DNA of 64,000 nucleotides from Marsupella aquatica (lineage: Eukaryota > Plantae > Marchantiophyta): NCBI GenBank assembly GCA_973895155.1, contig OZ316891.1:248001-312000 (forward strand). Reading direction: 5' to 3'. The number at the start of each line of letters is the position of its first letter. Position 1 is the first letter of the stretch. Position numbers and translations under genes: made by a program. The notes under the pieces were generated by a model. The model saw only the letters and a program-made list of their open reading frames with translations, was not told the origin of the DNA and did not search any database. Below, piece after piece: positions 1-64,000 of the stretch.

Positions 1-782
1 GGTACCTTTTTGCTCGCTTCTGGTTCTTGAAAGAGTAGTCCTCTTTGTCCGGATACTTCGAGGGCCACATTGTATTAAAAAACTTACTCTTCACCGAGTC
101 TCCGTATCTCTTGAAATCATTCGTAACTATATCAATGAGAGCTTCAAAAGATTCACATGCCCAGTCTTGCAAGCGATTCTCGGGAATGGTTTGTTGGACC
201 TCCCGCAAAGCACACTGTAACATCCCCACTGCAATCCCCTCTACATTGTTCCACGTAATCCAGGTATGACACCACTGTTTTACTGGATCATCATTCACGT
301 TGTTCGGATGGAAGAATTGCCTTCGGAGCTCAGGATTGCAATGGGCGACAAGCAAAGTACTCCTGAGCTTGGGGTCAAGTGCAGAAACAGCAGTAAAAAG
401 CCTGGCTCGGTCCATCGTACACAAGACGGTATCAGGTTTCTTCTCTCGTTTATTTCTCTCCGTCACAGCATACATTTCTACGCACGTAGATAGAAAGTCC
501 TCAAATTCAGGACTCAACAAAGGAGTGATTTTTGATGTTTTCACTGCCCAGTCCTTGGTGGCCTCCTTCATCATTACGGCATGCCTTGTGGAAACCTCCT
601 TGGCCGACCAAGGGGTACCTAGGGCCACAGCGGACTCCATGTCAAGCTTGAACTGGTTAGAATATGATTTAATTTTATTCTCACATAGAATATAGACAAG
701 AGCCTCTTGAGGCATCTTCTTCGTGTACCAGGATCCTTTCCGCGTCTTCAGCCTGATCTGCTCAAACTTCTTATAATTGGTC
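1..782 (-). pseudogene. Fragment of an inverted paralog of the ParB/MTase-like gene (middle exon), running off the window edge
   Basis: Minus-strand translation NYKKFEQIRLKTRKGSWYTKKMPQEALVYILCENK...SKITPLLSPEFEDFL...MDRARLFTAVS...NDDPVKQWCHTW...KFFNTMWPSKYPDKE aligns colinearly with the 7128 ORF. Homology stops at ~782. Confidence 0.85.
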
Positions 783-806
783 TATGATCCTGGATGAGAG
801 GAAGCT

Positions 807-1121
807 ATGATCCTGGATGGCGAGTGGGATGTGGGTATTGGAATTGCATGTGGGAAGCAATTCAAAATCCGGACCCACGAGAACCTTCGATCCCCAAACA
901 CTTACTTTGTCCAAATTTGCGTCTTCCCAACCTGTTCCTGTGAGGATTTCTTCCGTCGTCATTCTCGTGGCAAGCCATATATGCCTTGTAAACATTTGTA
1001 TTGGGTGTTTATAAATGTCTTCAAGTTTCATGTAGAGGAGTCTACCCTGTGTATCCAGCCCATTTTCACAGTTGCGGAAGTTAGACTCGTGCTGGATAGG
1101 CAGAACGTGAATGGTTTGTAG
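807..1121 (+). CDS. SWIM zinc-finger protein, C-terminal fragment (transposon-associated)
   Basis: YFVQICVFPTCSCEDF...PCKHLYWVF matches the SWIM CxC-xn-CxH motif. The 5' part is lost at the ~782-819 junction. Confidence 0.75.
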   Translation: MILDGEWDVGIGIACGKQFKIRTHENLRSPNTYFVQICVFPTCSCEDFFRRHSRGKPYMPCKHLYWVFINVFKFHVEESTLCIQPIFTVAEVRLVLDRQNVNGL

Positions 1122-1766
1122 AGTAACACGACATTCTAGAGATTGTCGTTTTTCGTAACAGATACTATGGTTTTTGTCTGTAGTCAACGGATATTACACT
1201 TGTTTTTTCTTTCTTTTGGTTAGCGCCTAGCGCTGGTTCCAGAACATTAATATTTTTAAATTTTCAATTTTATCTAGTTATTTTCATGTCGTTGTCCCTT
1301 AACTTAAACTTTTGTCCCTGTTAAAGCTTTGTTAGCGTCGGGCGCTAGTTTTCACACTCTGTCTGGCTCCAATATTGCAAATTCCAGAACCCTTCTTCGC
1401 CGATCGGTTGTTTAAGCCTATAACTGGATTTAGGGTGGGTCCTACCCTAAATTACTCCATCCCTGCATGGATTTTATTTTTCCTTCTCGTAGGCCGAACT
1501 GCGCTTTCTGAACTGGACTATTCTGAAATGATGTTGTATCTAAATAGCAGGGATATTGAAGGACGACATTATTCATGTAGAACAAATGGACACTCGGTTT
1601 GGAACCTCTCTTTGCAGCTATGACCACACCCTTGGCTTATATCTGACCTCGTCACATTTGGCACTAACAAGACGTTCAACTTGATGATGTGGTGGAAAAT
1701 GACGTTAATTTTTTGCAAACTTAGCCAAAAAAGTACACTTTTACCATAAGACTTTCCTGTTACCAG

Positions 1767-4700
1767 TTAAGAGTTATCTGATAACAGGAATTCTGTTACC
1801 TGTTTCCTGTCACCGCTGTTATACCCTTGCTGAGATAGGAATTGGACCTCAACTTCCGAAAGATTTGTGCCCTTCAAAACGGGCAGGGTATGAGGAAACG
1901 GGGGAAGATTCACCACATTACGACGGGGCCGACTCTTATAGCATGCATTATTGGGACAGAACCAAATCATCTCAGGATATGGTTCTCCCTTGAACATGCG
2001 GTATCCTTTGACAACAATGCCAACTACACCATCCGTTGACGGGTAACCAACCTTTTTCAGACGATTTTGACATTCATCTCAATCCAATTTACCACCAAGA
2101 GATCCATTACATTGAGGCCCTGCACCATGTTTGGTCACTCTTCGCAGGTGCCAAGCACCTGGTCGCACATCTGTCTCCAACACAGATGAGTCATGGACAA
2201 CCCTTTGGAGGTTCGGAGGTGCACTTTGCGGTGCTACAGAGGACCTTGTCACCCTCCTCCACGATGGAGTACTCCAATGACACCCTTCTTTGATTTTGCT
2301 CTCCGACAGATCCACAACGCCAATGTTATTGTGAACAGGTCCCTCTGCATTCGGGGAGAATTTGGTCTTGTTTAAGTTTTTCCTCTTCATGCCTCGAGTA
2401 TTTGGTGATGTTACAAGAATAGTGTCATGCCGATGGGAGTCTTGTGCCGAGATATTCCCAGAGGCCTGACCTTTCCTCTTCATAGACTTTGTTGTAACAT
2501 CCCCATTGAGTGGACCACTCCTTTCCAGGTCGAATTCAGCCGCACCGGAAAGAAGAATATTGGAAGCATCTTGGAAAAGTTTTGAAGAACCTGCCTGGTC
2601 CGCCGAACGGAATGCCAATTCCCAAATTGTAGGTCCGGTTCCTCGGTGAAGACCTCTCTTATACGCCGTGTATGCTGCAACTTGTGAGACACCCTTGTTT
2701 TGGTCCATCTCACATGCTTCGAATAGGCCAGCCTTTTTCTTAGTTTGCCAAGCCTTCATTATGGAATGCGCCGCCTCTGAAGTAGTACAGTTAGGAATCA
2801 TAGCGCTTTCCTCCACACTTTTGTTCTGCATCCACCATAGGAGCAGAGTTTAGGAAATATGAATTAGCCACATGTACATAAAATCAATGACAGCGCCTGG
2901 CGCTAGCAACATTCAAACTAAATTTTTGTAAATTTAAGAAACAAGTGGTCCATTAATACTAGCGCCGGGCGCTAGTATCAAAAACCAGATAATGATGAAC
3001 GAAACCTACGAGACCACACTAACTGAAAATAATGGTAGCGCGAAGCCCTAGTATGAGTTCGAGTGGTTACTGGATGTTGAAACTCACCAAACGAATGAAA
3101 TTTCCCCATTGACGCCATCGGACCACCCACCACGCCAACCAACCTTGGAGCATTCGAAGCTTCCCTAGAACACAATTCCCAGATCTCCACCATACATCAA
3201 TATCCCTTGAAATTCTGTATGCTCCAAGAAATGTGGACGCATTCCTTAAAGAGTCCCACATCTTCCGATGCTCATCTCGTTTTTCTTCCAATACACCTTC
3301 AATCGAGTGACGATGAAACGATTGATAGAAGTGAAACGCATCCGATCGCTCCTTTTCTGGGTTAGGATGTCCTCCGAAAAACACATTCTGAACATCATTC
3401 CATCCAGCTTGGGCATTGTCAGCCATGAATCCATGGATCACAACATTATCCAACCCATTTTCATGGCAAACCTCAATCATCAATTTCCAAGCTTTCTCTA
3501 AAGACTCTGAATCTTCTACTTTCAACTCACATGTGAAAATTGTGCAAAGAGCACGATAATTGTGATCATAAACATGTGCGCTAAAAGTTTAAAGTTTAGG
3601 GTTTAGGGTTTAGGGTTTAGGGTCTTTTGTCATCCTCCTCATCACATCAAAACTGACCCATGCCCCTTCCAATGGACCTCCAGGCTGCATTTGGCGCAAT
3701 AAATCAACTCCAGATCCGTGCCCTTTTACAGTCATTTTGAAAATATGTGGCCTATCCTCTTTACAGCCTTGACCTGGGAGCATGTAACGTTGCAGAAAGG
3801 GAAAGATTATGCATTTCTGCATTTCAACAAGAAACTCCAACTCACCTTTGCCTTTTTGGTCTTGCCGAACGCTTCAAAAAAGAGATGCAAACTTTTGAGG
3901 GGTCGAAACTACCATTAATGACTCCCAAATTTCTCTTTCCTCCAATTCACCAATGTCATTGTTGGACACACAAAGAGCCTTCCTTAAAGATCCAGTTATA
4001 GCGTTCTTCAGACCCGATGGTGTGGCACACGGCGTAGCTTCATGTTGTTTCTTTATGAAGTTGTGAGCAATCTTTTCAGCACCACGAGAAAAAACTTTTT
4101 GACTAGGATGAGCATGAGTTCCGACATGCACAGCAAGACGGGACATATGCTTCCAAGTATCCTCGTCTAGAAGTAGTTGAGGGTACATATAAAAAAGCAT
4201 TGCAGGACATGCTTCAGTACAAAAGGGTAATTGTTGGCAATAGTGACAAACTACGCCACCCTCGTCAATCATCTTACCTATGGTATGTGGCCCTGCAAGT
4301 TTGGGTGTCCCATCCCAAGCTTTACAATTTCTTCGTTTCTTCCGCAAAAGATAATCACACTTCTGATTCTGACATTCTAGTGCTCATGTACATGTCACTT
4401 TACCAAATTCCCAGAACTTTTTTGGTTGTACATTCACAAAGGTTGGAAATATTCGAGTCTAGAAGTAGCAGTCTTTTGGCCGATCCATGTCACGGAGTCT
4501 TGAACCTTTTGAAAGAAGACCTTCTACGGGAGGCAATTCAAATACAACATTTCCATTGTATTTTCTTGGGAGGCAATTCACCTGCTCATGCCTGAAATCA
4601 CATGTTTGGATGAATCGCAACAGTTCACTATGGCCAGTTGATTTGAGAATAGCATCCATCACGCTTTGACGGTAGACAATACCTCCCGCAACACCCCCTG

Positions 4701-5157
4701 CAACGTGTGTCTCCGCAACACCCCCCACAACGTGTGTCTCGGAAGGAAACTGACCTTCCATCTTGATCAAAGTTCCCGGATTGGGCGATTTTTGTGAATG
4801 AACGACAACATCCTCCTCATCACTATCGGAAAGGTGAATGATTGGAACCGGATGAATTTCATTCGTAACGGAATTATCTCAAAGATTGATATAGTATCTC
4901 TTCCCAGCGTTCAGTTGCCAAAATCTGACTCCATCATCGATATCAAACAATGCATCACCAGCCTCATCAGAAGCATCAACAGGTTTGATGGAAAGAATGT
5001 CATTGATGCCAATGTCAAATCTTCCACAAAGATAGTTCTCACTAACCTGTTTGTACGTATCGGAAGAACCTAAAGGAATGCGTACAATCTCTCCAGTTCC
5101 AGAACGTAGAAGCACAACTGAATTAGACATTGCGGAACAATAATCCCGAATTGACAA
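1767..5157 (-). pseudogene. Mutator-like (MULE) DDE transposase with N-terminal GCM/WRKY-like zinc domain, disrupted
   Basis: ORF pieces 4459-4770, 3874-4347 (CHYC..C.A...RLAVHVGTHAHP), 3610-3840 (WVSFD), 3067-3525 (GFMADNAQAGWN, DAFH at the MULE CxxH position), 2079-2831 (TTSEAAHSIMK, catalytic E helix) and 1767-1997. It has stops, frameshifts and an intron at ~2850-3070. Confidence 0.75.
3595..3622 (+). repeat. Interstitial telomeric repeat (TTTAGGG)4 inside the transposase coding region
   Basis: Four perfect TTTAGGG units lie between the RRMTKD and TFSAHVYD codons. Confidence 0.9.
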
Positions 5158-7911
5158 ACAAAGAAAATGAGAGAATAGGAGAACATAACCCGACTTAAGT
5201 TAAGTGAATTCGTAACAAACTCTAGAAGATTATCATTTGTGAATGACAAAACGGGTACTAGTCGTAAAATGTAGAAACATAAATGTTGTTTGTCATTTTG
5301 CCAACGTCACTACGTACTGGTAACATCAATAATATAGTTTGAGAAACATGATCAGATATTTACTAGCGCCCGGCGCTACCATAAATAAGTCATGGAATTA
5401 AAACCTAAAAACCAAACTTCATATGCTAGCGCCAGGCGCTATCATTAATCCACTTCCATTTAAAGGTGAAAAACTCTATTAATTTTATTGGAATAACAAA
5501 AATGTCAAAAGACATTGAGTTTGTTTGATATAATTGTTGTTTATAGGAAATATACACGTATCAAATATAGTTAGCGCCCAGCGCTGACATAATTTCATTG
5601 CTGACATCAGTGTTAATGATGTTATTTTAGTGGTTTTTGAATGCTAGCGCTTGGCGCTAGTATCGAAAGGAATGACTTGTATTATCCCAACGGTTATATC
5701 TAACAGTAAAGTGCATGAACGTACTCATTGTTTCACGCTTTTTGCAGTTGACTTCTTTAACAATAGCCTACGGATCATCGCTCCTCCCTTACCCCAGTTA
5801 AAAAGAGGCGTTACATATACTCATTCTAAACAGTATCGGCCACTTGTCCTTGTCATGATTGGTGAGTGAGATCCTTTTCTTCCGCATCGATGTACCTCCC
5901 ATGATGTCAACCGCCCAAGTTTTAAAGGTTTCCTGCTTGTTCTTTTTGTACGGTAATTTGTTCAGAGCGTGAGAATAGACACTGGCTCTATGTCATACAA
6001 GCACCTTCGCAAACTTTGGGGCTCCACGATGCAACCTTCAAGCGCTCCAAGCTCTCCAAGAGGGTATACCACGGTTCCGGAGGGAGATCAGGGTCATTGC
6101 GAGAGTACACAATCTTCATTCTCTGGGGCATTCTATTCGCGTCGTGTTACAAGATCGAGCGGAGCGATTCCTTCATCAAACACAACACTCCCGAGCCAGA
6201 AGCCAAGAAGGGGCAGAATGGAGATTGATGGCATGACCGATTACGCTTTGGGAGAGGGCAATGAGGTAGGACTTGGAATGGATGAAGTCATCTCCAAACA
6301 CATCATGTCGTTTGGGAAAGATTTCCGGGGGAATAAGAAGGAACCTCCACGGATTCCGCTTTGTCGCCTGGTCCACATGGAGGTTGTTTGGACGTTACAG
6401 AAGGAGAGTGCGTCAATTGAGAAATTGAAAGACGCATTCCAAAGTAGTGGATACAATCCCAGGATAGGAATGCGGTTTTTTGTACAGTCGACCAATTCGG
6501 ATGGTTTGGAGCAAATCTGCACTGAAGAGATCAGGGAGATTTGGGATGCAATTTGGGTTGCTGAGAATGAGAAGTTTGAGTTGGAGTGCGAGGCAGATCC
6601 TACCTTTATGATCTTGAAAGACAAAATGTTCTTAGTGTTTGATGGGAATCATCGACTTTACTTGTGGACGATGGTCACAAAGGAAAATCCTGACAACGTC
6701 AAGTATCATCCCAGAGTTCTCTACACAATTTTCAAGGGTGACAAAGCTTCGCAAATTCAGATTGAGGCGGCTATGCACACTGTGAACCAGTACGTTTTTT
6801 GCCCTAGCTTGTAATTAACGATTTCCGCAATACTTGGTTATTACATAAATACAGTGTTTATGGAGTGTTTATAGAATAATATAGTGTTTATAGGCTAATT
6901 GAGTGTTTAAGTTAAGCTAGCGCCCGGCACTAATAATTGAAAACCTGGCCTATTGCAGGTTAGGGCAGGCCGTTGTTGAACCGTCGTGGATCCTTGACGT
7001 AGACAGAATCCGGAGGATTCTTTCTCACGATCTAGAGCACTACAAGTCTATCATTGACAACGCCAATTATGCAAAGTTTGAGTATATCAAACAGAAGACT
7101 CAAAAACATTCTTGGTACACAAGAAAAATGCCTCTGGAAGCTCTAGTCTATATTTTATGCGAAAACAAATTTAAACCTTACACTAACCAGTTCAAGATGG
7201 ACATGGCACTGGCAGCAAGTCAAGGCAATCCTTGGTCCGCTGATGACATCACAAAGCGGCAATCGCTCATGTTGAAAGAGTCTACTAAAGATTGGTCCAC
7301 GAAAACGTCAAAAATCACTCCTCTTCTTAGTCCTGAGTTTGAAGATTTTCTAGGTACCTGTGTAGAGATGTACATTTTGACAGAGAAAAACAAGCAAGAG
7401 AAAAATCCAGATTCGGTTGTTTGCACTATGGACCGTGCCAGACTCTTCACTGCAGTTTCGACGCTTGATCCAAAATTGAGGTGTACATTGCTCGTTGCTC
7501 ACTGTACTCCAGAGTTGAGAAAACAATTCTTCCACCCTTCGAGTGTGAACGATGATCCAGTGAAGCAGTGGTGCCACACATGGCAAACATGGAATACCGT
7601 CAAGGGAATTGCAATTGGGATGCTACACTCGGCAATTTCCGTAGCGATTGAAATGCTACCGGTTGATAGGCTTGCCCAGTCAGGGTGTGACTCGATAGAA
7701 AATCTGATTGAAGTAATTTCAAGTGAATTTCGAAAGTATGGGGATCTTGTGAAGGCAAAGTTCTTCAACACCATGTGGCCATCAAGATACCCTGATAAAG
7801 AGGTATACACCAAGAAAAATCAGAAGAGGGCCAAGAGGTATTTGTATCGTTTCTACATTTGGATGGAAATTCATTCCCCGGATGCTCTTTGGGCGTATCC
7901 AGCCGCATTTA

Positions 7912-10900
7912 TGTGGTGCGTCCCATGGCTCCCTAAACCCAAGAAACCCCCCAGCTCAAGCCGATTCCCGCAGGTTTCGTGCTTGGCGAGGCCGTTTCCG
8001 CGGCTTAGCGGCATGGGACGCTGCTAACCTTCTACTACTACTATTAACATTTTACACACATATACTGGACAGATCCTTCATCGGGTCATGAGATACGTAG
8101 CCGGCCTAATATAGGCCTTCCCCTGTCTTCCCCTGTCTTCCCCTCCGTCTTGTTAGGTATGTTTGGATTCCGCCGCCGGAATGATCCCCAATAGGCTTGG
8201 TTAAGCCGCTAAGACCTCTCTCAGCTCGACACATCCAACTCTCACTCCCCTGCTTACTTTCCTTCCTTCTGTTGATGTGGGCACTCTTCACACAAGTTAA
8301 TGCGACACACAAATAGCAAAATGACTCATTCTGACTGAGTCATACCATGCACTTGCCATACAAACAGTACATCTCATACACAAGTTCTGCGAACTAAGCC
8401 GTGAGGCCAACTCTATTCAGCTCTTAGGCATGAGGAAACATGAATATACACAAGGGTCACTGTATGACTAACCGAGAGCTTCTCGTACTACTTGATCCCA
8501 GCCCGGCTGGTGCAAACTAAAAACTTGCTAAAGAAGAGGCCCTGAGCTCCCCGCTGCCCAGGTACTTATCCTGGTAGTGGATCCGCCATTCTTTGCATCG
8601 TAAGCCTAATCTACTTAACAGTAATCTACTTGCCCGAATCTACCTATGTACAGCAAGGCAGGAGCACAAGTGTTGCTCCTACCAGTGGGACCGCAATCCC
8701 ACTAAGCTAAGTGTCAGGGCCGCTCCTGGTTCTGATCCTAATCCTAAACGTGGAGATCCGTGCCCGCCCTGCCCACTCACGCCTCCTCCCTCCACGTCCG
8801 CCCTCCCTAAAAGGAACGGCGCCCTTGCACCGTCACGACACCGGTGGTGGATCCTCAATGGACGCCCCCAACACTTCCTCCTCAGCCACTGCCGTTGGCC
8901 CGCCTACTGACAGATTACCTGCCCTTGACCGAGTCAACTCTCCATCGGCCTGACTGGGTCCACCTTCGGCTTCAGCCTCGACAACTCCCACGGCTTCGGC
9001 TTCAGCCAACCCCACGGCTTCGGCTTCAGCCAACCCCACGGCTTCGGCCTCCCCTTCCCCTAGGGTAGTTGGATCCTTAGCCGTGACCCTGTCTGGGGTC
9101 GGTGCTGGGTCTACCTCCTTGATCACCACGGCCTGTGAAGTCGTATTACTCCTTGACCCTGAAGGTTTCCGCTTCTTCTTCGTTGGTGGCTCGGCAGCTG
9201 GTCCCTTCCCCTTCCCACTTACCTCCGGCACTGGTGCAGGTGGCGCGGCTTGTCCTTCGGCAATTACCACCCCTGGTAACTGGTTTGTCCCAACAGGAGA
9301 TGGACCTGCTGCAGCTAAGCATTTAAATACTACGGCTTGTTTCTTCAGCCGCTCTGTTTGGTTGTCGGCCCGCCGCTGTAGGTTCTCCATCTTCCTCGTG
9401 ATTTCCTCCAACTCCTCTTGGGTTTCATCCAGGTCCTTACGTGCCCCCTCCAGCTCGTTTTTGGCCTCCTCCTGCTCCCTGTGGGCTTCCTCCAATTCCT
9501 TCTTCAAGGTAGCCTTCTCCTCCTGGGTTGCTCTTAGCTCCTTGTCGAGCTCTGCAATGATGACAGACTCCATCTGGTTCATCTTGGCGTAAGTCTGTTC
9601 GAGCATCTCGTCCTTCTCCCTTAGGTCGGCCTTGAAGCTGGCCGTCAGGGACGCAAGCTCCTGCTGCAGCGCCATAATCCCTTGATAGGATTTCCCTAAC
9701 TCGACCTCCTTCTGCTCAAGGGCTCCGCGGATTTTCTCGAGCTCCCCTTTCAACGCCCATTCCTTTCTTTGGGTCTCCGCCATGGCCCGGCTGTTGGCTG
9801 TTATGTGGGCCTCCTCTGTATTCTTCAGCTCTTGCTTCCACTTTTCCCTTTCTTTGATCGTGTCGGCCAACTCTTCCTGCGTCTGAGTTAGTTTATCCTT
9901 GATATTCTGATTATCAGCCTGCGCGGCGTCCAACTGCCCCTGCATGATGTTCAGCTCATGTCGTTTAATCCGCAGTTCATCTTGGGCTTTCTTGGCCGCC
10001 CTTAGATCTTCAATCTCGGCTCCCATCCTCCTAAGCCGCCGAATGACCTCGTCCTTCTTGCTTCTCTCTAAAGCCACCGCTTCTTCTAATTGGTGCTTCT
10101 CCAACTGCTCCCTATGGAAAAAGGGTCCTACCTCCAACTCCTCTCCAAAGATGCCGAGCGCAAGTTCCCCACACATCTCACCATACTCCATGGCTCTATT
10201 CTTAGCGTAGGTGGAGTAAGTAGAAGTGATCGGCATCGCCCATCGTGGCCTCTGCTCCCAAGCCGTCCTGCGGATCTCTTCAATCGTGGCTAGAGGTTTG
10301 CTTCCTTTTTCGGCTAGCCGCCTGATGTCCTCCGGCCAATCTCCTCCTGGTAAATCCTTTTCCTTAGCCAGGGCGGCCTCTTCCTCCTGCTTGATTCGCT
10401 CCTGAAATTCCTGCACCGTCTGTTTTATGCCGTCGAAGCTCGGGGGAGCAACATCTGGTGGGGGAGACTCAGGGCTACTCTGCTGGTTGGGGTCCCCTCG
10501 CACTACCCTTGGAAGTGTGGGGACAAACCGGCCACAGGTCCTTACTCCTGGAACGTGATGGTCCGACCCATAGCCGGAATTATCATGGCTGCAGTCCTCC
10601 ACTGCCTCCTCTACCTCTTGGATTTCCGGCTTCTCCCTCTCCTCTTCCTCGGTAGGAGCTTCAGGCAATTCTGCCTCAGATTCGGAGCTTGAGGTTCCCA
10701 CGTACATTCGAACACCTGGCTTGGATTCCGGCCTGATTCTCTCCTTGTCTCCAGCAAAGGGGTTTTCTCTTGTGAGCCGGTGTAGGCCTACCTCTGTAGT
10801 AGTGTCCTGCATTGTTGCCGTTGCCGTTGTTGTTGCCGATGACGATTTCTTTTCTTTCTCCAGTAGTTTCAGCAAACTCTGCATGCCTGGTTGCTGCATC

Positions 10901-12559
10901 GGCAAGTCTTCCTTCCTGGGCCTAAACACCTGCTCGATCGTAGGACTAACAGGTGGTTGAGGCTTCTCAGCCAACGGCCTCGGCGTTGGAGCTTCCTCGG
11001 GTGCCCTTACCTGCAGGGGAAGTACCGGGGCAAAAGTCTGACCTCTGGCATACCGGCACAACAGCGGCATGTGATAGCCAAGCCACGACACGCTCCCCAT
11101 GCCGATTACCTGCTGCTCCTCCTTTAAGATCTTCTTCAATTGGTTGAGGAGGTACCCGTTGTAGTCCCGGCTTGGGTCTGGCCTTTCTGCCAGATAGACC
11201 TGTGCCTTGCCGATCTCTGCCCTCGGCAAGTTACAATGCATGGTCACCCGCAAGAAGTCGATCATCTCTCCTATGTGCGGGTTGGTGCAGGTGTTCTGGA
11301 AGAAGCCATTCTTCGTTGATGGCCCGGGGAACGACCGGAACTCCTTGTCAGGCAAGGTCTTCCTGGTATCAACTTTGGTCTTATTGCCCATCGGCAAGCC
11401 AAACACTTCGGCAATTACCTTGGGAGTAAGATAGAAATCCTTCCCATATATCCTCGTGCAATTGGTCTCGGGTTCCCATGACCCCACGAATTCTAATAGG
11501 TCTGACTCCGGTACCTCCGGCTTCAGCCATGGTAATCTTACAAAGGCCTCCAAGCCGGATCCGGCCATGAAGCCTTGGTACTTCTTGGTCTGCATGGCCG
11601 TAAAGCATGCATCCTCCTCCCGTGCAAAATGTAGTTGCACCTCCACCGGTAGGGTTGCCGCCCAGCCCTTCCAGGTGTCATCCCTGGTTGGAATGGCCTT
11701 GATGGGATCGACCTCCTCCTCTTCGGCTTCTCCCTGCCTCCTGCTCTGCTGCTCGGCTGGCTTCTTTGGTGCCGCCGACCTCGTTCTTTTTGCCGGGGTG
11801 GCTTCATCGTTGACGGCTCCCTTCCTCTTCATCTCTACTGCCGTGGAGGTTTCTCCTAGCACCGTTGCCTGGGTCCACCTTTCCGTGCTACCCTTTAATT
11901 CCCAGTGGATGTCGTTGCAGTTCTTGATGGCCTCTCGGATGCCGACGACGCTGTCTTTGCAAAACAGAAGATCGTCGAGTTGATTGGAAGTAGGCGTCCA
12001 CAGGAACTCGTCCTTGATGAGTTCGCCTCCTAAGAAAGCCGTCTTGTGCAGCTCCCACAATCGAGCGAGCTCCTGCCGTTCTCGAGCTGCCCTTTCTGAC
12101 TCCTCGTCCTCGTAAGTCTTGATGTACTCAGTTGCCCGTTCGAACAGGCATCCCCAGAAATGTGCCGCTTGATTGACGTTGCTCATACCCTCCTTAGGTT
12201 GATCGTCGGTATCTACTCTCTCCCCGAGTGCTTGCCTAAGCAGCTGACAGTAGTTGGCCTCCCGTAGTCGTCTGCCTAGTTCGTGCTCGCAAATGAGCCA
12301 CCATCTCCTACAAGCGCTCCTTACCCCTCTCCTCTGCCGGTCCTTCTTCCCGTTGATCCTTCCTAGCCGCCGACGCTTAACGCGCCCTAACCCTAATCGG
12401 GTTTTCACCCTTAGCCTTACCTCCGGCCTCTGCCCGGGTTCCATGGTTGCCCCTAATTGTTTATATTTTCCTTGTTTTGTCACTATACTAAGGTGTTCCT
12501 AGGGTGCCTTCCTGCTTTACCCACTTAACCGGCCGAGTGATTCCTATCTAGGCATCACA
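7912..12559 (-). mobile_element. Solo LTR (4648 bp) of the giant-LTR Ty3/gypsy family A
   Basis: Reverse complement of the LTRs at 29810-34433 and 40658-45329, with TGTGATG...CACCACA ends. Flanks ATTTA/ATTTC form a 5-bp TSD with one mismatch. Removing it restores the host reading frame (PAAF-HKWIIVKE). Confidence 0.95.
8833..12483 (-). CDS. Intact LTR-encoded ~1200-aa protein (plant-mobile-domain-like region + long coiled coil)
   Basis: Uninterrupted 1216-codon ORF (GTG start; first ATG 12 codons in) lying wholly inside the solo LTR. EFVGSWEPETNCTRIYGKDFYLTPKVIAEVFGLP resembles the PMD core, and an E/K/L-rich heptad region follows. Confidence 0.85.
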   Translation of the reverse strand: MTKQGKYKQLGATMEPGQRPEVRLRVKTRLGLGRVKRRRLGRINGKKDRQRRGVRSACRRWWLICEHELGRRLREANYCQLLRQALGERVDTDDQPKEGMSNVNQAAHFWGCLFERATEYIKTYEDEESERAARERQELARLWELHKTAFLGGELIKDEFLWTPTSNQLDDLLFCKDSVVGIREAIKNCNDIHWELKGSTERWTQATVLGETSTAVEMKRKGAVNDEATPAKRTRSAAPKKPAEQQSRRQGEAEEEEVDPIKAIPTRDDTWKGWAATLPVEVQLHFAREEDACFTAMQTKKYQGFMAGSGLEAFVRLPWLKPEVPESDLLEFVGSWEPETNCTRIYGKDFYLTPKVIAEVFGLPMGNKTKVDTRKTLPDKEFRSFPGPSTKNGFFQNTCTNPHIGEMIDFLRVTMHCNLPRAEIGKAQVYLAERPDPSRDYNGYLLNQLKKILKEEQQVIGMGSVSWLGYHMPLLCRYARGQTFAPVLPLQVRAPEEAPTPRPLAEKPQPPVSPTIEQVFRPRKEDLPMQQPGMQSLLKLLEKEKKSSSATTTATATMQDTTTEVGLHRLTRENPFAGDKERIRPESKPGVRMYVGTSSSESEAELPEAPTEEEEREKPEIQEVEEAVEDCSHDNSGYGSDHHVPGVRTCGRFVPTLPRVVRGDPNQQSSPESPPPDVAPPSFDGIKQTVQEFQERIKQEEEAALAKEKDLPGGDWPEDIRRLAEKGSKPLATIEEIRRTAWEQRPRWAMPITSTYSTYAKNRAMEYGEMCGELALGIFGEELEVGPFFHREQLEKHQLEEAVALERSKKDEVIRRLRRMGAEIEDLRAAKKAQDELRIKRHELNIMQGQLDAAQADNQNIKDKLTQTQEELADTIKEREKWKQELKNTEEAHITANSRAMAETQRKEWALKGELEKIRGALEQKEVELGKSYQGIMALQQELASLTASFKADLREKDEMLEQTYAKMNQMESVIIAELDKELRATQEEKATLKKELEEAHREQEEAKNELEGARKDLDETQEELEEITRKMENLQRRADNQTERLKKQAVVFKCLAAAGPSPVGTNQLPGVVIAEGQAAPPAPVPEVSGKGKGPAAEPPTKKKRKPSGSRSNTTSQAVVIKEVDPAPTPDRVTAKDPTTLGEGEAEAVGLAEAEAVGLAEAEAVGVVEAEAEGGPSQADGELTRSRAGNLSVGGPTAVAEEEVLGASIEDPPPVS

Positions 12560-15500
12560 ATTTCACAAGTGGATTATTGTAAAGGAGGGAGATCTTGTTT
12601 GTGACTTATACTCAATGTATCCTGCCAAGGGTAAACTACCCCCAAGGGAAATGTCCAAGTGGGAAAGAATTCACTGCCCATGGTACCTTGACACAGACAA
12701 GTGGGATTCACCCTTTGATGAAGTGGAGAAGGATTGGTTTCTGAAACTTGCAAAGTCGCAGATCCTTCCCAACATTGTTTCTAAGATGAAGCAAGGTCTC
12801 CTTAGCGACATCGATAAATCTTCTACGGAGTTAGAGACAATCTGTGAGACAGCAGTTGTCCATGTAGATAGGAGCCGCAAGCCACGAGGGAAAGTTAAAA
12901 TAGACACTGCAGTGCCAAGTGCCTCCACGCGATCCGGAAAGAAACATAAGTTTTCAATATTTTTTTCAAATGTTTGCTAGTGCCCGGCGCTGCCATTCTT
13001 GTGTTTCAATCTTCATCAGTGTTTGCTTGAAGGCCCTAATCCCACATTCTTTGCAATATGTTCATAGGTCAAAAGAAGTCAGATGCAGATGGCACAGATG
13101 ATACGAATGTTACCCCAGAAGCTTCAAAAGCAAATACTGGCGCTTTGCCAGATCCACTTACACCAGTTAATTCTGGGAAATCGATTGTCCCAGTCGATGC
13201 GACCAGTACAAAAAAGAAAAGCAAAAGGACTCGAGATGCTGGACAATCAGAACGACATTCTCAGGCTGTCACTGGGCTCCAACGTGATGTTGGGGATTTT
13301 AAAGCCAAGTTGTCCCGTCATTGTTTCGTTGAGACCAATGTCAGTGAACTTGTGGACAGTGTGTTTAATAAGGAGGAGAAGCCGGAATGGGTAAATAATG
13401 CCAAAAAGTGGGGGAAAGACCTGATCAAATCTGGATGCCGGCTGAAAGGAGTGGTGAGGGGTGGGAAGCAAAGACCTTTTGGTGTTGACGCTGGTTTTAT
13501 TTACTTGCCAACTGGGCTAAAACCGACTTTGCTTGACAGAAAGGTCCCTAAATGGAACGTCCCCGACTGTACCCTACTCCGATCCTTTTTCCAGGCAATG
13601 GATCCTTTTTTGTTGGATGACGGAATTATTGCGATACTCCATACGGGGGAGTATGATCAAATTTTGCAGGTCATCTCCGCTTGTCAAGAGTCCAAGAAAT
13701 TCCAGTGTCTATGTACACATAATGTCGTCATGGGGTTCCCAATGTACAAAGCAAAGTCTGATTTACGGGTAATTTCGTTGATCCTTTTGCTAGCGCCAGG
13801 CGCTATTCATATTATCTATTACTTTCTTTTTTTTATTTGACCTTATTTCAGGTAAACTATTCAACATGATTTTGTGGATTATTTGCTAGCGCCCGACGCT
13901 ATTGTAATCTGAGGGTCCTTCCTCTATTTTGTTCCCTTTTCAGGTATTCACTTTACGTTTGGATGTATTTTCGCGGATATCATCCAAGGTGAAAGTCCCA
14001 AAAGATCCTAAGTTCAAACCCCTTTCAAAAACAGAGGATCCTTCCATTACAAATCTGATTGGACTTCCCTTTGCGAAGGTTGATACAACTCCAGAGCTTG
14101 AATTTGCCGGGAATGCCAGACTACATCCAGGATTCATGCAGTCTGTGTTGGAACTAATTACGTGTCCAGGAGATATTGTTCTGGATTGGGCTGTAGGTTC
14201 GGGGAGTACATTTGTTGCAGGTGATAATTGTGGTCGATTTGTAATTGGACTCGAGAATAGGAAGGAGTTTGTTGAAACCGCTTCTAAGGTATTTCTGGAT
14301 CTTCTTACTCCAACAGAGTCTGAGCCCGAAGCCCCTCCAAAGTCTACAATTTCAAAACAAAAGATAGACAAACTGAAGTCTGTCTTAAATTTTGATTCTG
14401 AAGATGAGGATGAGACAGAAGAGGGGGAAGAAGAGGAGGATCCTAACATTCCCAAAGTGTCTCTTACCAGAGAAGATCCAGGATCTAATGGAGGGAGTGA
14501 CAGCGGAGACTCTTCTGAGTAAGAAGCTTCCGAGTAAGCTCTTAAGTAAACCCGGTGTTTTAGTAGATTACCTTATTCTCTCTTCGATTTCTCATTTTTC
14601 TTTTCATTTTTTAAAATATTCTTGGCGTTGACATAAAACCCTAAACTTCTCGTCCTCAGGTCAGACTGGAATCTTCGCCGGTGTTTCCAACTCAGAAGGA
14701 AAGTAGCTAGGCAATATATTAAAACTCCCGAGAAACCATTTGTACTACCTTCCTATGATGAGAATATTGCTAGACGAGCTGATAGTGTGCGGACCCTCCA
14801 TTCGGAGCATAAAGGTTTGAGATTAAGGAGAGGGTCTGATAGAAAATTTATTCGTAGTTGATATGTTGATGATATGGCCGAGAAAGTTTTTTTAGACATG
14901 GAGGCAGAATCCACCGACAGGTCCGAGTCAAGTGAATCAGAATTCTCAGATTGATTTGCCTTGAAAGGGTATTTTGGGATTTATATACACTGAAGTTATA
15001 CTAGCACCGGGCGCTACTATTATGTAACCTGGATACATTGTTTATTCAAATGTATTCGATACATTGGATACTTTTGTGGTGTATCTTTATTCTATTATGT
15101 TCTCTATATTGCAATGTTTTTATGGTAGCGCGTGTTGCTACCATAATTTAATGTCCATGATCATATACCCGCATATTTTTCAATTTTGTTTTTGTCCATT
15201 TTTGAGGATCAGTTTACTTCCTAAGACTAGACATTCCGAGTGGTCAAAAACAAGTGACCTGAAACTCAGTATATGTTGGGTCTATTTCTCAATTGCATTA
15301 TGCTAGCGCTTGGCGCTACTAAAACATATTTTGGAAACATTGTCCGTTAAGTGTTTTCCACATGTCAGCGACAACTATTTTGTTTGTTCCTTCTGTTAGT
15401 AACGTAAACATTTTAATATTGTAATATTAGCGTCGGGCGCTACTATAACTGTACGACGGTCAATGCAATCTTACAATGATTCTCCCGTACGCTCTGGATG

Positions 15501-15985
15501 ATGTCAGTGGAAGTTTCGAGGTAATCTTTTGTCCCGTTCTAAGTTCGTTCGGCCTGTCGCGACTCGCATGTGAGCTGGTACCGGATTTTTCTCATCCAAA
15601 CGGTCACTTCATGTCACAACGGGACTTTGGATGCCTGAAACATTTCGGGATTCCAATACTAGTTTTGGTCGACCGTTTCTGAATGGAGACGAAGGTAAAC
15701 GTTGCAACTATCATGTGAGAAGGGAGTGACCGTTCCGTGTTGAACCGGTAGTTTGGGGACTTTGAGGATGCAACCTCCACCCCCTCCCTCATTACGATGG
15801 GCGTATCCAGGTCGAACGGGTTTGCTTATAATACTTGGGAGATTACATCCCGACTGCCTAGTTTTGCTACTGCTTTAGTGGTTTATGTTCCCACTTTCGA
15901 TAATCTTCGAGCTCTTTCGCTGACCGGGGTTGTATTGACAACTATATCTTTGAATTTGCCATCCGCTGCCTAGAGGTTTCATACC

Positions 15986-16462
15986 ATGAATAACTCGAGG
16001 AGAATCTCCGTGGCCTCTTTTCAAAGACACACCACAATCATTTCGGAGGAGGGCTCGGTTCCAGAAACTAAGCAGCCTGAATGGTCGGACACAAGTGCTT
16101 TCCGCAACCATTTTAGTCTCCCCCAAGACAAAGCCATTAGTCCTGGTGACAATCTGATCCCATGGCTGAGGGATTCTCCGCCTAGGAGATTTGCAGAGCG
16201 GTTTACGATTCATTGGCCACCTCCTCCTTACAGTCCAACTCGGGAGGATGAGATGAGGAAACAGGAAGAACTTGGCCGTGTTGATTTCCAGAACACGACC
16301 ATTCCTGGTGTGTTTCCCCGAACCGGTGATGAGCGAGTTCCGTCGATGGCGTTTGTGAGGAACCGTGAGCACGATTTCGTTCCAGATAGAGCCCGATCTA
16401 ATGCTGGAGTGAACAATGAATGTGGCTCATCGACCAATGAGCGGACTAGCGCCCGGCGCTAG
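15986..16462 (+). CDS. Unknown transposon-associated ORF, paralogous to 19788-20192
   Basis: Shared block SAFRNHFSLPQDKAISPGDNLIPW / STFQNHFALPYDEAISPGERNLPW. Confidence 0.45.
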   Translation: MNNSRRISVASFQRHTTIISEEGSVPETKQPEWSDTSAFRNHFSLPQDKAISPGDNLIPWLRDSPPRRFAERFTIHWPPPPYSPTREDEMRKQEELGRVDFQNTTIPGVFPRTGDERVPSMAFVRNREHDFVPDRARSNAGVNNECGSSTNERTSARR

Positions 16463-17289
16463 CGTTGGTCTCTAAGACTATGGTGCCCATAGCGCTCAAG
16501 TTTTTTCGAATGTGATGAAGACTTTGTCGGGACTCGACCGAAATTTAGAAATCTTGTCGTTAGATGTAGCCATTTTGGTTATCGATTGTGTGGAGTTTGG
16601 TGAAGTGCCTAGCACTAGTTTACTGTTCGGCCATTTTAAGCGAGAGGCATCGGATGCGCGTAGCTTTTTGAAACTTTCATACCTTCCGTTTACGGTGTGG
16701 TTATGCGGATCACTTTGATCTTTTGTAAGCGCCTGGCGCTACCATCTTACTAAAAAAAATTTGTATCGTAAGACTTTGTGGATTTTGGGGTGGCATTCAA
16801 TTATGCGAATTGGTTGGAGTTGGCTCTTTTGGATGTAAAACCCTAAACGTCGGTCCGATGGTCCCGGTGGGTTTGTCGTATTTATCACGTCGGCCTCCAT
16901 CAGACTGGGCGATATAACTAGCGCCCGGCGCTAGTATCTTCACCGGTCCGATGGAGGCGCTCGAGTTTCTTATTTAGAGCTCCATTCTGTGCAATTACAA
17001 TGGCAGCACCTGGTGCGTGCCTGTGCTTTTTAGTATAACCCAGGTTCAAATGTACCGTTCCCCTCGGCTTAGTATTTGAGCGCCTGTTGCTATTCTACAT
17101 CATTTTTTTTGGACTTGACTACAATCTTCTAAACACCCCGTTTTGGGTGTCAAGTTCTTGCTTAACAACAGAAAAGTTTCCGGTATTTTTTGTTTAAGTT
17201 TGGTGTATTCGGTTTCCTGTTTCCTGTCATCAGTTCCTGTTTTGGGTTTCCTGTTTTCCTATTTCTCGTCTTATGTAAATACCCCTTCA

Positions 17290-19370
17290 TGTTGACCAAA
17301 GCAGGAAGCCTCGCACCAAAGCAAAAGTAGATACTACGGCCCCAAGTGAATCAACAAGATCTGGAAAAAACGTAAGTATAATTGGTTTCCTTTGGTTAGC
17401 GCCCGGCGCTGCTATGGAAGTGAATATCTGTTTCATTGTTAGCGCCCGGCGCTGATATGAGAGTCAATATTTCAGAAACTGAGTTGGTATTTTTAGTCCA
17501 AAAGTGTATATTTATGGCCAAGTATTACAGATAGTTTGGCCAGCACTGGGCGTTAGCATTGTCGTTGTATCAATATTAACGGATATCACCTCGGCATCCA
17601 TTTGAACAAGGAGAAAGTCAGACGCCGTGGGGAGCGGAGATACAAAGATAGATGCCACCCCAGAGGCTTCTGAAGCCAATACCGGAGCACCATCCGATCC
17701 AATTACTCCCGCCGACAAAGGGAAGGCGATCGCTCCAGTGGATGTGACCAGTACAAGGAAGAAGAGAAAAAGGACCATTGAAGGTGGATCTTCCTCTCGA
17801 GAAAGTGCTGCTACTGTAGGTCTTCAATGCGAAGTTGGGGACTTCAAGAGTAGACTTTCAAGGCATTGCCTTGTTGAATCTAGCATCTCAGAATTCTACG
17901 ACTCAACGTTTAACAAAGGGGAGAAGCCTGACTGGGTGAATGGTGTAGAGAAATGGGGAAAGGACCTCATGAAGTCTGGCTTCCGAGAGAAGGGCATTGT
18001 GCGTGGTGGAAAGGAGAGATTGTTTGGAGTCCACGCGGGTTTTATTTACCTTCTGACTGGATTTAAACCATCTCTGCTAGACAGAAAAGTTCCAAAATGG
18101 AATGTCCCTGACCACACTTTGGCCACCTCTTTCTTTCGTGGAATGGATCCATTTTTATCTGATGATGGAATGCTGGCCATTTTACATAACGGGGAGTACA
18201 ATCCAATGTCTCCGGTTATATTGGCCTGTCAGGATTCGAAGAAATTTCATTGCATCTTGTCACACAATGTTGTCATGTCAGTTCCAATGTACGCGCCGAA
18301 GACTGACCGACAGGTAAATTTATCATCGTGACAGTCATCTGGTTTGCGGTTCAAAAAATGTGTATGAATACATCCATTGACATACCTTTCTTGGGTTATA
18401 TTACAGATCTTCACGCTCAGGCTTGACATCTTCTGTCGAGTGTCTGAAAAAGGGAAGGTGCCAAAAGACTTGAGGTTTAGACCTCTGTCTGCCATGGAAG
18501 ATCCCTCCATAACTAATTTAATTGGACTTCCCTCTCTCAAAGTCGATCCAACACCTGAGATGGAATTTGCTGGAAATGCCCGTTTGTCGGTTGGATTCAT
18601 GCAATCTGTCATTGAGCTCATCACTCGTCCTAGGGATATTTTCATGGATTGGACAATGGGGTCAGGTAGCTCTTTTGTAGCTGGAGACTATTCTGGGAGG
18701 TTTGTAATTGGAGTGGAGAATAGGAAAGATTTCGTTGAAACTGGTTCCAAGGTGTTCTTAGATATACTTTCTCCAAAGGAAGTCAAAACTTTGCCACCCC
18801 CAATTCAACCACCCAAAAAGAAAAGGAGAGACAAGCTCCGTTCTATACTTAATTTTGACTCTGACGACAAGTCAAGTGGTGGTACAGCAGACAAGGATGA
18901 GGATGGCACACCTGAGGGGAAGGGTCAGGAACAATCCGCTGGCCAGAGTGACAGCGATGACTCTTTCGAGTAATGTTCTAAAACTCGTAAGCTTCTTTCT
19001 CCTTTCCAGTTCCTTCATGCTTTTGTGCTATCCATTCATACAATCGATTGACAAACTTCTATTCTCACCCAGGTCCGAATGGAATACGAGAAGACGCTTC
19101 AAACTCAGAAGAAAAGTAGCTCGTTTTGAAATTGTCACTCCGGAGAAACCATTTGTTTTACCCTCTTATGCTGAAAACGCTGCAAGAATGGAAGATAATT
19201 AGAGGACTCTTTGTTGGGAAAACAAAGGTCTCCGGCTACAAAGAGGAGTTGATAGAAAATTTGTCCGAAATCCTTATGTAGACAACGTTTGTAGGAGCAA
19301 GTATGTAGATGATGAGGCGGTCTCTACCAAGAGGTCACAGAGCTCCGAATTGGAATCGTCCGATTCTTGA
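17290..19370 (+). pseudogene. 5'-truncated second copy of the methyltransferase-like gene
   Basis: Exons ~17290-17371, ~17610-18313, 18406-18969 (DIFMDWTMGSGSSFVAGDYSGRFVIGVE) and 19073-19370 are colinear with 12900-14954 and have the same intron positions. Confidence 0.8.
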
Positions 19371-19787
19371 AGCATTTTTGCGGCTTAGATTTTGCCAGCG
19401 CCGGGCGCTGTTATCATAATACATGTATTTATTATCCCAGATATGATTTGTTTACATTACATTGAAAACAAAATGTATCAAATTACTCATTTCCCTTACT
19501 AGCGCCGGGTGCTCCCCAAACATCTATTTTTCTAATTGTGAATTTTGAATCCTTCATCCATTCCTTGGCCCCGCATATTTTGTCGTTACCGAAAATAGTC
19601 GTCTCTTTCTCAACGGTCCTTTTTGCGTTGAACCTTTCTGTGATACGTTTTTGCTGATCTCCGAACCTAAACTCTCCATTAGGTCACTCTCGCAAGTTAT
19701 TTCAGACACAACCTCTCTCGAAGTCGGGTCATTTCAACAACACCGGTCTTGTCTTTAGCCTAGATTTCATTTAACAGTGCCCACCAG

Positions 19788-20192
19788 ATGGAGAAGAAGG
19801 AGATCATGTCTTTGGAGGAGATGCTTGCATTCTTCACTCCTTCCAGAGTTCGACCGGACGAGAGTCACTTCAACTCCTTCGAGTCCGTTCATGGTGACAC
19901 TTCCAGCGAGACCTCAACCTTCCAAAATCATTTTGCGCTCCCGTATGATGAGGCGATTAGTCCCGGGGAGAGGAACTTACCTTGGATTGACGACCGGGAC
20001 ACTCCGCTTGCAGTTCCTGATCGGTTTTCATTTCATTCTGTCATTCCTGCTGATGGTATTCAGCCTATTTGCGATGAGTACAAGAGTGACTGGGACGTGT
20101 TGACTTCCTCGATACAAATGTTCCAGGCCCCGGGAATCAGAATGCGGAGTTTCAGCGCCCCTCGTCTTCTTATGTGTGGCACAGGGGTCTAG
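19788..20192 (+). CDS. Unknown transposon-associated ORF, paralogous to 15986-16462
   Basis: Shared NHF.LP.D.AISPG...PW block, and the same position downstream of the MTase-like gene. Confidence 0.45.
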   Translation: MEKKEIMSLEEMLAFFTPSRVRPDESHFNSFESVHGDTSSETSTFQNHFALPYDEAISPGERNLPWIDDRDTPLAVPDRFSFHSVIPADGIQPICDEYKSDWDVLTSSIQMFQAPGIRMRSFSAPRLLMCGTGV

Positions 20193-21332
20193 GTTTCAAG
20201 CAAAACCACAGACGGGCCAGGGCGGGCATCGATGACGACTACCAATCTCAGAGCTAAAGTTGTTCACGACGGAGGTGGTTATAGTGACACAAGCTTCAGT
20301 GCCCATAGGCTTCCCATTTAAGCTAGCACCGAGCGTTGCTTTTGTTCGTCTTGGACCGTGGGATTTCTCCTATGGTTGATTTGAAGTTCATGTATTTTTG
20401 GCTATATGTTTAGGCCCATTTTGGATCAGCGGCCCTATTATGTGTGGCTCAGCTCAAGAAAAAGCACATACGGGCCAAGGCGGGCTTCGGCGGGCTTCGA
20501 CAACTACTGGAAATCGCTAGGATTATAGTGCTCGGGCTGGGGGTGCTTTCAGTGACAGAAGGTCTAGTTTTAGTTTACAATTAAGCTAGATTTAAGCTAG
20601 TGCCGAGCGCTACTTATGTTCATGTTATGCTGGGGGTTGATTTGAAGATGATCTGTGGATGGTGTAATACCGGTTATATGTTTTGACCAATTTTGGAAGT
20701 AAGGAATGCAGTTTTGGATCGGCTCTCTTGTTCTTTCATGGTCATTCATTAATTTCTAGATTTGAGCTAGCGCCGAGCGCTGCTTATGTTCATTGTGTTC
20801 CGTGTTTAGGCACTGACGTTGATTTCTTGAAGTCCGACATTTAATGTAGCGCCCATCGCTGAATATTCAACGTCTGCCGTGGCCTCTCTTTGTTGGAAAT
20901 GCTTCAAATTGAGTTTCCTGTGTTCACTTCTCAATTGATATGACGGACAATATCTTCCAGCATACTAGCGTTGGGCGCTGCTAATATCCAAAAATTTTGG
21001 AAACTCCTTTTTCTAATGGCCGTTAACTAAGTTCCCTATTCTCTTCTTGATTGACGTTACGTAGAATCTCCAATCTCCATCATTTTCATTATTTTAGGAA
21101 CACCGAAATTTTGGCTTTCCTGCCGGCATACTAGCGTTGGGCGCTGGTAATCTTAGGTTTTCGGCAACACCTTTGTTCTAATGGCCCCTACTTTCCTTCA
21201 CAATTGGATGGTGGTATTGAAAACGATTGAAAATGGGGTTTATTGATGGTGATTTTTAAACTTCTTGACCAAATAATGGAGCTCAATCACATGTTTTTTT
21301 TCATTTCTCCTGGTAACAGTAATTGTTTACTG

Positions 21333-24300
21333 TTACTGTTTCCTGGTTCCTGTCGTTTGTAAATACCCCTCACAAAGGAACGAAGCGTATGCTTCCACAA
21401 AATGTCTCTCATGTTGAGAGTCACAATAAACAAAACATTCACGTTGAGAAAAAAGGGATGCCTTCATCACTTGACCGCCAGAGAAAAAGTCAAGAATCAA
21501 ATCCCCCAACTCGGACAGTGTTTGGATGATCTTTTGGATCATCCGTGTGGGTTTGGCGTGAGAATTCACCCACCCACCCCGAGCGCTGACAGTCTCAAAT
21601 CGAGGTGCCATGTGCAAAAGTATTGCCGCCTCTTTTGGGGTCATCATATTTCTTAGATCTTCATGCAATGACTCCTCATCCGCGTCCTTTGCCTTTCCCT
21701 TTCCCTTGACCTTCTCAACCACAAAATCAGTATCCTTTTCACCGTACACCCATTTTGGCTTCATCTGGTTGGGCTTGAACACTTCATCCCATCTGACGTT
21801 CTCTTTGCGAGAAATTCCCGCAAAGATAACTTCTTCTATTCCTCCCTTCCAACCCCGCTTCCAACATGAGTCGTGAGGGTGAGGTTGATCATCTCGGTAA
21901 TAACTCCCATACTCAATGTGAATAGTCAGAGTTTTTGAATGTCCTAATTTATGAAGAGCGCTTAGGACATTCAGTACAAGGTAACCCGGATGGACAGTTA
22001 TCATCACAACAATGGTGGGATTCCGTGGTAGCTTTACTATGTATTGGAAGAGTACCAAAATCTTTGCTTCGGTCCACTCTTTCTGTTGAAGTCGGCTGAA
22101 ATCAACAATTGCAAGAGGGCATGTTGGAGATTGTTCTTCCAACGACTCCGGATCCACTGTCTTCATTAGGTTGTTACTAAAAAATGTAACCCACGGTTGG
22201 GTCCGAGAACTTGTCCCACCGCCAAACTTCTGATAGTAAATATCATCTAGATGCATCACCAATGTCATTGGCAATATCTCACTCTCTTTTGTATGATTAG
22301 ACTTCAATAAATTTGTCAACCATACTTCACCAGCCGCTCTTCGGCACCTGTTCAACTCCGATTTGGCACCTAACAATGGGAGGACCTCAATTACTTTAAC
22401 CCAATCACTATCTGTTGGGAAGTTTTTTGGATCCTTCTTGAAGTAGTAATCTCCAATAAGAGACTTCAGTTTGATCAATATCTTCACCTCCTTTGCAAAG
22501 TCCTCCATTGCTGGAACATCTGACTTATTTGTCGGATCCTTCTTCAATAAAACCTAACCTGACTTCACCTTGTTCAAAATTCTGGTCAAATCTCTATTTG
22601 AGATTTCACCATCAAAACAACGAAACATTGCGACCGTTATACCCTTTTCAGACCTTTTGTTTCCCTGTGTACCACCTCCATCAGGAAGATGTCCATCAAT
22701 CCACATCTGGCACACTAACCGCCAGAGCTTGAAAAGATCATTCTCGGCAAAAAGCAACCAATATACATTTTTCAAGTCTTTTTTCCCCATGGTCATCCTT
22801 GCCAATGCCAAATAATCCTACAGTAAAAAATTAGGGGAAAATAAGTTATCTACAATCAATGAGATTTGACAACAAACTATCACTTGCTTGTTGGACAGAG
22901 ACCATCTCCATCCAAGTCATAACCAAAAGTAAAAGGAAGAGAAATCTCTAGAATGGACGATCACACTCTTGGACAGAGACCATCTCCATCCAAATCATAA
23001 CCAAAAATATATTGAACTAAAATCAATGTAACGGACGGTCACACTCTTGGACAGAGACCATCTCTGTCCAAACAAGAAAAATGTTTCTCACCTGAATTTT
23101 TTATTCTCTTGGGCGTTTGACTTGTTGTCCCCGTGCTTTGGCTTTCTTGGTGCTCCGCATTCAAGGAATTGCTTCCTTGCATGAACAATTGTATCTTTGA
23201 AGCACGATTGAAACACCATCGTCGAATTGATGGCATTTAATCTCATTGAGTGCTCAACCAATATCGCCGATGGTGTAAGGTCTCACAATAATCTAGACTT
23301 CCTATATTTTAACTTTTTTGCCAACACTGTCAGCTTGGCATTAGTTTTAGCCCATTCGAGAACCCACTTGGCCGCCCTAGCCAAATATTGCCCACTGATG
23401 GCAAAGAAACCAATCTCGCCTTTCTTCACTCCAGCAAGAAAGTCTTTGCGGTCGTTCTCCGTGCTGTCAAAATGGAGCAACTTTCTAAGCTTTGGATTAT
23501 AAGGAAGCAGGTCCGCGACGTGAGGTTCATGTCCAGGGTTTTTGACCATGGATTTAGCTATGTGCTTCACATGGGTACTACTGAGCATCCTGTAACATAA
23601 TCTTGCAGGTGCAGGCATATATAAATTTCTCCACTGGAATAGAAAACAGTTCATTTATCCCAAAAGTATAGTACTGCTCTATTCTCTGGAGAACATCATT
23701 TCCTTCTAAGACCTTCTCCTCAAGGGCATCAAGTTTATCTCCCTCATCTTCTGGGAGCATCTGTACGTCCGTAGGGGTTGATCCCACAAGAGACTTGTTA
23801 GTTTTATGTTTCTTCGCTACTGGCTTCTTCTCGGGTTCCTTCGGCAATAACTCAATTTTCTCGCGCTCCTTCCTCTCTCTTAGTCTTTGCTTCCCTACCA
23901 CTTGTTTGGTGCTTGTCCCAGCCGTTGTTCCTGCAGTCTCTGATGTTGTCTCCTGAGATATTTTTTAGGTTTGGGAACTTTGTTAACAACTACTGGAAGC
24001 TCGTTCACTGCTACTGGTGCAACATTTGTAGGCTTGTGTAATGATTCTACCCACTTTTTTGCATTATCCATCGCAAACTCCTCCGCAAATGCAATTTTCT
24101 TGTCAAGGCAAACACCTGATTCCGAAGATAGGAATCCTGTCTTGTCGAGCAAATTACTTAAAATCCATGTCACCGGAAATGTATAATTCCCTTGGTGTTT
24201 ATGGATATTCAACTTCACATATTGAAACCCATACATGATGTCAAGTGGAAGAATCCCCTTCACTCCAGCAATCACCTTTTGAGTTGAATACGACTTAGGG

Positions 24301-24342
24301 AAAAAGCCCATTGCCATCACGCCAAGTTCTCCAGCAGCAGAC
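21333..24342 (-). pseudogene. Second, divergent type of ParB-like + amino-methyltransferase-like gene, 5' end cut by an LTR
   Basis: The N-terminal part CYRMLSSTHVKHIAKSM...FFAISGQY is ParB/Srx-like (GxH position). The C-terminal NSHAKPTRMIQKIIQTLSELGDLILDFFSGG resembles motif X-I of beta-class N6/N4 MTases. There are several frameshifts and an intron at ~22820-23045. Confidence 0.6.
22891..23071. repeat. Three ~75-80 bp-spaced copies of TTGGACAGAGACCATCTC; the third forms an 11-bp hairpin
   Basis: Copies at ~22891, ~22969 and 23047. The third reads TTGGACAGAGA-CCA-TCTCTGTCCAA at 23047-23071. Confidence 0.75.
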
Positions 24343-27300
24343 TGTGATGCCTAGCCAGGAATCACTGGGCTAGTTTAAGGGGAAAAGGGAAGTGTACCCT
24401 AGAAACACCTTAGTATAGTTACATAAATAAGTAAAATATAAACAATTAAGGGTGACTATGGAACCCAAGCCGAGGCCGGAAGTAAGGACGCCAGGGGAGA
24501 GAACACGATTAGGGTTAGGGCACGCTAAGTGTCGGTGGCTAGGGGTAACCAACGGGAGGGAGAACCAGAGGAGGAGAAGGGTAAGTACCGCTCGCGAGGA
24601 ATAGTAGCTCATTTGCAAGCACGAACTGAGCAGGCGACTACGGGCGGCCAACTTCTGTCAACTGCTTAGGCAAGGGCTCAGGGTGGGAACAAATACCGAC
24701 TATCAACTCGAGAAGGGTATGAGCAACGTCAATCAAGCGGCACATTTTTGGGGATGCCTGTTCGAACGGGCAATTGAGTACATTGGGACTTACGAGGACG
24801 AAGAATCGGAGAGAGCAGCTCGAGAACAGCAGGAGCTCGCCCGATTGTGGGAGCTGCAAAAAGCTGCCTTCTTAGGAGGAGAACTCATCAAGGCTGAATT
24901 CCTGTGGATGCCTATTGGCAACGAGCTAGACGACCTGCTGTTTTGCGAAGACAAAGTCGTCGGCATCCGAGAAGCCATCAAACGCTGCAACGACATACAC
25001 TAGGAGTTGAAGGGTAGCACGGAGGGGTGGACAAAGGCAACCATGCTAGGAGAGACATCCACGGCAGCCGAGATGAAGAGGAAGGGGAACAACAACGAAG
25101 AGGCCACCCCGGCAAAAAGAACGAGGTCGGCGGCACCAAAGAAGCCAACAGAACAGCAGAGCAGGAGGCAGAGAGAAGCCGAGGAGGAGGAGGTCGACCC
25201 CATCAATGCCATTCCAACAAAAGATGACACTTGGAAAGGCTGGGCGGCGATTCTCCCCGAGGAAGTGTAATTATACTTTGCACGGGAGGAGGATGCATGC
25301 TTTACGCCTATGCAGACTCGGAAATACCAGGGCTTCATGGCCGGATCCGGCTTGGAAGCCTTCGTAAGGTTACCGTGGCTGAAGCCGAAGGTGCCGGATT
25401 CAGACTTACTAGAATTTGTGGGATCGTGGGAGTCCGAGACCAATTCCACAAGGGTGTATGGGAAGGATTTCTATCTCACTCCCCAGGTGATTGCCGAAGT
25501 GTTTGGCTTGCCGAAGGGCAATAAGACCAAGGTAGATACCAGGAAGACTTTGCCAGACAAGGAGTTCCGGTCGTTTCCCGGGCCTTCAACAAAGAATGGC
25601 TTCTTCCGAAACACCTGCACCAACCCGCATATAGGAGAGATGATCGAGTTCTTGCGGGTGACCATGCATTGCAACTGGCCGAGACCAGAGATTGGCAAGG
25701 CACAGGTCTATCTGGCAGAGAGGCCAGACCCAAGCCGGGACTACAATGGTTACCTCCTCACTCAACTAAAGAAGATCTTGAAGGAGGAACAGCTGGTGAT
25801 CGGCAAGGGAAGCGTGTCCCGGCTTGGCTATCACGTACCGCTACTATGCCGGTATGCCCGAAGTAAGACCTTTGCCCCGGTACTTCCCCTACAAGCAAGG
25901 GCACTAGAGGAGGTTCCGGAACAGAGGCCGACAATGGAGAAACCCAACCCGCCCGACAGTCCTACAATCGAGCAGGTGTTTAGGCCAAGGACGGAGGACT
26001 TGCCGATGCAGCAACCAGGCATGCAGAATCTGCTGAAATTGCTGGAGAAGGAAAAGAGAACGGCAACGGCAACGACAACGGCACCAATGCAGGACACTGC
26101 TCCAGAGGTAGGCCTAAGCCGGCTTACAAGGGAAAACCCCTTTATTGGAGTCAAGGAGAGAGGGAGGCCGGAACACGAGCCGGGAGTCCGGATGTATGTA
26201 GGAGCCTCAAGTCCCGAAGCCGAGGAAAAGCAGGTCGTAGCTCCCGGCCACGACAAGGAGAACAAGAGATCAACACAGAAGCCGGAGGAGGAACCAAGAC
26301 CGGTGAGAGGTGAAGCCGTGTTCACGACAAAACCAGGAGAACAGCGGGAGAAGCCGGTAGTCCAAGCCGAGGAGGAGGCGGTAGAGGACTACAGCAATGA
26401 TGACTCCGGCTACGGGTCGGATCATCATGTTCCAGGAGTAAGGACCTGTGGCCGGTTCATCCCCACGCTCCCAAGAGTAGTTCGAGGAGACCCAAGCCAG
26501 TAGAGCAGCCCCGAGTCTCCCCCACCAGATGTCGCTCCCCCGAGCTTTGACGGCATAAAACAGACGGCGCAGGAATTTCAGGAGCAAATCAGGGAGGAAG
26601 AGGAGGCACCCCTGGCTAGGGAAAAGGATTTACCAGGAGGAGAATGGCCAGAGGACATCAGGCGGCTTGCAGAAAAACGAAGCAACCCTCTTGCCACCGT
26701 AGAAGAAATCCGCAAGACGGCTTGGGAGTAGAGGCCGCAGTGGTTGATGCCGATGACTTCTAGTTACTCCACCTATGCTAAGGATAGAGCCATGGAGTAC
26801 GGGGAAATGTGTGGAGAGCTGGCGCTCAACATCTTTGGGGAGGAGTTGGAGCAAGGACCCTTTTTCAGAGGGAGATGTTGGAGAAGCGCCAATTAGAAGA
26901 AGCGGTGGCTTTGGAAAGAAGCAAGAAGGACAAGGTCATCCGTCGGCTTAGGGCAAGGGAAGCCAAAATCAAAGACCTGAGGGCGGCCAAGAAAGCCCAA
27001 GATGAGCTGCGGATTAAGCGGCATGAGCTAAATATCATGCAGGGCCAATTGGATACCGCACAGTCTGATAATCGGATTATCAAGAATAAACTGACTTGAA
27101 CCCAAGGAGAGTTGGCCGATGCGATCAAGGAGCGAGAGAAGTGGAAGCGAGAACTGAGGGATGCAGAGGAGGCCCACACAACAACCAACAACCGGGCCAT
27201 GGCGGAGACCCAGAGGAAGGAAAGGGCATTGAAGGGGGAGCTCGAGGTTATCCGCGGAGCCCTTGAGAAGAAGGAGGCCGAGTTAGGGAAATCCTATCAA

Positions 27301-27645
27301 AGGATTATTGCGCTGCAGCAGGAGCTTGCATCCCTGACGGCCAGCTTCAAAGCCGACCTGCGTGAGAAGGACAATATGCTCGATCAGACTTACGCCAAGA
27401 TGAACCAGATGGAGTCTGTCATCATTGCAGAGCTCGACAAGGAGTTAAGAGCGACCCGGGAGGAGAGAGCTGCGTTTAAAAAGGAATTGGAGGAAGCCCA
27501 GAAGGAGCTGGAGGAGGCGCGCAAGGACCTGGACGAAGTGCAGGAATAGTTGGAGGAATGCACGCGGAAGCTAGAGAACTTACAACGACGAGCCGACAAC
27601 CAAACGGAGCAGCTGAAGAAACAAGCCGCAGTATTTAAGTGCTTG
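24343..27645 (+). mobile_element. 5' part of a subfamily-B giant LTR with a decayed LTR ORF, cut by a nested family-A LTR
   Basis: Starts TGTGATGCCTAGCCAGG and is colinear with the LTR at 51487. ORF pieces at 24683-27549 carry stops. Confidence 0.9.
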
Positions 27646-29809
27646 TGTGATGCCTAGACAGGAATCACTCGGCCAGTTAAGTGGGTAAAGCAGGAAGGCA
27701 CCCTAGGAACACCTTAGTATAGGGACAAAACAAGGAAAATATAAACAATTAGGGGCAACCATGGAACCCGGGCCGAGGCCGGAGGTAAGAACGCTGAGGG
27801 TGAAAACTCGATTAGGGTTAGGGCACGTTAAGCGTCGGCGGCTAGGAAGGATCAACGGGAAGAAGGACTGGTAGAGGAGAGGGGTAAGGAGCGCTTGCAG
27901 GAGATGGTGGCTCATTTGCGAGCACGAACTAGGCAGACGACTACGGGAGGCCAACTACTGTCAGCTGCTTAGGCAAGCACTTGGGGAGAGAGTAGATACC
28001 GACGATCGACCTAAGGAGGGTATGAGCAACGTCAATCAAGCGGCACATTTCTGGGGATGCCTGTTCGAACGGGCAACTGAGTACATCAAGACTTACGAGG
28101 ACGAGGAATCAGAAAGGGCAGCTCGCTCGATTATGGGAGCTACAGAAGACGGCTTTCTTAGGAGGCGAACTCATCAAGGACGAGTTCCTGTGGACGCCTA
28201 CTTCCAATCAACTCGACGATCTTCTGTTTTGCAAAGACAGCGTCGTCGGCATCCGAGAGGCCATCAAGAACTGCAACGACATACACTGGGAATTAAAGGG
28301 TAGCACGGAAAGGTGGACCCAAGCAACGGTGCTAGGAGAAACCTCCACGGCAGCAGAGATGAAGAGGAAGGGAGCCGTCAACGATGAAGCCACCCCGACA
28401 AAAAGAACGAGGTCGGCGGCACCAAAGAAGCCAGCCGAGCAGCAGAGCAGGAGGCAGGGAGAAGCCAAAGAGGAGGAGGTCGATCCCATCAAGGCCATTC
28501 CAACCAGGGATGACACCTGGAAGGGCTGGGCGGCAACCCTACCGGTGGAGGTGCAACTACATTTTGCACGGGAGGAGGATGCATGCTTTACGGCCATGCA
28601 GACCAAGAAGTACCAAGGCTTCATGGCCGGATCCGGCTTAGAGGCCTTTGTAAGATTACCATGGCTGAAGCCGGAGGTACCGGAGTCAGACCTATTAGAA
28701 TTCGTGGGGTCATGGGAACCCGAGACCAATTGCACGAGGATATATGGGAAGGATTTCTATCTTACTCCCAAAGTAATTGCCGAAGTGTTTGGCTTGCCGA
28801 TAGGCAATAAGACCAAAGTTGATACCAGGAAGACCTTGCCTGACAAGGAGTTCCGGTCGTTCCCTGGGCCATCAACGAAGAATGGCTTCTTCCGGAACAC
28901 CTGCACCAACCCGCACATAGGAGAGATGATCGACTTCTTGCGGGTGACCATGCATTGTAACTTGCCGAGGGCAGAGATCGGCAAGGCACAGGTCTATCTG
29001 GCAGAGAGGCCAGACCCAAGCCGGGACTACAACGGGTACCTCCTCAACCAATTGAAGAAGATCTTAAAGGAGGAGCAGCAGGTAATCGGCATGGGGAGCG
29101 TGTCGCGGCTTGGCTATCACATGCCGCTGTTGTGCCGGTATGCCAGAGGTCAGACTTTTGCCCCAGTACTTCCCCTGTAGGTAAGGGCACCCAAGGAAGC
29201 TCCAACGCCGAGGCCGTTGGCTAAGAAGCCTCAACCACCTGTTAGCCCTACGATCGAGCAGGTGTTTAGGCCCAGGAAGGAGGACTTGCCGATGCAGCAA
29301 CCAGGCATGCAGAGTCTGCTGAAACTACTGGAGAAAGAAAAGAGATCGGCATCGGCAACGACCACGGCAACGGCAACAATGCAGGACACTACTACAGAGG
29401 TAGGCCTACACCGGCTCACAAGAGAAAACCCCTTTGCTGGAGACAAGGAGAGAATCAGGCCGGAATCCAAGCCAGGTGTTCGAATGTATGTGGGAGTCTC
29501 AAGCTTCGAATCTGAGGCAGAATTGCCTGAAGCTCCTACCGACAAAGAGGAGAGGGAGAAGCCGGACGTCCAAGAAGTAGAGGAGGCAGTGGAGGACTGC
29601 AGCCATGATAATTCTGGCTATGGGTCGGACCATCACGTTCCAAGAGTAAGGACCTGTGGCCGGTTTGTCCCCACACTTCCAAGGGTAGTGCGAGGGGACC
29701 CCAACCAGCAGAGTAGCCCTGAGTCTCCCCCACCAGATGTTGCTCCCCCGAGCTTTGACGGCATAAAACAGACGGCGCAGGAATTTCAGGAGCGAATCAG
29801 GTAGGAAGA
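27646..29809 (+). mobile_element. 5' part of a family-A giant LTR, cut by the next nested LTR
   Basis: Starts TGTGATGCCTAGACAGG at 27646. It is colinear with the first ~2.15 kb of the LTR, and its ORF is broken by a small deletion and stops. Confidence 0.9.
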
Positions 29810-32800
29810 TGTGATGCCTAGACAGGAATCACTCGGCCGGTTAAGTGGGTAAAGCAGGAAGGCACCCTAGGAACACCTTAGTATAGTGACAAAACAAGGA
29901 AAATATAAACAATTAGGGGCAACAATGGAACCCGGGCAGAGGCCGGAGGTAAGGCTGAGGGTGAAAACCCGATTAGGGTTAGGGCGCGTTAAGCGTCGGC
30001 GGCTAGGAAGGATCAACGGGAAGAAGGACCGGCAGAGGAGAGGGGTAAGGAGCGCTTGCAGGAGATGGTGGCTCATTTGCGAGCACGAACTAGGCAGACG
30101 ACTACGGGAGGCCAACTACTGTCAGCTGCTTAGGCAAGCACTCGGGGAGAGAATTGATACCGACGATCGACCTAAGGAGGGTATGAGCAACGTCAATCAA
30201 GCGGCACATTTCTGGGGATGCCTGTTCGAACGGGCAACTGAGTACATCAAGACTTACGAGGACGAGGAGTCAGAAAGGGCAGCTCGAGAACGGCAGGAGC
30301 TCGCTCGATTGTGGGAGCTGCACAAGACGGCTTTCTTAGGAGGCGAACTCATCAAGGACGAGTTCCTGTGGACGCCTACTTCCAATCAACTCGACGATCT
30401 TCTGTTTTGCAAAGACAGCGTCGTCGGCATCCGAGAGGCCATCAAGAACTGCAACGACATACACTGGGAATTAAAGGGTAGCACGGAAAGGTGGACCCAG
30501 GCAACGGTGCTAGGAGAAACCTCCACGGCAGCAGAGATGAAGAGGAAGGGGGCCGTCAACGATGAAGCCACCCCGGCAAAAAGAACGAGGTCGGCGGCAC
30601 CAAAGAGGCCAGCCGAGCAGCAGAGCAGGAGGCAGGGAGAAGCCGAAGAGGAGGAGGTCGATCCCATCAAGGCCATTCCAACCAGGGATGACACCTGGAA
30701 GGGCTGGGCGGCAACCCTACCGGTGGAGGTGCAACTACATTTTGCACGGGAGGAGGATGCATGCTTTACGGCCATGCAGACCAAGAAGTACCAAGGCTTC
30801 ATGGCCGGATCCGGCTTGGAGGCCTTTGTAAGATTACCATGGCTGAAGCCGGAGGTACCGGAGTCAGACCTATTAGAATTCGTGGGGTCATGGGAACCCG
30901 AGACCAATTGCACGAGGATATATGGGAAGGATTTCTATCTTACTCCCAAGGTAATTGCCGAAGTGTTTGGCTTGCCGATGGGCAATAAGACCAAAGTTGA
31001 TACCAGGAAGACCTTGCCTGACAAGGAGTTCCGGTCATTCCCCGGGTCATCAACGAAGAATGGCTTCTTCCGGAACACCTGCACCAACCCGCACATAGGA
31101 GAGATGATCGACTTCTTGCGGGTGACCATGCATTGTAACTTGCCGAGGGCAGAGATCGGCAAGGCACAGGTCTATCTGGCAGAAAGGCCAGACCCAAGCC
31201 GGGACTACAACGGGTACCTCCTCAACCAATTGAAGAAGATCTTAAAGGAGGAGCAGTAGGTAATCGGCATGGGGAGCGTGTCGCGGCTTGGCTATCACAT
31301 GCCGCTGTTGTGCCGGTATGCCAGAGGTCAGACTTTTGCCCCGGTACTTCCCCTGCAGGTAAGGGCACCCGAGGAAGCTCCAACACCGAGGCCGTTGGCT
31401 GAGAAGCCTCAACCACCTGTTAGTCCTACGATCGAGCAGGTGTTTAGGCCCAGGAAGGAAGACTTGCCGATGCAGCAACCAGGCATGCAGAGTCTGCTGA
31501 AACTACTGGAGAAAGAAAAGAAATCGGCATTGGCAACAACAACGGCAACGGCAACAATGCAGGACACTACTACAGAGGTAGGCCTACACCGGCTCACAAG
31601 AGAAAACCCCTTTGCTGGAGACAAGGAGAGAATCAGGCCGGAATCCAAGCCAGGTGTTCGAATGTACGTGGGAACCTCAAGCTCCGAATCTGAGGCAGAA
31701 TTGCCTGAAGCTCCTACCGAGGAAGAGGAGAGGGAGAAGCCGGAAATCCAAGAGGTAGAGGAGGCAGTGGAGGACTGCAGCCATGATAATTCCGGCTATG
31801 GGTCGGACCATCACGTTCCAGGAGTAAGGACCTGTGGCCGGTTTGTCCCCACACTTCCAAGGGTAGTGCGAGGGGACCCCAACCAGCAGAGTAGCCCTGA
31901 GTCTCCCCCACCAGATGTTGCTCCCCCGAGCTTCGACGGCATAAAACAGACGGTGCAGGAATTTCAGGAGCGAATCAAGCAGGAGGAAGAGGCCGCCCTG
32001 GCTAAGGAAAAGGATTTACCAGGAGGAGATTGGCCGGAGGACATCAGGCGGCTAGCCAAAAAAGGAAGCAAACCTCTAGCCACGATTGAAGAGATCCGCA
32101 GGACGGCTTGGGAGCAGAGGCCACGATGGGCGATGCCGATCACTTCTACTTACTCCACCTACGCTAAGAATAGAGCCATGGAGTATGGTGAGATGTGTGG
32201 GGAACTTGCGCTCGGCATCTTTGGAGAGGAGTTGGAGGTAGGACCCTTTTTCCATAGGGAGCAGTTGGAGAAGCACCAATTAGAAGAAGCGGTGGCTTTA
32301 GAGAGAAGCAAGAAGGACGAGGTCATTCGGCGACTTAGGAGGATGGGAGCCGAGATTGAAGATCTAAGGGCGGCCAAGAAAGCCCAAGATGAACTGCGGA
32401 TTAAACGACATGAGCTGAACATCATGCAGGGGCAGTTGGACGCCGCGCAGGCTGATAATCAGAATATCAAGGATAAACTGACTCAGACGCAGGAAGAGTT
32501 GGCCGACACGATCAAAGAAAGGGAAAAGTGGAAGCAAGAGCTGAAGAATACAGAGGAGGCCCACATAACAGCCAACAGCCGGGCCATGGCGGAGACCCAA
32601 AGAAAGGAATGGGCGTTGAAAGGGGAGCTCGAGAAAATCCGCGGAGCCCTTGAGCAGAAGGAGGTTGAGTTAGGGAAATCCTATCAAGGGATTATGGCGC
32701 TGCAGCAGGAGCTTGCGTCCCTGACGGCCAGCTTCAAGGCCGACCTAAGGGAGAAGGACGAGATGCTCGAACAGACTTACGCCAAGATGAACCAGATGGA

Positions 32801-34433
32801 GTCTGTCATCATTGCAGAGCTCGACAAGGAGCTAAGAGCAACCCAGGAGGAGAAGGCTACCTTGAAGAAGGAATTGGAGGAAGCCCACAGGGAGCAGGAG
32901 GAGGCCAAAAACGAGCTGGAGGGGGCACGTAAGGACCTGGATGAAACCCAAGAGGAGTTGGAGGAAATCACGAGGAAGATGGAGAACCTACAGCGGCGGG
33001 CCGACAACCAAACAGAGCGGCTGAAGAAACAAGCCGCAGTATTTAAATGCTTAGCTGCAGCAGGTCCATCTCCTGTTGGGACAAACCAGTTACCAGGGGT
33101 GGTAATTGCCGAAGGACAAGCCGCGCCACCTGCACCAGTGCCGGAGGTAAGTGGGAAGGGGAAGGGACCAGCTGCCGAGCCACCAACGAAGAAGAAGCGG
33201 AAACCTTCAGGGTCAAGGAGTAATACGACTTCACAGGTCGTGGTGATCAAGGAGGTAGACCCAGCACCGACCCCAGACAGGGTCACGGCTAAGGATCCAA
33301 CTACCCTAGGGGAAGGGGAGGCCGAAGCCGTGGGGTTGGCTGAAGCCGAAGCCGTGGGAGTTGTCGAGGCTGAAGCCGAAGGTGGACCCAGTCAGGCCGA
33401 TGGAGAGTTGACTCGGTCAAGGGCAGGTAATCTGTCAGTAGGCGGGCCAACGGCAGTGGCTGAGGAGGAAGTGTTGGGGGCATCCATTGAGGATCCACCA
33501 CCGGTGTCGTGACGGTGCAAGGGCGCCGTTCCTTTTAGGGAGGGCGGACGTGGAGGGAGGAGGCGTGAGTGGGCAGGGCGGGCACGGATCTCCACGTTTA
33601 GGATTAGGATCAGAACCAGGAGCGGCCCTGACACTTAGCTTAGTGGGATTGCGGTCCCACTGGTAGGAGCAACACTTGTGCTCCTGCCTTGCTGTACATA
33701 GGTAGATTTGGGCAAGTAGATTACTGTTAAGTAGATTAGGCTTACGATGCAAAGAATGGCGGATCCACTACCAGGATAAGTACCTGGGCAGCGGGGAGCT
33801 CAGGGCCTCTTCTTTAGCAAGTTTTTAGTTTGCACCAGCCGGGCTGGGATCAAGTAGTACGAGAAGCTCTCGGTTAGTCATACAGTGACCCTTGTGTATA
33901 TTCATGTTTCCTCATGCCTAAGAGCTGAATAGAGTTGGCCTCACGGCTTAGTTCGCAGAACTTGTGTATGAGATGTACTGTTTGTATGGCAAGTGCATGG
34001 TATGACTCAGTCAGAATGAGTCATTTTGCTATTTGTGTGTCGCATTAACTTGTGTGAAGAGTGCCCACATCAACAGAAGGAAGGAAAGTAAGCAGGGGAG
34101 TGAGAGTTGGATGTGTCGAGCTGAGAGAGGTCTTAGCGGCTTAACCAAGCCTATTGGGGATCATTCCGGCGGCGGAATCCAAACATACCTAACAAGACGG
34201 AGGGGAAGACAGGGGAAGACAGGGGAAGGCCTATATTAGGCCGGCTACGTATCTCATGACCCGATGAAGGATCTGTCCAGTATATGTGTGTAAAATGTTA
34301 ATAGTAGTAGTAGAAGGTTAGCAGCGTCCCATGCCGCTAAGCCGCGGAAACGGCCTCGCCAAGCACGAAACCTGCGGGAATCGGCTTGAGCTGGGGGGTT
34401 TCTTGGGTTTAGGGAGCCATGGGACGCACCACA
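29810..34433 (+). repeat. 5' LTR (4624 bp)
   Basis: TG...CA ends, direct repeat of 40658-45329, followed by the PBS. Confidence 0.95.
29886..33512 (+). pseudogene. LTR-encoded ORF, 5' LTR copy with one premature stop
   Basis: Same protein as 8833-12483. CAG>TAG at 31257-31259 splits it into 457-aa and 747-aa ORFs in one frame. Confidence 0.9.
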
Positions 34434-34437
34434 TTTT

Positions 34438-34455
34438 TGGCGCTAGATGGAGGGG
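34438..34455 (+). promoter_or_regulatory. Primer-binding site, likely tRNA-Asn
   Basis: TGGCGCTAGATGGAGGGG lies 4 nt after the LTR and is identical at 56661. It resembles the complement of the plant tRNA-Asn 3' end (...CCCCTCCTTCTAGCGCCA, from memory). Confidence 0.75.
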
Positions 34456-34502
34456 GCATTTCTTAAGCCGTGAGATATGAAGTTAGAACGGAAGCGTAGG
34501 TA

Positions 34503-37496
34503 ATGACTGACCTTACGCCGAGGGAAGAAAGAGTGATTCAATGGGAGAGAGCTCGACTGCAGCAGCTCGCCGGGTGGCATGATACACAGCGACTGAGAGG
34601 GGCAGAAAGAGCTGGTAGCTCCGAAACTGGAAGTGGCGTCGAAGAAGACATACCAGAAGAAGAGTCGGTAAGGAGAAGTGAGTCTCCAACCGACATGGGG
34701 GAACCAGAGGCACGGCCAGACGAGAGGCCAGGGACCAGATTGAGCCAGCGGTCGCGCATACATTACAAGGCATTTCATGGGAGAGGAGATGAGGATCCGG
34801 ACGAATGGTTGGATGATTTCGAGGGAACCGCTGCAGCAAATGGAGAATCGGCCATCAAGATGCAGATTCTTCCCGGCCTGTTCAAGGGTGAGGCTAGGCC
34901 TTGGTACAGAGCATTAGATGTGGAAGATCAAGCCATCTGGGATATCTTCAAAACACTCTTTGTTAAGGAGTTTCGACCCATTGGAACTTCAGAACTAGCA
35001 GTGCTGAAGTTGGGACAACTTCGGTTCAAGGAGAACAAATCCTTCAGGAAGTTCTTGCAACGCTTTCAGAAACTGGTAAGACGTACAAAGACCAATGCAT
35101 CTGAAGGTATGCAACTTCAATGGTTGGTGAATGCTTTGCCACAGAAGATGAGTTTTGCAATTAGGAAGGAGAACCCGGAGACCTTAGCCGAAGCAATTAA
35201 GGATATTCAATTATACATTAATGCAGATATCACAAGCCGGAAGAAACAGCTTAAGTCTGAGAGTTCCTCATCAGAGGAGGGATCACCCCATAAGAAAAAA
35301 GATAAGAAGAAGAAACATTCCAAGAAGTCTAGAAGTGATAAGTCAAGCTCGGATAGTGGGAGTAGCAAGAGTGAGTCATCTTCTAGTTTTGAAGAAGAAA
35401 AAACTAGGAAAAGGAAGGGCAGAAGGAGAGGGAAGACGAAAGTCAAGATGGAGGCTAAGCCACCAGATAACATCGTAGCCCTTACCGAGCAACTTAAGGC
35501 TATCATTGCAGAGGTAAAACCAAAGAAGAAGGTAGTACAGGAGGATAGCTCTGTATGGTGTGCCTTATGTTATAAAACCGGACACCATAAAGATGCTTGT
35601 CCTAAGCTTAATACTAATCATGTTCGACATGTGGCCGAGATCAGACCATGTCAGGGAGAAGTAGAGTACTTTTTGGGAGATGCCGCTGATAGTGTTTTCG
35701 GCATCAGTGAGACTGGAGCACGAGACCTATCCAACAGACCTGCATCTCTGTGGTCAGGGTTAAGGAACAATCCAGGAGAGATGTATCCTCGGATTATTCA
35801 GAACCCGTCAGTACCTCCTAGGCCGAATGTGCAAAGATTTGCGGCGTGCTATAATTGTGGTCAACCTGGCCATTTTGCTAGAGAATGCCCGAATGCACGC
35901 AAACAGGGTGATGGACAACCAGCTCAGCTATGTATGGGATGCCGACAGGAAGGTCATATGCTAGGGCAATGTCCTACTTGGTTGGCAGGCCTGGCCGCAA
36001 ATCATAAGCTTTTGCCGATCAAGATCTTACCGCCAGGTACTACCCCCGGAGGAGTTCAAATCAACCACATCGAACTAGGATGGCAAGAGGATGCCGAGGC
36101 AGAGTTCGTACCATCTGATGATGAGGCCGAAGCCCTATCAACCTTCTCAGAGGAGGATTTAGATCATGATTGCTACCGGGTCTCTACTCGATCTACCAGA
36201 AGGAAGGAAAGGTGGGATGGGCTGGCCAAAAATAAAGGGAAGGTTACGGAGGAAAGGATCGACTCTTCGTCAACATCAACAGAAGGAGAAGGGAGGGCTC
36301 CGGCAATACAGGTAAGCCATGAGCCCACCAGTGAAACCAATCCTTCACAAGATAGCGACTTCAATCGAGATCATCCTAAGTTGTTCTACCCCTCTGTTAC
36401 GGCTAGTGTTAAGGAACAACTAAGAGAATTAGAAACCCTGGAGAATACCGAAGCCATTGCCAAGGATGTAAAACGAGCAAAAGCATTGTTTGCTTCGGAA
36501 GACCCAACAGCTGTGGAGACTAGCGTGGCAAAACTGGCCAAATCCAAGACGGAAACACCACCAGAAGAGAAGCCGATTGTTCCCTATGACCTGGCTAAAG
36601 ATGTACTAGAATCTAGAGTCTCGGCAACAGTAGGTCAACTATTGAAAAATAGCCCGTACTTCCGGAAGCAATTAAGGAAGGCTATTCTCGGCAAGCCGAG
36701 ATTACCCAAGGTAGCAACCAGATCCGACGTACTAATGATAGAAGAAGATCAAGGAGCCCCAGCATTACCATTAATGATTCAAGGAGAATTATTACTACGG
36801 GTACCCATCGATGGAGGATCAGGGGTATGTATTATGATTGATTCAACAGCAAAAGGGTGGGGTCTAACACCGGAGATGACTGGAAGAGTGTTGAACATGG
36901 CCAATGGATATCAGGTCATTCCGACGGGAGTGTTAACCGGCATCAAGACAGAGATAGGAGGTATCTTCTTTAGCATTAACTATGTAGTAATGAAGCCGGT
37001 AAATCCTACGTCATTCCGGCTATTGATTGGTAGGCCATGGCTGTACCTAGCCGAGGTAATAGAAGATTGGGGTAAAAAGCAGTTCACTTTCGGGACCCCC
37101 TCTATCACGGTATCCTGGGACACTAAGGATGACCGTAGGAAAAGCATAAGGGAAGTAGATGGGTACGATAGTGGACTGGAGTCAGCCGATGAAGTACGTT
37201 GGTTAGAATGCTTCACTAACCTAACCGAAGAAGGTGTCTTTGGACCAGAGGTACCCCCCAGCGGATTATGGCAAGAACCAATGGAAGGTGACTTGGAAGA
37301 AGAAGACGAAGAGGTCGAGGACTGCTTTACAATAGAATCCACCTTTTTAGCTGCAATTCCGGAGGAAGTTAAGGAAGTAGACCAATTGGATGAAACGGCT
37401 AAGTGGGGAGCAGTAGCAGGGACAGTGGATTTTCTGCAGGCGTTGTGGCAGAGCCGACGGGGTCCACAACGCCATCGATCATCGGCAAGGAATTAA
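34503..37496 (+). CDS. gag: Gag-protease polyprotein (capsid, three CCHC knuckles, aspartic protease)
   Basis: FHGRGDEDPDEWL capsid start. Knuckles CALCYKTGHHKDAC, CYNCGQPGHFAREC and CMGCRQEGHMLGQC. Protease VPIDGGSG...LLIGRPWL. Confidence 0.93.
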   Translation: MTDLTPREERVIQWERARLQQLAGWHDTQRLRGAERAGSSETGSGVEEDIPEEESVRRSESPTDMGEPEARPDERPGTRLSQRSRIHYKAFHGRGDEDPDEWLDDFEGTAAANGESAIKMQILPGLFKGEARPWYRALDVEDQAIWDIFKTLFVKEFRPIGTSELAVLKLGQLRFKENKSFRKFLQRFQKLVRRTKTNASEGMQLQWLVNALPQKMSFAIRKENPETLAEAIKDIQLYINADITSRKKQLKSESSSSEEGSPHKKKDKKKKHSKKSRSDKSSSDSGSSKSESSSSFEEEKTRKRKGRRRGKTKVKMEAKPPDNIVALTEQLKAIIAEVKPKKKVVQEDSSVWCALCYKTGHHKDACPKLNTNHVRHVAEIRPCQGEVEYFLGDAADSVFGISETGARDLSNRPASLWSGLRNNPGEMYPRIIQNPSVPPRPNVQRFAACYNCGQPGHFARECPNARKQGDGQPAQLCMGCRQEGHMLGQCPTWLAGLAANHKLLPIKILPPGTTPGGVQINHIELGWQEDAEAEFVPSDDEAEALSTFSEEDLDHDCYRVSTRSTRRKERWDGLAKNKGKVTEERIDSSSTSTEGEGRAPAIQVSHEPTSETNPSQDSDFNRDHPKLFYPSVTASVKEQLRELETLENTEAIAKDVKRAKALFASEDPTAVETSVAKLAKSKTETPPEEKPIVPYDLAKDVLESRVSATVGQLLKNSPYFRKQLRKAILGKPRLPKVATRSDVLMIEEDQGAPALPLMIQGELLLRVPIDGGSGVCIMIDSTAKGWGLTPEMTGRVLNMANGYQVIPTGVLTGIKTEIGGIFFSINYVVMKPVNPTSFRLLIGRPWLYLAEVIEDWGKKQFTFGTPSITVSWDTKDDRRKSIREVDGYDSGLESADEVRWLECFTNLTEEGVFGPEVPPSGLWQEPMEGDLEEEDEEVEDCFTIESTFLAAIPEEVKEVDQLDETAKWGAVAGTVDFLQALWQSRRGPQRHRSSARN

Positions 37497-40400
37497 ATAC
37501 CAAGGGATCGGCATACAAGCCGATTACGAGGGCAGAACAAATTGAGGCCCTATTAGAAGCCGAGAGAGCACAGCGGCCTAACTCTCAGGAGCAAGAGGTG
37601 GATGAGATGGACAGACACGATCCAGAGCCAAGGCAGGAAGGGGAGCCGACCACTAATTCAAAACCGAATAGACCGGTAAGGGGACAATCTATGGACACCA
37701 AGGAAGGGACCGACTCGGCTAGTCCAGCCGAGATCCCAGTTTATGGAGGTATGAGATTAGAGAGACTGGAAGCCGAACTGGACCCGAATTTGAAGAAGCA
37801 AATTAATATGATCCAAGCACGGCAATATCGGAAGCTCGACTTAGGAGAGGGAAGAGAACTGAACTTAGGGAGAAACCTAGCACCTGAGCTCGAGAAAGAG
37901 ATCAGTGACTTATTGATTGAATTTCAGGATGTGTTTGCATGGAGTCACCAAGATCTAAAGGGCGTAGATCCAACACTAGGGGAACATCGAATTGATCTCA
38001 TGTTAGGAGCCAAATCATTTCGACAACCAATTCGAAGGATGAACCCGAAGTATTCCCTGCTAGTCAAAACAGAAATCGACAAACTAGTGGAAGCTGGATT
38101 CATCACTCCAGTCCTGCATTCAGACTGGGTGTCTCCAATTGTGATAGTTCCCAAGAAAGCTGGACCCGATGGTAAACCCAAGATCCGGGTTTGTCAGGAT
38201 TACAGGAAGCTGAATGAAGCAACATTAAAAGACCATTTTCCTTTACCGTTTACTGATATGGTACTAGACATGGTAGCCAGTCATGAACTATATTCATTCA
38301 TGGATGGATACTCTGGTTATAACCAAATCAGGATTCGGCAGGAAGACCAAATCAAGACGGCCTTCATCACGGAATGGGGGATCTATGTCTTCAATCGTAT
38401 GTCGTTTGGACTCTGCAACGCACCAGCTATGTTCCAACGATTAATGGTGAACATTTTTCATGATTACTTGAGAAAGTTCATGGAAATCTTCATTGATGAC
38501 TTTGCAGTATTCGGGAAGGCATCGAAACATGCTAAATACCTCAGGAAAACCTTCATGAGATGTAGGGAGGTGGGTCTCAAGTTACACCCAGATAAATGTT
38601 TTTTTGCAGTAACCGAGGGGGTGCTACTAGGTCACAAGGTATCAAGGAAGGGCATTGAGATTGACAAAGGTAAGCTAGCAGTATGGCTAGATATCATGCA
38701 ACCTAAGAACATAAAGGATGTAAGATCCTTCTTGGGATGCATTGGTTACTATCGCCGGTTCATCAAGGATTTTGCCAAGCTAGCTTTACCATTAACCAAT
38801 ATGCTCAAGGCAGGAGCAGACTTCGAACCCACACCCGAACGAGTCACAGCGGTGGTAGAATTGAAGCAGATGTTAGTAGAGGCCCCAGTCATGATAGCAC
38901 CGGACTGGAACAAAGATTTTCATGTTTTTGTAGATGTCTCGGGCTTCTGTATTGGCTCAGTACTAAGTCAGTTGGATGAGAAAGGAAGGGACCATCCCAT
39001 ATACTTCGCAAGCCGTCAGCTTGCCGATGCCGAACGGAACTACTCTACCACGGAAAGAGAAGCATTAGGAGTCATTTATTCTTGTAAAAAGTTTAGGCAT
39101 TATTTACTAGGGTACAAGGTAATCTTTCATACTGATCATGAAAGTTTGAAGTACCTAGTCAATAAGCCGGACCTTACAGGCAGAGTAGCAAGATGGATTT
39201 TGCTATTACAGGAGTTTGACTATGAGCTGAGGATCAAGCCAGGAAAGTTACATGCCAATGCCGACTTCTTTTCAAGGATCACAGGTAAACCTGCCACGGA
39301 TTGCATCGATGATCGATTCCCCGACAAGGAGCTATTCGTTGTGGAAATAGCTGGTACATGGTACCCTGAGATTTTACAATTTCTCAGCACTTCCAGATTA
39401 CAGCCAGGATTAAGCCGAGAGCAAGCCGCAGTCTTTGTGCGGAAGGTCAGACAGTATCAGTGCATTAAAGGCATACTGCACAAGCATGGAATCAACGGCA
39501 CGATTCAAAGGTGTTTGGAGAAGAGAGAGGTAAAACGAGTCCTACGGGCCATGCATGGAGAGGAGGCCGGAGGACATTTTGCCCCAGTAACCACGTCTAA
39601 GAAGATATTAAATGCCGGTTACTGGTGGCCCACCTTGCACAAAGATGTCTATCAGTTTATCAAACAATGCGATCCTTGTCAACGAGCGGGAGGACCAAGG
39701 GCGTCCACCAGGCATCCACTGCACCCTATTCTACCTCTGGCACCATTCGAGAAGTGGGGTATTGATTACATTGGACCTCTGAAACCACTGACCCACCCTC
39801 GACGGAACAAGTACATAATCCTGGCTACGGATTATGCAACTAAATGGGTAGAGGCCAGACCAACAACGAAGGATGATGCAATTACTACGGCTAGATTCAT
39901 GTATGAGCAGATCTTCACCAGGTATGGAGCACCCCTAGAATTAGTTAGTGATAGAGGAACCCATTTTTTGAATGATATAATTAGTCGTTTAAATGAGCAG
40001 TATTTAGTTAAACATAGGCCTACTACTCCCTACCATCCAAAGGCAAACGGGTTGACAGAACGAGCAAACGGAATCATAGGAAAGATATTGAACAAGACAG
40101 TAGCTCAGAACAAACTCGATTGGGATGATAAATTGTTTGCTGTTGTTTTTGCTTACAATCTGGCCTATAAATCCACTACCGGTCATACACCCTTCTTCTT
40201 AACCTTTGGACAAGAAGCCCTGGTACCCATGCAACTTGAGATACCGACATTTCAAGTTACAATTGAGGAAAGAGCCTCAGCGGAGGAGAGCCTAAAGGAG
40301 CGAGAATATAGGTTAGAAGCTTTAGAGGAAGCGAGAATGATTTCAGCCGAGAGAGTAGAATATAGACAGAATATCATGAAGCAGCAGTATGATAAAAGGT

Positions 40401-40669
40401 TAAAAGTAGTTAGTATTCATACCGGTGATCTTGTGCTACTTTATGACAGTAGGTATAGTAGGTTTCCAGGAAAGCTTTACACTCGCTGGTTAGGACCCTT
40501 TAGAGTAACCATGATGTTCCCCAATGGCTCCGTGCAATTGGCCAACATTACGGGAGAGGTATATCCAGTTCGCATCCATTATGACCGCCTCAAGAAATAC
40601 TATATGGACGAAGATGAAGTTGTTCGCGAGGACGCTTCACAATTAAGTGGGGAGCTATGTGATGCCTAG
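37403..40669 (+). CDS. pol: Pol: reverse transcriptase, RNase H, integrase (-1 frame relative to gag-PR)
   Basis: RVCQDYRKLN, MDGYSGYNQI and FIDD (RT); FVDVSG..ERNYSTTERE (RH); HHCC zinc finger, WGIDY/SDRG/ER DDE and GPF (INT). The stop codon lies within the 3' LTR. Confidence 0.96.
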   Translation: MGSSSRDSGFSAGVVAEPTGSTTPSIIGKELNTKGSAYKPITRAEQIEALLEAERAQRPNSQEQEVDEMDRHDPEPRQEGEPTTNSKPNRPVRGQSMDTKEGTDSASPAEIPVYGGMRLERLEAELDPNLKKQINMIQARQYRKLDLGEGRELNLGRNLAPELEKEISDLLIEFQDVFAWSHQDLKGVDPTLGEHRIDLMLGAKSFRQPIRRMNPKYSLLVKTEIDKLVEAGFITPVLHSDWVSPIVIVPKKAGPDGKPKIRVCQDYRKLNEATLKDHFPLPFTDMVLDMVASHELYSFMDGYSGYNQIRIRQEDQIKTAFITEWGIYVFNRMSFGLCNAPAMFQRLMVNIFHDYLRKFMEIFIDDFAVFGKASKHAKYLRKTFMRCREVGLKLHPDKCFFAVTEGVLLGHKVSRKGIEIDKGKLAVWLDIMQPKNIKDVRSFLGCIGYYRRFIKDFAKLALPLTNMLKAGADFEPTPERVTAVVELKQMLVEAPVMIAPDWNKDFHVFVDVSGFCIGSVLSQLDEKGRDHPIYFASRQLADAERNYSTTEREALGVIYSCKKFRHYLLGYKVIFHTDHESLKYLVNKPDLTGRVARWILLLQEFDYELRIKPGKLHANADFFSRITGKPATDCIDDRFPDKELFVVEIAGTWYPEILQFLSTSRLQPGLSREQAAVFVRKVRQYQCIKGILHKHGINGTIQRCLEKREVKRVLRAMHGEEAGGHFAPVTTSKKILNAGYWWPTLHKDVYQFIKQCDPCQRAGGPRASTRHPLHPILPLAPFEKWGIDYIGPLKPLTHPRRNKYIILATDYATKWVEARPTTKDDAITTARFMYEQIFTRYGAPLELVSDRGTHFLNDIISRLNEQYLVKHRPTTPYHPKANGLTERANGIIGKILNKTVAQNKLDWDDKLFAVVFAYNLAYKSTTGHTPFFLTFGQEALVPMQLEIPTFQVTIEERASAEESLKEREYRLEALEEARMISAERVEYRQNIMKQQYDKRLKVVSIHTGDLVLLYDSRYSRFPGKLYTRWLGPFRVTMMFPNGSVQLANITGEVYPVRIHYDRLKKYYMDEDEVVREDASQLSGELCDA
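37427..37486 (+). promoter_or_regulatory. -1 ribosomal frameshift signal: G GAU UUU + 6-nt spacer + stem/pseudoknot
   Basis: GGATTTT at 37427-37433 in the correct phase. Stem GCGTTGTGG (37440-48)/CCACAACGC (37464-72); the loop GCCGA can pair with TCGGC (37482-86). Conserved in subfamily B at 59604. Confidence 0.75.
40645..40657 (+). promoter_or_regulatory. Polypurine tract overlapping the integrase C-terminal codons
   Basis: AAGTGGGGAGCTA directly before the TGTG of the 3' LTR. Confidence 0.7.
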
Positions 40670-43600
40670 ACAGGAATCACTCGGCCGGTTAAGTGGGTAA
40701 AGCAGGAAGGCACCCTAGGAACACCTTAGTATAGTGACAAAACAAGGAAAATATAAACAATTAGGGGCAACCATGGAACCCGGGCAGAGGCCGGAGGTAA
40801 GGCTAAGGGTGAAAACCCGATTAGGGTTAGGGCGCGTTAAGCGTCGGCGGCTAGGAAGGATCAACGGGAAGAAGGACCGGCAGAGGAGAGGGGTAAGGAG
40901 CGCTTGCAGGAGATGGTGGCTCATTTGCGAGCACGAACTAGGCAGACGACTACGGGAGGCCAACTACTGTCAGCTGCTTAGGCAAGCACTCGGGGAGAGA
41001 GTAGATACCGACGATCAACCTAAGGAGGGTATGAGCAATGTCAATCAAGCGGCACATTTCTGGGGATGCCTGTTCGAACGGGCAACTGAGTACATCAAGA
41101 CTTACGAGGACGAGGAGTCAGAAAGGGCAGCTCGAGAACGGCAGGAGCTCGCTCGATTGTGGGAGCTGTAGAAGACGGCTTTCTTAGGAGGCGAACTCAT
41201 CAAGGACGAGTTCCTGTGGATGCCTACTTCCAATCAACTCGACGATCTTCTGTTTTGCAAAGACAGCGTCGTCGGCATCCGAGAGGCCATCAAGAACTGC
41301 AACGACATCCACTGGGAATTAAAGGGTAGCACGGAAAGGTGGACCCAGGCAACGGTGCTAGGAGAAACCTCCACGGCAGCAGAGATGAAGAGGAAGGGAG
41401 CCGTCAACGATGAAGCCACCCCGGCAAAAAGAACGAGGTCGGCGGCACCAAAGAAGCCAGCCGAGCAGCAGAGCAGGAGGCAGGGAGAAGCCGAAGAGGA
41501 GGAGGTCGATCCCATCAAGGCCATTCCAACCAGGGATGACACCTGGAAGGGCTGGGCGGCAACCCTACCGGTGGAGGTGCAACTACATTTTGCACGGGAG
41601 GAGGATGCATGCTTTACAGCCATGCAGACCAAGAAGTACCAAGGCTTCATGGCCGGATCCGGCTTGGAGGCCTTTGTAAGATTACCATGGCTGAAGCCGG
41701 AGGTACCGGAGTCAGACCTATTAGAATTCGTGGGGTCATGGGAACCCGAGACCAATTGCACGAGGATATATGAGAAGGATTTCTATCTTACTCCCAAGGT
41801 AATTGCCGAAGTGTTTGGCTTGCCGATGGGCAATAAGACCAAAGTTGATACCAGGAAGACCTTGCCTGACAAGGAGTTCCGGTCGTTCCCCGGGCCATCA
41901 ACGAAGAATGGCTTCTTCCGGAACACCTGCACCAACCCGCACATAGGAGAGATGATCGACTTCTTGCGGGTGACCATGCATTGTAACTTGCCGAGGGCAG
42001 AGATCGGCAAGGCACAGGTCTATCTGGCAGAAAGGCCAGACCCAAGCCGGGACTACAACGGGTACCTCCTCAACCAATTGAAGAAGATCTTAAAGGAGGA
42101 GCAGCAGGTAATCGGCATGGGGAGCGTGTCGTGGCTTGGCTATCACATGCCGCTGTTGTGCCGGTATGCCAGAGGTCAGACTTTTGCCCCGGTACTTCCC
42201 CTGCAGGTAAGGGCACCCGAGGAAGCTCCAACGCCGAGGCCGTTGGCTGAGAAGCCTCAACCACCTGTTAGTCCTACGATCGAGCAGGTGTTTAGGCCCA
42301 GGAAGGAAGACTTGCCGATGCAGCAACCAGGCATGCAGAGTTTGCTGAAACTACTGGAGAAAGAAAAGAAATCGTCATCGGCAACAACAACGGCAACGGC
42401 AACAATGCAGGACACTACTACAGAGGTAGGCCTACACCGGCTCACAAGAGAAAACCCCTTTGCTGGAGACAAGGAGAGAATCAGGCCGGAATCCAAGCCA
42501 GGTGTTCGAATGTACGTGGGAACCTCAAGCTCCGAATCTGAGGCAGAATTGCCTGAAGCTCCTACCGAGGAAGAGGAGAGGGAGAAGCCGGAAATCCAAG
42601 AGGTAGAGGAGGCAGTGGAGGACTGCAGCCATGATAATTCCGGCTATGGGTCGGACCATCACGTTCCAGGAGTAAGGACCTGTGGCCGGTTTGTCCCCAC
42701 ACTTCCAAGGGTAGTGCGAGGGGACCCCAACCAGCAGAGTAGCCCTGAGTCTCCCCCACCAGATGTTGCTCCCCCGAGCTTCGACGGCATAAAACAGACG
42801 GTGCAGGAATTTCAGGAGCGAATCAAGCAGGAGGAAGAGGCCGCCCTGGCTAAGGAAAAGGATTTACCAGGAGGAGATTGGCCGGAGGACATCAGGCGGC
42901 TAGCCGAAAAAGGAAGCAAACCTCTAGCCACGATTGAAGAGATCCGCAGGACGGCTTGGGAGCAGAGGCCACGATGGGCGATGCCGATCACTTCTACTTA
43001 CTCCACCTACGCTAAGAATAGAGCCATGGAGTATGGTGAGATGTGTGGGGAACTTGCGCTCGGCATCTTTGGAGAGGAGTTGGAGGTAGGACCCTTTTTC
43101 CATAGGGAGCAGTTGGAGAAGCACCAATTAGAAGAAGCGGTGGCTTTAGAGAGAAGCAAGAAGGACGAGGTCATTCGGCGGCTTAGGAGGATGGGAGCCG
43201 AGATTGAAGATCTAAGGGCGGCCAAGAAAGCCCAAGATGAACTGCGGATTAAACGACATGAGCTGAACATCATGCAGGGGCAGTTGGACGCCGCGCAGGC
43301 TGATAATCAGAATATCAAGGATAAACTAACTCAGACGCAGGAAGAGTTGGCCGACACGATCAAAGAAAGGGAAAAGTGGAAGCAAGAGCTGAAGAATACA
43401 GAGGAGGCCCACATAACAGCCAACATCCGGGCCATGGCGGAGACCCAAAGAAAGGAATGGGCGTTGAAAGGGGAGCTCGAGAAAATCCGCGGAGCCCTTG
43501 AGCAGAAGGAGGTCGAGTTAGGGAAATCCTATCAAGGGATTATGGCGCTGCAGCAGGAGCTTGCGTCCCTGACGGCCAGCTTCAAGGCCGACCTAAGGGA

Positions 43601-45329
43601 GAAGGACGAGATGCTCGAACAGACTTACGCCAAGATGAACCAGATGGAGTCTGTCATCATTGCAGAGCTCGACAAGGAGCTAAGAGCAACCCAGGAGGAG
43701 AAGGCTACCTTGAAGAAGGAATTGGAGGAAGCCCACAGGGAGCAGGAGGAGGCCAAAAACGAGCTGGAGGGGGCACGTAAGGACCTGGATGAAACCCAAG
43801 AGGAGTTGGAGGAAATCACGAGGAAGATGGAGAACCTACAGCGGCGGGCCGACAACCAAACAGAGCGGCTGAAGAAACAAGCCGCAGTATTTAAATGCTT
43901 AGCTGCAGCAGGTCCATCTCCTGTTGGGACAAACCAGTTACCAGGGGTGGTAATTGCCGAAGGACAAGCCGCGCCACCTGCACCAGTGCCGGAGGTAAGT
44001 GGGAAGGGGAAGGGACCAGCTGCCGAGCCACCAACGAAGAAGAAGCGGAAACCTTCAGGGTCAAGGAGTAATACGACTTCACAGGCCGTGGTGATCAAGG
44101 AGGTAGACCCAGCACCGACCCCAGACAGGGTCACGGCTAAGGATCCAACTACCCTAGGGGAAGGGGAGGCCGAAGCCGTGGGGTTGGCTGAAGCCGAAGC
44201 CGTGGGGTTGGCTGAAGCCGAAGCCGTGGGGTTGGCTGAAGCCGAAGCCGTGGGAGTTGTCGAGGCTGAAGCCGAAGGTGGACCCAGTCAGGCCGATGGA
44301 GAGTTGACTCGGTCAAGGGCAGGTAATCTGTCAGTAGGCGGGCCAACGGCAGTGGCTGAGGAGGAAGTGTTGGGGGCATCCATTGAGGATCCACCACCGG
44401 TGTCGTGACGGTGCAAGGGCGCCGTTCCTTTTAGGGAGGGCGGACGTGGAGGGAGGAGGCGTGAGTGGGCAGGGCGGGCACGGATCTCCACGTTTAGGAT
44501 TAGGATCAGAACCAGGAGCGGCCCTGACACTTAGCTTAGTGGGATTGCGGTCCCACTGGTAGGAGCAACACTTGTGCTCCTGCCTTGCTGTACATAGGTA
44601 GATTTGGGCAAGTAGATTACTGTTAAGTAGATTAGGCTTACGATGCAAAGAATGGCGGATCCACTACCAGGATAAGTACCTGGGCAGCGGGGAGCTCAGG
44701 GCCTCTTCTTTAGCAAGTTTTTAGTTTGCACCAGCCGGGCTGGGATCAAGTAGTACGAGAAGCTCTCGGTTAGTCATACAGTGACCCTTGTGTATATTCA
44801 TGTTTCCTCATGCCTAAGAGCTGAATAGAGTTGGCCTCACGGCTTAGTTCGCAGAACTTGTGTATGAGATGTACTGTTTGTATGGCAAGTGCATGGTATG
44901 ACTCAGTCAGAATGAGTCATTTTGCTATTTGTGTGTCGCATTAACTTGTGTGAAGAGTGCCCACATCAACAGAAGGAAGGAAAGTAAGCAGGGGAGTGAG
45001 AGTTGGATGTGTCGAGCTGAGAGAGGTCTTAGCGGCTTAACCAAGCCTATTGGGGATCATTCCGGCGGCGGAATCCAAACATACCTAACAAGACGGAGGG
45101 GAAGACAGGGGAAGACAGGGGAAGGCCTATATTAGGCCGGCTACGTATCTCATGACCCGATGAAGGATCTGTCCAGTATATGTGTGTAAAATGTTAATAG
45201 TAGTAGTAGAAGGTTAGCAGCGTCCCATGCCGCTAAGCCGCGGAAACGGCCTCGCCAAGCACGAAACCTGCGGGAATCGGCTTGAGCTGGGGGGTTTCTT
45301 GGGTTTAGGGAGCCATGGGACGCACCACA
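40658..45329 (+). repeat. 3' LTR (4672 bp)
   Basis: TG...CA ends. It is 48 bp longer than the 5' LTR because of two extra 24-bp units (GLAEAEAV). Confidence 0.95.
40734..44408 (+). pseudogene. LTR-encoded ORF, 3' LTR copy with one premature stop
   Basis: TAG at 41169-41171; otherwise open (145-aa + 1062-aa ORFs in the same frame). Confidence 0.9.
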
Positions 45330-45487
45330 TCTCCCCTGGCGTCCTTACTTCCGGCCTCGGCTTGGGTTCCATAGTCACCCTTAATTGTTTATATTTTCCT
45401 TATTTATGTAACTATACTAAGGTATTTCTAGGGTACACTTTCCTTTTCCCCTTAAACTAGCCCAGTGATTCCTGGCTAGGCATCACA
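45330..45487 (-). mobile_element. Inverted first 158 bp of a subfamily-B LTR
   Basis: Reverse complement of 24343-24500, ending in ...GGCATCACA. Confidence 0.9.
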
Positions 45488-46056
45488 AAGAGAAGCTCTC
45501 GGTTAGTTATACAGTGACCCTTGTGTATATTCATGTTTCCTCATGCCTAAGAGCTGAATAGAGTTGGCCTCACGGCTTAGTTCGCAGAGCTTGTGTATGA
45601 GATGTACTGTTTGTATGGCAAGTGCATGGTATAACTCAGTCAGAAGGAGTCATTTTGCTATTTGTGTGTCGCATTAACTTGTGTGAAGAGTGCCCACATC
45701 GACTAATATAGAGAAGGGAAGCAAGCAAGGGAGTGAGAGTTGGATGTGTCGAGCTGAGAGAGGTCTTAGCGGCTTAACCAAGCCAATTGGGGATCATTCC
45801 GGCGGCGGAATCCAAATATACCTAAAGAAGGTGAGGGGAAGACAAGGGAAGGCCTAGATTAGGCCGACTACGTATCTCATGACCCGATGAAGGATCTGTC
45901 CAGTATATGTGTGTAAAATATTAATAGTAGTAGTAGAGGATTAGCAGCGTCCCATGCCGCTAAGCCACGGAAACGGCCTCGCCAAGGACAAAACCTGCGG
46001 GAATCGGCTTGTGCAGGGGGGTTTCTTGGGTTTGGGGAGCCATGGGACGCACCACA
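45488..46056 (+). mobile_element. 3' end of a subfamily-B-like LTR
   Basis: Colinear with ~56087-56656. It ends GGGACGCACCACA with no PBS after it. Confidence 0.9.
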
Positions 46057-46874
46057 AACCCTAAAAATTGTAAACCTCAAATGAAGTATGGATAATACCT
46101 CTATGGAGCTTGGGCTCAATAGTGCCTAATAGTCTTATGGTTTAGAAAACCATATCTAAGAGTAGGAGGGAAAAATTGTACGCAACTCAAGTTGCAATGC
46201 TTCTTTTACCCCAAGTTGTGGGCCCCTATATATATTTGCCAAAATATATATGTCCAATGAAAAACAAAACCACACCAATACATACACCTTATACCTTTCA
46301 GATGCCCAAGCTCCCACAATGCCTATGCATTTGTCAAAACCCACCAAAGTAATGGTCACCCTGCATCTTATATATTATGTTCCCCTCCTATGTTAGAAGA
46401 ACATCCAAACACCAACCCCCTCTTACCCTCATAAGTTACCATAAACCCTAAATGCCAAAGCCAAGGGTCTTACCCTCCTAAATTAACATAATCTGACCCT
46501 AAACCCTCACCACTTAAGCCCACCTATGTTCCTGTAAAGAGCAAATGCCAAAACCCCTCTTACCCTCCTAAATGACCAAAACTTCACATGCCAAATCCCT
46601 CTTACCATATGTTAGTACCCAATGCCAAAGCCAAGGTCTCACCCTCCAAAATTACCATCAGACCCTTAACTCTAAACCCTTAAGCCATCCTATGTTCCCT
46701 CTAAAATAACAAATGCCAAAACCCAAACTCCAAAATCCAAACCTCTTATCTTTCTATGTTTCGTCGTGCTAATTAACTATGCTCCATGTATTACCATATT
46801 CAAACAAACCCAAATCATTTATCTCTCCTAAATTGGCCATAATCTCAAACAACAATAGGATACACCATCCTTCA

Positions 46875-49800
46875 TGTAGAGTAGGGTTTAAGGAAATATG
46901 AACTACTTTCCTCTTAAATAACTAGAATTCGTTCCCGTTAAGAGCTATTGAGACCTGAAAGATTGTATTAATATACTTTGAGATAGTTAAGCTAACCTAT
47001 CTCAGATTTTAAGCCTTTACCGACATGCTTAGGTCAGGTGGAAGGAGTTTTTAATACATCCTCAGGTATTATGATGTTTGTATCATACACAGTGCAATAA
47101 TTAATTCTAAAACTATAACAAAACAACCGAAAGCCGGAGGCGTAAAGAGAGGATTAGGCGAGCCTTAAATGTCTCATCTCCTCTCGCCACTTAGCAATCT
47201 ATGACTAAGTTAGGCACGATTAAGAGTCAACAGAGAGTCTGACTAAATTAGGTTGATGCCTAAAGCTCATCTTTAAAGCCAACCATCTAAGAATTTGTAA
47301 AAGATGTATATAAGATAGCCTGTGTTAACTTTTTGACCTATGTCAAGGCAAAGGTGGTACTGATTACTCCGAACTAACTTATTCTTCTATTCAATCCTTC
47401 AGATTACTCTTTTAGGACTACGCAATTTGTGAGTTCTCGTATGGTGCTTCTTCCACTAATACTTAATAAGCCATAAGTATTCCATAGTCAACATGAATCT
47501 TTAGACCTTTGCATGGTCTCAGGCATGCATTTCCAGTCAGCCTAAAGGTTAACTATGACATTGCTAGTCACTTTCCATAGATTTTCTAGCAAGAATGGTC
47601 ACACACTAATGTCCAAACACAAAGCATAGATCACCAAAATTATGAATCTATTACTTCTCTTCAAAGAAGGAGACTTTCAAAAGTGAAATGTAAGTCTGAG
47701 TAAAATGGTGGAAACTTTCCCTCTTATACTTAGGGACAAGTCTCCTCTAAACAAAAGTTGAAGAGGTATGCTTCTTCAATTCCTAACCTAAGTGTAAAAG
47801 TAAAAAGTAATGCTAAAGTCTAAAACTAGACTATGAGATAAAGTGCTCAGCAAAAATTCAAAGTCTAATTCTTCCTATACTAAGTTTTATAGGGCTTCAA
47901 ACACGAAACCGGATCAAAAACCGACTGGGAAATCGGATGGGAAGCCGGTTCAACTTCCGGATGGAATAACTTTTTACTCTTCAGGAGTTGAAGTGTCAGG
48001 CTTCACCGATGTGGAGTCTACTGTTGGATCAATGGAGTTGAGAGGGTTTGGCATGAAAGTGATACCTCCAAAGATAGTAGTAAATGGTGAGGTCGGAATG
48101 GGTGGAAAATTGGGTGTAACTGTGGTAGAAGTGATATCAGGATCAGGAGAGTCAGCCCATCCTTCTGCTGGTGTCACCTGTGGAGATGGAACAGTGACTT
48201 TCTCTGCAAATTGAGTCTGCTCCTCATCAGAAAGGTCATAGAATTTCTTCAGTTCAGCAAGGATAAGCTTGAGGGCAGAGAGGCATTCTTCCACCTTGTC
48301 ACCATAGTCATGTGCAATCTGGATGACTAAGGGCATGAGAAGGGGATTGGGAACATCAATGAAGTATTGTCTGAATAGTTGGGTCTGTACCAGGTCCTCT
48401 CCCTTGGTTTCTACTAAGGGTTCCAGGTGATCCATAGCTCTGGAAATGTTATCGAAGAGTAGTTGCTCCGCTGTGGTCTTCTCCTTTGCCTTGTGCAGCA
48501 ACTGTTCAAGATGATAGTTCTTCTTCTTCTCTTCCTCTAATGATTTCTCTAGCTGCTCAATCTTGACCTTGTTCTCATCTCCTTTCATCAGGTCCTCCAC
48601 TTTCTTCACAAGGTCAGCAGGAGCCACAGCAGTCACCTGGGAGAGCCTTGAGAGCACTGGTTCCATGATTCCCATCTTGGTCTTGATGGCCGAAAGATCC
48701 TTGAATAAACAAGAAAAATGGTGTAAGGTAGAGTGTGAAAGACCGGCTGAAGAGGTAGTAGCGCCACTCATCGGGTAGGAAACCGGGTCAGAAACCAGTT
48801 CAGAAGCTGGATCAGAAGCCGGTTCAGTTTTGTCGATCTTCCTCTTCTTGGTTGGCCCTACAAAGTCGATCTCTTTTGGCTCTGGGTCATCTTCAGACTC
48901 TGGTAAGCTCTGAATTTCTGGATCCAAGACTCCATATTTCACATAGCTGCTCTTGGTGCCAAATGCACTCTTCTCATGTTTGAATAAGGTTTGGTCATGA
49001 GAGTATAGATGTACCAAGTAACAGGAGAGAGCAGTGGGGGCTCTGTTGGACAGGGCAGAGACCTGCTTCTCTAGAACACTTGAGAAGATAGTAGCCCATG
49101 ATACCTCTCTGGTTTTGAAGAAGGAAGCAATGATAGTACTTCCTACTTTAAGAATCACCCTCCTTGGTTTCTCTGGATAGATGAGGGGGACTAGGAATGT
49201 CATCACGTTCCTGAGGTCCTTGTGAGTACACTGGTTGATGGTCCATCCTTCTTTGGCATCCATCTTGCCACCAAAGTATTCCACTGTGAGATTCTCTCCT
49301 CTGGGGCAGAAGCCACTCCCTTTCACTGGTAACTGAAAAGCTTCTCCAACGAATGCCTTGGTCCAAGCTTCTGGTCGAGCTCGTGCAGTCTTCTGAAATT
49401 CTGTGGGAGGAACTCCTGCCAGCACTTCCCTTACCATGTCTTCACTCAGAAATCCCCAAGTAAGATCCATCAAGGAGGCACAGCCCATTAGTGTAAGATC
49501 TTTTTGGAGCTGTTCCTTCCGGGGTTCCTTCTCAGCTGCATCAGTAGGAATGAGGGGTCTCAAGGGCTTCATGGTGATCTGAGCCTCCTTCCTCTTTGAA
49601 CGTTGTACTTCAGGCTTTACTGGAGTCCCACTTTGAGTCTTGGAAGAAGGACTGCTCTTGGCACTCTTCATACTGCCTGGTAGTTGGAGTAGCAAACAGA
49701 TTTGAACCGGTGAAGGCAAAAGGTAGGATCTAGAAGTGAATATAGCCTCTATAATTACTCCGTCGCGTATATCAGCCAACCTTCTCCATCTCAGCACACT

Positions 49801-50546
49801 TTCAGCGAAAACAAACGTCCAACAAGCGAGATATAGCAGAAACCAGTTCGCCACCGGTTCAGTTCCAGTTCAGAAACTGGTTCGCCACCGGTTCAGTTCC
49901 GGTTCAAAAACCGGCTCAAGCCCCGGAAGTAGACAACTATCAAAACAGGGGGCCTTAGCGCCAATCTCCACATCCCCAACCTTCCCTCCAAGCGTAGGAG
50001 TAGGCTGCCACCTCACACGAGTCTGTCAAGGCTCTCTTATACCTTTCTCTCACAGAAACTAGAATGGTCCTATAATCCGGACCCAAGATCCTCAACCGGA
50101 AGGGAAGAGCCTCCTTTCTCTATTGCTTTGACAAGCCTATTCACTCGGGAGCTCAAAACTTACTCTATTCAGCTTTGAGAGGTGTGAGAAGAGCAAAACC
50201 GGTTTGTCCTTAAGAGGGATTCCGGCTCACTGTCAAGAGTCCAATGCTTATGGGTTTTCCCCAGGACGAAGAGCGTAGCCTCGGCTTCAAGAACCTGGTG
50301 TTAGATTTTCTTGATAGCGTGCGGAGATGATTTACGGCTTCCGGTTCGTGGTCCGGTTTCCTTCTCTTTACCAAGAAATACTTTCTTTCGGTTGAGCCTC
50401 TTTTCCTTCTCTTAATCTCTTGAATGGTTGTTAGACTTTCAATAATGGTTTGCTTAGCATTTAAGGTTCTTCTTTCCCGCTTCAAAGGCAATTTTTTTTA
50501 ATTTTTCCACTTTCTTTATTCCTTTCTTCTTAACCATGTTATCACA
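46875..50546 (-). mobile_element. Solo LTR (3672 bp) of a second ORF-bearing family (C)
   Basis: Ends TGTAGA...ATCACA (minus strand TGTGAT...TCTACA). Perfect 5-bp TSD CTTCA at 46870-46874 and 50547-50551. The same C-rich host sequence continues on both sides. Confidence 0.8.
47974..49854 (-). CDS. LTR-encoded protein homologous to the family-A LTR ORF (first ATG at 49671)
   Basis: GCASLMDLTW / EAFQLP / KEGW...C....NVMTFL parallels GLEAFVRLPW / EVFGLP / KNGF...C....EMIDFL, followed by a coiled-coil region. The ORF is intact. Confidence 0.75.
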   Translation of the reverse strand: MANWFLLYLACWTFVFAESVLRWRRLADIRDGVIIEAIFTSRSYLLPSPVQICLLLQLPGSMKSAKSSPSSKTQSGTPVKPEVQRSKRKEAQITMKPLRPLIPTDAAEKEPRKEQLQKDLTLMGCASLMDLTWGFLSEDMVREVLAGVPPTEFQKTARARPEAWTKAFVGEAFQLPVKGSGFCPRGENLTVEYFGGKMDAKEGWTINQCTHKDLRNVMTFLVPLIYPEKPRRVILKVGSTIIASFFKTREVSWATIFSSVLEKQVSALSNRAPTALSCYLVHLYSHDQTLFKHEKSAFGTKSSYVKYGVLDPEIQSLPESEDDPEPKEIDFVGPTKKRKIDKTEPASDPASELVSDPVSYPMSGATTSSAGLSHSTLHHFSCLFKDLSAIKTKMGIMEPVLSRLSQVTAVAPADLVKKVEDLMKGDENKVKIEQLEKSLEEEKKKNYHLEQLLHKAKEKTTAEQLLFDNISRAMDHLEPLVETKGEDLVQTQLFRQYFIDVPNPLLMPLVIQIAHDYGDKVEECLSALKLILAELKKFYDLSDEEQTQFAEKVTVPSPQVTPAEGWADSPDPDITSTTVTPNFPPIPTSPFTTIFGGITFMPNPLNSIDPTVDSTSVKPDTSTPEE

Positions 50547-50898
50547 CTTCATATCCCTCCAACCTTAAAACCCCTCCTACATACCTTAGCTTATTAGTCT
50601 TATCACTTATACACCCGCTTAAGTATACCCCCCACCTTAATTAAAAATTCAAATTCACACGTGATGGGTGTGAGAAGAACATCTTCGCAATCTCATGCAG
50701 AAACCTCGTTGCGAACAAAATACCTTTGCAAATGGAGGCGTTTGCGATGCTTTTTGCGAAAGGTTCTGCATCGCAAGTTGAGATGCGTAGAGTTTTGCAA
50801 ACCCTATCTCCATTGACCCTTATGAATCCCGAGCGCGGAACGGCCGGGAGAGTGCATTTTTTCATCGGAAGAGCGAAGGTTAGGGTGCGGGCAGAGCG

Positions 50899-51474
50899 AT
50901 GGCGAGCGAAGGAGGTAGTGCTGGAGGTGATGGAGCTTCTGGTAGCAATGGGGGTAATAGAGGGGGGGAGGACCAACTGCAGAAGATGGTGGACGAGCAC
51001 TTTTTCGTGGCACAATTGAGCAAACTGGATTTGACCACACCAGCAGGGCTGGGATCATTGAGTGCAATTTTAGGCCAGGCATTGCAATTTGGTATGATTG
51101 CAGGGCACGCAGCAAGGGATGAGGAGAAGAAGAAGGCAGCAGAGCAGAAGTCTATTGAGCAGAAGTGGAAGAGAGATGAGAGGGCGAAGGCCGGCATCCT
51201 CTCCCCTCATGCCCTGGAAAAGAAGAGAAGGAAGGAAGAGCGAGACCTGATCAGGAAGCAGAGAGAAGAGCAGAGAAAGAAGGAGGAGGCCAGGAAGAAG
51301 CAGCCCCTAATTACTCTAGAAGAAGAAGGAATTCCAACAGAGTTGGCTTATCTCGGGGAAAAGAGCACAATCAGGCACATTGTGTCAACCAATTTTGCTC
51401 GAGGGGTTGAGTGGGGCAGTGTTTTGAAGGCAGAGCAGAGGCGAGTCATGAATCAAGTGAAGGATGCATTTTGA
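50899..51474 (+). CDS. Unknown ORF, charged/coiled-coil, probably a transposon accessory gene cut by the downstream LTR
   Basis: 191-aa ATG ORF with no recognisable domain. TTCGCA/TGCGAA-rich sequence lies upstream. Confidence 0.3.
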   Translation: MASEGGSAGGDGASGSNGGNRGGEDQLQKMVDEHFFVAQLSKLDLTTPAGLGSLSAILGQALQFGMIAGHAARDEEKKKAAEQKSIEQKWKRDERAKAGILSPHALEKKRRKEERDLIRKQREEQRKKEEARKKQPLITLEEEGIPTELAYLGEKSTIRHIVSTNFARGVEWGSVLKAEQRRVMNQVKDAF

Positions 51475-52369
51475 AACGGAGGAGAATGTGATGCCTAGCC
51501 AGGAATCACTGGGCTAGTTTAAGGGGAAAAGGGAAGTGTACCCTAGAAACACCTTAGTATAGTTACATAAATAAGGAAAATATAAACAATTAAGGGTGAC
51601 TATGGAACCCGAGCCGAGGCCGGAAGTAAGGACGCTAGGGGAGAGAACACGATTAGGGTTAGGGCACGCTAAGTGCCGGCGGCTAGGGGTAACCAACGGG
51701 AGGGAGAACCAGAGGAGGAGAGGGGTAAGGACCGCTTGCGAGGAATAGTGGCTCATTTGCAAGCACAAACTGAGCAGGTGACTATGGGCGGCCAACTACT
51801 GTCAACTGCTTAGGCAAGCGCTCAGGGTGGGAACAGATACCGACTATCAACTCGAGAAGGGTATGAGCAACGCTAATCAAGCGGCACATTTTTGGGGATG
51901 CCTGTTCGAACGGGCAACTGAGTACATTGGGACTTACGAGGATGAAGAATCGGAGAGAGTAGCTCGAGAACGGCAGGAGCTCGCCCGATTGTGGGAGCTG
52001 CAGAAAGCTGCCTTCTTAGGAGGAGAACTCATCAAGGCTGAATTCCTGTGGACGCCTACTGGCAACGAGCTAGACGACCTGCTGTTTTGCAAAGACAGAG
52101 TCGTCGGTATCCGAGAAGCCATCAAACGCTGCAACGCCATACACTGGGAGTTGAAGGGTAGCACGGAGGGGTGGACAAAGGCAACCATGCTAGGAGAGAC
52201 ATCCACGGCAGCCGAGATGAAGAGGAAGGGGAACAACAACGAAGAGGCCACCCCGGCAAAAAGAACGAGGTCGGCGGCACCAAAGAAGCCAACAGAACAG
52301 CAGAGCAGGAGGCAGAGAGAAGCCGAGGAGGAGGAGGTCGACCCCATCAACGCCATTCCAACAAGAGAT

Positions 52370-52844
52370 TGTTGGGTATTTACTCTTACGTCTAGGTTAG
52401 GTATGACGTGGTTGGTACAACAACGTGGGTTGGTACAACTACGTGGTTAGGTACAACTACGTGATTAGGTACAACTATGTGGTTAGGTACAACTACGTGA
52501 TTAGGTACAACTATGTGGTTAGGTACAACTACGTGATTAGGTACAACTATGTGGTTAGGTACAACTATGTGGTTAGGTACAACTAAGTTGCACACTATAT
52601 CATAAGAGGCATGTGTGCTTGGAGAGGTAGAACCAAGGCTCATTGTTATGGAGCCACTTGAGAGATAGGGAGAGCTTACACTGTGGAGACTCGGTATAGC
52701 CGACGGGCTTAGAGTTCAGTAAAGCTCTCTTGTGTGTTCCCGTGGACGTAGCCTCAAGGAGGTGAACCACGTATCTCTTGTGTCGACTATTGTGCGTTGG
52801 ATGGTTCATGGGCTTGCCGTTGCGATCGTCGTCTATGCTCAACA
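52370..52844 (+). mobile_element. Short solo LTR (475 bp), probably Ty1/copia type, nested in the LTR ORF
   Basis: TGTTG...CAACA termini and a perfect GAGAT TSD (52365-69, 52845-49). The CCGTGGACGTAG...GAACCACGTA segment is typical of plant copia LTRs. Confidence 0.85.
52408..52586 (+). repeat. Tandem array of ~10 x 18-bp GTG(G/A)TTAGGTACAACTA(C/T)
   Basis: Read directly; partial alternation gives a 36-bp higher-order unit. Confidence 0.9.
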
Positions 52845-55800
52845 GAGATGACACCTGGAAAGGCTGGGTGGCGATTCTCCCCGAGGAAGTGCAATTATAC
52901 TTTGCATGGGAGGAGGATGCATGCTTTACGGCTATGCAGACTCGGAAATACCAGGGCTTCATGGCCGGATCCGGCTTGGAAGCCTTCGTAAGGTTACCGT
53001 GGCTGAAGCCGAAGGTGCCGGATTCAGACTTACTAGAATTTGTGGGATCGTGGGAGTCCGAGACCAATTCCACAAGGGTGTATGGGAAGGATTTCTATCT
53101 CACTCCCCAGGTGATTGCCGAAGTGTTTGGCTTGCCGAAGGGCAATAAGACCAAGGTAGATACCAGGAAGACTTTGCCAGACAAGGAGTTCCGGTCATTT
53201 CCCGAGCCTTCAACAAAGAATGGCTTCTTCCGAAACACCTGCACCAACCCGCATATAGGAGAGATGATCGATTTCTTGCGGGTGACCATGCATTGCAACT
53301 GGCCGAGACCAGAGATTGGCAAGGCACAGGTCTATCTGGCAGAGAGGCCAGACCCAAGCCGGGACTACAATGGTTACCTCCTCACTCAACTAAAGAAGAT
53401 CTTGAAGGAGGAACAGCTGGTGATCGGCAAGGGAAGCGTGTCCCGGCTTGGCTATCATGTACCACTACTATGCCGGTATGCCCGAAGTAAGACCTTTGCC
53501 CCGGTACTTCCCCTACAGGCAAGGGCACCAGAGGAGGTTCCGGAACAGAGGCCGGCAACGGAGAAACCCAACCCGCCTGACAGTCCTACAATCGAGCAGG
53601 TGTTTAGGCCAAGGACGGAGGACTTGCCAATGCAGCAACCAGGCATGCAGAATCTACTGAAATTGCTGGAGAAGGAAAAGAGAACGGCAACGGCAACGAC
53701 AACGGCACCAATGCAGGACACTGCTCCAGAGGTAGGCCTAAGCCGGCTTACAAGGGAAAACCCCTTTACTGGAGTCAAGGAGAGAGGGAGGCCTCCGGGA
53801 GTCCGGATGTATGTAGGAGCCTCAAGTCCCGAAGCCGAGGAAAAGCAGGCCGTAGCTCCCGGCCACGACAAGGAGAACAAGAGATCAACACGGAAGCTGG
53901 AGGAGGAACCAAGACCGGTGAGAGGTGAAGCCGTGTTCACGACAAAACCAGGAGAACAGCGGGAGAAGTCGGTAGTCCAAGCCGAGGAGGAGGCGGTAGA
54001 GGACTACAGCAATGATGACTCCGGCTACGGGTCGGATCATCATGTTCCAGGAGTAAGGACCTGTGGCCGGTTCATCCCCACGCTCCCAAGAGTAGTTCGA
54101 GGAGACCCAAGCCAGCAGAGCAGCCCCGAGTCTCCCCCACCAGATGTTGCTCCCCCGAGCTTTGACGGCATAAAACAGACGGCGCAGGAATTTCAAGAGC
54201 GAATCAGGGAGGAAGAGGAGGCACCCCTGGCTAGGGAAAAGGATTTACCAGGAGGAGAATGGCCAGAGGACATCAGGCGGCTTGCAGAAAAACGAAGCAA
54301 CCCTCTTGCCACCGTAGAAGAAATCCGCAAGACGGCTTGGGAGCAGAGGCCGCGGTGGTTGATGTCAATGACTTCTAGTTACTCCACCTATGCTAAGGAT
54401 AGAGCCATGGAGTATGGGGAAATGTGTGGAGAGCTGGCGCTCAGCATCTTTGGAGAGGAGTTGGAGCAAGGACCCTTTTTTTAGAGGGAGATGTTGGAGA
54501 AGTGCCAATTAGAAGAAGCGGTGGCTTTGGAAAGAAGCAAGAAGGATGAGGTCATCCGTCGGCTTAGGGCAAGGGAAGCCGAAATCAAAGACCTGAGGGC
54601 GGCCAAGAAAGCCCAAGATGAGTTGTGGATTAAGTGGCATGAGCTAAATATCATGCAGGGCCAATTGGATACCGCACAGTCTGATAATCGGATTATCGAG
54701 AATAAATTGACTCAAACCCAAGGAGAGTTGGCCGATGCGATCAAGGAGCGGGAGAAGTGGAAGCGAGAGCTGAGGGATGCAGAGGAGGCCCACATAACAG
54801 CCAACAACTGGGCCATGGCGGAGACCCAGAGAAAGGAAAGGGCATTGAAGGGGGAGCTCAAGGTTATCCGCGGAGCCCTTGAGAAGAAGTAGGCCGAGTT
54901 AGGGAAATCCTATCAAGGGATTATTGCGCTGCAACAGGAGCTTGCGTCCCTGACGGCCAGCTTCAAAGCCGACCTACGTGAGAAGGACAATATGCTCGAT
55001 CAGACTTACACCAAGATGAACCAGATGGAGTCTGTCATCATTGCAGAGCTCGACAAGGAGTTAAGAGCGACCCGGGAGGAGAGAGCTGCGTTTAAAAAGG
55101 AATTGGAGGAAGCCCAGAAGGAGCTGGAGGAGGTGTGCAAGGACCTGGACGAAGTGCAGGAACAATTGGAGGAAAGCACGCGGAAGCTAGAGAACTTACA
55201 ACGACGAGCCGACAACCAAACGGAGCGGCTGAAGAAACAAGCCGCAGTATTTAAGTGCTTGGCTTCATCAGGGCCAACTCAAATTGAGGCCACTAAGTTA
55301 CCAGGAGTGGTACTGGCCGAAGGACAAACTGCGCCATTTGCACCAGTGCCGGAAGTAAGTGAGAAGGGGAAGGGGCCAGCTGCCGAACCAGAAAAGAAGA
55401 AGAAACGGAAACCTTCAGGGTCAAGGAGTAATACGGCTCCACAGGTCGTGGTGACCATGGAGGTAAACTCAGCACCGACCTCAGGTAGGATTACGGCAGA
55501 GGATCCAACTACCCTAGAAGAAGGGGATGACAAAGTCAAGGCCAGGATACTTGGTAATGAAGCCGAGGCTGAGGCGGTAGCCGAGACTGATGTTGAAGCC
55601 GATGCCGTAGCCGATGCCGGGGGTGGACCCAGTCAGGCCAATGGAGAGTTGACTCAGTCAAGGGCAGGTAATCTGTCAGAGAACGAACCTACGGCAGTGG
55701 CTGAGGAGGAAGCGTTGGTGGCGTCCACTGAGGAACAGACACCGCTGCCATGATGGTGGTGGAGGGCCGCTCCTTTCAAGGAGGGCGGACGTGGAGGGAG

Positions 55801-56725
55801 GAGGCATGAGTGGGCAGGGCGGGCTCAAATCTCTAAGTTTAGGATTAGGATCAAGACCAGGAGGCGGCCCTGACACTTAGCTTAGTGGGATTGCGGTTCC
55901 ACTGGTAAGAGCAACACTTGTACTCCTGCCTCGCTGTACATAGGTAGATTCAGTTAGGTAGATTAGGCTTACGTTGCAAAGAATTAGGCGGATCCACTAC
56001 CAGGATAAGTACCTGGGCAGTGGGGAGCTCAGGGCCTCTTCTTTAGCAAGTTTTTAGTTGCACCAGCCGGGCTGGGATCAAGTAGTAAGAGAAGCTCTCG
56101 GTTAGTCATACAGTGACCCTTGTGTATATTCATGTTTCCTCATGCCTAAGAGCTGAATAGAGTTGGCCTCACGGCTTAGTTCGTAGAGCTTGTGTATGAG
56201 ATGTACTGTTTGTATGGCAAGTGCATGGTATGACTCATTCAGAAGGAGTCATTTTGCTATTTGTGTGTCGCATTAACTTGTGTGAAGAGTGCCCACATCA
56301 ACTAATAGATGAAGGAAAGTAAGCAAGGGAGTGAGAGTTGGATGTCTCGAGCTGAGAGAGGTCTTAGCGGCTTAACCAAGCCTATTGGGGATCATTCTGG
56401 CGGCGGAATCCAAATATACCTAACAAGAAGGAGGGGAAGACAAGGGAAGGCCTGATTAGGCCGGCTACGTATCTCATGACCCGATGAAGGATCTATCCAG
56501 TATATGTGTGTAAAATGTTAATAGTAGTAGTAGAAGGAGGTTAGCAGCGTCCCATGCCACTAAGCCGCGAAAACGGCCTCGCCAAGTGCGAAACCTGCGG
56601 GAATCGGCTTGTGAAGGGGGGTTTATGGGGTTTAGGGAGCCATGGGATGCACCACATTTTTGGCGCTAGATGGAGGGGGCATTTCTTAAGCCGTGAGATA
56701 TGAAGTTAGGAAAGAAGCGTAGGTA

Positions 56726-59700
56726 ATGATTGAACCTATGCCAAGGGAGGACAGAGCGATTCAACGGGAGAGAGCTCGTCTGCAGTAGCTCGCCGGGTGG
56801 CATGATACACAGCGACTAAGAGGGGCAGAAAGAGCTGGTAGCTTCGAAGCTGGAAGTGGCGTCAAAGAAGACATACGAGAAGAAGAGTCGGTAGGAAGAA
56901 ACGAGTACCCAACCGACATGGGGGAACCAGAGGCACAGCCAGGCGAGAGGCCAGGGACCAGACTGAGCCAACGGTCGCGCATTCATTACAAGGCATTTCA
57001 TGGGAGAGGAGATGAGGATCTGGACGAATGGTTGGATGATTTTGAGGGAACCGCTGCAGCAAATGGAGAATCGGCCATCAAGATGCAGATTCTTCCCGGC
57101 CTGTTCAAGGGTGAGGCTAGGCCTTGGTACAGAGCATTGGATGTGGAAGATCAAGCCATCTGGGATATCTTCAAAACACTATTTGTTAAGGATTTTCGAC
57201 CCATTGGAACTTCAGAACTAGCAGTGCTGAAGTTGGGACGACTTCGGTTCAAGGAGAACAAATCCTTCAGGAAGTTCTTGCAACGCTTTCAGAAACTGGT
57301 AAGACGTACAAAGACCAATGCATCTGAAGGTATGCAACTTCAATGGTTGGTGAATGCTTTGCCATGGAAGATGAGTTTTGCAATTAGGAAGGAGAACCCA
57401 GAGACTTTAGCCGAGGCAATTAAAGATATTCAATTATACATTAATGCAGATATCACAAGCCGGAAGAAACAGCTTAAGTCTGAGAGTTCCTCATCGGAGG
57501 AGGGATCACCCCATAAGAAAAAGGATAAGAAAAAGAAACACTCTAAGAAGTCAAGAAGTGATAACTCAAGCTCAGATAGTGGAAGTAGCAAGAGTGAGTC
57601 ATCCTCTAGTTCTGAAGAAGAAAAAACTAGGAAAAGGAAGGGCAAAAGAAGAGGGAAGACGAAAGTCAAGCTGGAGGCTAAACCACCAGATAACATCGTA
57701 GCCCTTACCGAGCAGCTTAAAGCTATAATAGCAAAGGTAAAACCAAAGAAGAAGGTAGTGCAGGAGGATAGCTCTGTATGGTGTGCCTTATGTTATAAAA
57801 CCGGACACCATAAGATGCATGTCCTAAGCTCAATACTAGTCATGTTCGGCATGTGGCTGAAGTCAGACCATGTCAGGGAGAAGTAGAGTACTTTCTAGGA
57901 GATGCCGCTGATAGTGTTTTCGGCATCAGTGAGACTGGAGCACGAGACCTATCCAACCGACCTGCATCTCTTTGGTCAGGATTAAGGAACAATCCAGGAG
58001 AGATGTATCCTCGGATTATTCAGAATCCGTCAGTACCTCCTAGGTCGAATGTGCAAAGATTTGCGGCATGCTATAATTGTGGTCAACCTGGCCATTTTGC
58101 TAGAGAATGCCCGAATGCACGCAAACAAGGTGATGGACAGCCAGCTCAGCTATGTATGGGATGCCGACAGGAGGGTCACATGCTAGGACAATGTCCTACT
58201 TGGTTGGCGGGATTGGCCGCAAATCATAAGCTCTTGCCGCCAGGTACTACCCCAGGAGGAGTTCAATCAACCATATCGAACTCAGATGGCAAGTGGATGC
58301 CGAGGCAGAATTTGGACCATCTGATGATAAGACCGAGGCCCTATCAACATTTTCAGAAGAGGATATGGATCGTGATTGCTACCGGGTCTCTACTCGATCA
58401 ACCAGAAGGAAGGAAAGGTGGGATGGGCTGGCCAAAAATAAAGGGAAGGTTCAGGAAGAAAAGATCGACTCTTCGTCAACATCAACGGAAGGAGAAGGAA
58501 GGGCACCGTCAACACAGGCAAGCCATGAGCCCACTAGTGAGCCCAATCCTTCACAGGATAGCGACTTCAATCAAGACCACCCTAAGTTGTTCTACCCATC
58601 TATCACGGCTAGTGTTAAGGAACAACTGCGAGAATTAGAAACCCTGGAGAATACTGAAGCCATAGCCAAGGATATGAAACGAGCAAAAGCATTGTTTGCT
58701 TCGGAAGATCCAACGGCTGTGGGGACTAGCGTGACACCACTGGAGAAGCCGATAGTTCCCTATGACCTGGCTAAAGATGTACTAGAATCTAGAGTCTCGG
58801 CAACAGTAGGTCAACTATTGAAAAATAGCCCGTACTTCCGGAAGCAGTTAAGAAAGGCGATCCTCGGCAAGCCAAGATTACCCAAGGTAGCCACCAGATC
58901 CGACGTACTAATGATAGAAGAAGATCAAGGAGCCCCAGCATTACCATTAATGATTCAAAGGAGAAATATTACTACGGGTACCCATCGATGGAGGATCAGG
59001 GGTATGTATTATGATTGATTCAACAGCAAAGGGGTGGGGTCTAACACCGGAAATGACTGGAAGAGTGTTGAACATGGCCAATGGGTATCAGGTCATTCCC
59101 ACGGGAGTGTTAACCGGCATCAAGACAGAGATAGGAGGTATCTTCTTTAGCATTAACTATGTAGTAATGAAGCCGGTAAATCCTACGTCATTCCGGCTAT
59201 TGATTGGTAGGCCGTGGCTATACCTAGCCAAGGTAATAGAGGATTGGGGTAAGAAGGAGTTCACTTTTGGGACCCCCTCTATCACGGTATCCTGGGATAC
59301 CAAGGATGACCGCAGAAGAAACATCAGGGAGGTAGACGGGTACGACAGTGGACTGGAATCAGCCGATGAGGTACGATGGTTAGAATGCCTCGCTGACCAA
59401 ACCAAAGAAAATGTCTTTGGACCAGAGGTATCCCACAGCGGACTATGGCAAGAACCTATGGAGAATGACTTGGAGGATTGTGAAGACGAAGTCGAGGACT
59501 GCTTTGCCATAGAGTCCACCTTTTTAGCTGCAATTCCGGAGGAAGCACAAGAAGTAAGCCAGTTGGATGAAACGGCTAAGGGGGGAGCTATACCCGTGAT
59601 GGTGGATTTTCCTCAAGCGTTGTGGCAGAGCCGGCAGGATCCACAACGCCGTCTATCATCGGCAAGCAATTAAATACCAAGGGATCGGCATACAAGCCAA

Positions 59701-60288
59701 TTACGAGGGCAGAACAAATTGAGGCCCTATTAGAAGCCGGGAGAGCACAGCGGCCTGACCCTCAGGAGGAAGAGGTGGAAGAGATGCACAGACACAATCC
59801 AGAGCCGAGGCAGGAAGGGAAGCCGACTACCAATTCAAAACCGAATAGACCGGCAAGGGGACAATCTGTGGGCACCAAGGGAGAAACCGACTCGGCTAGT
59901 ACAACCAAGATTCCAGTTTATGGAGGTATGAGATTGGAGAGGCTGGAAGCCGAGTTGGACCCAAATTTGAAGAAGCAGATTAATATGATCCAAGCACGGC
60001 AATATCGGAAGCTCGACTTAGGAGAAGGAAGGGAACTGAACTTAGGGAGAGACCTAGCACCTGAGCTTGAGAAAGAGATCAGTGACTTACTGATTGAATT
60101 TCAGGATGTGTTCGCATGGAGTCACCAAGATCTAAAGGGAGTAGATCCAACATTAGGGGAACATCGAATTGATCTCATGTTAGGAGCCAAATCATTCAGA
60201 CAACCAATTTGAAGGATGAATCCTAAGTATTCCCTCATGGTCAAAACAGAAATCGACAAATTAGTGGAAGCCGGATTCATCACTTCAG
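56726..60288 (+). pseudogene. Decayed gag-PR and truncated pol of subfamily B
   Basis: ORF pieces 56918-57886, 57853-58638, 58293-59018, 59011-59673 and 59622-60212 match the family-A proteins. Confidence 0.9.
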
Positions 60289-62382
60289 CAGCACTTAGTA
60301 CGTCTAGAAATGTGCAAATAAACTCTAGATTTGAATCGTTGATCCCTCGATATAGACTGTGACGCCGCCAGCACGGCTGGTAATGAGTTTAATCCATGTT
60401 ACGCATGTCCGAAGTAGATGTAGGAATTTGTAGTTATTAGCATAACAACACAATCTTAGCTAGTCATGATGTTTAGGACGGGTTTAGTAATAATGGGAGT
60501 TCACGCTCGGGTTGGCGGCGCGGCACCTGATCTATGAAGGTCAACCATGATTCCTAGCTTGAAGTTTGTACACGTAGTCAGGAAGTTGGACTAATGCCTC
60601 CCAGATGGTCAAACACTTCTCCCCTTCAAAGAATAACTTGGAGATGGATGTCTCTCTTAGTCAATTGTGTAAGAAACTGTTCATTTACCATGGAATCACA
60701 AGAGAACGTAAAAAACCTTTTGACTTCTGTAACATTTTGTATGGATTATTACAAAGGTTGTATGAATATAGGAGTTCCAAGAGAACTTTTGGATTGTTTA
60801 CAAATTAAATAACCAAGGGGTCCTCGAACTGATTTCAGCAGTAGCTAGGGTACTTATCTTGCTTCGAATCTGTCATCCTTGTAGATCTTGATGATGTAGG
60901 TTTTGATTAGAAAGTACCATTCACTTACATGAAGCTAAAGACAAAGTCTAAACCTTTGGTACGTAACTCTTTCCCGGGGTCTCATTATATGGTGACCCCC
61001 CATCACCTGCAATGTTTTTAGGACCCACACCTTACACCCTAAAACTAAAGAAAAACAATTGTCTTGGAGTGTTTTTACCCCTATTGATTTGGATCATTCT
61101 TGGAAATCAATATACTTTAAACTGTTTATTTTGAACAACCCAATCTTTTCTTATAAGTCTCAAATTAATTTGGATTTAAATGTCCCTAATGTTCATCTAC
61201 ATCAATTTTTAAGTCTTCTCTTCAAACCAATAAAATGATTGTATTCTTTGTCACACGTGCTGTGTCATGTATGTGGAAGTGAAAACCACAAGAACTCTTT
61301 GTACAATGGGCAGGGTTCTGTATTTTTATATGACCTAAAAGGGTGGCTGTAATTATTAGAATTTAAGTCAGAGATCTATAAAGTTTGGTTTTACTCTTTT
61401 ACCCAATAAGATTAAAAAAATTCTAAATTGTTTTAAAATTATAAAATTATAACCAAAGCTGTAATTTAGAAATACCAACATCATTATTTGGGATCTTTTC
61501 TACAACTGAGGGTATCGTTGTATCCCACTGTCTAGTCCTTCTAGAAACTTGATCTTTGAATCAGTCAGGGATGACTATCTGTTATTAGGTCTGGTGTGGC
61601 ATATATGGTTGGAGCAATTGGCTAATTAAGATCAGTCTCTTCAATTCCTCCTATTGATACAAGATGAGGCAATAGTGATTGATATGAATGAGAGGGCACT
61701 GTCATTTGCTTAGGGTACCTTAATTAACTAGCTCGTTCACAATTTAAGCCACACCCCTGTCCACCATATTATTAACCTTGAGATTAACCTCGAGCATGGC
61801 CAAGGAGTTACCAGTAGTATTCTTGGTAGTTGTTACTCGTAAGGTTGCAGAAATTGCCTACATCCGCTTCTATCCGGCTCTGAAGGATGAATAAGTTAAC
61901 TCTTGTTGATCGGGTGCGCATCATGTTCCGGGATAGTACATGTCCATAATACAAGTAAAATTTGAAAATTGTTATGGAAAGCAAGACAGAAAGCTTGGCC
62001 AAAGATTAGGCTCCCTCCCAATCTTACCTAACACAAAAACCTGATCAATGTCACTATTTTTAGATGAAGCCTCGTACCCGTAGTTGGAGCAATTTATGAG
62101 CTCAAATGTGAGCTCGTTGGGAATGTTTGGTTTGAAGTGCCACATGATTACATTGAGGCCTGCATGATCAATAAGGCAGGGACAACGAAGAGGTCTGCAT
62201 GGTTTATGGACAAAGGTGGTGAGACATGATTCTATAATTTGGCTTCAATCCTCATAGCATTGGTAAAGCAACAGAAGCGGGAAAATAGGTAGGACTTCTA
62301 TGAACTGATTTTGATATTCAAAGTCTTTCCAAATCAAACAAGTTTGGTTGTTTTTTTTAGCTGCATTTTTGGATTCCCTGAG

Positions 62383-62474
62383 TTTAGGGTTTAGGGTTTA
62401 AGGGTTTAGGGTTTAGGGGTTTAGGGTTTAGGGTTTAGGGTTTAAACCCTAAACCCTAAACTCTAAACCCTAAA
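62383..62474. repeat. Interstitial telomeric repeats in inverted arrangement, (TTTAGGG)~8 then (CCCTAAA)~4
   Basis: Read directly; strand switch at ~62441-62446 (TTTAAA). Confidence 0.9.
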
Positions 62475-62590
62475 CTTCTGAATTGAGAAGTACAAGAAGT
62501 CACTACACTTGTATAATAAAATTAGACATTGTCACTTGGATCTATTATAGTCCTCACCAGAGTAGATTGATAGATTATTGCCTTGTTCCC

Positions 62591-62747
62591 TCCTCAAAGA
62601 AAGATGTTTACTGGATAACATAAATGCCCTCAAAATCCAAAACTCACAAGTCCTTACTTACAGAGTAATTCCTCAGAGAAAGATGTTTACTGGATAACAC
62701 AAATACCCTCAAAATCCAAACCCACAAGTCCTTACTTACAGAGTAAT
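62591..62747. repeat. ~79-bp tandem duplication
   Basis: TCCTCA..AAAGATGTTTACTGGATAAC...TTACAGAGTAAT occurs twice. Confidence 0.85.
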
Positions 62748-63273
62748 GTTGCGGGACTACATAGACGTAAATAAGCTTTGTTGTGTGTAGATTTATTGGC
62801 CTATCTGCAGTGTACGCCATACACTTGGGGATAGATGTGAGCTACAATGATTGGTACGAGCTAATGGGGATGAAATTAACTAATTCACTTCAAAAGACTC
62901 TATTAAAACAATTTTAGTCTCTACCATGCACAAGTGCAAATTGTATAAGTGCATTCCATGCCAGATTGCGTGGTTATGTGGAGGCCCACCATGTAGTCCC
63001 TTTAATATATATTCCAGCAATTTCACCTCTAAATGCACCCAAAAATGCAGTTTTCATAAGTGCAGGTCTGCCCTCACTAAATGACAAATTCATAAATACG
63101 TTTCCATCTATAAGTGTACATATCCATGTATCACAGCAAAATATACATCACAAGCATCTATTGTAAGCACAGCAGTTACATGAAGTAATCCTATTTTCAT
63201 CCAGTATGACTGAGGGCTGAGTATGGGCCTCAGGGATATGAGGAGTCCTATGTGTCCCGCTATGAGTGTGATC

Positions 63274-63482
63274 TGACAACCCTCATTTGTTCCAGCAATT
63301 TATGATCAACTTTCTGTCTCCAGTCCAATTTTCCACCAGTCTTTGACAACCCTCATTTGTTCCAGCAATTTATGATCAACTTTCTGTCTCCAGTCCAATT
63401 TTCCACTTTGATCTTCGTGCAAGTCTTATGATCCCTTTGCTTCTTCGTGCAAGTCTTATGATCCCTTTGCTTCTTCGTGCAA
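63274..63482. repeat. 70-bp and 30-bp tandem duplications
   Basis: TGACAACCCTCATTTG...TTTTCCAC at 63274 and 63344; TCTTCGTGCAAGTCTTATGATCCCTTTGCT twice from ~63412. Confidence 0.85.
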
Positions 63483-64000
63483 TCACAGAGTTGTAAAGGC
63501 TGAAACAGGGCTTTCAAAGGGATGTTTAGCATTTCGAATCAGAAGCCCCGCAAAAGAAAAGGTTTCTTTGCTCCAAAAGTAAGAATCAATCCTTGACACA
63601 AAATCTTGACGAATGCAAAAAGGGGGCGAGGCAAAATGATAATTCTGCTTGGAGTAATTACATGGAAAAGCAAAGCTTATTCACAACATCTTCAGTCGCT
63701 TGAAGGACACACGGAATTGAAACACAGTCAAAGATTTGTTTTATTCAATTTCCCGAGCCGCATCTGTAAAGGGATGCACTAGTCCAAAGTCTAGAACCAG
63801 GTCAACATCCTTCTTGGCATGTAACTAGGAAGATCCCAGCGAAAGTATAGCTGATTTAGTCGCCCCCAAAGCTGATTCCCTGTGCAAGTGGTAGGTCCCG
63901 GCCATAGTTGATTGTGCTGCAACAACCCAAAGTTCTTGAGTCCACGAGAAATACATATATATGCAGATACATCAAACACGGGAGACAAGACTGTATCACA

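Follow-up and report, generated by a model that had tools for sequence, protein, structure and literature searches.

Methyltransferase-like accessory genes and a candidate target palindrome in a nest of decayed, likely Mutator-like elements of the liverwort Marsupella aquatica

Introduction

Accessory genes with ParB-like and methyltransferase-like domains have already been published for algal DNA transposons. In the brown alga Ectocarpus, the element Sola1-1_Ec32 (PMC12477816) carries, opposite its transposase, a gene for a 1104-aa protein that combines a ParB-like domain with an N4C/N6A methyltransferase domain. The accessible part of that report describes nested insertions and proposes that the protein binds and modifies its own element. 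Red algal Plavaka elements carry the genes PAG2 and PAG3, homologs of which occur on Mutator elements of Chondrus, and inverted-repeat arrays adjoining the ParB-like PAG3 were proposed as its self target (bioRxiv 2025.02.11.637652, available text). Anti-silencing has been proven for VANC; its targets, according to the accessible portion of PMC5735166, are short motifs located in introns and in intergenic and terminal non-coding DNA. In bacteria, Shigella VirB belongs to the ParB family, counteracts silencing and uses a palindrome as its loading site, according to the available sections of PMC10653881.

Here we describe a locus within a window of 64,000 nucleotides from the liverwort Marsupella aquatica (contig OZ316891.1), the whole stretch of DNA that was analysed. 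As far as the available text of the Ectocarpus report reaches, the accessory gene of Sola1-1_Ec32 resembles gene 1 of this locus in encoding a protein of about 1100 aa with both domains, in lying on the other strand from a large DNA transposon's transposase, and in occurring among nested insertions. The comparison is one of domain layout, and the host element is a Sola-1 transposon of a brown alga, whereas the elements here are likely Mutator-like and reside in a plant. That paper predicts methylation, while motif IV is missing here, and its accessible part reports no target motif. PAG2 and PAG3 are likewise PF01555 and ParB-like accessory genes of large DNA transposons, Mutator included, but in the text available each domain has its own gene, with fusions to SET and 2OG-oxygenase domains, and the PAG3 repeats form tandem arrays, whereas the palindromes here are dispersed in introns and spacers. 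The novelty implied by the original prediction for this DNA was thus too high, since the gene type is published for algae; this locus is a plant, likely Mutator-like variant of it with a candidate target site. What is new is that candidate, a sharply defined palindrome retained across diverged elements.

The parallel with VANDAL and VANC, within the accessible portion of that work, lies in a Mutator-like element with an accessory gene and a family-specific non-coding motif. The VANC motifs, however, are 8-9-base, non-palindromic and tandem, whereas a dispersed 15-base palindrome accompanies a bacterial-type protein of different domain make-up here, and anti-silencing is proven for VANC but conjectural for gene 1. 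With ParB/parS and VirB, as described in the available source, the locus shares a ParB-type GxxR motif and a two-fold 15-base site in many copies, although those systems are bacterial rather than eukaryotic, and neither a helix-turn-helix nor ParA was identified here.

Results and discussion

Organization of the locus

The region had been predicted to be one large transposon. This reading was rejected: three related element ends, at 1826, 17284 and 21368, were found, and because each interrupts a gene of another element, more than one transposon must be present. From these ends we infer a nest of four decayed elements (Z, A, B and C), likely Mutator-like by their transposase motifs and ends. 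All three ends have GGGTAT and subterminal repeats in common, and both ends of one element never occur within the window, to the left of which the partner ends lie. The end of element Z (1745..1826, minus strand) reads GGGTATAACAG inward, carries ACAGGAA-type subterminal repeats and breaks the reading frame of the element A transposase. The right end of element A (17200..17284, minus strand) reads GGGTATTTACA inward, also with subterminal repeats, and sits in element B's copy of gene 1; the right end of element B (21290..21368, minus strand), again with GGGTATTTACA inward, sits in gene 3 of element C. In a comparison with reads from four of six listed runs, covering positions 12570-22000, two runs gave contigs (18 and 29) whose flanks at 21369 are unrelated, and three runs gave contigs in which gene 3 is uninterrupted. 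The element B end at 21368 is confirmed because the contig flanks there vary. One read-derived contig stops at 17285, the junction of elements A and B.

Gene-1 copies are carried by elements A, B and Z. The piece in element Z (1..781, minus strand) corresponds to exon B truncated on both sides (69% aa identity; tblastn 68.7% over 259 aa), and the element B copy (17285..19370, plus strand) is a 3' half comprising the end of exon C and exons D, E and F, with 60-71% aa identity over three exons. Both copies had been foreseen in the original prediction, except that the second belongs to the element hosting the main insertion. A tandem duplication of gene 1 inside one element was rejected, as was contamination by bacterial DNA, given the GT-AG introns, the nested plant retroelements and the liverwort relatives, of which every named one is from Riccia sorocarpa. 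All gene copies proved decayed, as predicted, with in-frame stops, a lost splice donor and insertions.

A solo LTR (TG...CA; 7912..12559, minus strand; 4648 bases) lies inside gene 1, flanked by a 5-base target duplication with one mismatch. It matches another LTR, at 29810-34433, with 98.9% identity and contains a 1221-codon ORF. At a second LTR junction, the LTR at 24343 truncates gene 3 of element C. This 4.65-kb solo LTR splitting gene 1, the palindrome and a second methylase-like family at 24342-21370 are features beyond those originally predicted.

Transposase-like genes

The transposase gene of element A (1827..5130, minus strand) is spliced and decayed, with in-frame stops and frameshifts, and its C-terminus is displaced by element Z. 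The recognizable residues are D (SFD), D (FMAD), DxxH, W and E (TTSE), spaced by eye as D, about 66, D, 29, H, about 100, E, with W about 20 before E; the spacings of Muta1 are 69, 24, 112 and 18. After the second D the gene has DAFH, which may be a D variant of the published MULE motif CxxH. Single exons matched none of the MULE Pfam models and gave no match in plasmid and PDB protein searches. Element Z retains a C-terminal transposase-like piece (782..1121, plus strand) with a SWIM-type zinc finger (PF04434, E value 0.021; 14.8 bits, below the cut-off), which appears to abut the gene-1 piece through an internal deletion and has no cross-match with the element A transposase inside the window. 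Based on motif spacing, the weak SWIM match and the element ends, the element A gene is likely a Mutator-like transposase.

This gene lies head-to-head with gene 1, about 0.8 kb apart, and the intervening divergent promoter region (5131..5956), common to both, holds four palindromes, at 5364, 5427, 5572 and 5645. Theirs is the only intact transposase/accessory pair in the window, element Z being a deleted piece. Of the predicted MULE transposase beside a spliced gene, the arrangement was thus recovered and the Pfam assignment was not.

Structure and conservation of gene 1

Gene 1 spans about 5960 to 14953 on the plus strand and comprises, from its coordinates, about 1157 codons. Exon A (5957..6790; start codon uncertain) encodes the ParB/Srx-like domain with DGNHR and has four relatives at 44-77%. 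The middle region begins with the 5' part of exon B (6959..7910), without a Pfam match, and continues in the 3' part of exon B/C (12560..12947), whose splice donor is decayed relative to the element B copy. Exon D (13068..13768) encodes a low-complexity linker and the N-terminal half of the methyltransferase-like domain, with YLPT at the expected DPPY position, and exon E (13944..14518) encodes motifs X, I (DWAVGSG) and II (IGLE) and an acidic tail. The last, exon F (14660..14953), is basic then acidic and has one in-frame stop; it shares 64% aa identity with its counterpart in element B (dN/dS 0.15). The gene therefore extends beyond motif I, where it had been predicted to end, continuing with the acidic tail and another exon.

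Between elements, pS of gene 1 is 0.71-0.83 and pN 0.17-0.27 (exon B of element Z versus A: 0.83 and 0.19), the most conserved part being exon E, with pN 0.17. Gene 1 has evolved under purifying selection, and the intron positions are conserved between the element copies. The prediction of a plant DNA transposon with an intron-containing, bacterial-type methyltransferase-like gene stands, with selection on that gene. The same data bear on the idea that gene 1 is passive, Pack-MULE-like cargo and that small duplications gave rise to the palindromes incidentally. While the decay of all copies here would suit such cargo, selection between elements that have reached saturation at silent sites, the conserved introns, the unrelated palindrome flanks and the recurrence of the arrangement in algae (PMC12477816, available part) leave this idea largely refuted and very improbable.

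The ParB-like N-terminus

Exon A contains VFDGNHRL, and DGNHR is invariant in all five sequences. In the ESM Atlas it was placed with DUF3723 (0.95), which we take to be ParB-like, and with a ParB_N cluster (0.93); a literature search found no paper combining 'DUF3723' and 'ParB'. Weak matches centred on the DGNHR motif were obtained with PHROG ParB-like profiles (E value 0.18-0.27) and with DGQHR (E value 0.05), and an hhalign comparison with ParB scored above 100 of 100 shuffles, yet with a probability of 7%. Exon A had no Pfam match, its fold model (pLDDT 41) was unusable and gave no Foldseek match, neither this exon nor its gene-3 counterpart found any match among PDB, phage and plasmid sequences, and scanning metagenomes with the ParB-like alignment yielded no locus. 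For exon B, Pfam and phage profile searches detected no helix-turn-helix family, and no longer relative was found, which is weak evidence. The motif evidence thus weakly places the N-terminus of gene 1 in the ParB/Srx superfamily.

The methyltransferase-like domain and motif IV

Exon E matches PF01555 with 35.1 bits (E value 1.7e-8), above the cut-off of 26.7, and, in the PDB, the DpnA-type enzyme 5hek (E value 6e-7). It contains GDIVLDWAVGSGST...GRFVIGLE, retaining motif I and the motif II glutamate. Exon D gave an ESM Atlas lead to PF01555 (0.88), and exons D and E together aligned with 26 phage enzymes by hhalign with a probability of 96% over 203 columns, among which the gene-1 motif IV position falls in low-confidence columns and is shifted in a global alignment. 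Of the two domains originally predicted, the SAM-motif part is thus borne out, while the ParB-like start is carried by VFDGNHRL and weak matches.

Gene 3 of element C (21370..24342, minus strand) represents a second family, distant from gene 1 and with 65 relatives; the profiles of the two genes had no significant match. It comprises a ParB-like N-terminal part, a helical region and a methyltransferase-like part, the model of which (pLDDT 84; Foldseek E value 1e-9) compares with beta-class amino-methyltransferases at Z 14.9-16.8, the highest with CcrM (6pbd; Z 16.8, rmsd 3.8, 209 aligned). Judged from the model, gene 3 has the beta-class fold, with the catalytic strand N-terminal to motif I. 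The profile and fold comparisons proposed earlier therefore succeeded for PF01555 and the gene-3 fold and gave weak matches and an unusable model for the ParB-like part of gene 1. Motif I of gene 3, DFFSGGQ, is one residue shorter than DxxxGSGTT, motif II is variable, and the motif IV position reads D-F-S-R; among 30 gene-3 rows, the D of D-F-x-R is present in 27, the F in 27 and the R in 24.

The motif [DNSH]PP[YFW] was found in none of 76 relatives of both families, of which only 3 cover the motif region of gene 1, and it is not in frame in three genes of the window. Because the DPPY catalytic motif is absent, the proteins of both families are probably non-catalytic binders, in agreement with the earlier suggestion of a degenerate DPPY and perhaps an inactive binding module. 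CcrM, MboIIA, RsrI, PvuII, bdelloid N4CMT and Marchantia DN4MT1 are alike in fold and motif order (gene 3) or in PF01555 and motif I (gene 1), but genes 1 and 3 have no DPPY or SPPY, are transposon-borne and multi-domain, and in gene 3 motif I is shortened. In a 78-column motif I tree of 26 phage enzymes (picked for having both motifs), 12 gene-3 and 2 gene-1 sequences, both plant families were on long branches, and one and two origins were not separated (p-AU 0.25).

A counterpoint is that motifs I and II are retained in gene 1, whose most conserved exon is E, as would be expected of an enzyme. An active amino-methyltransferase with a non-canonical site might modify the palindrome with 4mC or 6mA, for instance at its central CCNGG, as a self mark that would block 5mC or recruit activators. 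The Asp that ends the catalytic strand in 27 of the 30 gene-3 rows would fit such activity, as would the modification of their own element proposed for the algal counterparts in the texts available. We nevertheless regard it as unlikely: known eukaryotic 4mC enzymes retain motif IV as TSPPY or SPPY, unlike both families here, and motif I of gene 3 is short.

The dispersed palindrome

A 15-base palindrome, TAGCGCCNGGCGCTA, occurs in 30 dispersed copies with up to 3 mismatches between 1221 and 21146, two in element Z, 19 in A, nine in B and none in C. In these 19.7 kb there are 24 copies at <=2 mismatches, where 100 shuffles predict 0 and the remaining 44.3 kb of the window contain 0, and 30 at <=3, where the shuffles predict 0.19 and the remainder contains 1; the palindrome was discovered in and then tested on the same data. 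All but one of the copies lie outside predicted exons (29/30; binomial p 7e-12), and their flanks are unrelated in 435 of 435 pairs, none exceeding 60% identity. The palindrome is common to elements with saturated silent sites. It is distinct from the subterminal repeat of the element ends, the nearest copy lying 190-480 bases inside; subterminal repeats are where a transposase would bind. A metagenome scan gave 118 palindrome loci, none matching gene-1 or gene-3 proteins, and these are read as chance matches.

We tentatively favour, at somewhat below even chances, a gene-1 protein, likely non-catalytic, that binds the palindromes of its own element and probably keeps it unsilenced. Such self-recognition would probably be VANC-like or parS-like. 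The protein would dimerise and read the two-fold site via its methyltransferase-like domain or middle region; the ParB-like domain might then load at the palindromes and either spread from them or bridge DNA over the length of the element, in the manner of ParB from parS and of VirB from its site. Like VANC on VANDAL elements, the bound protein would keep host 5mC silencing away from promoter and introns. The originally suggested protection of its own DNA is strengthened by the non-coding palindromes, while marking by 4mC/6mA is weakened.

The variability of the site is unevenly distributed, with 7 changes in 120 positions at the CG sites and 20 in 120 in the central CCNGG. Bacterial 4mC enzymes target sites of the CCNGG type, which would suit an active enzyme, but no other part of the palindrome varies as much. 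The changes also favour G-U-compatible pairs on the plus strand (22 versus 9; p 0.03, uncorrected), a lean that would equally be expected from an RNA hairpin and so is a counterpoint to the reading as a DNA site. Only one compensatory change was found across the 30 copies, however, and many copies lie outside predicted transcripts. The hairpin is one form of a wider alternative, also improbable in our judgement. In it, the protein would bridge the ends of an element of more than 15 kb or steer insertion into related elements; or else the palindromes would be sites for the transposase, or form RNA hairpins, and the role of the protein would have nothing to do with them. All three junctions lie inside genes of related elements, as steering would have it, ParB proteins condense and bridge DNA (PMC10653881, available sections), and mudrB is apparently required for integration (PMC6446971). 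Nesting is common in TE-rich DNA, though, and LTR elements nest here too; element C, without the palindrome, still received B, and the element ends carry their own repeats.

The position of four palindromes in the 0.8-kb divergent promoter also suggests a self-repressor that would load there, dampen transcription and limit copy number; P1 ParB reportedly silences genes flanking its site. We consider this still less probable, as 26 of the 30 sites are in introns and 3' DNA, the many variant contigs suggest that a high copy number was reached, and the only proven eukaryotic precedent is anti-silencing.

A more elaborate form of the favoured binder and anti-silencer, namely a plant Mutator parS/ParB-like system with an NTP-gated clamp and a pseudo-methyltransferase reader that loads at a family palindrome and spreads against 5mC, is doubtful. 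It would imply a second, bacterial-derived plant anti-silencing system, independent of VANC, and a separate loss of catalysis in two lineages. The locus suggests a methyltransferase-type enzyme turned binder; if the simpler reading is true, plant transposons would have a second route of escape from methylation, possibly offering a sequence-specific epigenome tool.

Element C and minor features

Each family might evolve its own site, elements A, B and Z on the one hand and C on the other. Instead of TAGCGCCNGGCGCTA, element C has another inverted repeat, present in each of three 78-base repeats in an intron of gene 3 (22891..23072) and perfect in the third, TGGACAGAGA-CCA-TCTCTGTCCA. With three tandem copies in one intron, the case for it as a target site is much weaker. 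Element A also has a small third ORF (15974..16462, plus strand); element B contains its decayed equivalent at 19764-20270 (tblastn E value 1e-13). The element copies in the window are dead, and their changes are mostly C>T and G>A.

Probable Mutator-like elements and their ends

The original prediction had been of one large transposon, but the region is a nest of decayed, likely Mutator-like elements (Z, A, B and C, from the left) in which each end cuts the frame of another: the end of Z interrupts the transposase reading frame of A, the end of A interrupts the B copy of gene 1 (the spliced accessory gene), and the end of B interrupts gene 3 of element C (24342-21370, minus strand), a member of a second methyltransferase-like family. 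Read inward, GGGTATTTACA terminates at both 17284 and 21368, and the end at 1826 has GGGTATAACAG. Within the terminal 120 bases, every end carries 2-4 subterminal TT[CA]CTG words, compared with 0.08 expected from the window average. The partner ends fall left of the window. At all three junctions (1826, 17284 and 21368) the coding part of a related element is interrupted, and an insertion preference for kin elements is possible.

Contigs were obtained from four of the six listed runs, representing three studies and three organisms, one possibly the source sample. They cover 12570-22000 in 30/30, 30/30, 30/30 and 29/30 bins. At position 21369, at least 18 and at least 29 contigs in two runs pass into unrelated flanks, and at least 2-3 contigs in three runs continue gene 3 (sequence read by eye). 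Position 21368 thus marks a genuine transposon end, of a family present in multiple copies. In element Z, a gene-1 piece adjoins a SWIM-type piece (E value 0.021), and we infer that Z shared this head-to-head layout and has lost internal sequence.

In element A the transposase-like gene is on the minus strand, reading leftwards from about 5130, and gene 1 is on the plus strand, reading rightwards from about 5960. The head-to-head arrangement expected of a MULE-type DDE transposase and a spliced gene therefore stood, but no single transposase exon matched a MULE model in Pfam, nor any plasmid or PDB protein. The gene includes D, D, DxxH, W and E at spacings which, compared by eye, are near those of Muta1 (PMC5225508), and on this pattern it is likely Mutator-like; a simple-repeat tract disrupts its frame. 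In a table of 50 MULE groups, the extra ORFs include PMD, SET and FAR1, and as far as the main text of that paper goes, the word "methyltransferase" is absent (PMC6446971).

The accessory genes

Gene 1 (about 1157 codons, plus strand) comprises exons A (to 6790), B/C (6959-12947, interrupted by a 4648-base solo LTR), D (13068-13768), E (13944-14518) and F (14660-14953). The two further copies are both real, and all copies are decayed as anticipated, with stops, a lost donor and insertions. Comparison of gene 1 across elements gives a pS of 0.71-0.83, at or close to saturation of silent sites, but a pN of 0.17-0.27 in four exons; dN/dS, where computable, is 0.15. The low pN against saturated pS indicates that the gene was needed in active lineages; that it is passive cargo appears highly improbable. 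Downstream of gene 1, elements A and B share a short conserved ORF, the third (15974-16462 in A, 19764-20270 in B), for which family searches gave no convincing match.

Exon E matches PF01555 at 35.1 bits, above the cut-off, in agreement with a bacterial-type amino-methyltransferase-like domain in the 3' part of gene 1; the second gene-1 copy and gene 3 each reach 23 bits, below it. Aligned to 26 phage enzymes with hhalign, exons D+E gave a probability of 96% over 203 columns, and an Atlas search with exon D returned PF01555 only as a lead (0.88). Gene 3 has 65 relatives (E value up to 0.001). Among ten relatives looked up, the two that carry a name are distant hypothetical proteins of Riccia sorocarpa, and a bryophyte host, perhaps a liverwort, is likely. 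The family is diverse (P0002-P0072; 65 clusters at 50% identity), and P0069 (1009 aa) seems to contain the full architecture. Comparisons between the gene-1 and gene-3 families gave no significant match. A structural search with the gene 3 model (pLDDT 84) returned beta-class enzymes: CcrM (Z 16.8, rmsd 3.8, 209 aligned), MboIIA (Z 16.2), RsrI (15.4), and PvuII and bdelloid N4CMT (both 14.9). Strand 147-151 of the model terminates in D151, which would occupy the motif IV position; this is covered by 30 of 66 rows, with D in 27, F in 27 and R in 24. Motif I of gene 3, DFFSGGQ, is short by one residue.

The catalytic DPPY had been thought degenerate, and [DNSH]PP[YFW] is indeed absent from all 76 stored relatives; the one DPPF in the window is off-frame and not coding. 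In gene 1, YLPT lies opposite DPPY in low-confidence columns that are shifted in the global alignment. An atypical active methylase is thus doubtful, since the two known eukaryotic 4mC enzymes retain motif IV (bioRxiv 2021.02.12.428880; PMC10406627), although gene 1 retains motifs I and II, which counts against a dead enzyme. Some eukaryotic N6A methyltransferase clades are inactive (PMC4738411).

At the start of gene 1, where a ParB/Srx-like domain had been proposed, VFDGNHR is kept in four relatives of exon A (44-77%). An Atlas search with this exon placed DUF3723 at the top (0.95), and also returned a cluster containing 11% ParB_N (0.93). The PHROG ParB-like and DGQHR models each matched the motif weakly, in two of five sequences, and a profile of 36 close phage ParB proteins beat 100/100 column shuffles at a probability of just 7%; for the gene-3 counterpart, 2/100 shuffles did as well. 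A ParB-like identity is no more than plausible.

A dispersed palindrome as candidate target

Outside the LTRs, the DNA up to 24342 (19.7 kb) holds 24 copies of the 15-base two-fold site TAGCGCCNGGCGCTA when as many as 2 mismatches are allowed and 30 when 3 are, compared with 0 and 0.19 expected from 100 dinucleotide shuffles, and with 0 and 1 in the remaining 44.3 kb; the test is post hoc, the motif having been read from the same DNA. All but one of the 30 lie outside predicted exons, which cover 63% of this DNA (p 7e-12): in introns of both genes, in the shared promoter (4), and otherwise in 3' DNA. By element, the counts are 2 (Z), 19 (A), 9 (B) and 0 (C); the gene-3 intron of element C contains three tandem copies of another inverted repeat. 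The flanks are unrelated in 435/435 pairs, and when the 3' region of A is aligned with that of B, nothing matches except exon F, the small ORF, the palindromes and the element end. Of the 28 core changes, 22 are C>T or G>A, the pattern expected of 5mC decay. We predict from these sequences that the palindrome is the target site. The changes also favour plus-strand G-U pairs (22 vs 9, p 0.03), as an RNA role would have it, and one is compensatory; such a role, or that of a transposition or targeting helper, is rather unlikely.

Because of the VANC-like motif pattern, the two-fold site and the precedent of ParB/VirB loading, the reading tentatively favoured over all rivals is that the accessory protein, non-catalytic, recognises its own element and counters silencing. 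VANC targets vary between families and lie in non-coding DNA, namely introns, intergenic stretches and termini (PMC5735166); the palindromes here likewise lie in introns, promoter and 3' non-coding DNA, and the repeat of element C differs. ParB proteins, including the anti-silencer VirB, load at palindromes, likewise two-fold sites, and then spread (PMC10653881). We infer every functional step: a dimer of the accessory protein would bind the palindrome, the ParB-like protein would load there and spread along the element, and once bound may protect it against silencing. A self-repressor is less probable still than the catalytic or helper roles.

The feature is real, and its gene type is already published for algae. 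Sola1-1_Ec32 carries, opposite its transposase, a 1104-aa gene that joins ParB-like and N4C/N6A methyltransferase parts, and similar proteins are cited from green and red algae (PMC12477816). Plavaka elements have PF01555+SET and ParB+2OG genes and are described with inverted-repeat arrays, and Chondrus Mutator elements have homologs of their accessory genes (bioRxiv 2025.02.11.637652). In the literature covered, with few subscription journals in it, no paper surfaced that describes a gene or a palindrome of this kind for Mutator elements of land plants. What is added here is a candidate target site, the palindrome, and two distinct families that both appear to have lost catalysis.

Retroelements in the window

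The window is eukaryotic repeat DNA with introns of GT-AG type. A Ty3-type gag-pol (34500-40669) was identified by Pfam matches, and LTRs of 4.6 kb and 98-99% identity lie at 7912-12559, 29810-34433 and 40658-45329. Each encloses a long ORF of coiled-coil type, which in the solo LTR is intact at 1221 codons; it has no significant Pfam match, so that this retrotransposon keeps an extra gene within the LTR itself. A 631-codon ORF (47974-49869, minus strand), also without significant match in Pfam, lies in CpG-poor DNA (observed/expected 0.3) and may be an extra gene of another retroelement. A second Ty3-type subfamily, about 85% identical, is interleaved with the first across 24343-60200 as nested and partly deleted copies, and a tandem array of an 18-base unit (52378-52624) is inserted in an LTR copy.

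Follow-up and report, generated by a model that had tools for sequence, protein, structure and literature searches.

Can the long terminal repeat of a plant retrotransposon hold a protein gene of its own, such that both ends of every element, and the solo LTRs that elements leave behind, carry it? In reviews and classification schemes for plant LTR retrotransposons, extra ORFs belong to the internal region and solo LTRs count as non-coding remnants, and annotation tools assume short LTRs (by default 1-2 kb for ATHILAfinder, as described in bioRxiv 2026.03.20.713144). A first-pass annotation of a 64-kb stretch of Marsupella aquatica DNA, which we refer to as a whole as the window, reported a gene of this kind, ~1200 amino acids long, within a 4.6-kb LTR. 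Our analysis confirms that observation and supports its interpretation. Where a long gene under selection belongs to the LTR throughout a clade, the commonest remnant of a family can keep coding capacity.

The repeat with TG...CA ends at 7912-12559 is a true LTR, belonging to a Ty3/gypsy element related to Athila (Table 1). In aligned columns this solo copy shares 99.4-99.7% identity with either end of a full element at 29810-45329, whose own 5' and 3' LTRs differ at 28 of 4,624 sites. In the full element, gag-pol (in RT-RH-INT order) is bracketed by direct terminal repeats with TG...CA ends, the PBS and PPT adjoin the repeat, and the pol stop codon falls 12 nt inside the 3' LTR. The PBS, which we take to be of the tRNA-Asn type, is identical in subfamily B, where a full-length 5' LTR is followed by the PBS and then by gag-pol up to position 60288. 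The solo LTR is a single repeat without PBS or PPT, set between the two copies of a 5-bp target site duplication (TSD), and the host frame that it interrupts stays in register for a 5-bp duplication. The TSD invoked by the first-pass annotation thus stands for the solo copy, with one mismatch in 5 bp, and fails for the full element, at whose flanks none is seen and whose right flank is rearranged. This missing TSD, together with the nest of truncated copies that makes up the region, would suit a separate mobile unit or a local duplication that merely brackets gag-pol. Such an origin is extremely improbable: it does not accommodate the PPT and PBS that adjoin the repeat in subfamily A, the PBS in subfamily B, the pol stop within the repeat or the TSD around the solo copy. 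The conserved motif before the PPT also precedes the LTR start in six related elements (L001, L002, L004, L005, L007 and L010), marking in the same place the short ordinary LTRs of sister elements, and matching inverted termini are found in L001 and L002. PPT, PBS and TSD all frame 4.6 kb rather than a terminal ~0.9 kb, and relatives have the same layout.

Table 1. Features of the LTR-borne gene and its elements in the window
Feature	Position	Strand	Basis or remark
Solo LTR, subfamily A, 4,648 bp, TG...CA	7912..12559	-	repeat comparison
TSD, left copy, 5 bp	7907..7911		host frame in register
TSD, right copy, 4/5 bases match	12560..12564		
Non-coding 921-nt LTR tail; likely genomic promoter, R and U5	7912..8832	-	
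TATAAA box, LTR nt 95; candidate promoter of ORF	12460..12465	-	kept in A and B
LTR ORF from first ATG, 1,203 aa	8833..12444	-	unbroken in this copy only (6 copies)
Likely true coding part from Met87, 1,117 aa	8833..12186	-	
N-terminal conserved region, ~aa 91-210	11815..12174	-	phmmer hits P0005, P0006, P0008; dN/dS
Core domain, aa 249-473, predicted VANC21-like fold	11026..11700	-	structure model; dN/dS 0.10
Coiled-coil-like region, ~aa 800-1045	9310..10047	-	composition and heptad pattern
24-bp in-frame tandem repeat holding several AAGCCG words	8967..9051	-	
5' LTR of full element; ORF with one stop, codon 445	29810..34433	+	
PBS, 4 nt past 5' LTR	34438..34455	+	
gag with zinc knuckle; protease-like segment	34500..37496	+	protease-like segment seen by eye
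pol (RT-RH-INT), -1 frame	37403..40669	+	Pfam
Conserved pre-PPT motif and polypurine tract, immediately 5' of 3' LTR	40622..40657	+	
3' LTR of full element; ORF with one stop, codon 133	40658..45329	+	
Truncated A-type LTR (to nt 2178); ORF with 17-bp deletion and 3 stops	27646..29809	+	
Truncated subfamily B LTR (to nt 3243); ORF with 8 stops and one frameshift	24343..27645	+	
Full-length subfamily B 5' LTR; 4 stops, 0.47-kb insertion	51487..56656	+	

Six LTR copies in the window carry the ORF, as had been reported, four of them at full length and two truncated. Its frame is unbroken in the solo LTR alone, and each LTR of the full element has the single stop that the first-pass annotation had noted. 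In the solo LTR the stop-free frame runs from 8833 to 12498; it opens at LTR nt 62 and has its first ATG at nt 116, which corrects an earlier placement of the start ~76 bp from the TG terminus. The ~1200 residues previously assigned to the gene match the ORF from this ATG; the protein itself probably starts at Met87 and is shorter, because codons 1-70 are unconstrained (dN/dS 0.95-1.36), codon 48 is a stop in each B copy, and Met87 is kept in all six copies. The frame is shared with subfamily B, where the larger indels had been described as mostly in-frame: in both B copies all ORF indels of at least 3 nt are multiples of 3, except for one compensated pair of 7 and 2 nt, and the copy at 24343 has an additional 1-nt deletion.

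The LTR ORF is under purifying selection. Between subfamilies A and B, dN/dS is 0.228 (95% bootstrap 0.18-0.28; 1,021 codons) or, by a second figure, 0.243 (0.20-0.30; 1,174 codons), and not near 1, the value that had been named as telling against a gene. The two other plus frames across the ORF, taken as a control, give 0.98-1.62; gag and pol, for comparison, give 0.19 and 0.24. Constraint is strongest in the core, at 0.10 for aa 241-480, with 0.20-0.26 for aa 71-240 and 0.18-0.22 for the coiled-coil-like region. The ~300-aa coiled coil of the first-pass annotation survives as this coiled-coil-like stretch, ~250 aa long and judged from composition and heptad pattern, which is predicted to serve self-assembly. 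The protein also has one KKKRK patch. A transmembrane segment was not found (the best 19-residue hydropathy, 1.05, lies in an Ala/Val/Gly repeat), and an env-like role is therefore unlikely.

Where within the LTR the ORF falls depends on the position of the genomic promoter. The TATAAA box at nt 95, 279 nt upstream of Met87, is the only perfect one in the A LTR. L001, L004 and L010 have TATA-like boxes 98-152 nt upstream of the LTR end, and a promoter there would place the ORF in U3; a TATA-like box near the LTR end is present in A and absent in B. From these positions we infer that the ORF lies in U3 and would be expressed from its own promoter. Alternatively, the box at nt 95 could be the sole promoter of the element, which would put the ORF in R/U5 and make it the opening cistron of the genomic RNA, much as Ogre and Retrosat2 have extra ORFs on their 5' side, except that here the ORF is inside the repeat. 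The retention of the nt-95 box in B, its standing as the sole perfect TATAAA in A and the absence of the 3' candidate from B are consistent with this arrangement, which we consider improbable against the boxes near the LTR ends of the three relatives. A U3 position has a consequence of its own. Because U3 is copied to either end during reverse transcription, the gene is doubled per element; recombination between the LTRs, by which an internal gene is deleted, spares one borne by the LTR and leaves it in the solo LTR. The first-pass annotation had anticipated both points, and the one solo LTR seen does hold the gene whole.

The relatives suggest where such a gene may have come from. The ORF follows the LTR start in L001, L002, L005 and L007; in L004 and L010, whose LTRs measure 991 and 1,086 bp, it is internal and precedes the PPT. 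The window element and the four LTR-gene relatives form one pol clade and the internal-gene elements form its sister clade (SH-aLRT support 98 and 100), which offers a natural comparison of both layouts. Among the relatives, ORFs of the LTR type and of the internal type resemble one another (27-33%) more than either resembles the window ORF, and BLASTP of the window ORF against them gave no match over the domain, so that the gene need not have moved just once.

By lineage, the element is nearest to Athila as described in PMC6317226 and bioRxiv 2026.03.20.713144 (PF03078 ATHILA, PF20167). Shared features are the RT-RH-INT order of a pol in which a Pfam scan finds neither a second RNase H nor a chromodomain, a sense accessory ORF following pol, and the PF03078 and PF20167 families as Atlas neighbours of the ORF. 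The one TSD, 5 bp long with one mismatch, may correspond to that of Athila; the relatives carry the Athila-type Asp/Asn PBS, and that of the window element starts TGGCGC and differs thereafter. In Athila as there described, however, the ORF lies between pol and PPT and LTRs are typically 1-2 kb, whereas here the ORF is within a 4.6-kb LTR. The internal ORF downstream of pol that defines the Athila layout is not in the window element and is present in its sister L004. The ORF of the window element also has no Pfam match, unlike that of Athila, and its RT falls in a bryophyte clade apart from the angiosperm Athila-like rows (~48% identity) in trees with no labelled REXdb references or deeper outgroup. 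Two other assignments were rejected: Tat/Ogre/Retand, given that Pfam finds no second RNase H family in pol, and the REXdb lineage Phygy, given by PMC6317226 as having a 4-bp NCGN TSD and no extra ORFs, since the element has a long ORF and none of six 5' flanks terminates in NCGN.

What the protein might do is approached through its core domain, which is predicted to fold like VANC21, the accessory protein of the Mutator-like DNA transposon VANDAL21. A model of the window core (pLDDT 78.7) has VANC21 as its top Foldseek match among those listed (E 0.89, TM 0.46; other listed matches at most 0.16) and as the only one of 48,161 solved chains to reach a Z of 2 (Z 8.8, rmsd 4.2, 210 aligned). A second model, built from the relatives (pLDDT 92.3), again matches only VANC21 among these chains (Z 6.9, rmsd 4.0, 197 aligned), and VANC21 is absent from its best 50 Foldseek matches listed. 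The alignments behind the two models had one common member, the ORF at 47974, and the two protein sets are homologous by HHalign with no rows in common (97.7%, E 1.9e-12). At 6-9% identity and an rmsd of ~4 A, the resemblance to VANC21 is remote, with Z values in the tool's middling range. The PMD-like segment of the first-pass annotation finds no counterpart in Pfam: neither the window ORF nor any of 22 homologues and seven relatives' domains reached the gathering score of PMD (PF10536), PF20167 or ATHILA (PF03078), and three proteins bearing PF20167 went unmatched by our own profiles. It gains some support at the level of fold by way of VANC21, since VANC is reported to be structurally homologous to MAIN/PMD (PMC13547354; bioRxiv 2024.09.27.615353). 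The same sources describe predicted oligomerisation through coiled coils for VANC and the Athila domain. Atlas neighbours were PF20167 and ATHILA clusters at 0.87-0.88 for a first query and, for a second, 0.90-0.91 with 25 of 30 hits to PF20167, at shared-feature counts of 138-163, short of the 170 that true members of a family usually reach.

A short word containing CCG is also enriched at synonymous sites in each of the five LTR-gene families, WGCCG in the window element and ATCCGGAA in the others. Against synonymous-codon shuffles, [AT]GCCG occurs 44 times in the ORF with its tandem repeat excluded (16.8 expected), 19 times in gag (9.4) and 20 times in pol (10.6), counts reached by zero, zero and one of 300 shuffles, respectively. 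The enrichment is found on both strands and in several frames, and a word scan gives top z of 6.3-7.6, where the null reaches at most 4.1-4.7. CCGGA is enriched in all four LTR-gene relatives (z 8-16), and coding sequences are enriched for such a word in none of three internal-type relatives. Neighbouring transposon ORFs in the window are not enriched (8 observed for 7.5 expected, and 9 for 9.5), nor is any word in the non-coding parts of the LTR taken alone. The word is 5-6 bp long, unevenly spaced (CV 1.3) and densest in coding sequence, at 14 per kb in the ORF and 5-8 elsewhere; between A and B, conservation of the silent sites inside it is only slightly raised (p 0.045-0.28 in six overlapping tests).

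With moderate confidence, we propose that the LTR of this Ty3/gypsy family harbours a gene for a conserved protein, probably an accessory gene of Athila type that shifted from between pol and PPT into U3, whose predicted VANC21-like product would likely bind the short family-specific word and keep copies of the family unsilenced. The ORF would be transcribed as a separate mRNA from the TATA box at nt 95, with the genomic promoter near the LTR 3' end; the protein would enter the nucleus via its KKKRK patch and bind WGCCG sites along the element, where repressive marks would be lost. Protein could be supplied in trans by 5', 3' and solo LTRs alike. VANC21 (PDB 9LNK/9LNJ; PMC5735166, PMC13547354) is a close parallel, being a transposon-encoded accessory protein with a coiled-coil region, the predicted core fold and a short element-enriched word that differs between families. 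Its host, however, is a VANDAL/MuDR DNA transposon rather than a Ty3/gypsy retrotransposon, the window ORF has no Pfam hit to the VANC21 family DUF1985, and the window word is shorter and spread through coding sequence, whereas the targets of VANC21 are described as 9-mers in non-coding tandem repeats (PMC5735166).

A fold in common need not mean a function in common, as MAIN/MAIL proteins are described in PMC5418596 as promoting TE silencing. It is possible, if short of probable, that a real LTR-borne accessory gene with this fold has another job, tethering the integration complex or cDNA to chromatin, scaffolding particles or RNA, or dampening its own family, and that the CCG word has another source, such as family-specific escape from methylation-driven mutation. 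Such a role would fit the remoteness of the fold match, the weak silent-site conservation of the word and the internal-type relatives, whose same domain comes without a coding-wide word, a point that also counts against anti-silencing. The account of Athila in bioRxiv 2026.03.20.713144 assigns its ORF no function, and a pol without a chromodomain makes a targeting helper plausible. Yet the sole structural match is to a DNA-bound anti-silencing factor, and the word varies by family and is missing from neighbouring transposon ORFs of the same genome. A more far-reaching form of our anti-silencing proposal is that a bryophyte clade made its LTR a self-contained module of promoter, VANC-fold reader and address word, with protein paired to word in each family and solo LTRs keeping the remaining family active in trans. 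We regard this extension as rather unlikely; were it true, each solo LTR derived from purging would be a small gene, an LTR retrotransposon would possess a sequence-specific anti-silencing system, and the VANC/PMD fold would have been in retrotransposons long before angiosperms.

Coding sequence in or overlapping U3, carried wholly or partly by both LTRs, is familiar from MMTV sag and HIV nef, which are retroviral, far shorter and unrelated to the window ORF, and act on host immunity. Among plant elements, Grande gene23, Retand TRP28 and Retrosat2 ORF0 resemble it in being conserved extra genes that most copies carry; their products often include a coiled-coil (SMC-like) part, and a nuclear role has been proposed for them. 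As described, they differ in lying in the internal region, many in antisense, and in being lost when solo LTRs form (PMC7264820, PMC11963269, PMC3485330). PMD proteins (PMD-A of Gypsy/Ogre, MAIN, MAIL1 and MAIL2), which likely share the same broad fold via VANC-PMD homology and in the case of PMD-A are likewise retrotransposon-encoded, are described from angiosperms, with Ogre ORFs internal, and the window ORF lacks their Pfam signature (PMC5418596, bioRxiv 2024.09.27.615353). A bryophyte retrotransposon with a predicted VANC21-like fold bears on whether PMD genes originated in Gypsy elements or in hosts, a question treated in PMC5418596, and the fold together with a family-specific word provides a concrete and cheap way to probe the function of Athila-type accessory ORFs. 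Within the window, variation at the word-bearing 24-bp tandem repeat of the ORF amounts to one unit among the A copies.

The 4,648-bp TG...CA repeat found on the minus strand by self-comparison of the window matches both ends of the full subfamily A element and parts of four further places. Pfam identifies, in the interior of that element, a gag with a zinc knuckle followed by RT-RH-INT in the -1 frame, and finds neither a second RNase H nor a chromodomain; the two-frame arrangement of gag and pol is common to subfamilies A and B. The PBS begins 4 nt past the 5' repeat in A and B alike, a purine tract ends just ahead of the 3' repeat, and the stop of pol sits 12 nt within the 3' repeat and therefore leaves no internal space for an extra gene. 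The copy outside this element is flanked by two 5-mers identical at 4 of 5 bases, and, assuming a 5-bp duplication, the host reading frame that it cuts is in register on both sides. Because of the PBS, the purine tract, the terminal repeats, and this duplication with its frame register, the repeat is an LTR and the separate copy is a solo LTR. These landmarks frame the whole repeat, bearing out the first-pass annotation's LTR of about 4.6 kb over one confined to the terminal ~0.9 kb. That the repeat is not an LTR at all is very improbable. The full element has no TSD and sits among nested truncated copies, and its 5' and 3' LTRs differ at 28 of 4,624 sites. Summed contig depth over the LTR is about 4 times that over the internal region (4.0 and 3.8 in two runs), with ORF and tail at similar depth, only a hint of a solo-LTR excess, as a depth sum is not a copy number. 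No standard slippery heptamer is obvious in the overlap between gag-protease and pol. In the closest relative, P0042, gag and RT share one frame, and in the metagenome locus L002 a single stop lies between them.

Locations of the features discussed, in the window unless a metagenome locus (L) is named
Feature	Location	Strand	Observation
Solo LTR, subfamily A	7912-12559	minus	
Full element, subfamily A	29810-45329		
Right flank of full element	45330-46056		Rearranged: inverted B-type LTR start, then isolated last 570 bp of LTR
Gag-protease/pol overlap	37403-37496		94 nt, -1 frame, in both subfamilies
LTR tail, between subfamilies	7912-8832 and 55740-56656		92-95% identity
Second, distant domain member	47974-49869	minus	About 565 aa from Met
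Short ACCGGTTC-type repeats	49837-49912		Just upstream of the 47974-49869 ORF
Repeated, transposon-like unit	5957-24300 and 1-780		One of its ORFs is cut by the solo LTR
ORFs with weak N6_N4_Mtase (PF01555) matches	13908-14522, 18368-18973, 21333-22553		
TG...CA insertion	52370-52844		0.47 kb, 5-bp duplication, 18-bp tandem array
TTTAGGG telomere-type short arrays	3594-3623 and 62382-62475		Interstitial; the second with a strand switch
Second purine tract	L004:3740-3775		Immediately past pol, in addition to the LTR-adjacent PPT
Diverged direct repeats	L001:180-677, L005:5440-5843		150-220 bp, non-coding 3' LTR part
Perfect 9-bp hairpin	L005:2526-2547		Opens the LTR, repeats the LTR terminus

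The LTR contains a sense ORF at LTR nt 116-3727 (1,203 aa counted from the first ATG), followed by a 921-nt tail, and a full element therefore carries the gene twice. The ORF had been described as present in all six long LTR copies and intact in the solo LTR, which holds, but two copies are truncated and the frame is unbroken in only one of the six, the solo LTR, where the gene has survived. A single stop interrupts the ORF in each LTR of the full element; the remaining three copies, including the truncated ones, have 3-8. The comparison of A and B proposed at first pass places the ORF under selection, with dN/dS not near 1: pairwise counts between real copies gave 0.228 (bootstrap 0.18-0.28) and 0.243 (0.20-0.30) for A against two B copies. 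Gag gave 0.19 and pol, over 235 codons, 0.24, and the other plus-strand frames 0.98-1.62; the opposite frame with shared third positions gave 0.30-0.32, yet holds 23-24 stops. Within the ORF, dN/dS is about 1 over aa 1-70, 0.18-0.28 over aa 71-240 and 481-1060, 0.10 over aa 241-480, and 0.8 over the final 140 aa. Given this relaxed start, a stop at codon 48 in both B copies, and a Met87 retained in all six copies, the likely product is a protein of 1,117 aa. A TATAAA box 279 nt ahead of Met87 is retained in A and B. Between the subfamilies the non-coding tail differs by 5-8%, silent ORF sites by 43%, and gag-pol by 21-24%; the similarity of the tail could reflect either strong constraint or exchange by recombination between subfamilies at the ORF end.

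The encoded protein has no significant Pfam match. With aa 1-498 as the query, HMMER returned in a full scan 23 matches at E up to 0.001, the best at 40% over aa 247-471, and the four named representatives are all from the liverwort Calypogeia fissa. RT identity is 73% to the top database protein, 69-70% to Calypogeia, 58-60% to Riccia, and about 48% to angiosperm Athila-like elements; a liverwort is the likely host. Two pairs of near-identical Calypogeia proteins, with accession numbers ten apart, were considered as the LTR pair of one element and rejected, their order being opposite. The core domain (about aa 249-473) had no match in word-indexed protein searches or in a metagenome scan, and none was found by its profile against PDB sequences; the viral structure library and Rfam likewise yielded no match. 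Our own profiles, run against 120 proteins, left three PF20167-bearing members unmatched. For an AlphaFold2 model covering aa 235-490 (pLDDT 78.7), the top Foldseek match was DNA-bound VANC21, the anti-silencing protein of the VANDAL21 DNA transposon (E 0.89, TM 0.46), which was also the sole chain with Z of at least 2 among 48,161 (Z 8.8, rmsd 4.2, 210 residues). A second model, built from metagenome relatives with an alignment sharing one member with the first (pLDDT 92.3), again matched VANC21 alone (Z 6.9, rmsd 4.0, 197 residues); VANC21 was absent among the best 50 Foldseek matches listed for it. The core domain is thus predicted to carry the VANC21 fold at a remote level. Language-model neighbours, with scores at the level of a lead, are the PF20167 and ATHILA clusters. 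The PMD-like segment noted at first pass has no Pfam match; the predicted fold would link it to PMD by way of VANC21, since VANC has been described, in the accessible part of the source, as structurally homologous to MAIN/PMD (PMC13547354; bioRxiv 10.1101/2024.09.27.615353). The same portion reports predicted coiled-coil oligomerisation for VANC and the Athila domain (PMC13547354; bioRxiv 10.1101/2024.09.27.615353). A coiled coil is also predicted here, its suggested length of ~300 aa reduced to a proline-free, charged, heptad-patterned stretch at aa 800-1045. The protein has one KKKRK patch and no transmembrane segment.

Scanning metagenomes with a pol alignment gave 17 loci, eight used for layout and tree and seven for motif tests, the other nine being short pol fragments or one distant match; viral contigs gave no match. 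A conserved motif, PPT, and TGTG mark the LTR start in the window element and in L001, L002, L004, L005, L007, and L010. In L001, L002, L005, and L007 the motif and PPT directly follow pol and a sense ORF starts 510-770 nt into the LTR; the LTR end is visible, with matching inverted termini and PBS, in L001 and L002, but not in L005 and L007. L004, a circularly permuted contig, instead reads pol, ORF, motif-PPT, 991-bp LTR, PBS, gag. In L010 a 1,086-bp LTR comes after the ORF end, and L006, closely related to L010, carries the domain downstream of pol. The second purine tract of L004, an element of the internal-ORF type, recurs in L003 and L006. The relatives' ORFs are homologous to the window domain (HHalign 97.7%, E 1.9e-12, profiles without common rows; shuffled or reversed controls reached at best 6 bits against 13-31). 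A 22-row pol tree, built by quick search with SH-aLRT support only, places the five LTR-gene elements, Calypogeia, and one further row of unseen layout in one group (SH-aLRT 98), sister to L003, L004, L006, and L010 (SH-aLRT 100). The LTR layout is a feature of a clade. Metagenome repeat contigs may be collapsed. The LTR position is likely derived, because in angiosperm Athila the ORF is internal and downstream of pol, according to the available part of the ATHILAfinder preprint (bioRxiv 2026.03.20.713144). The relatives' LTR-type ORFs are more like internal-type ORFs than like the window ORF, a resemblance that would argue against a single move into the LTR. The idea of an LTR enlarged simply by switching to a PPT further upstream was rejected: the pre-PPT motif of LTR-gene elements is that of the internal type's downstream PPT, and the likeness between post-ORF and sister post-pol purine tracts was reached by 16 and 11 of 200 shuffles, which is not significant. 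The second domain member in the window lies outside this family's LTR and is nearer the relatives' ORFs (25-37%) than the LTR ORF. TATA-like boxes 98-152 nt ahead of the LTR end in L001, L004, and L010 suggest a short R-U5 with the ORF in U3. Placement of the ORF in R/U5 is unlikely in light of these boxes; the window's own 3' candidate lies 202 nt ahead of the LTR end and is missing in B.

The element is also enriched in a short CCG-containing word. AAGCCG occurs 30 times in A against 7.5 expected and 30 times in B against 6.3. On both strands, [AT]GCCG exceeds its count in synonymous-codon shuffles: 19 vs 9.4 in gag, 20 vs 10.6 in pol, and 44 vs 16.8 in the ORF once its repeat is set aside. 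Ten nearby transposon-like ORFs in the window show no such excess, and neither does any relative; CCGGA/ATCCGGAA is enriched in 4/4 LTR-gene relatives (z 8-16), and neither word in the internal-type relatives (0/3). The non-coding parts of the LTR alone have no enriched word. We propose, with confidence about evenly balanced, that the LTR gene encodes a VANC-like, word-binding protein that opposes silencing. A separate ORF mRNA would start at a promoter at nt 95, and its product would oligomerise in the nucleus, bind the family word, and act in trans whichever LTR it came from. That the same gene has some other role is a serious, if tentative, possibility. VANC21 targets differ in being longer and in lying in non-coding tandem repeats, according to the accessible text of PMC5735166. 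Mutation or methylation-context bias may be the source of the enrichment. The word was picked after inspection of the data and the relatives are from other hosts; of 86 sites in A and 88 in B, 62 are common, and conservation between A and B at the word's silent positions is slightly, not clearly, higher (p 0.045-0.28).

For an ORF within an LTR, MMTV sag and HIV nef are precedents. The window element resembles an Athila relative in how it works, but is not classed as Athila: its placement there would be tentative, and its ORF is not internal. Its protein has no Pfam membership in PMD, PF20167, or ATHILA and is not VANC proper. Lineage features of Phygy and Tat, as given in the accessible REXdb lineage table (PMC6317226), are not seen in it. 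An extra ORF within the LTR is not described in a review of additional ORFs (PMC7264820), nor in the available parts of the REXdb survey (PMC6317226) or of work on Retand (PMC11963269), Retrosat2 (PMC3485330), sunflower, and Apopellia. We found no published report of an ORF inside a plant LTR in a search of largely non-subscription literature. Elsewhere in the window, the short TG...CA insertion lies inside a subfamily B LTR and resembles a solo LTR from a different family.
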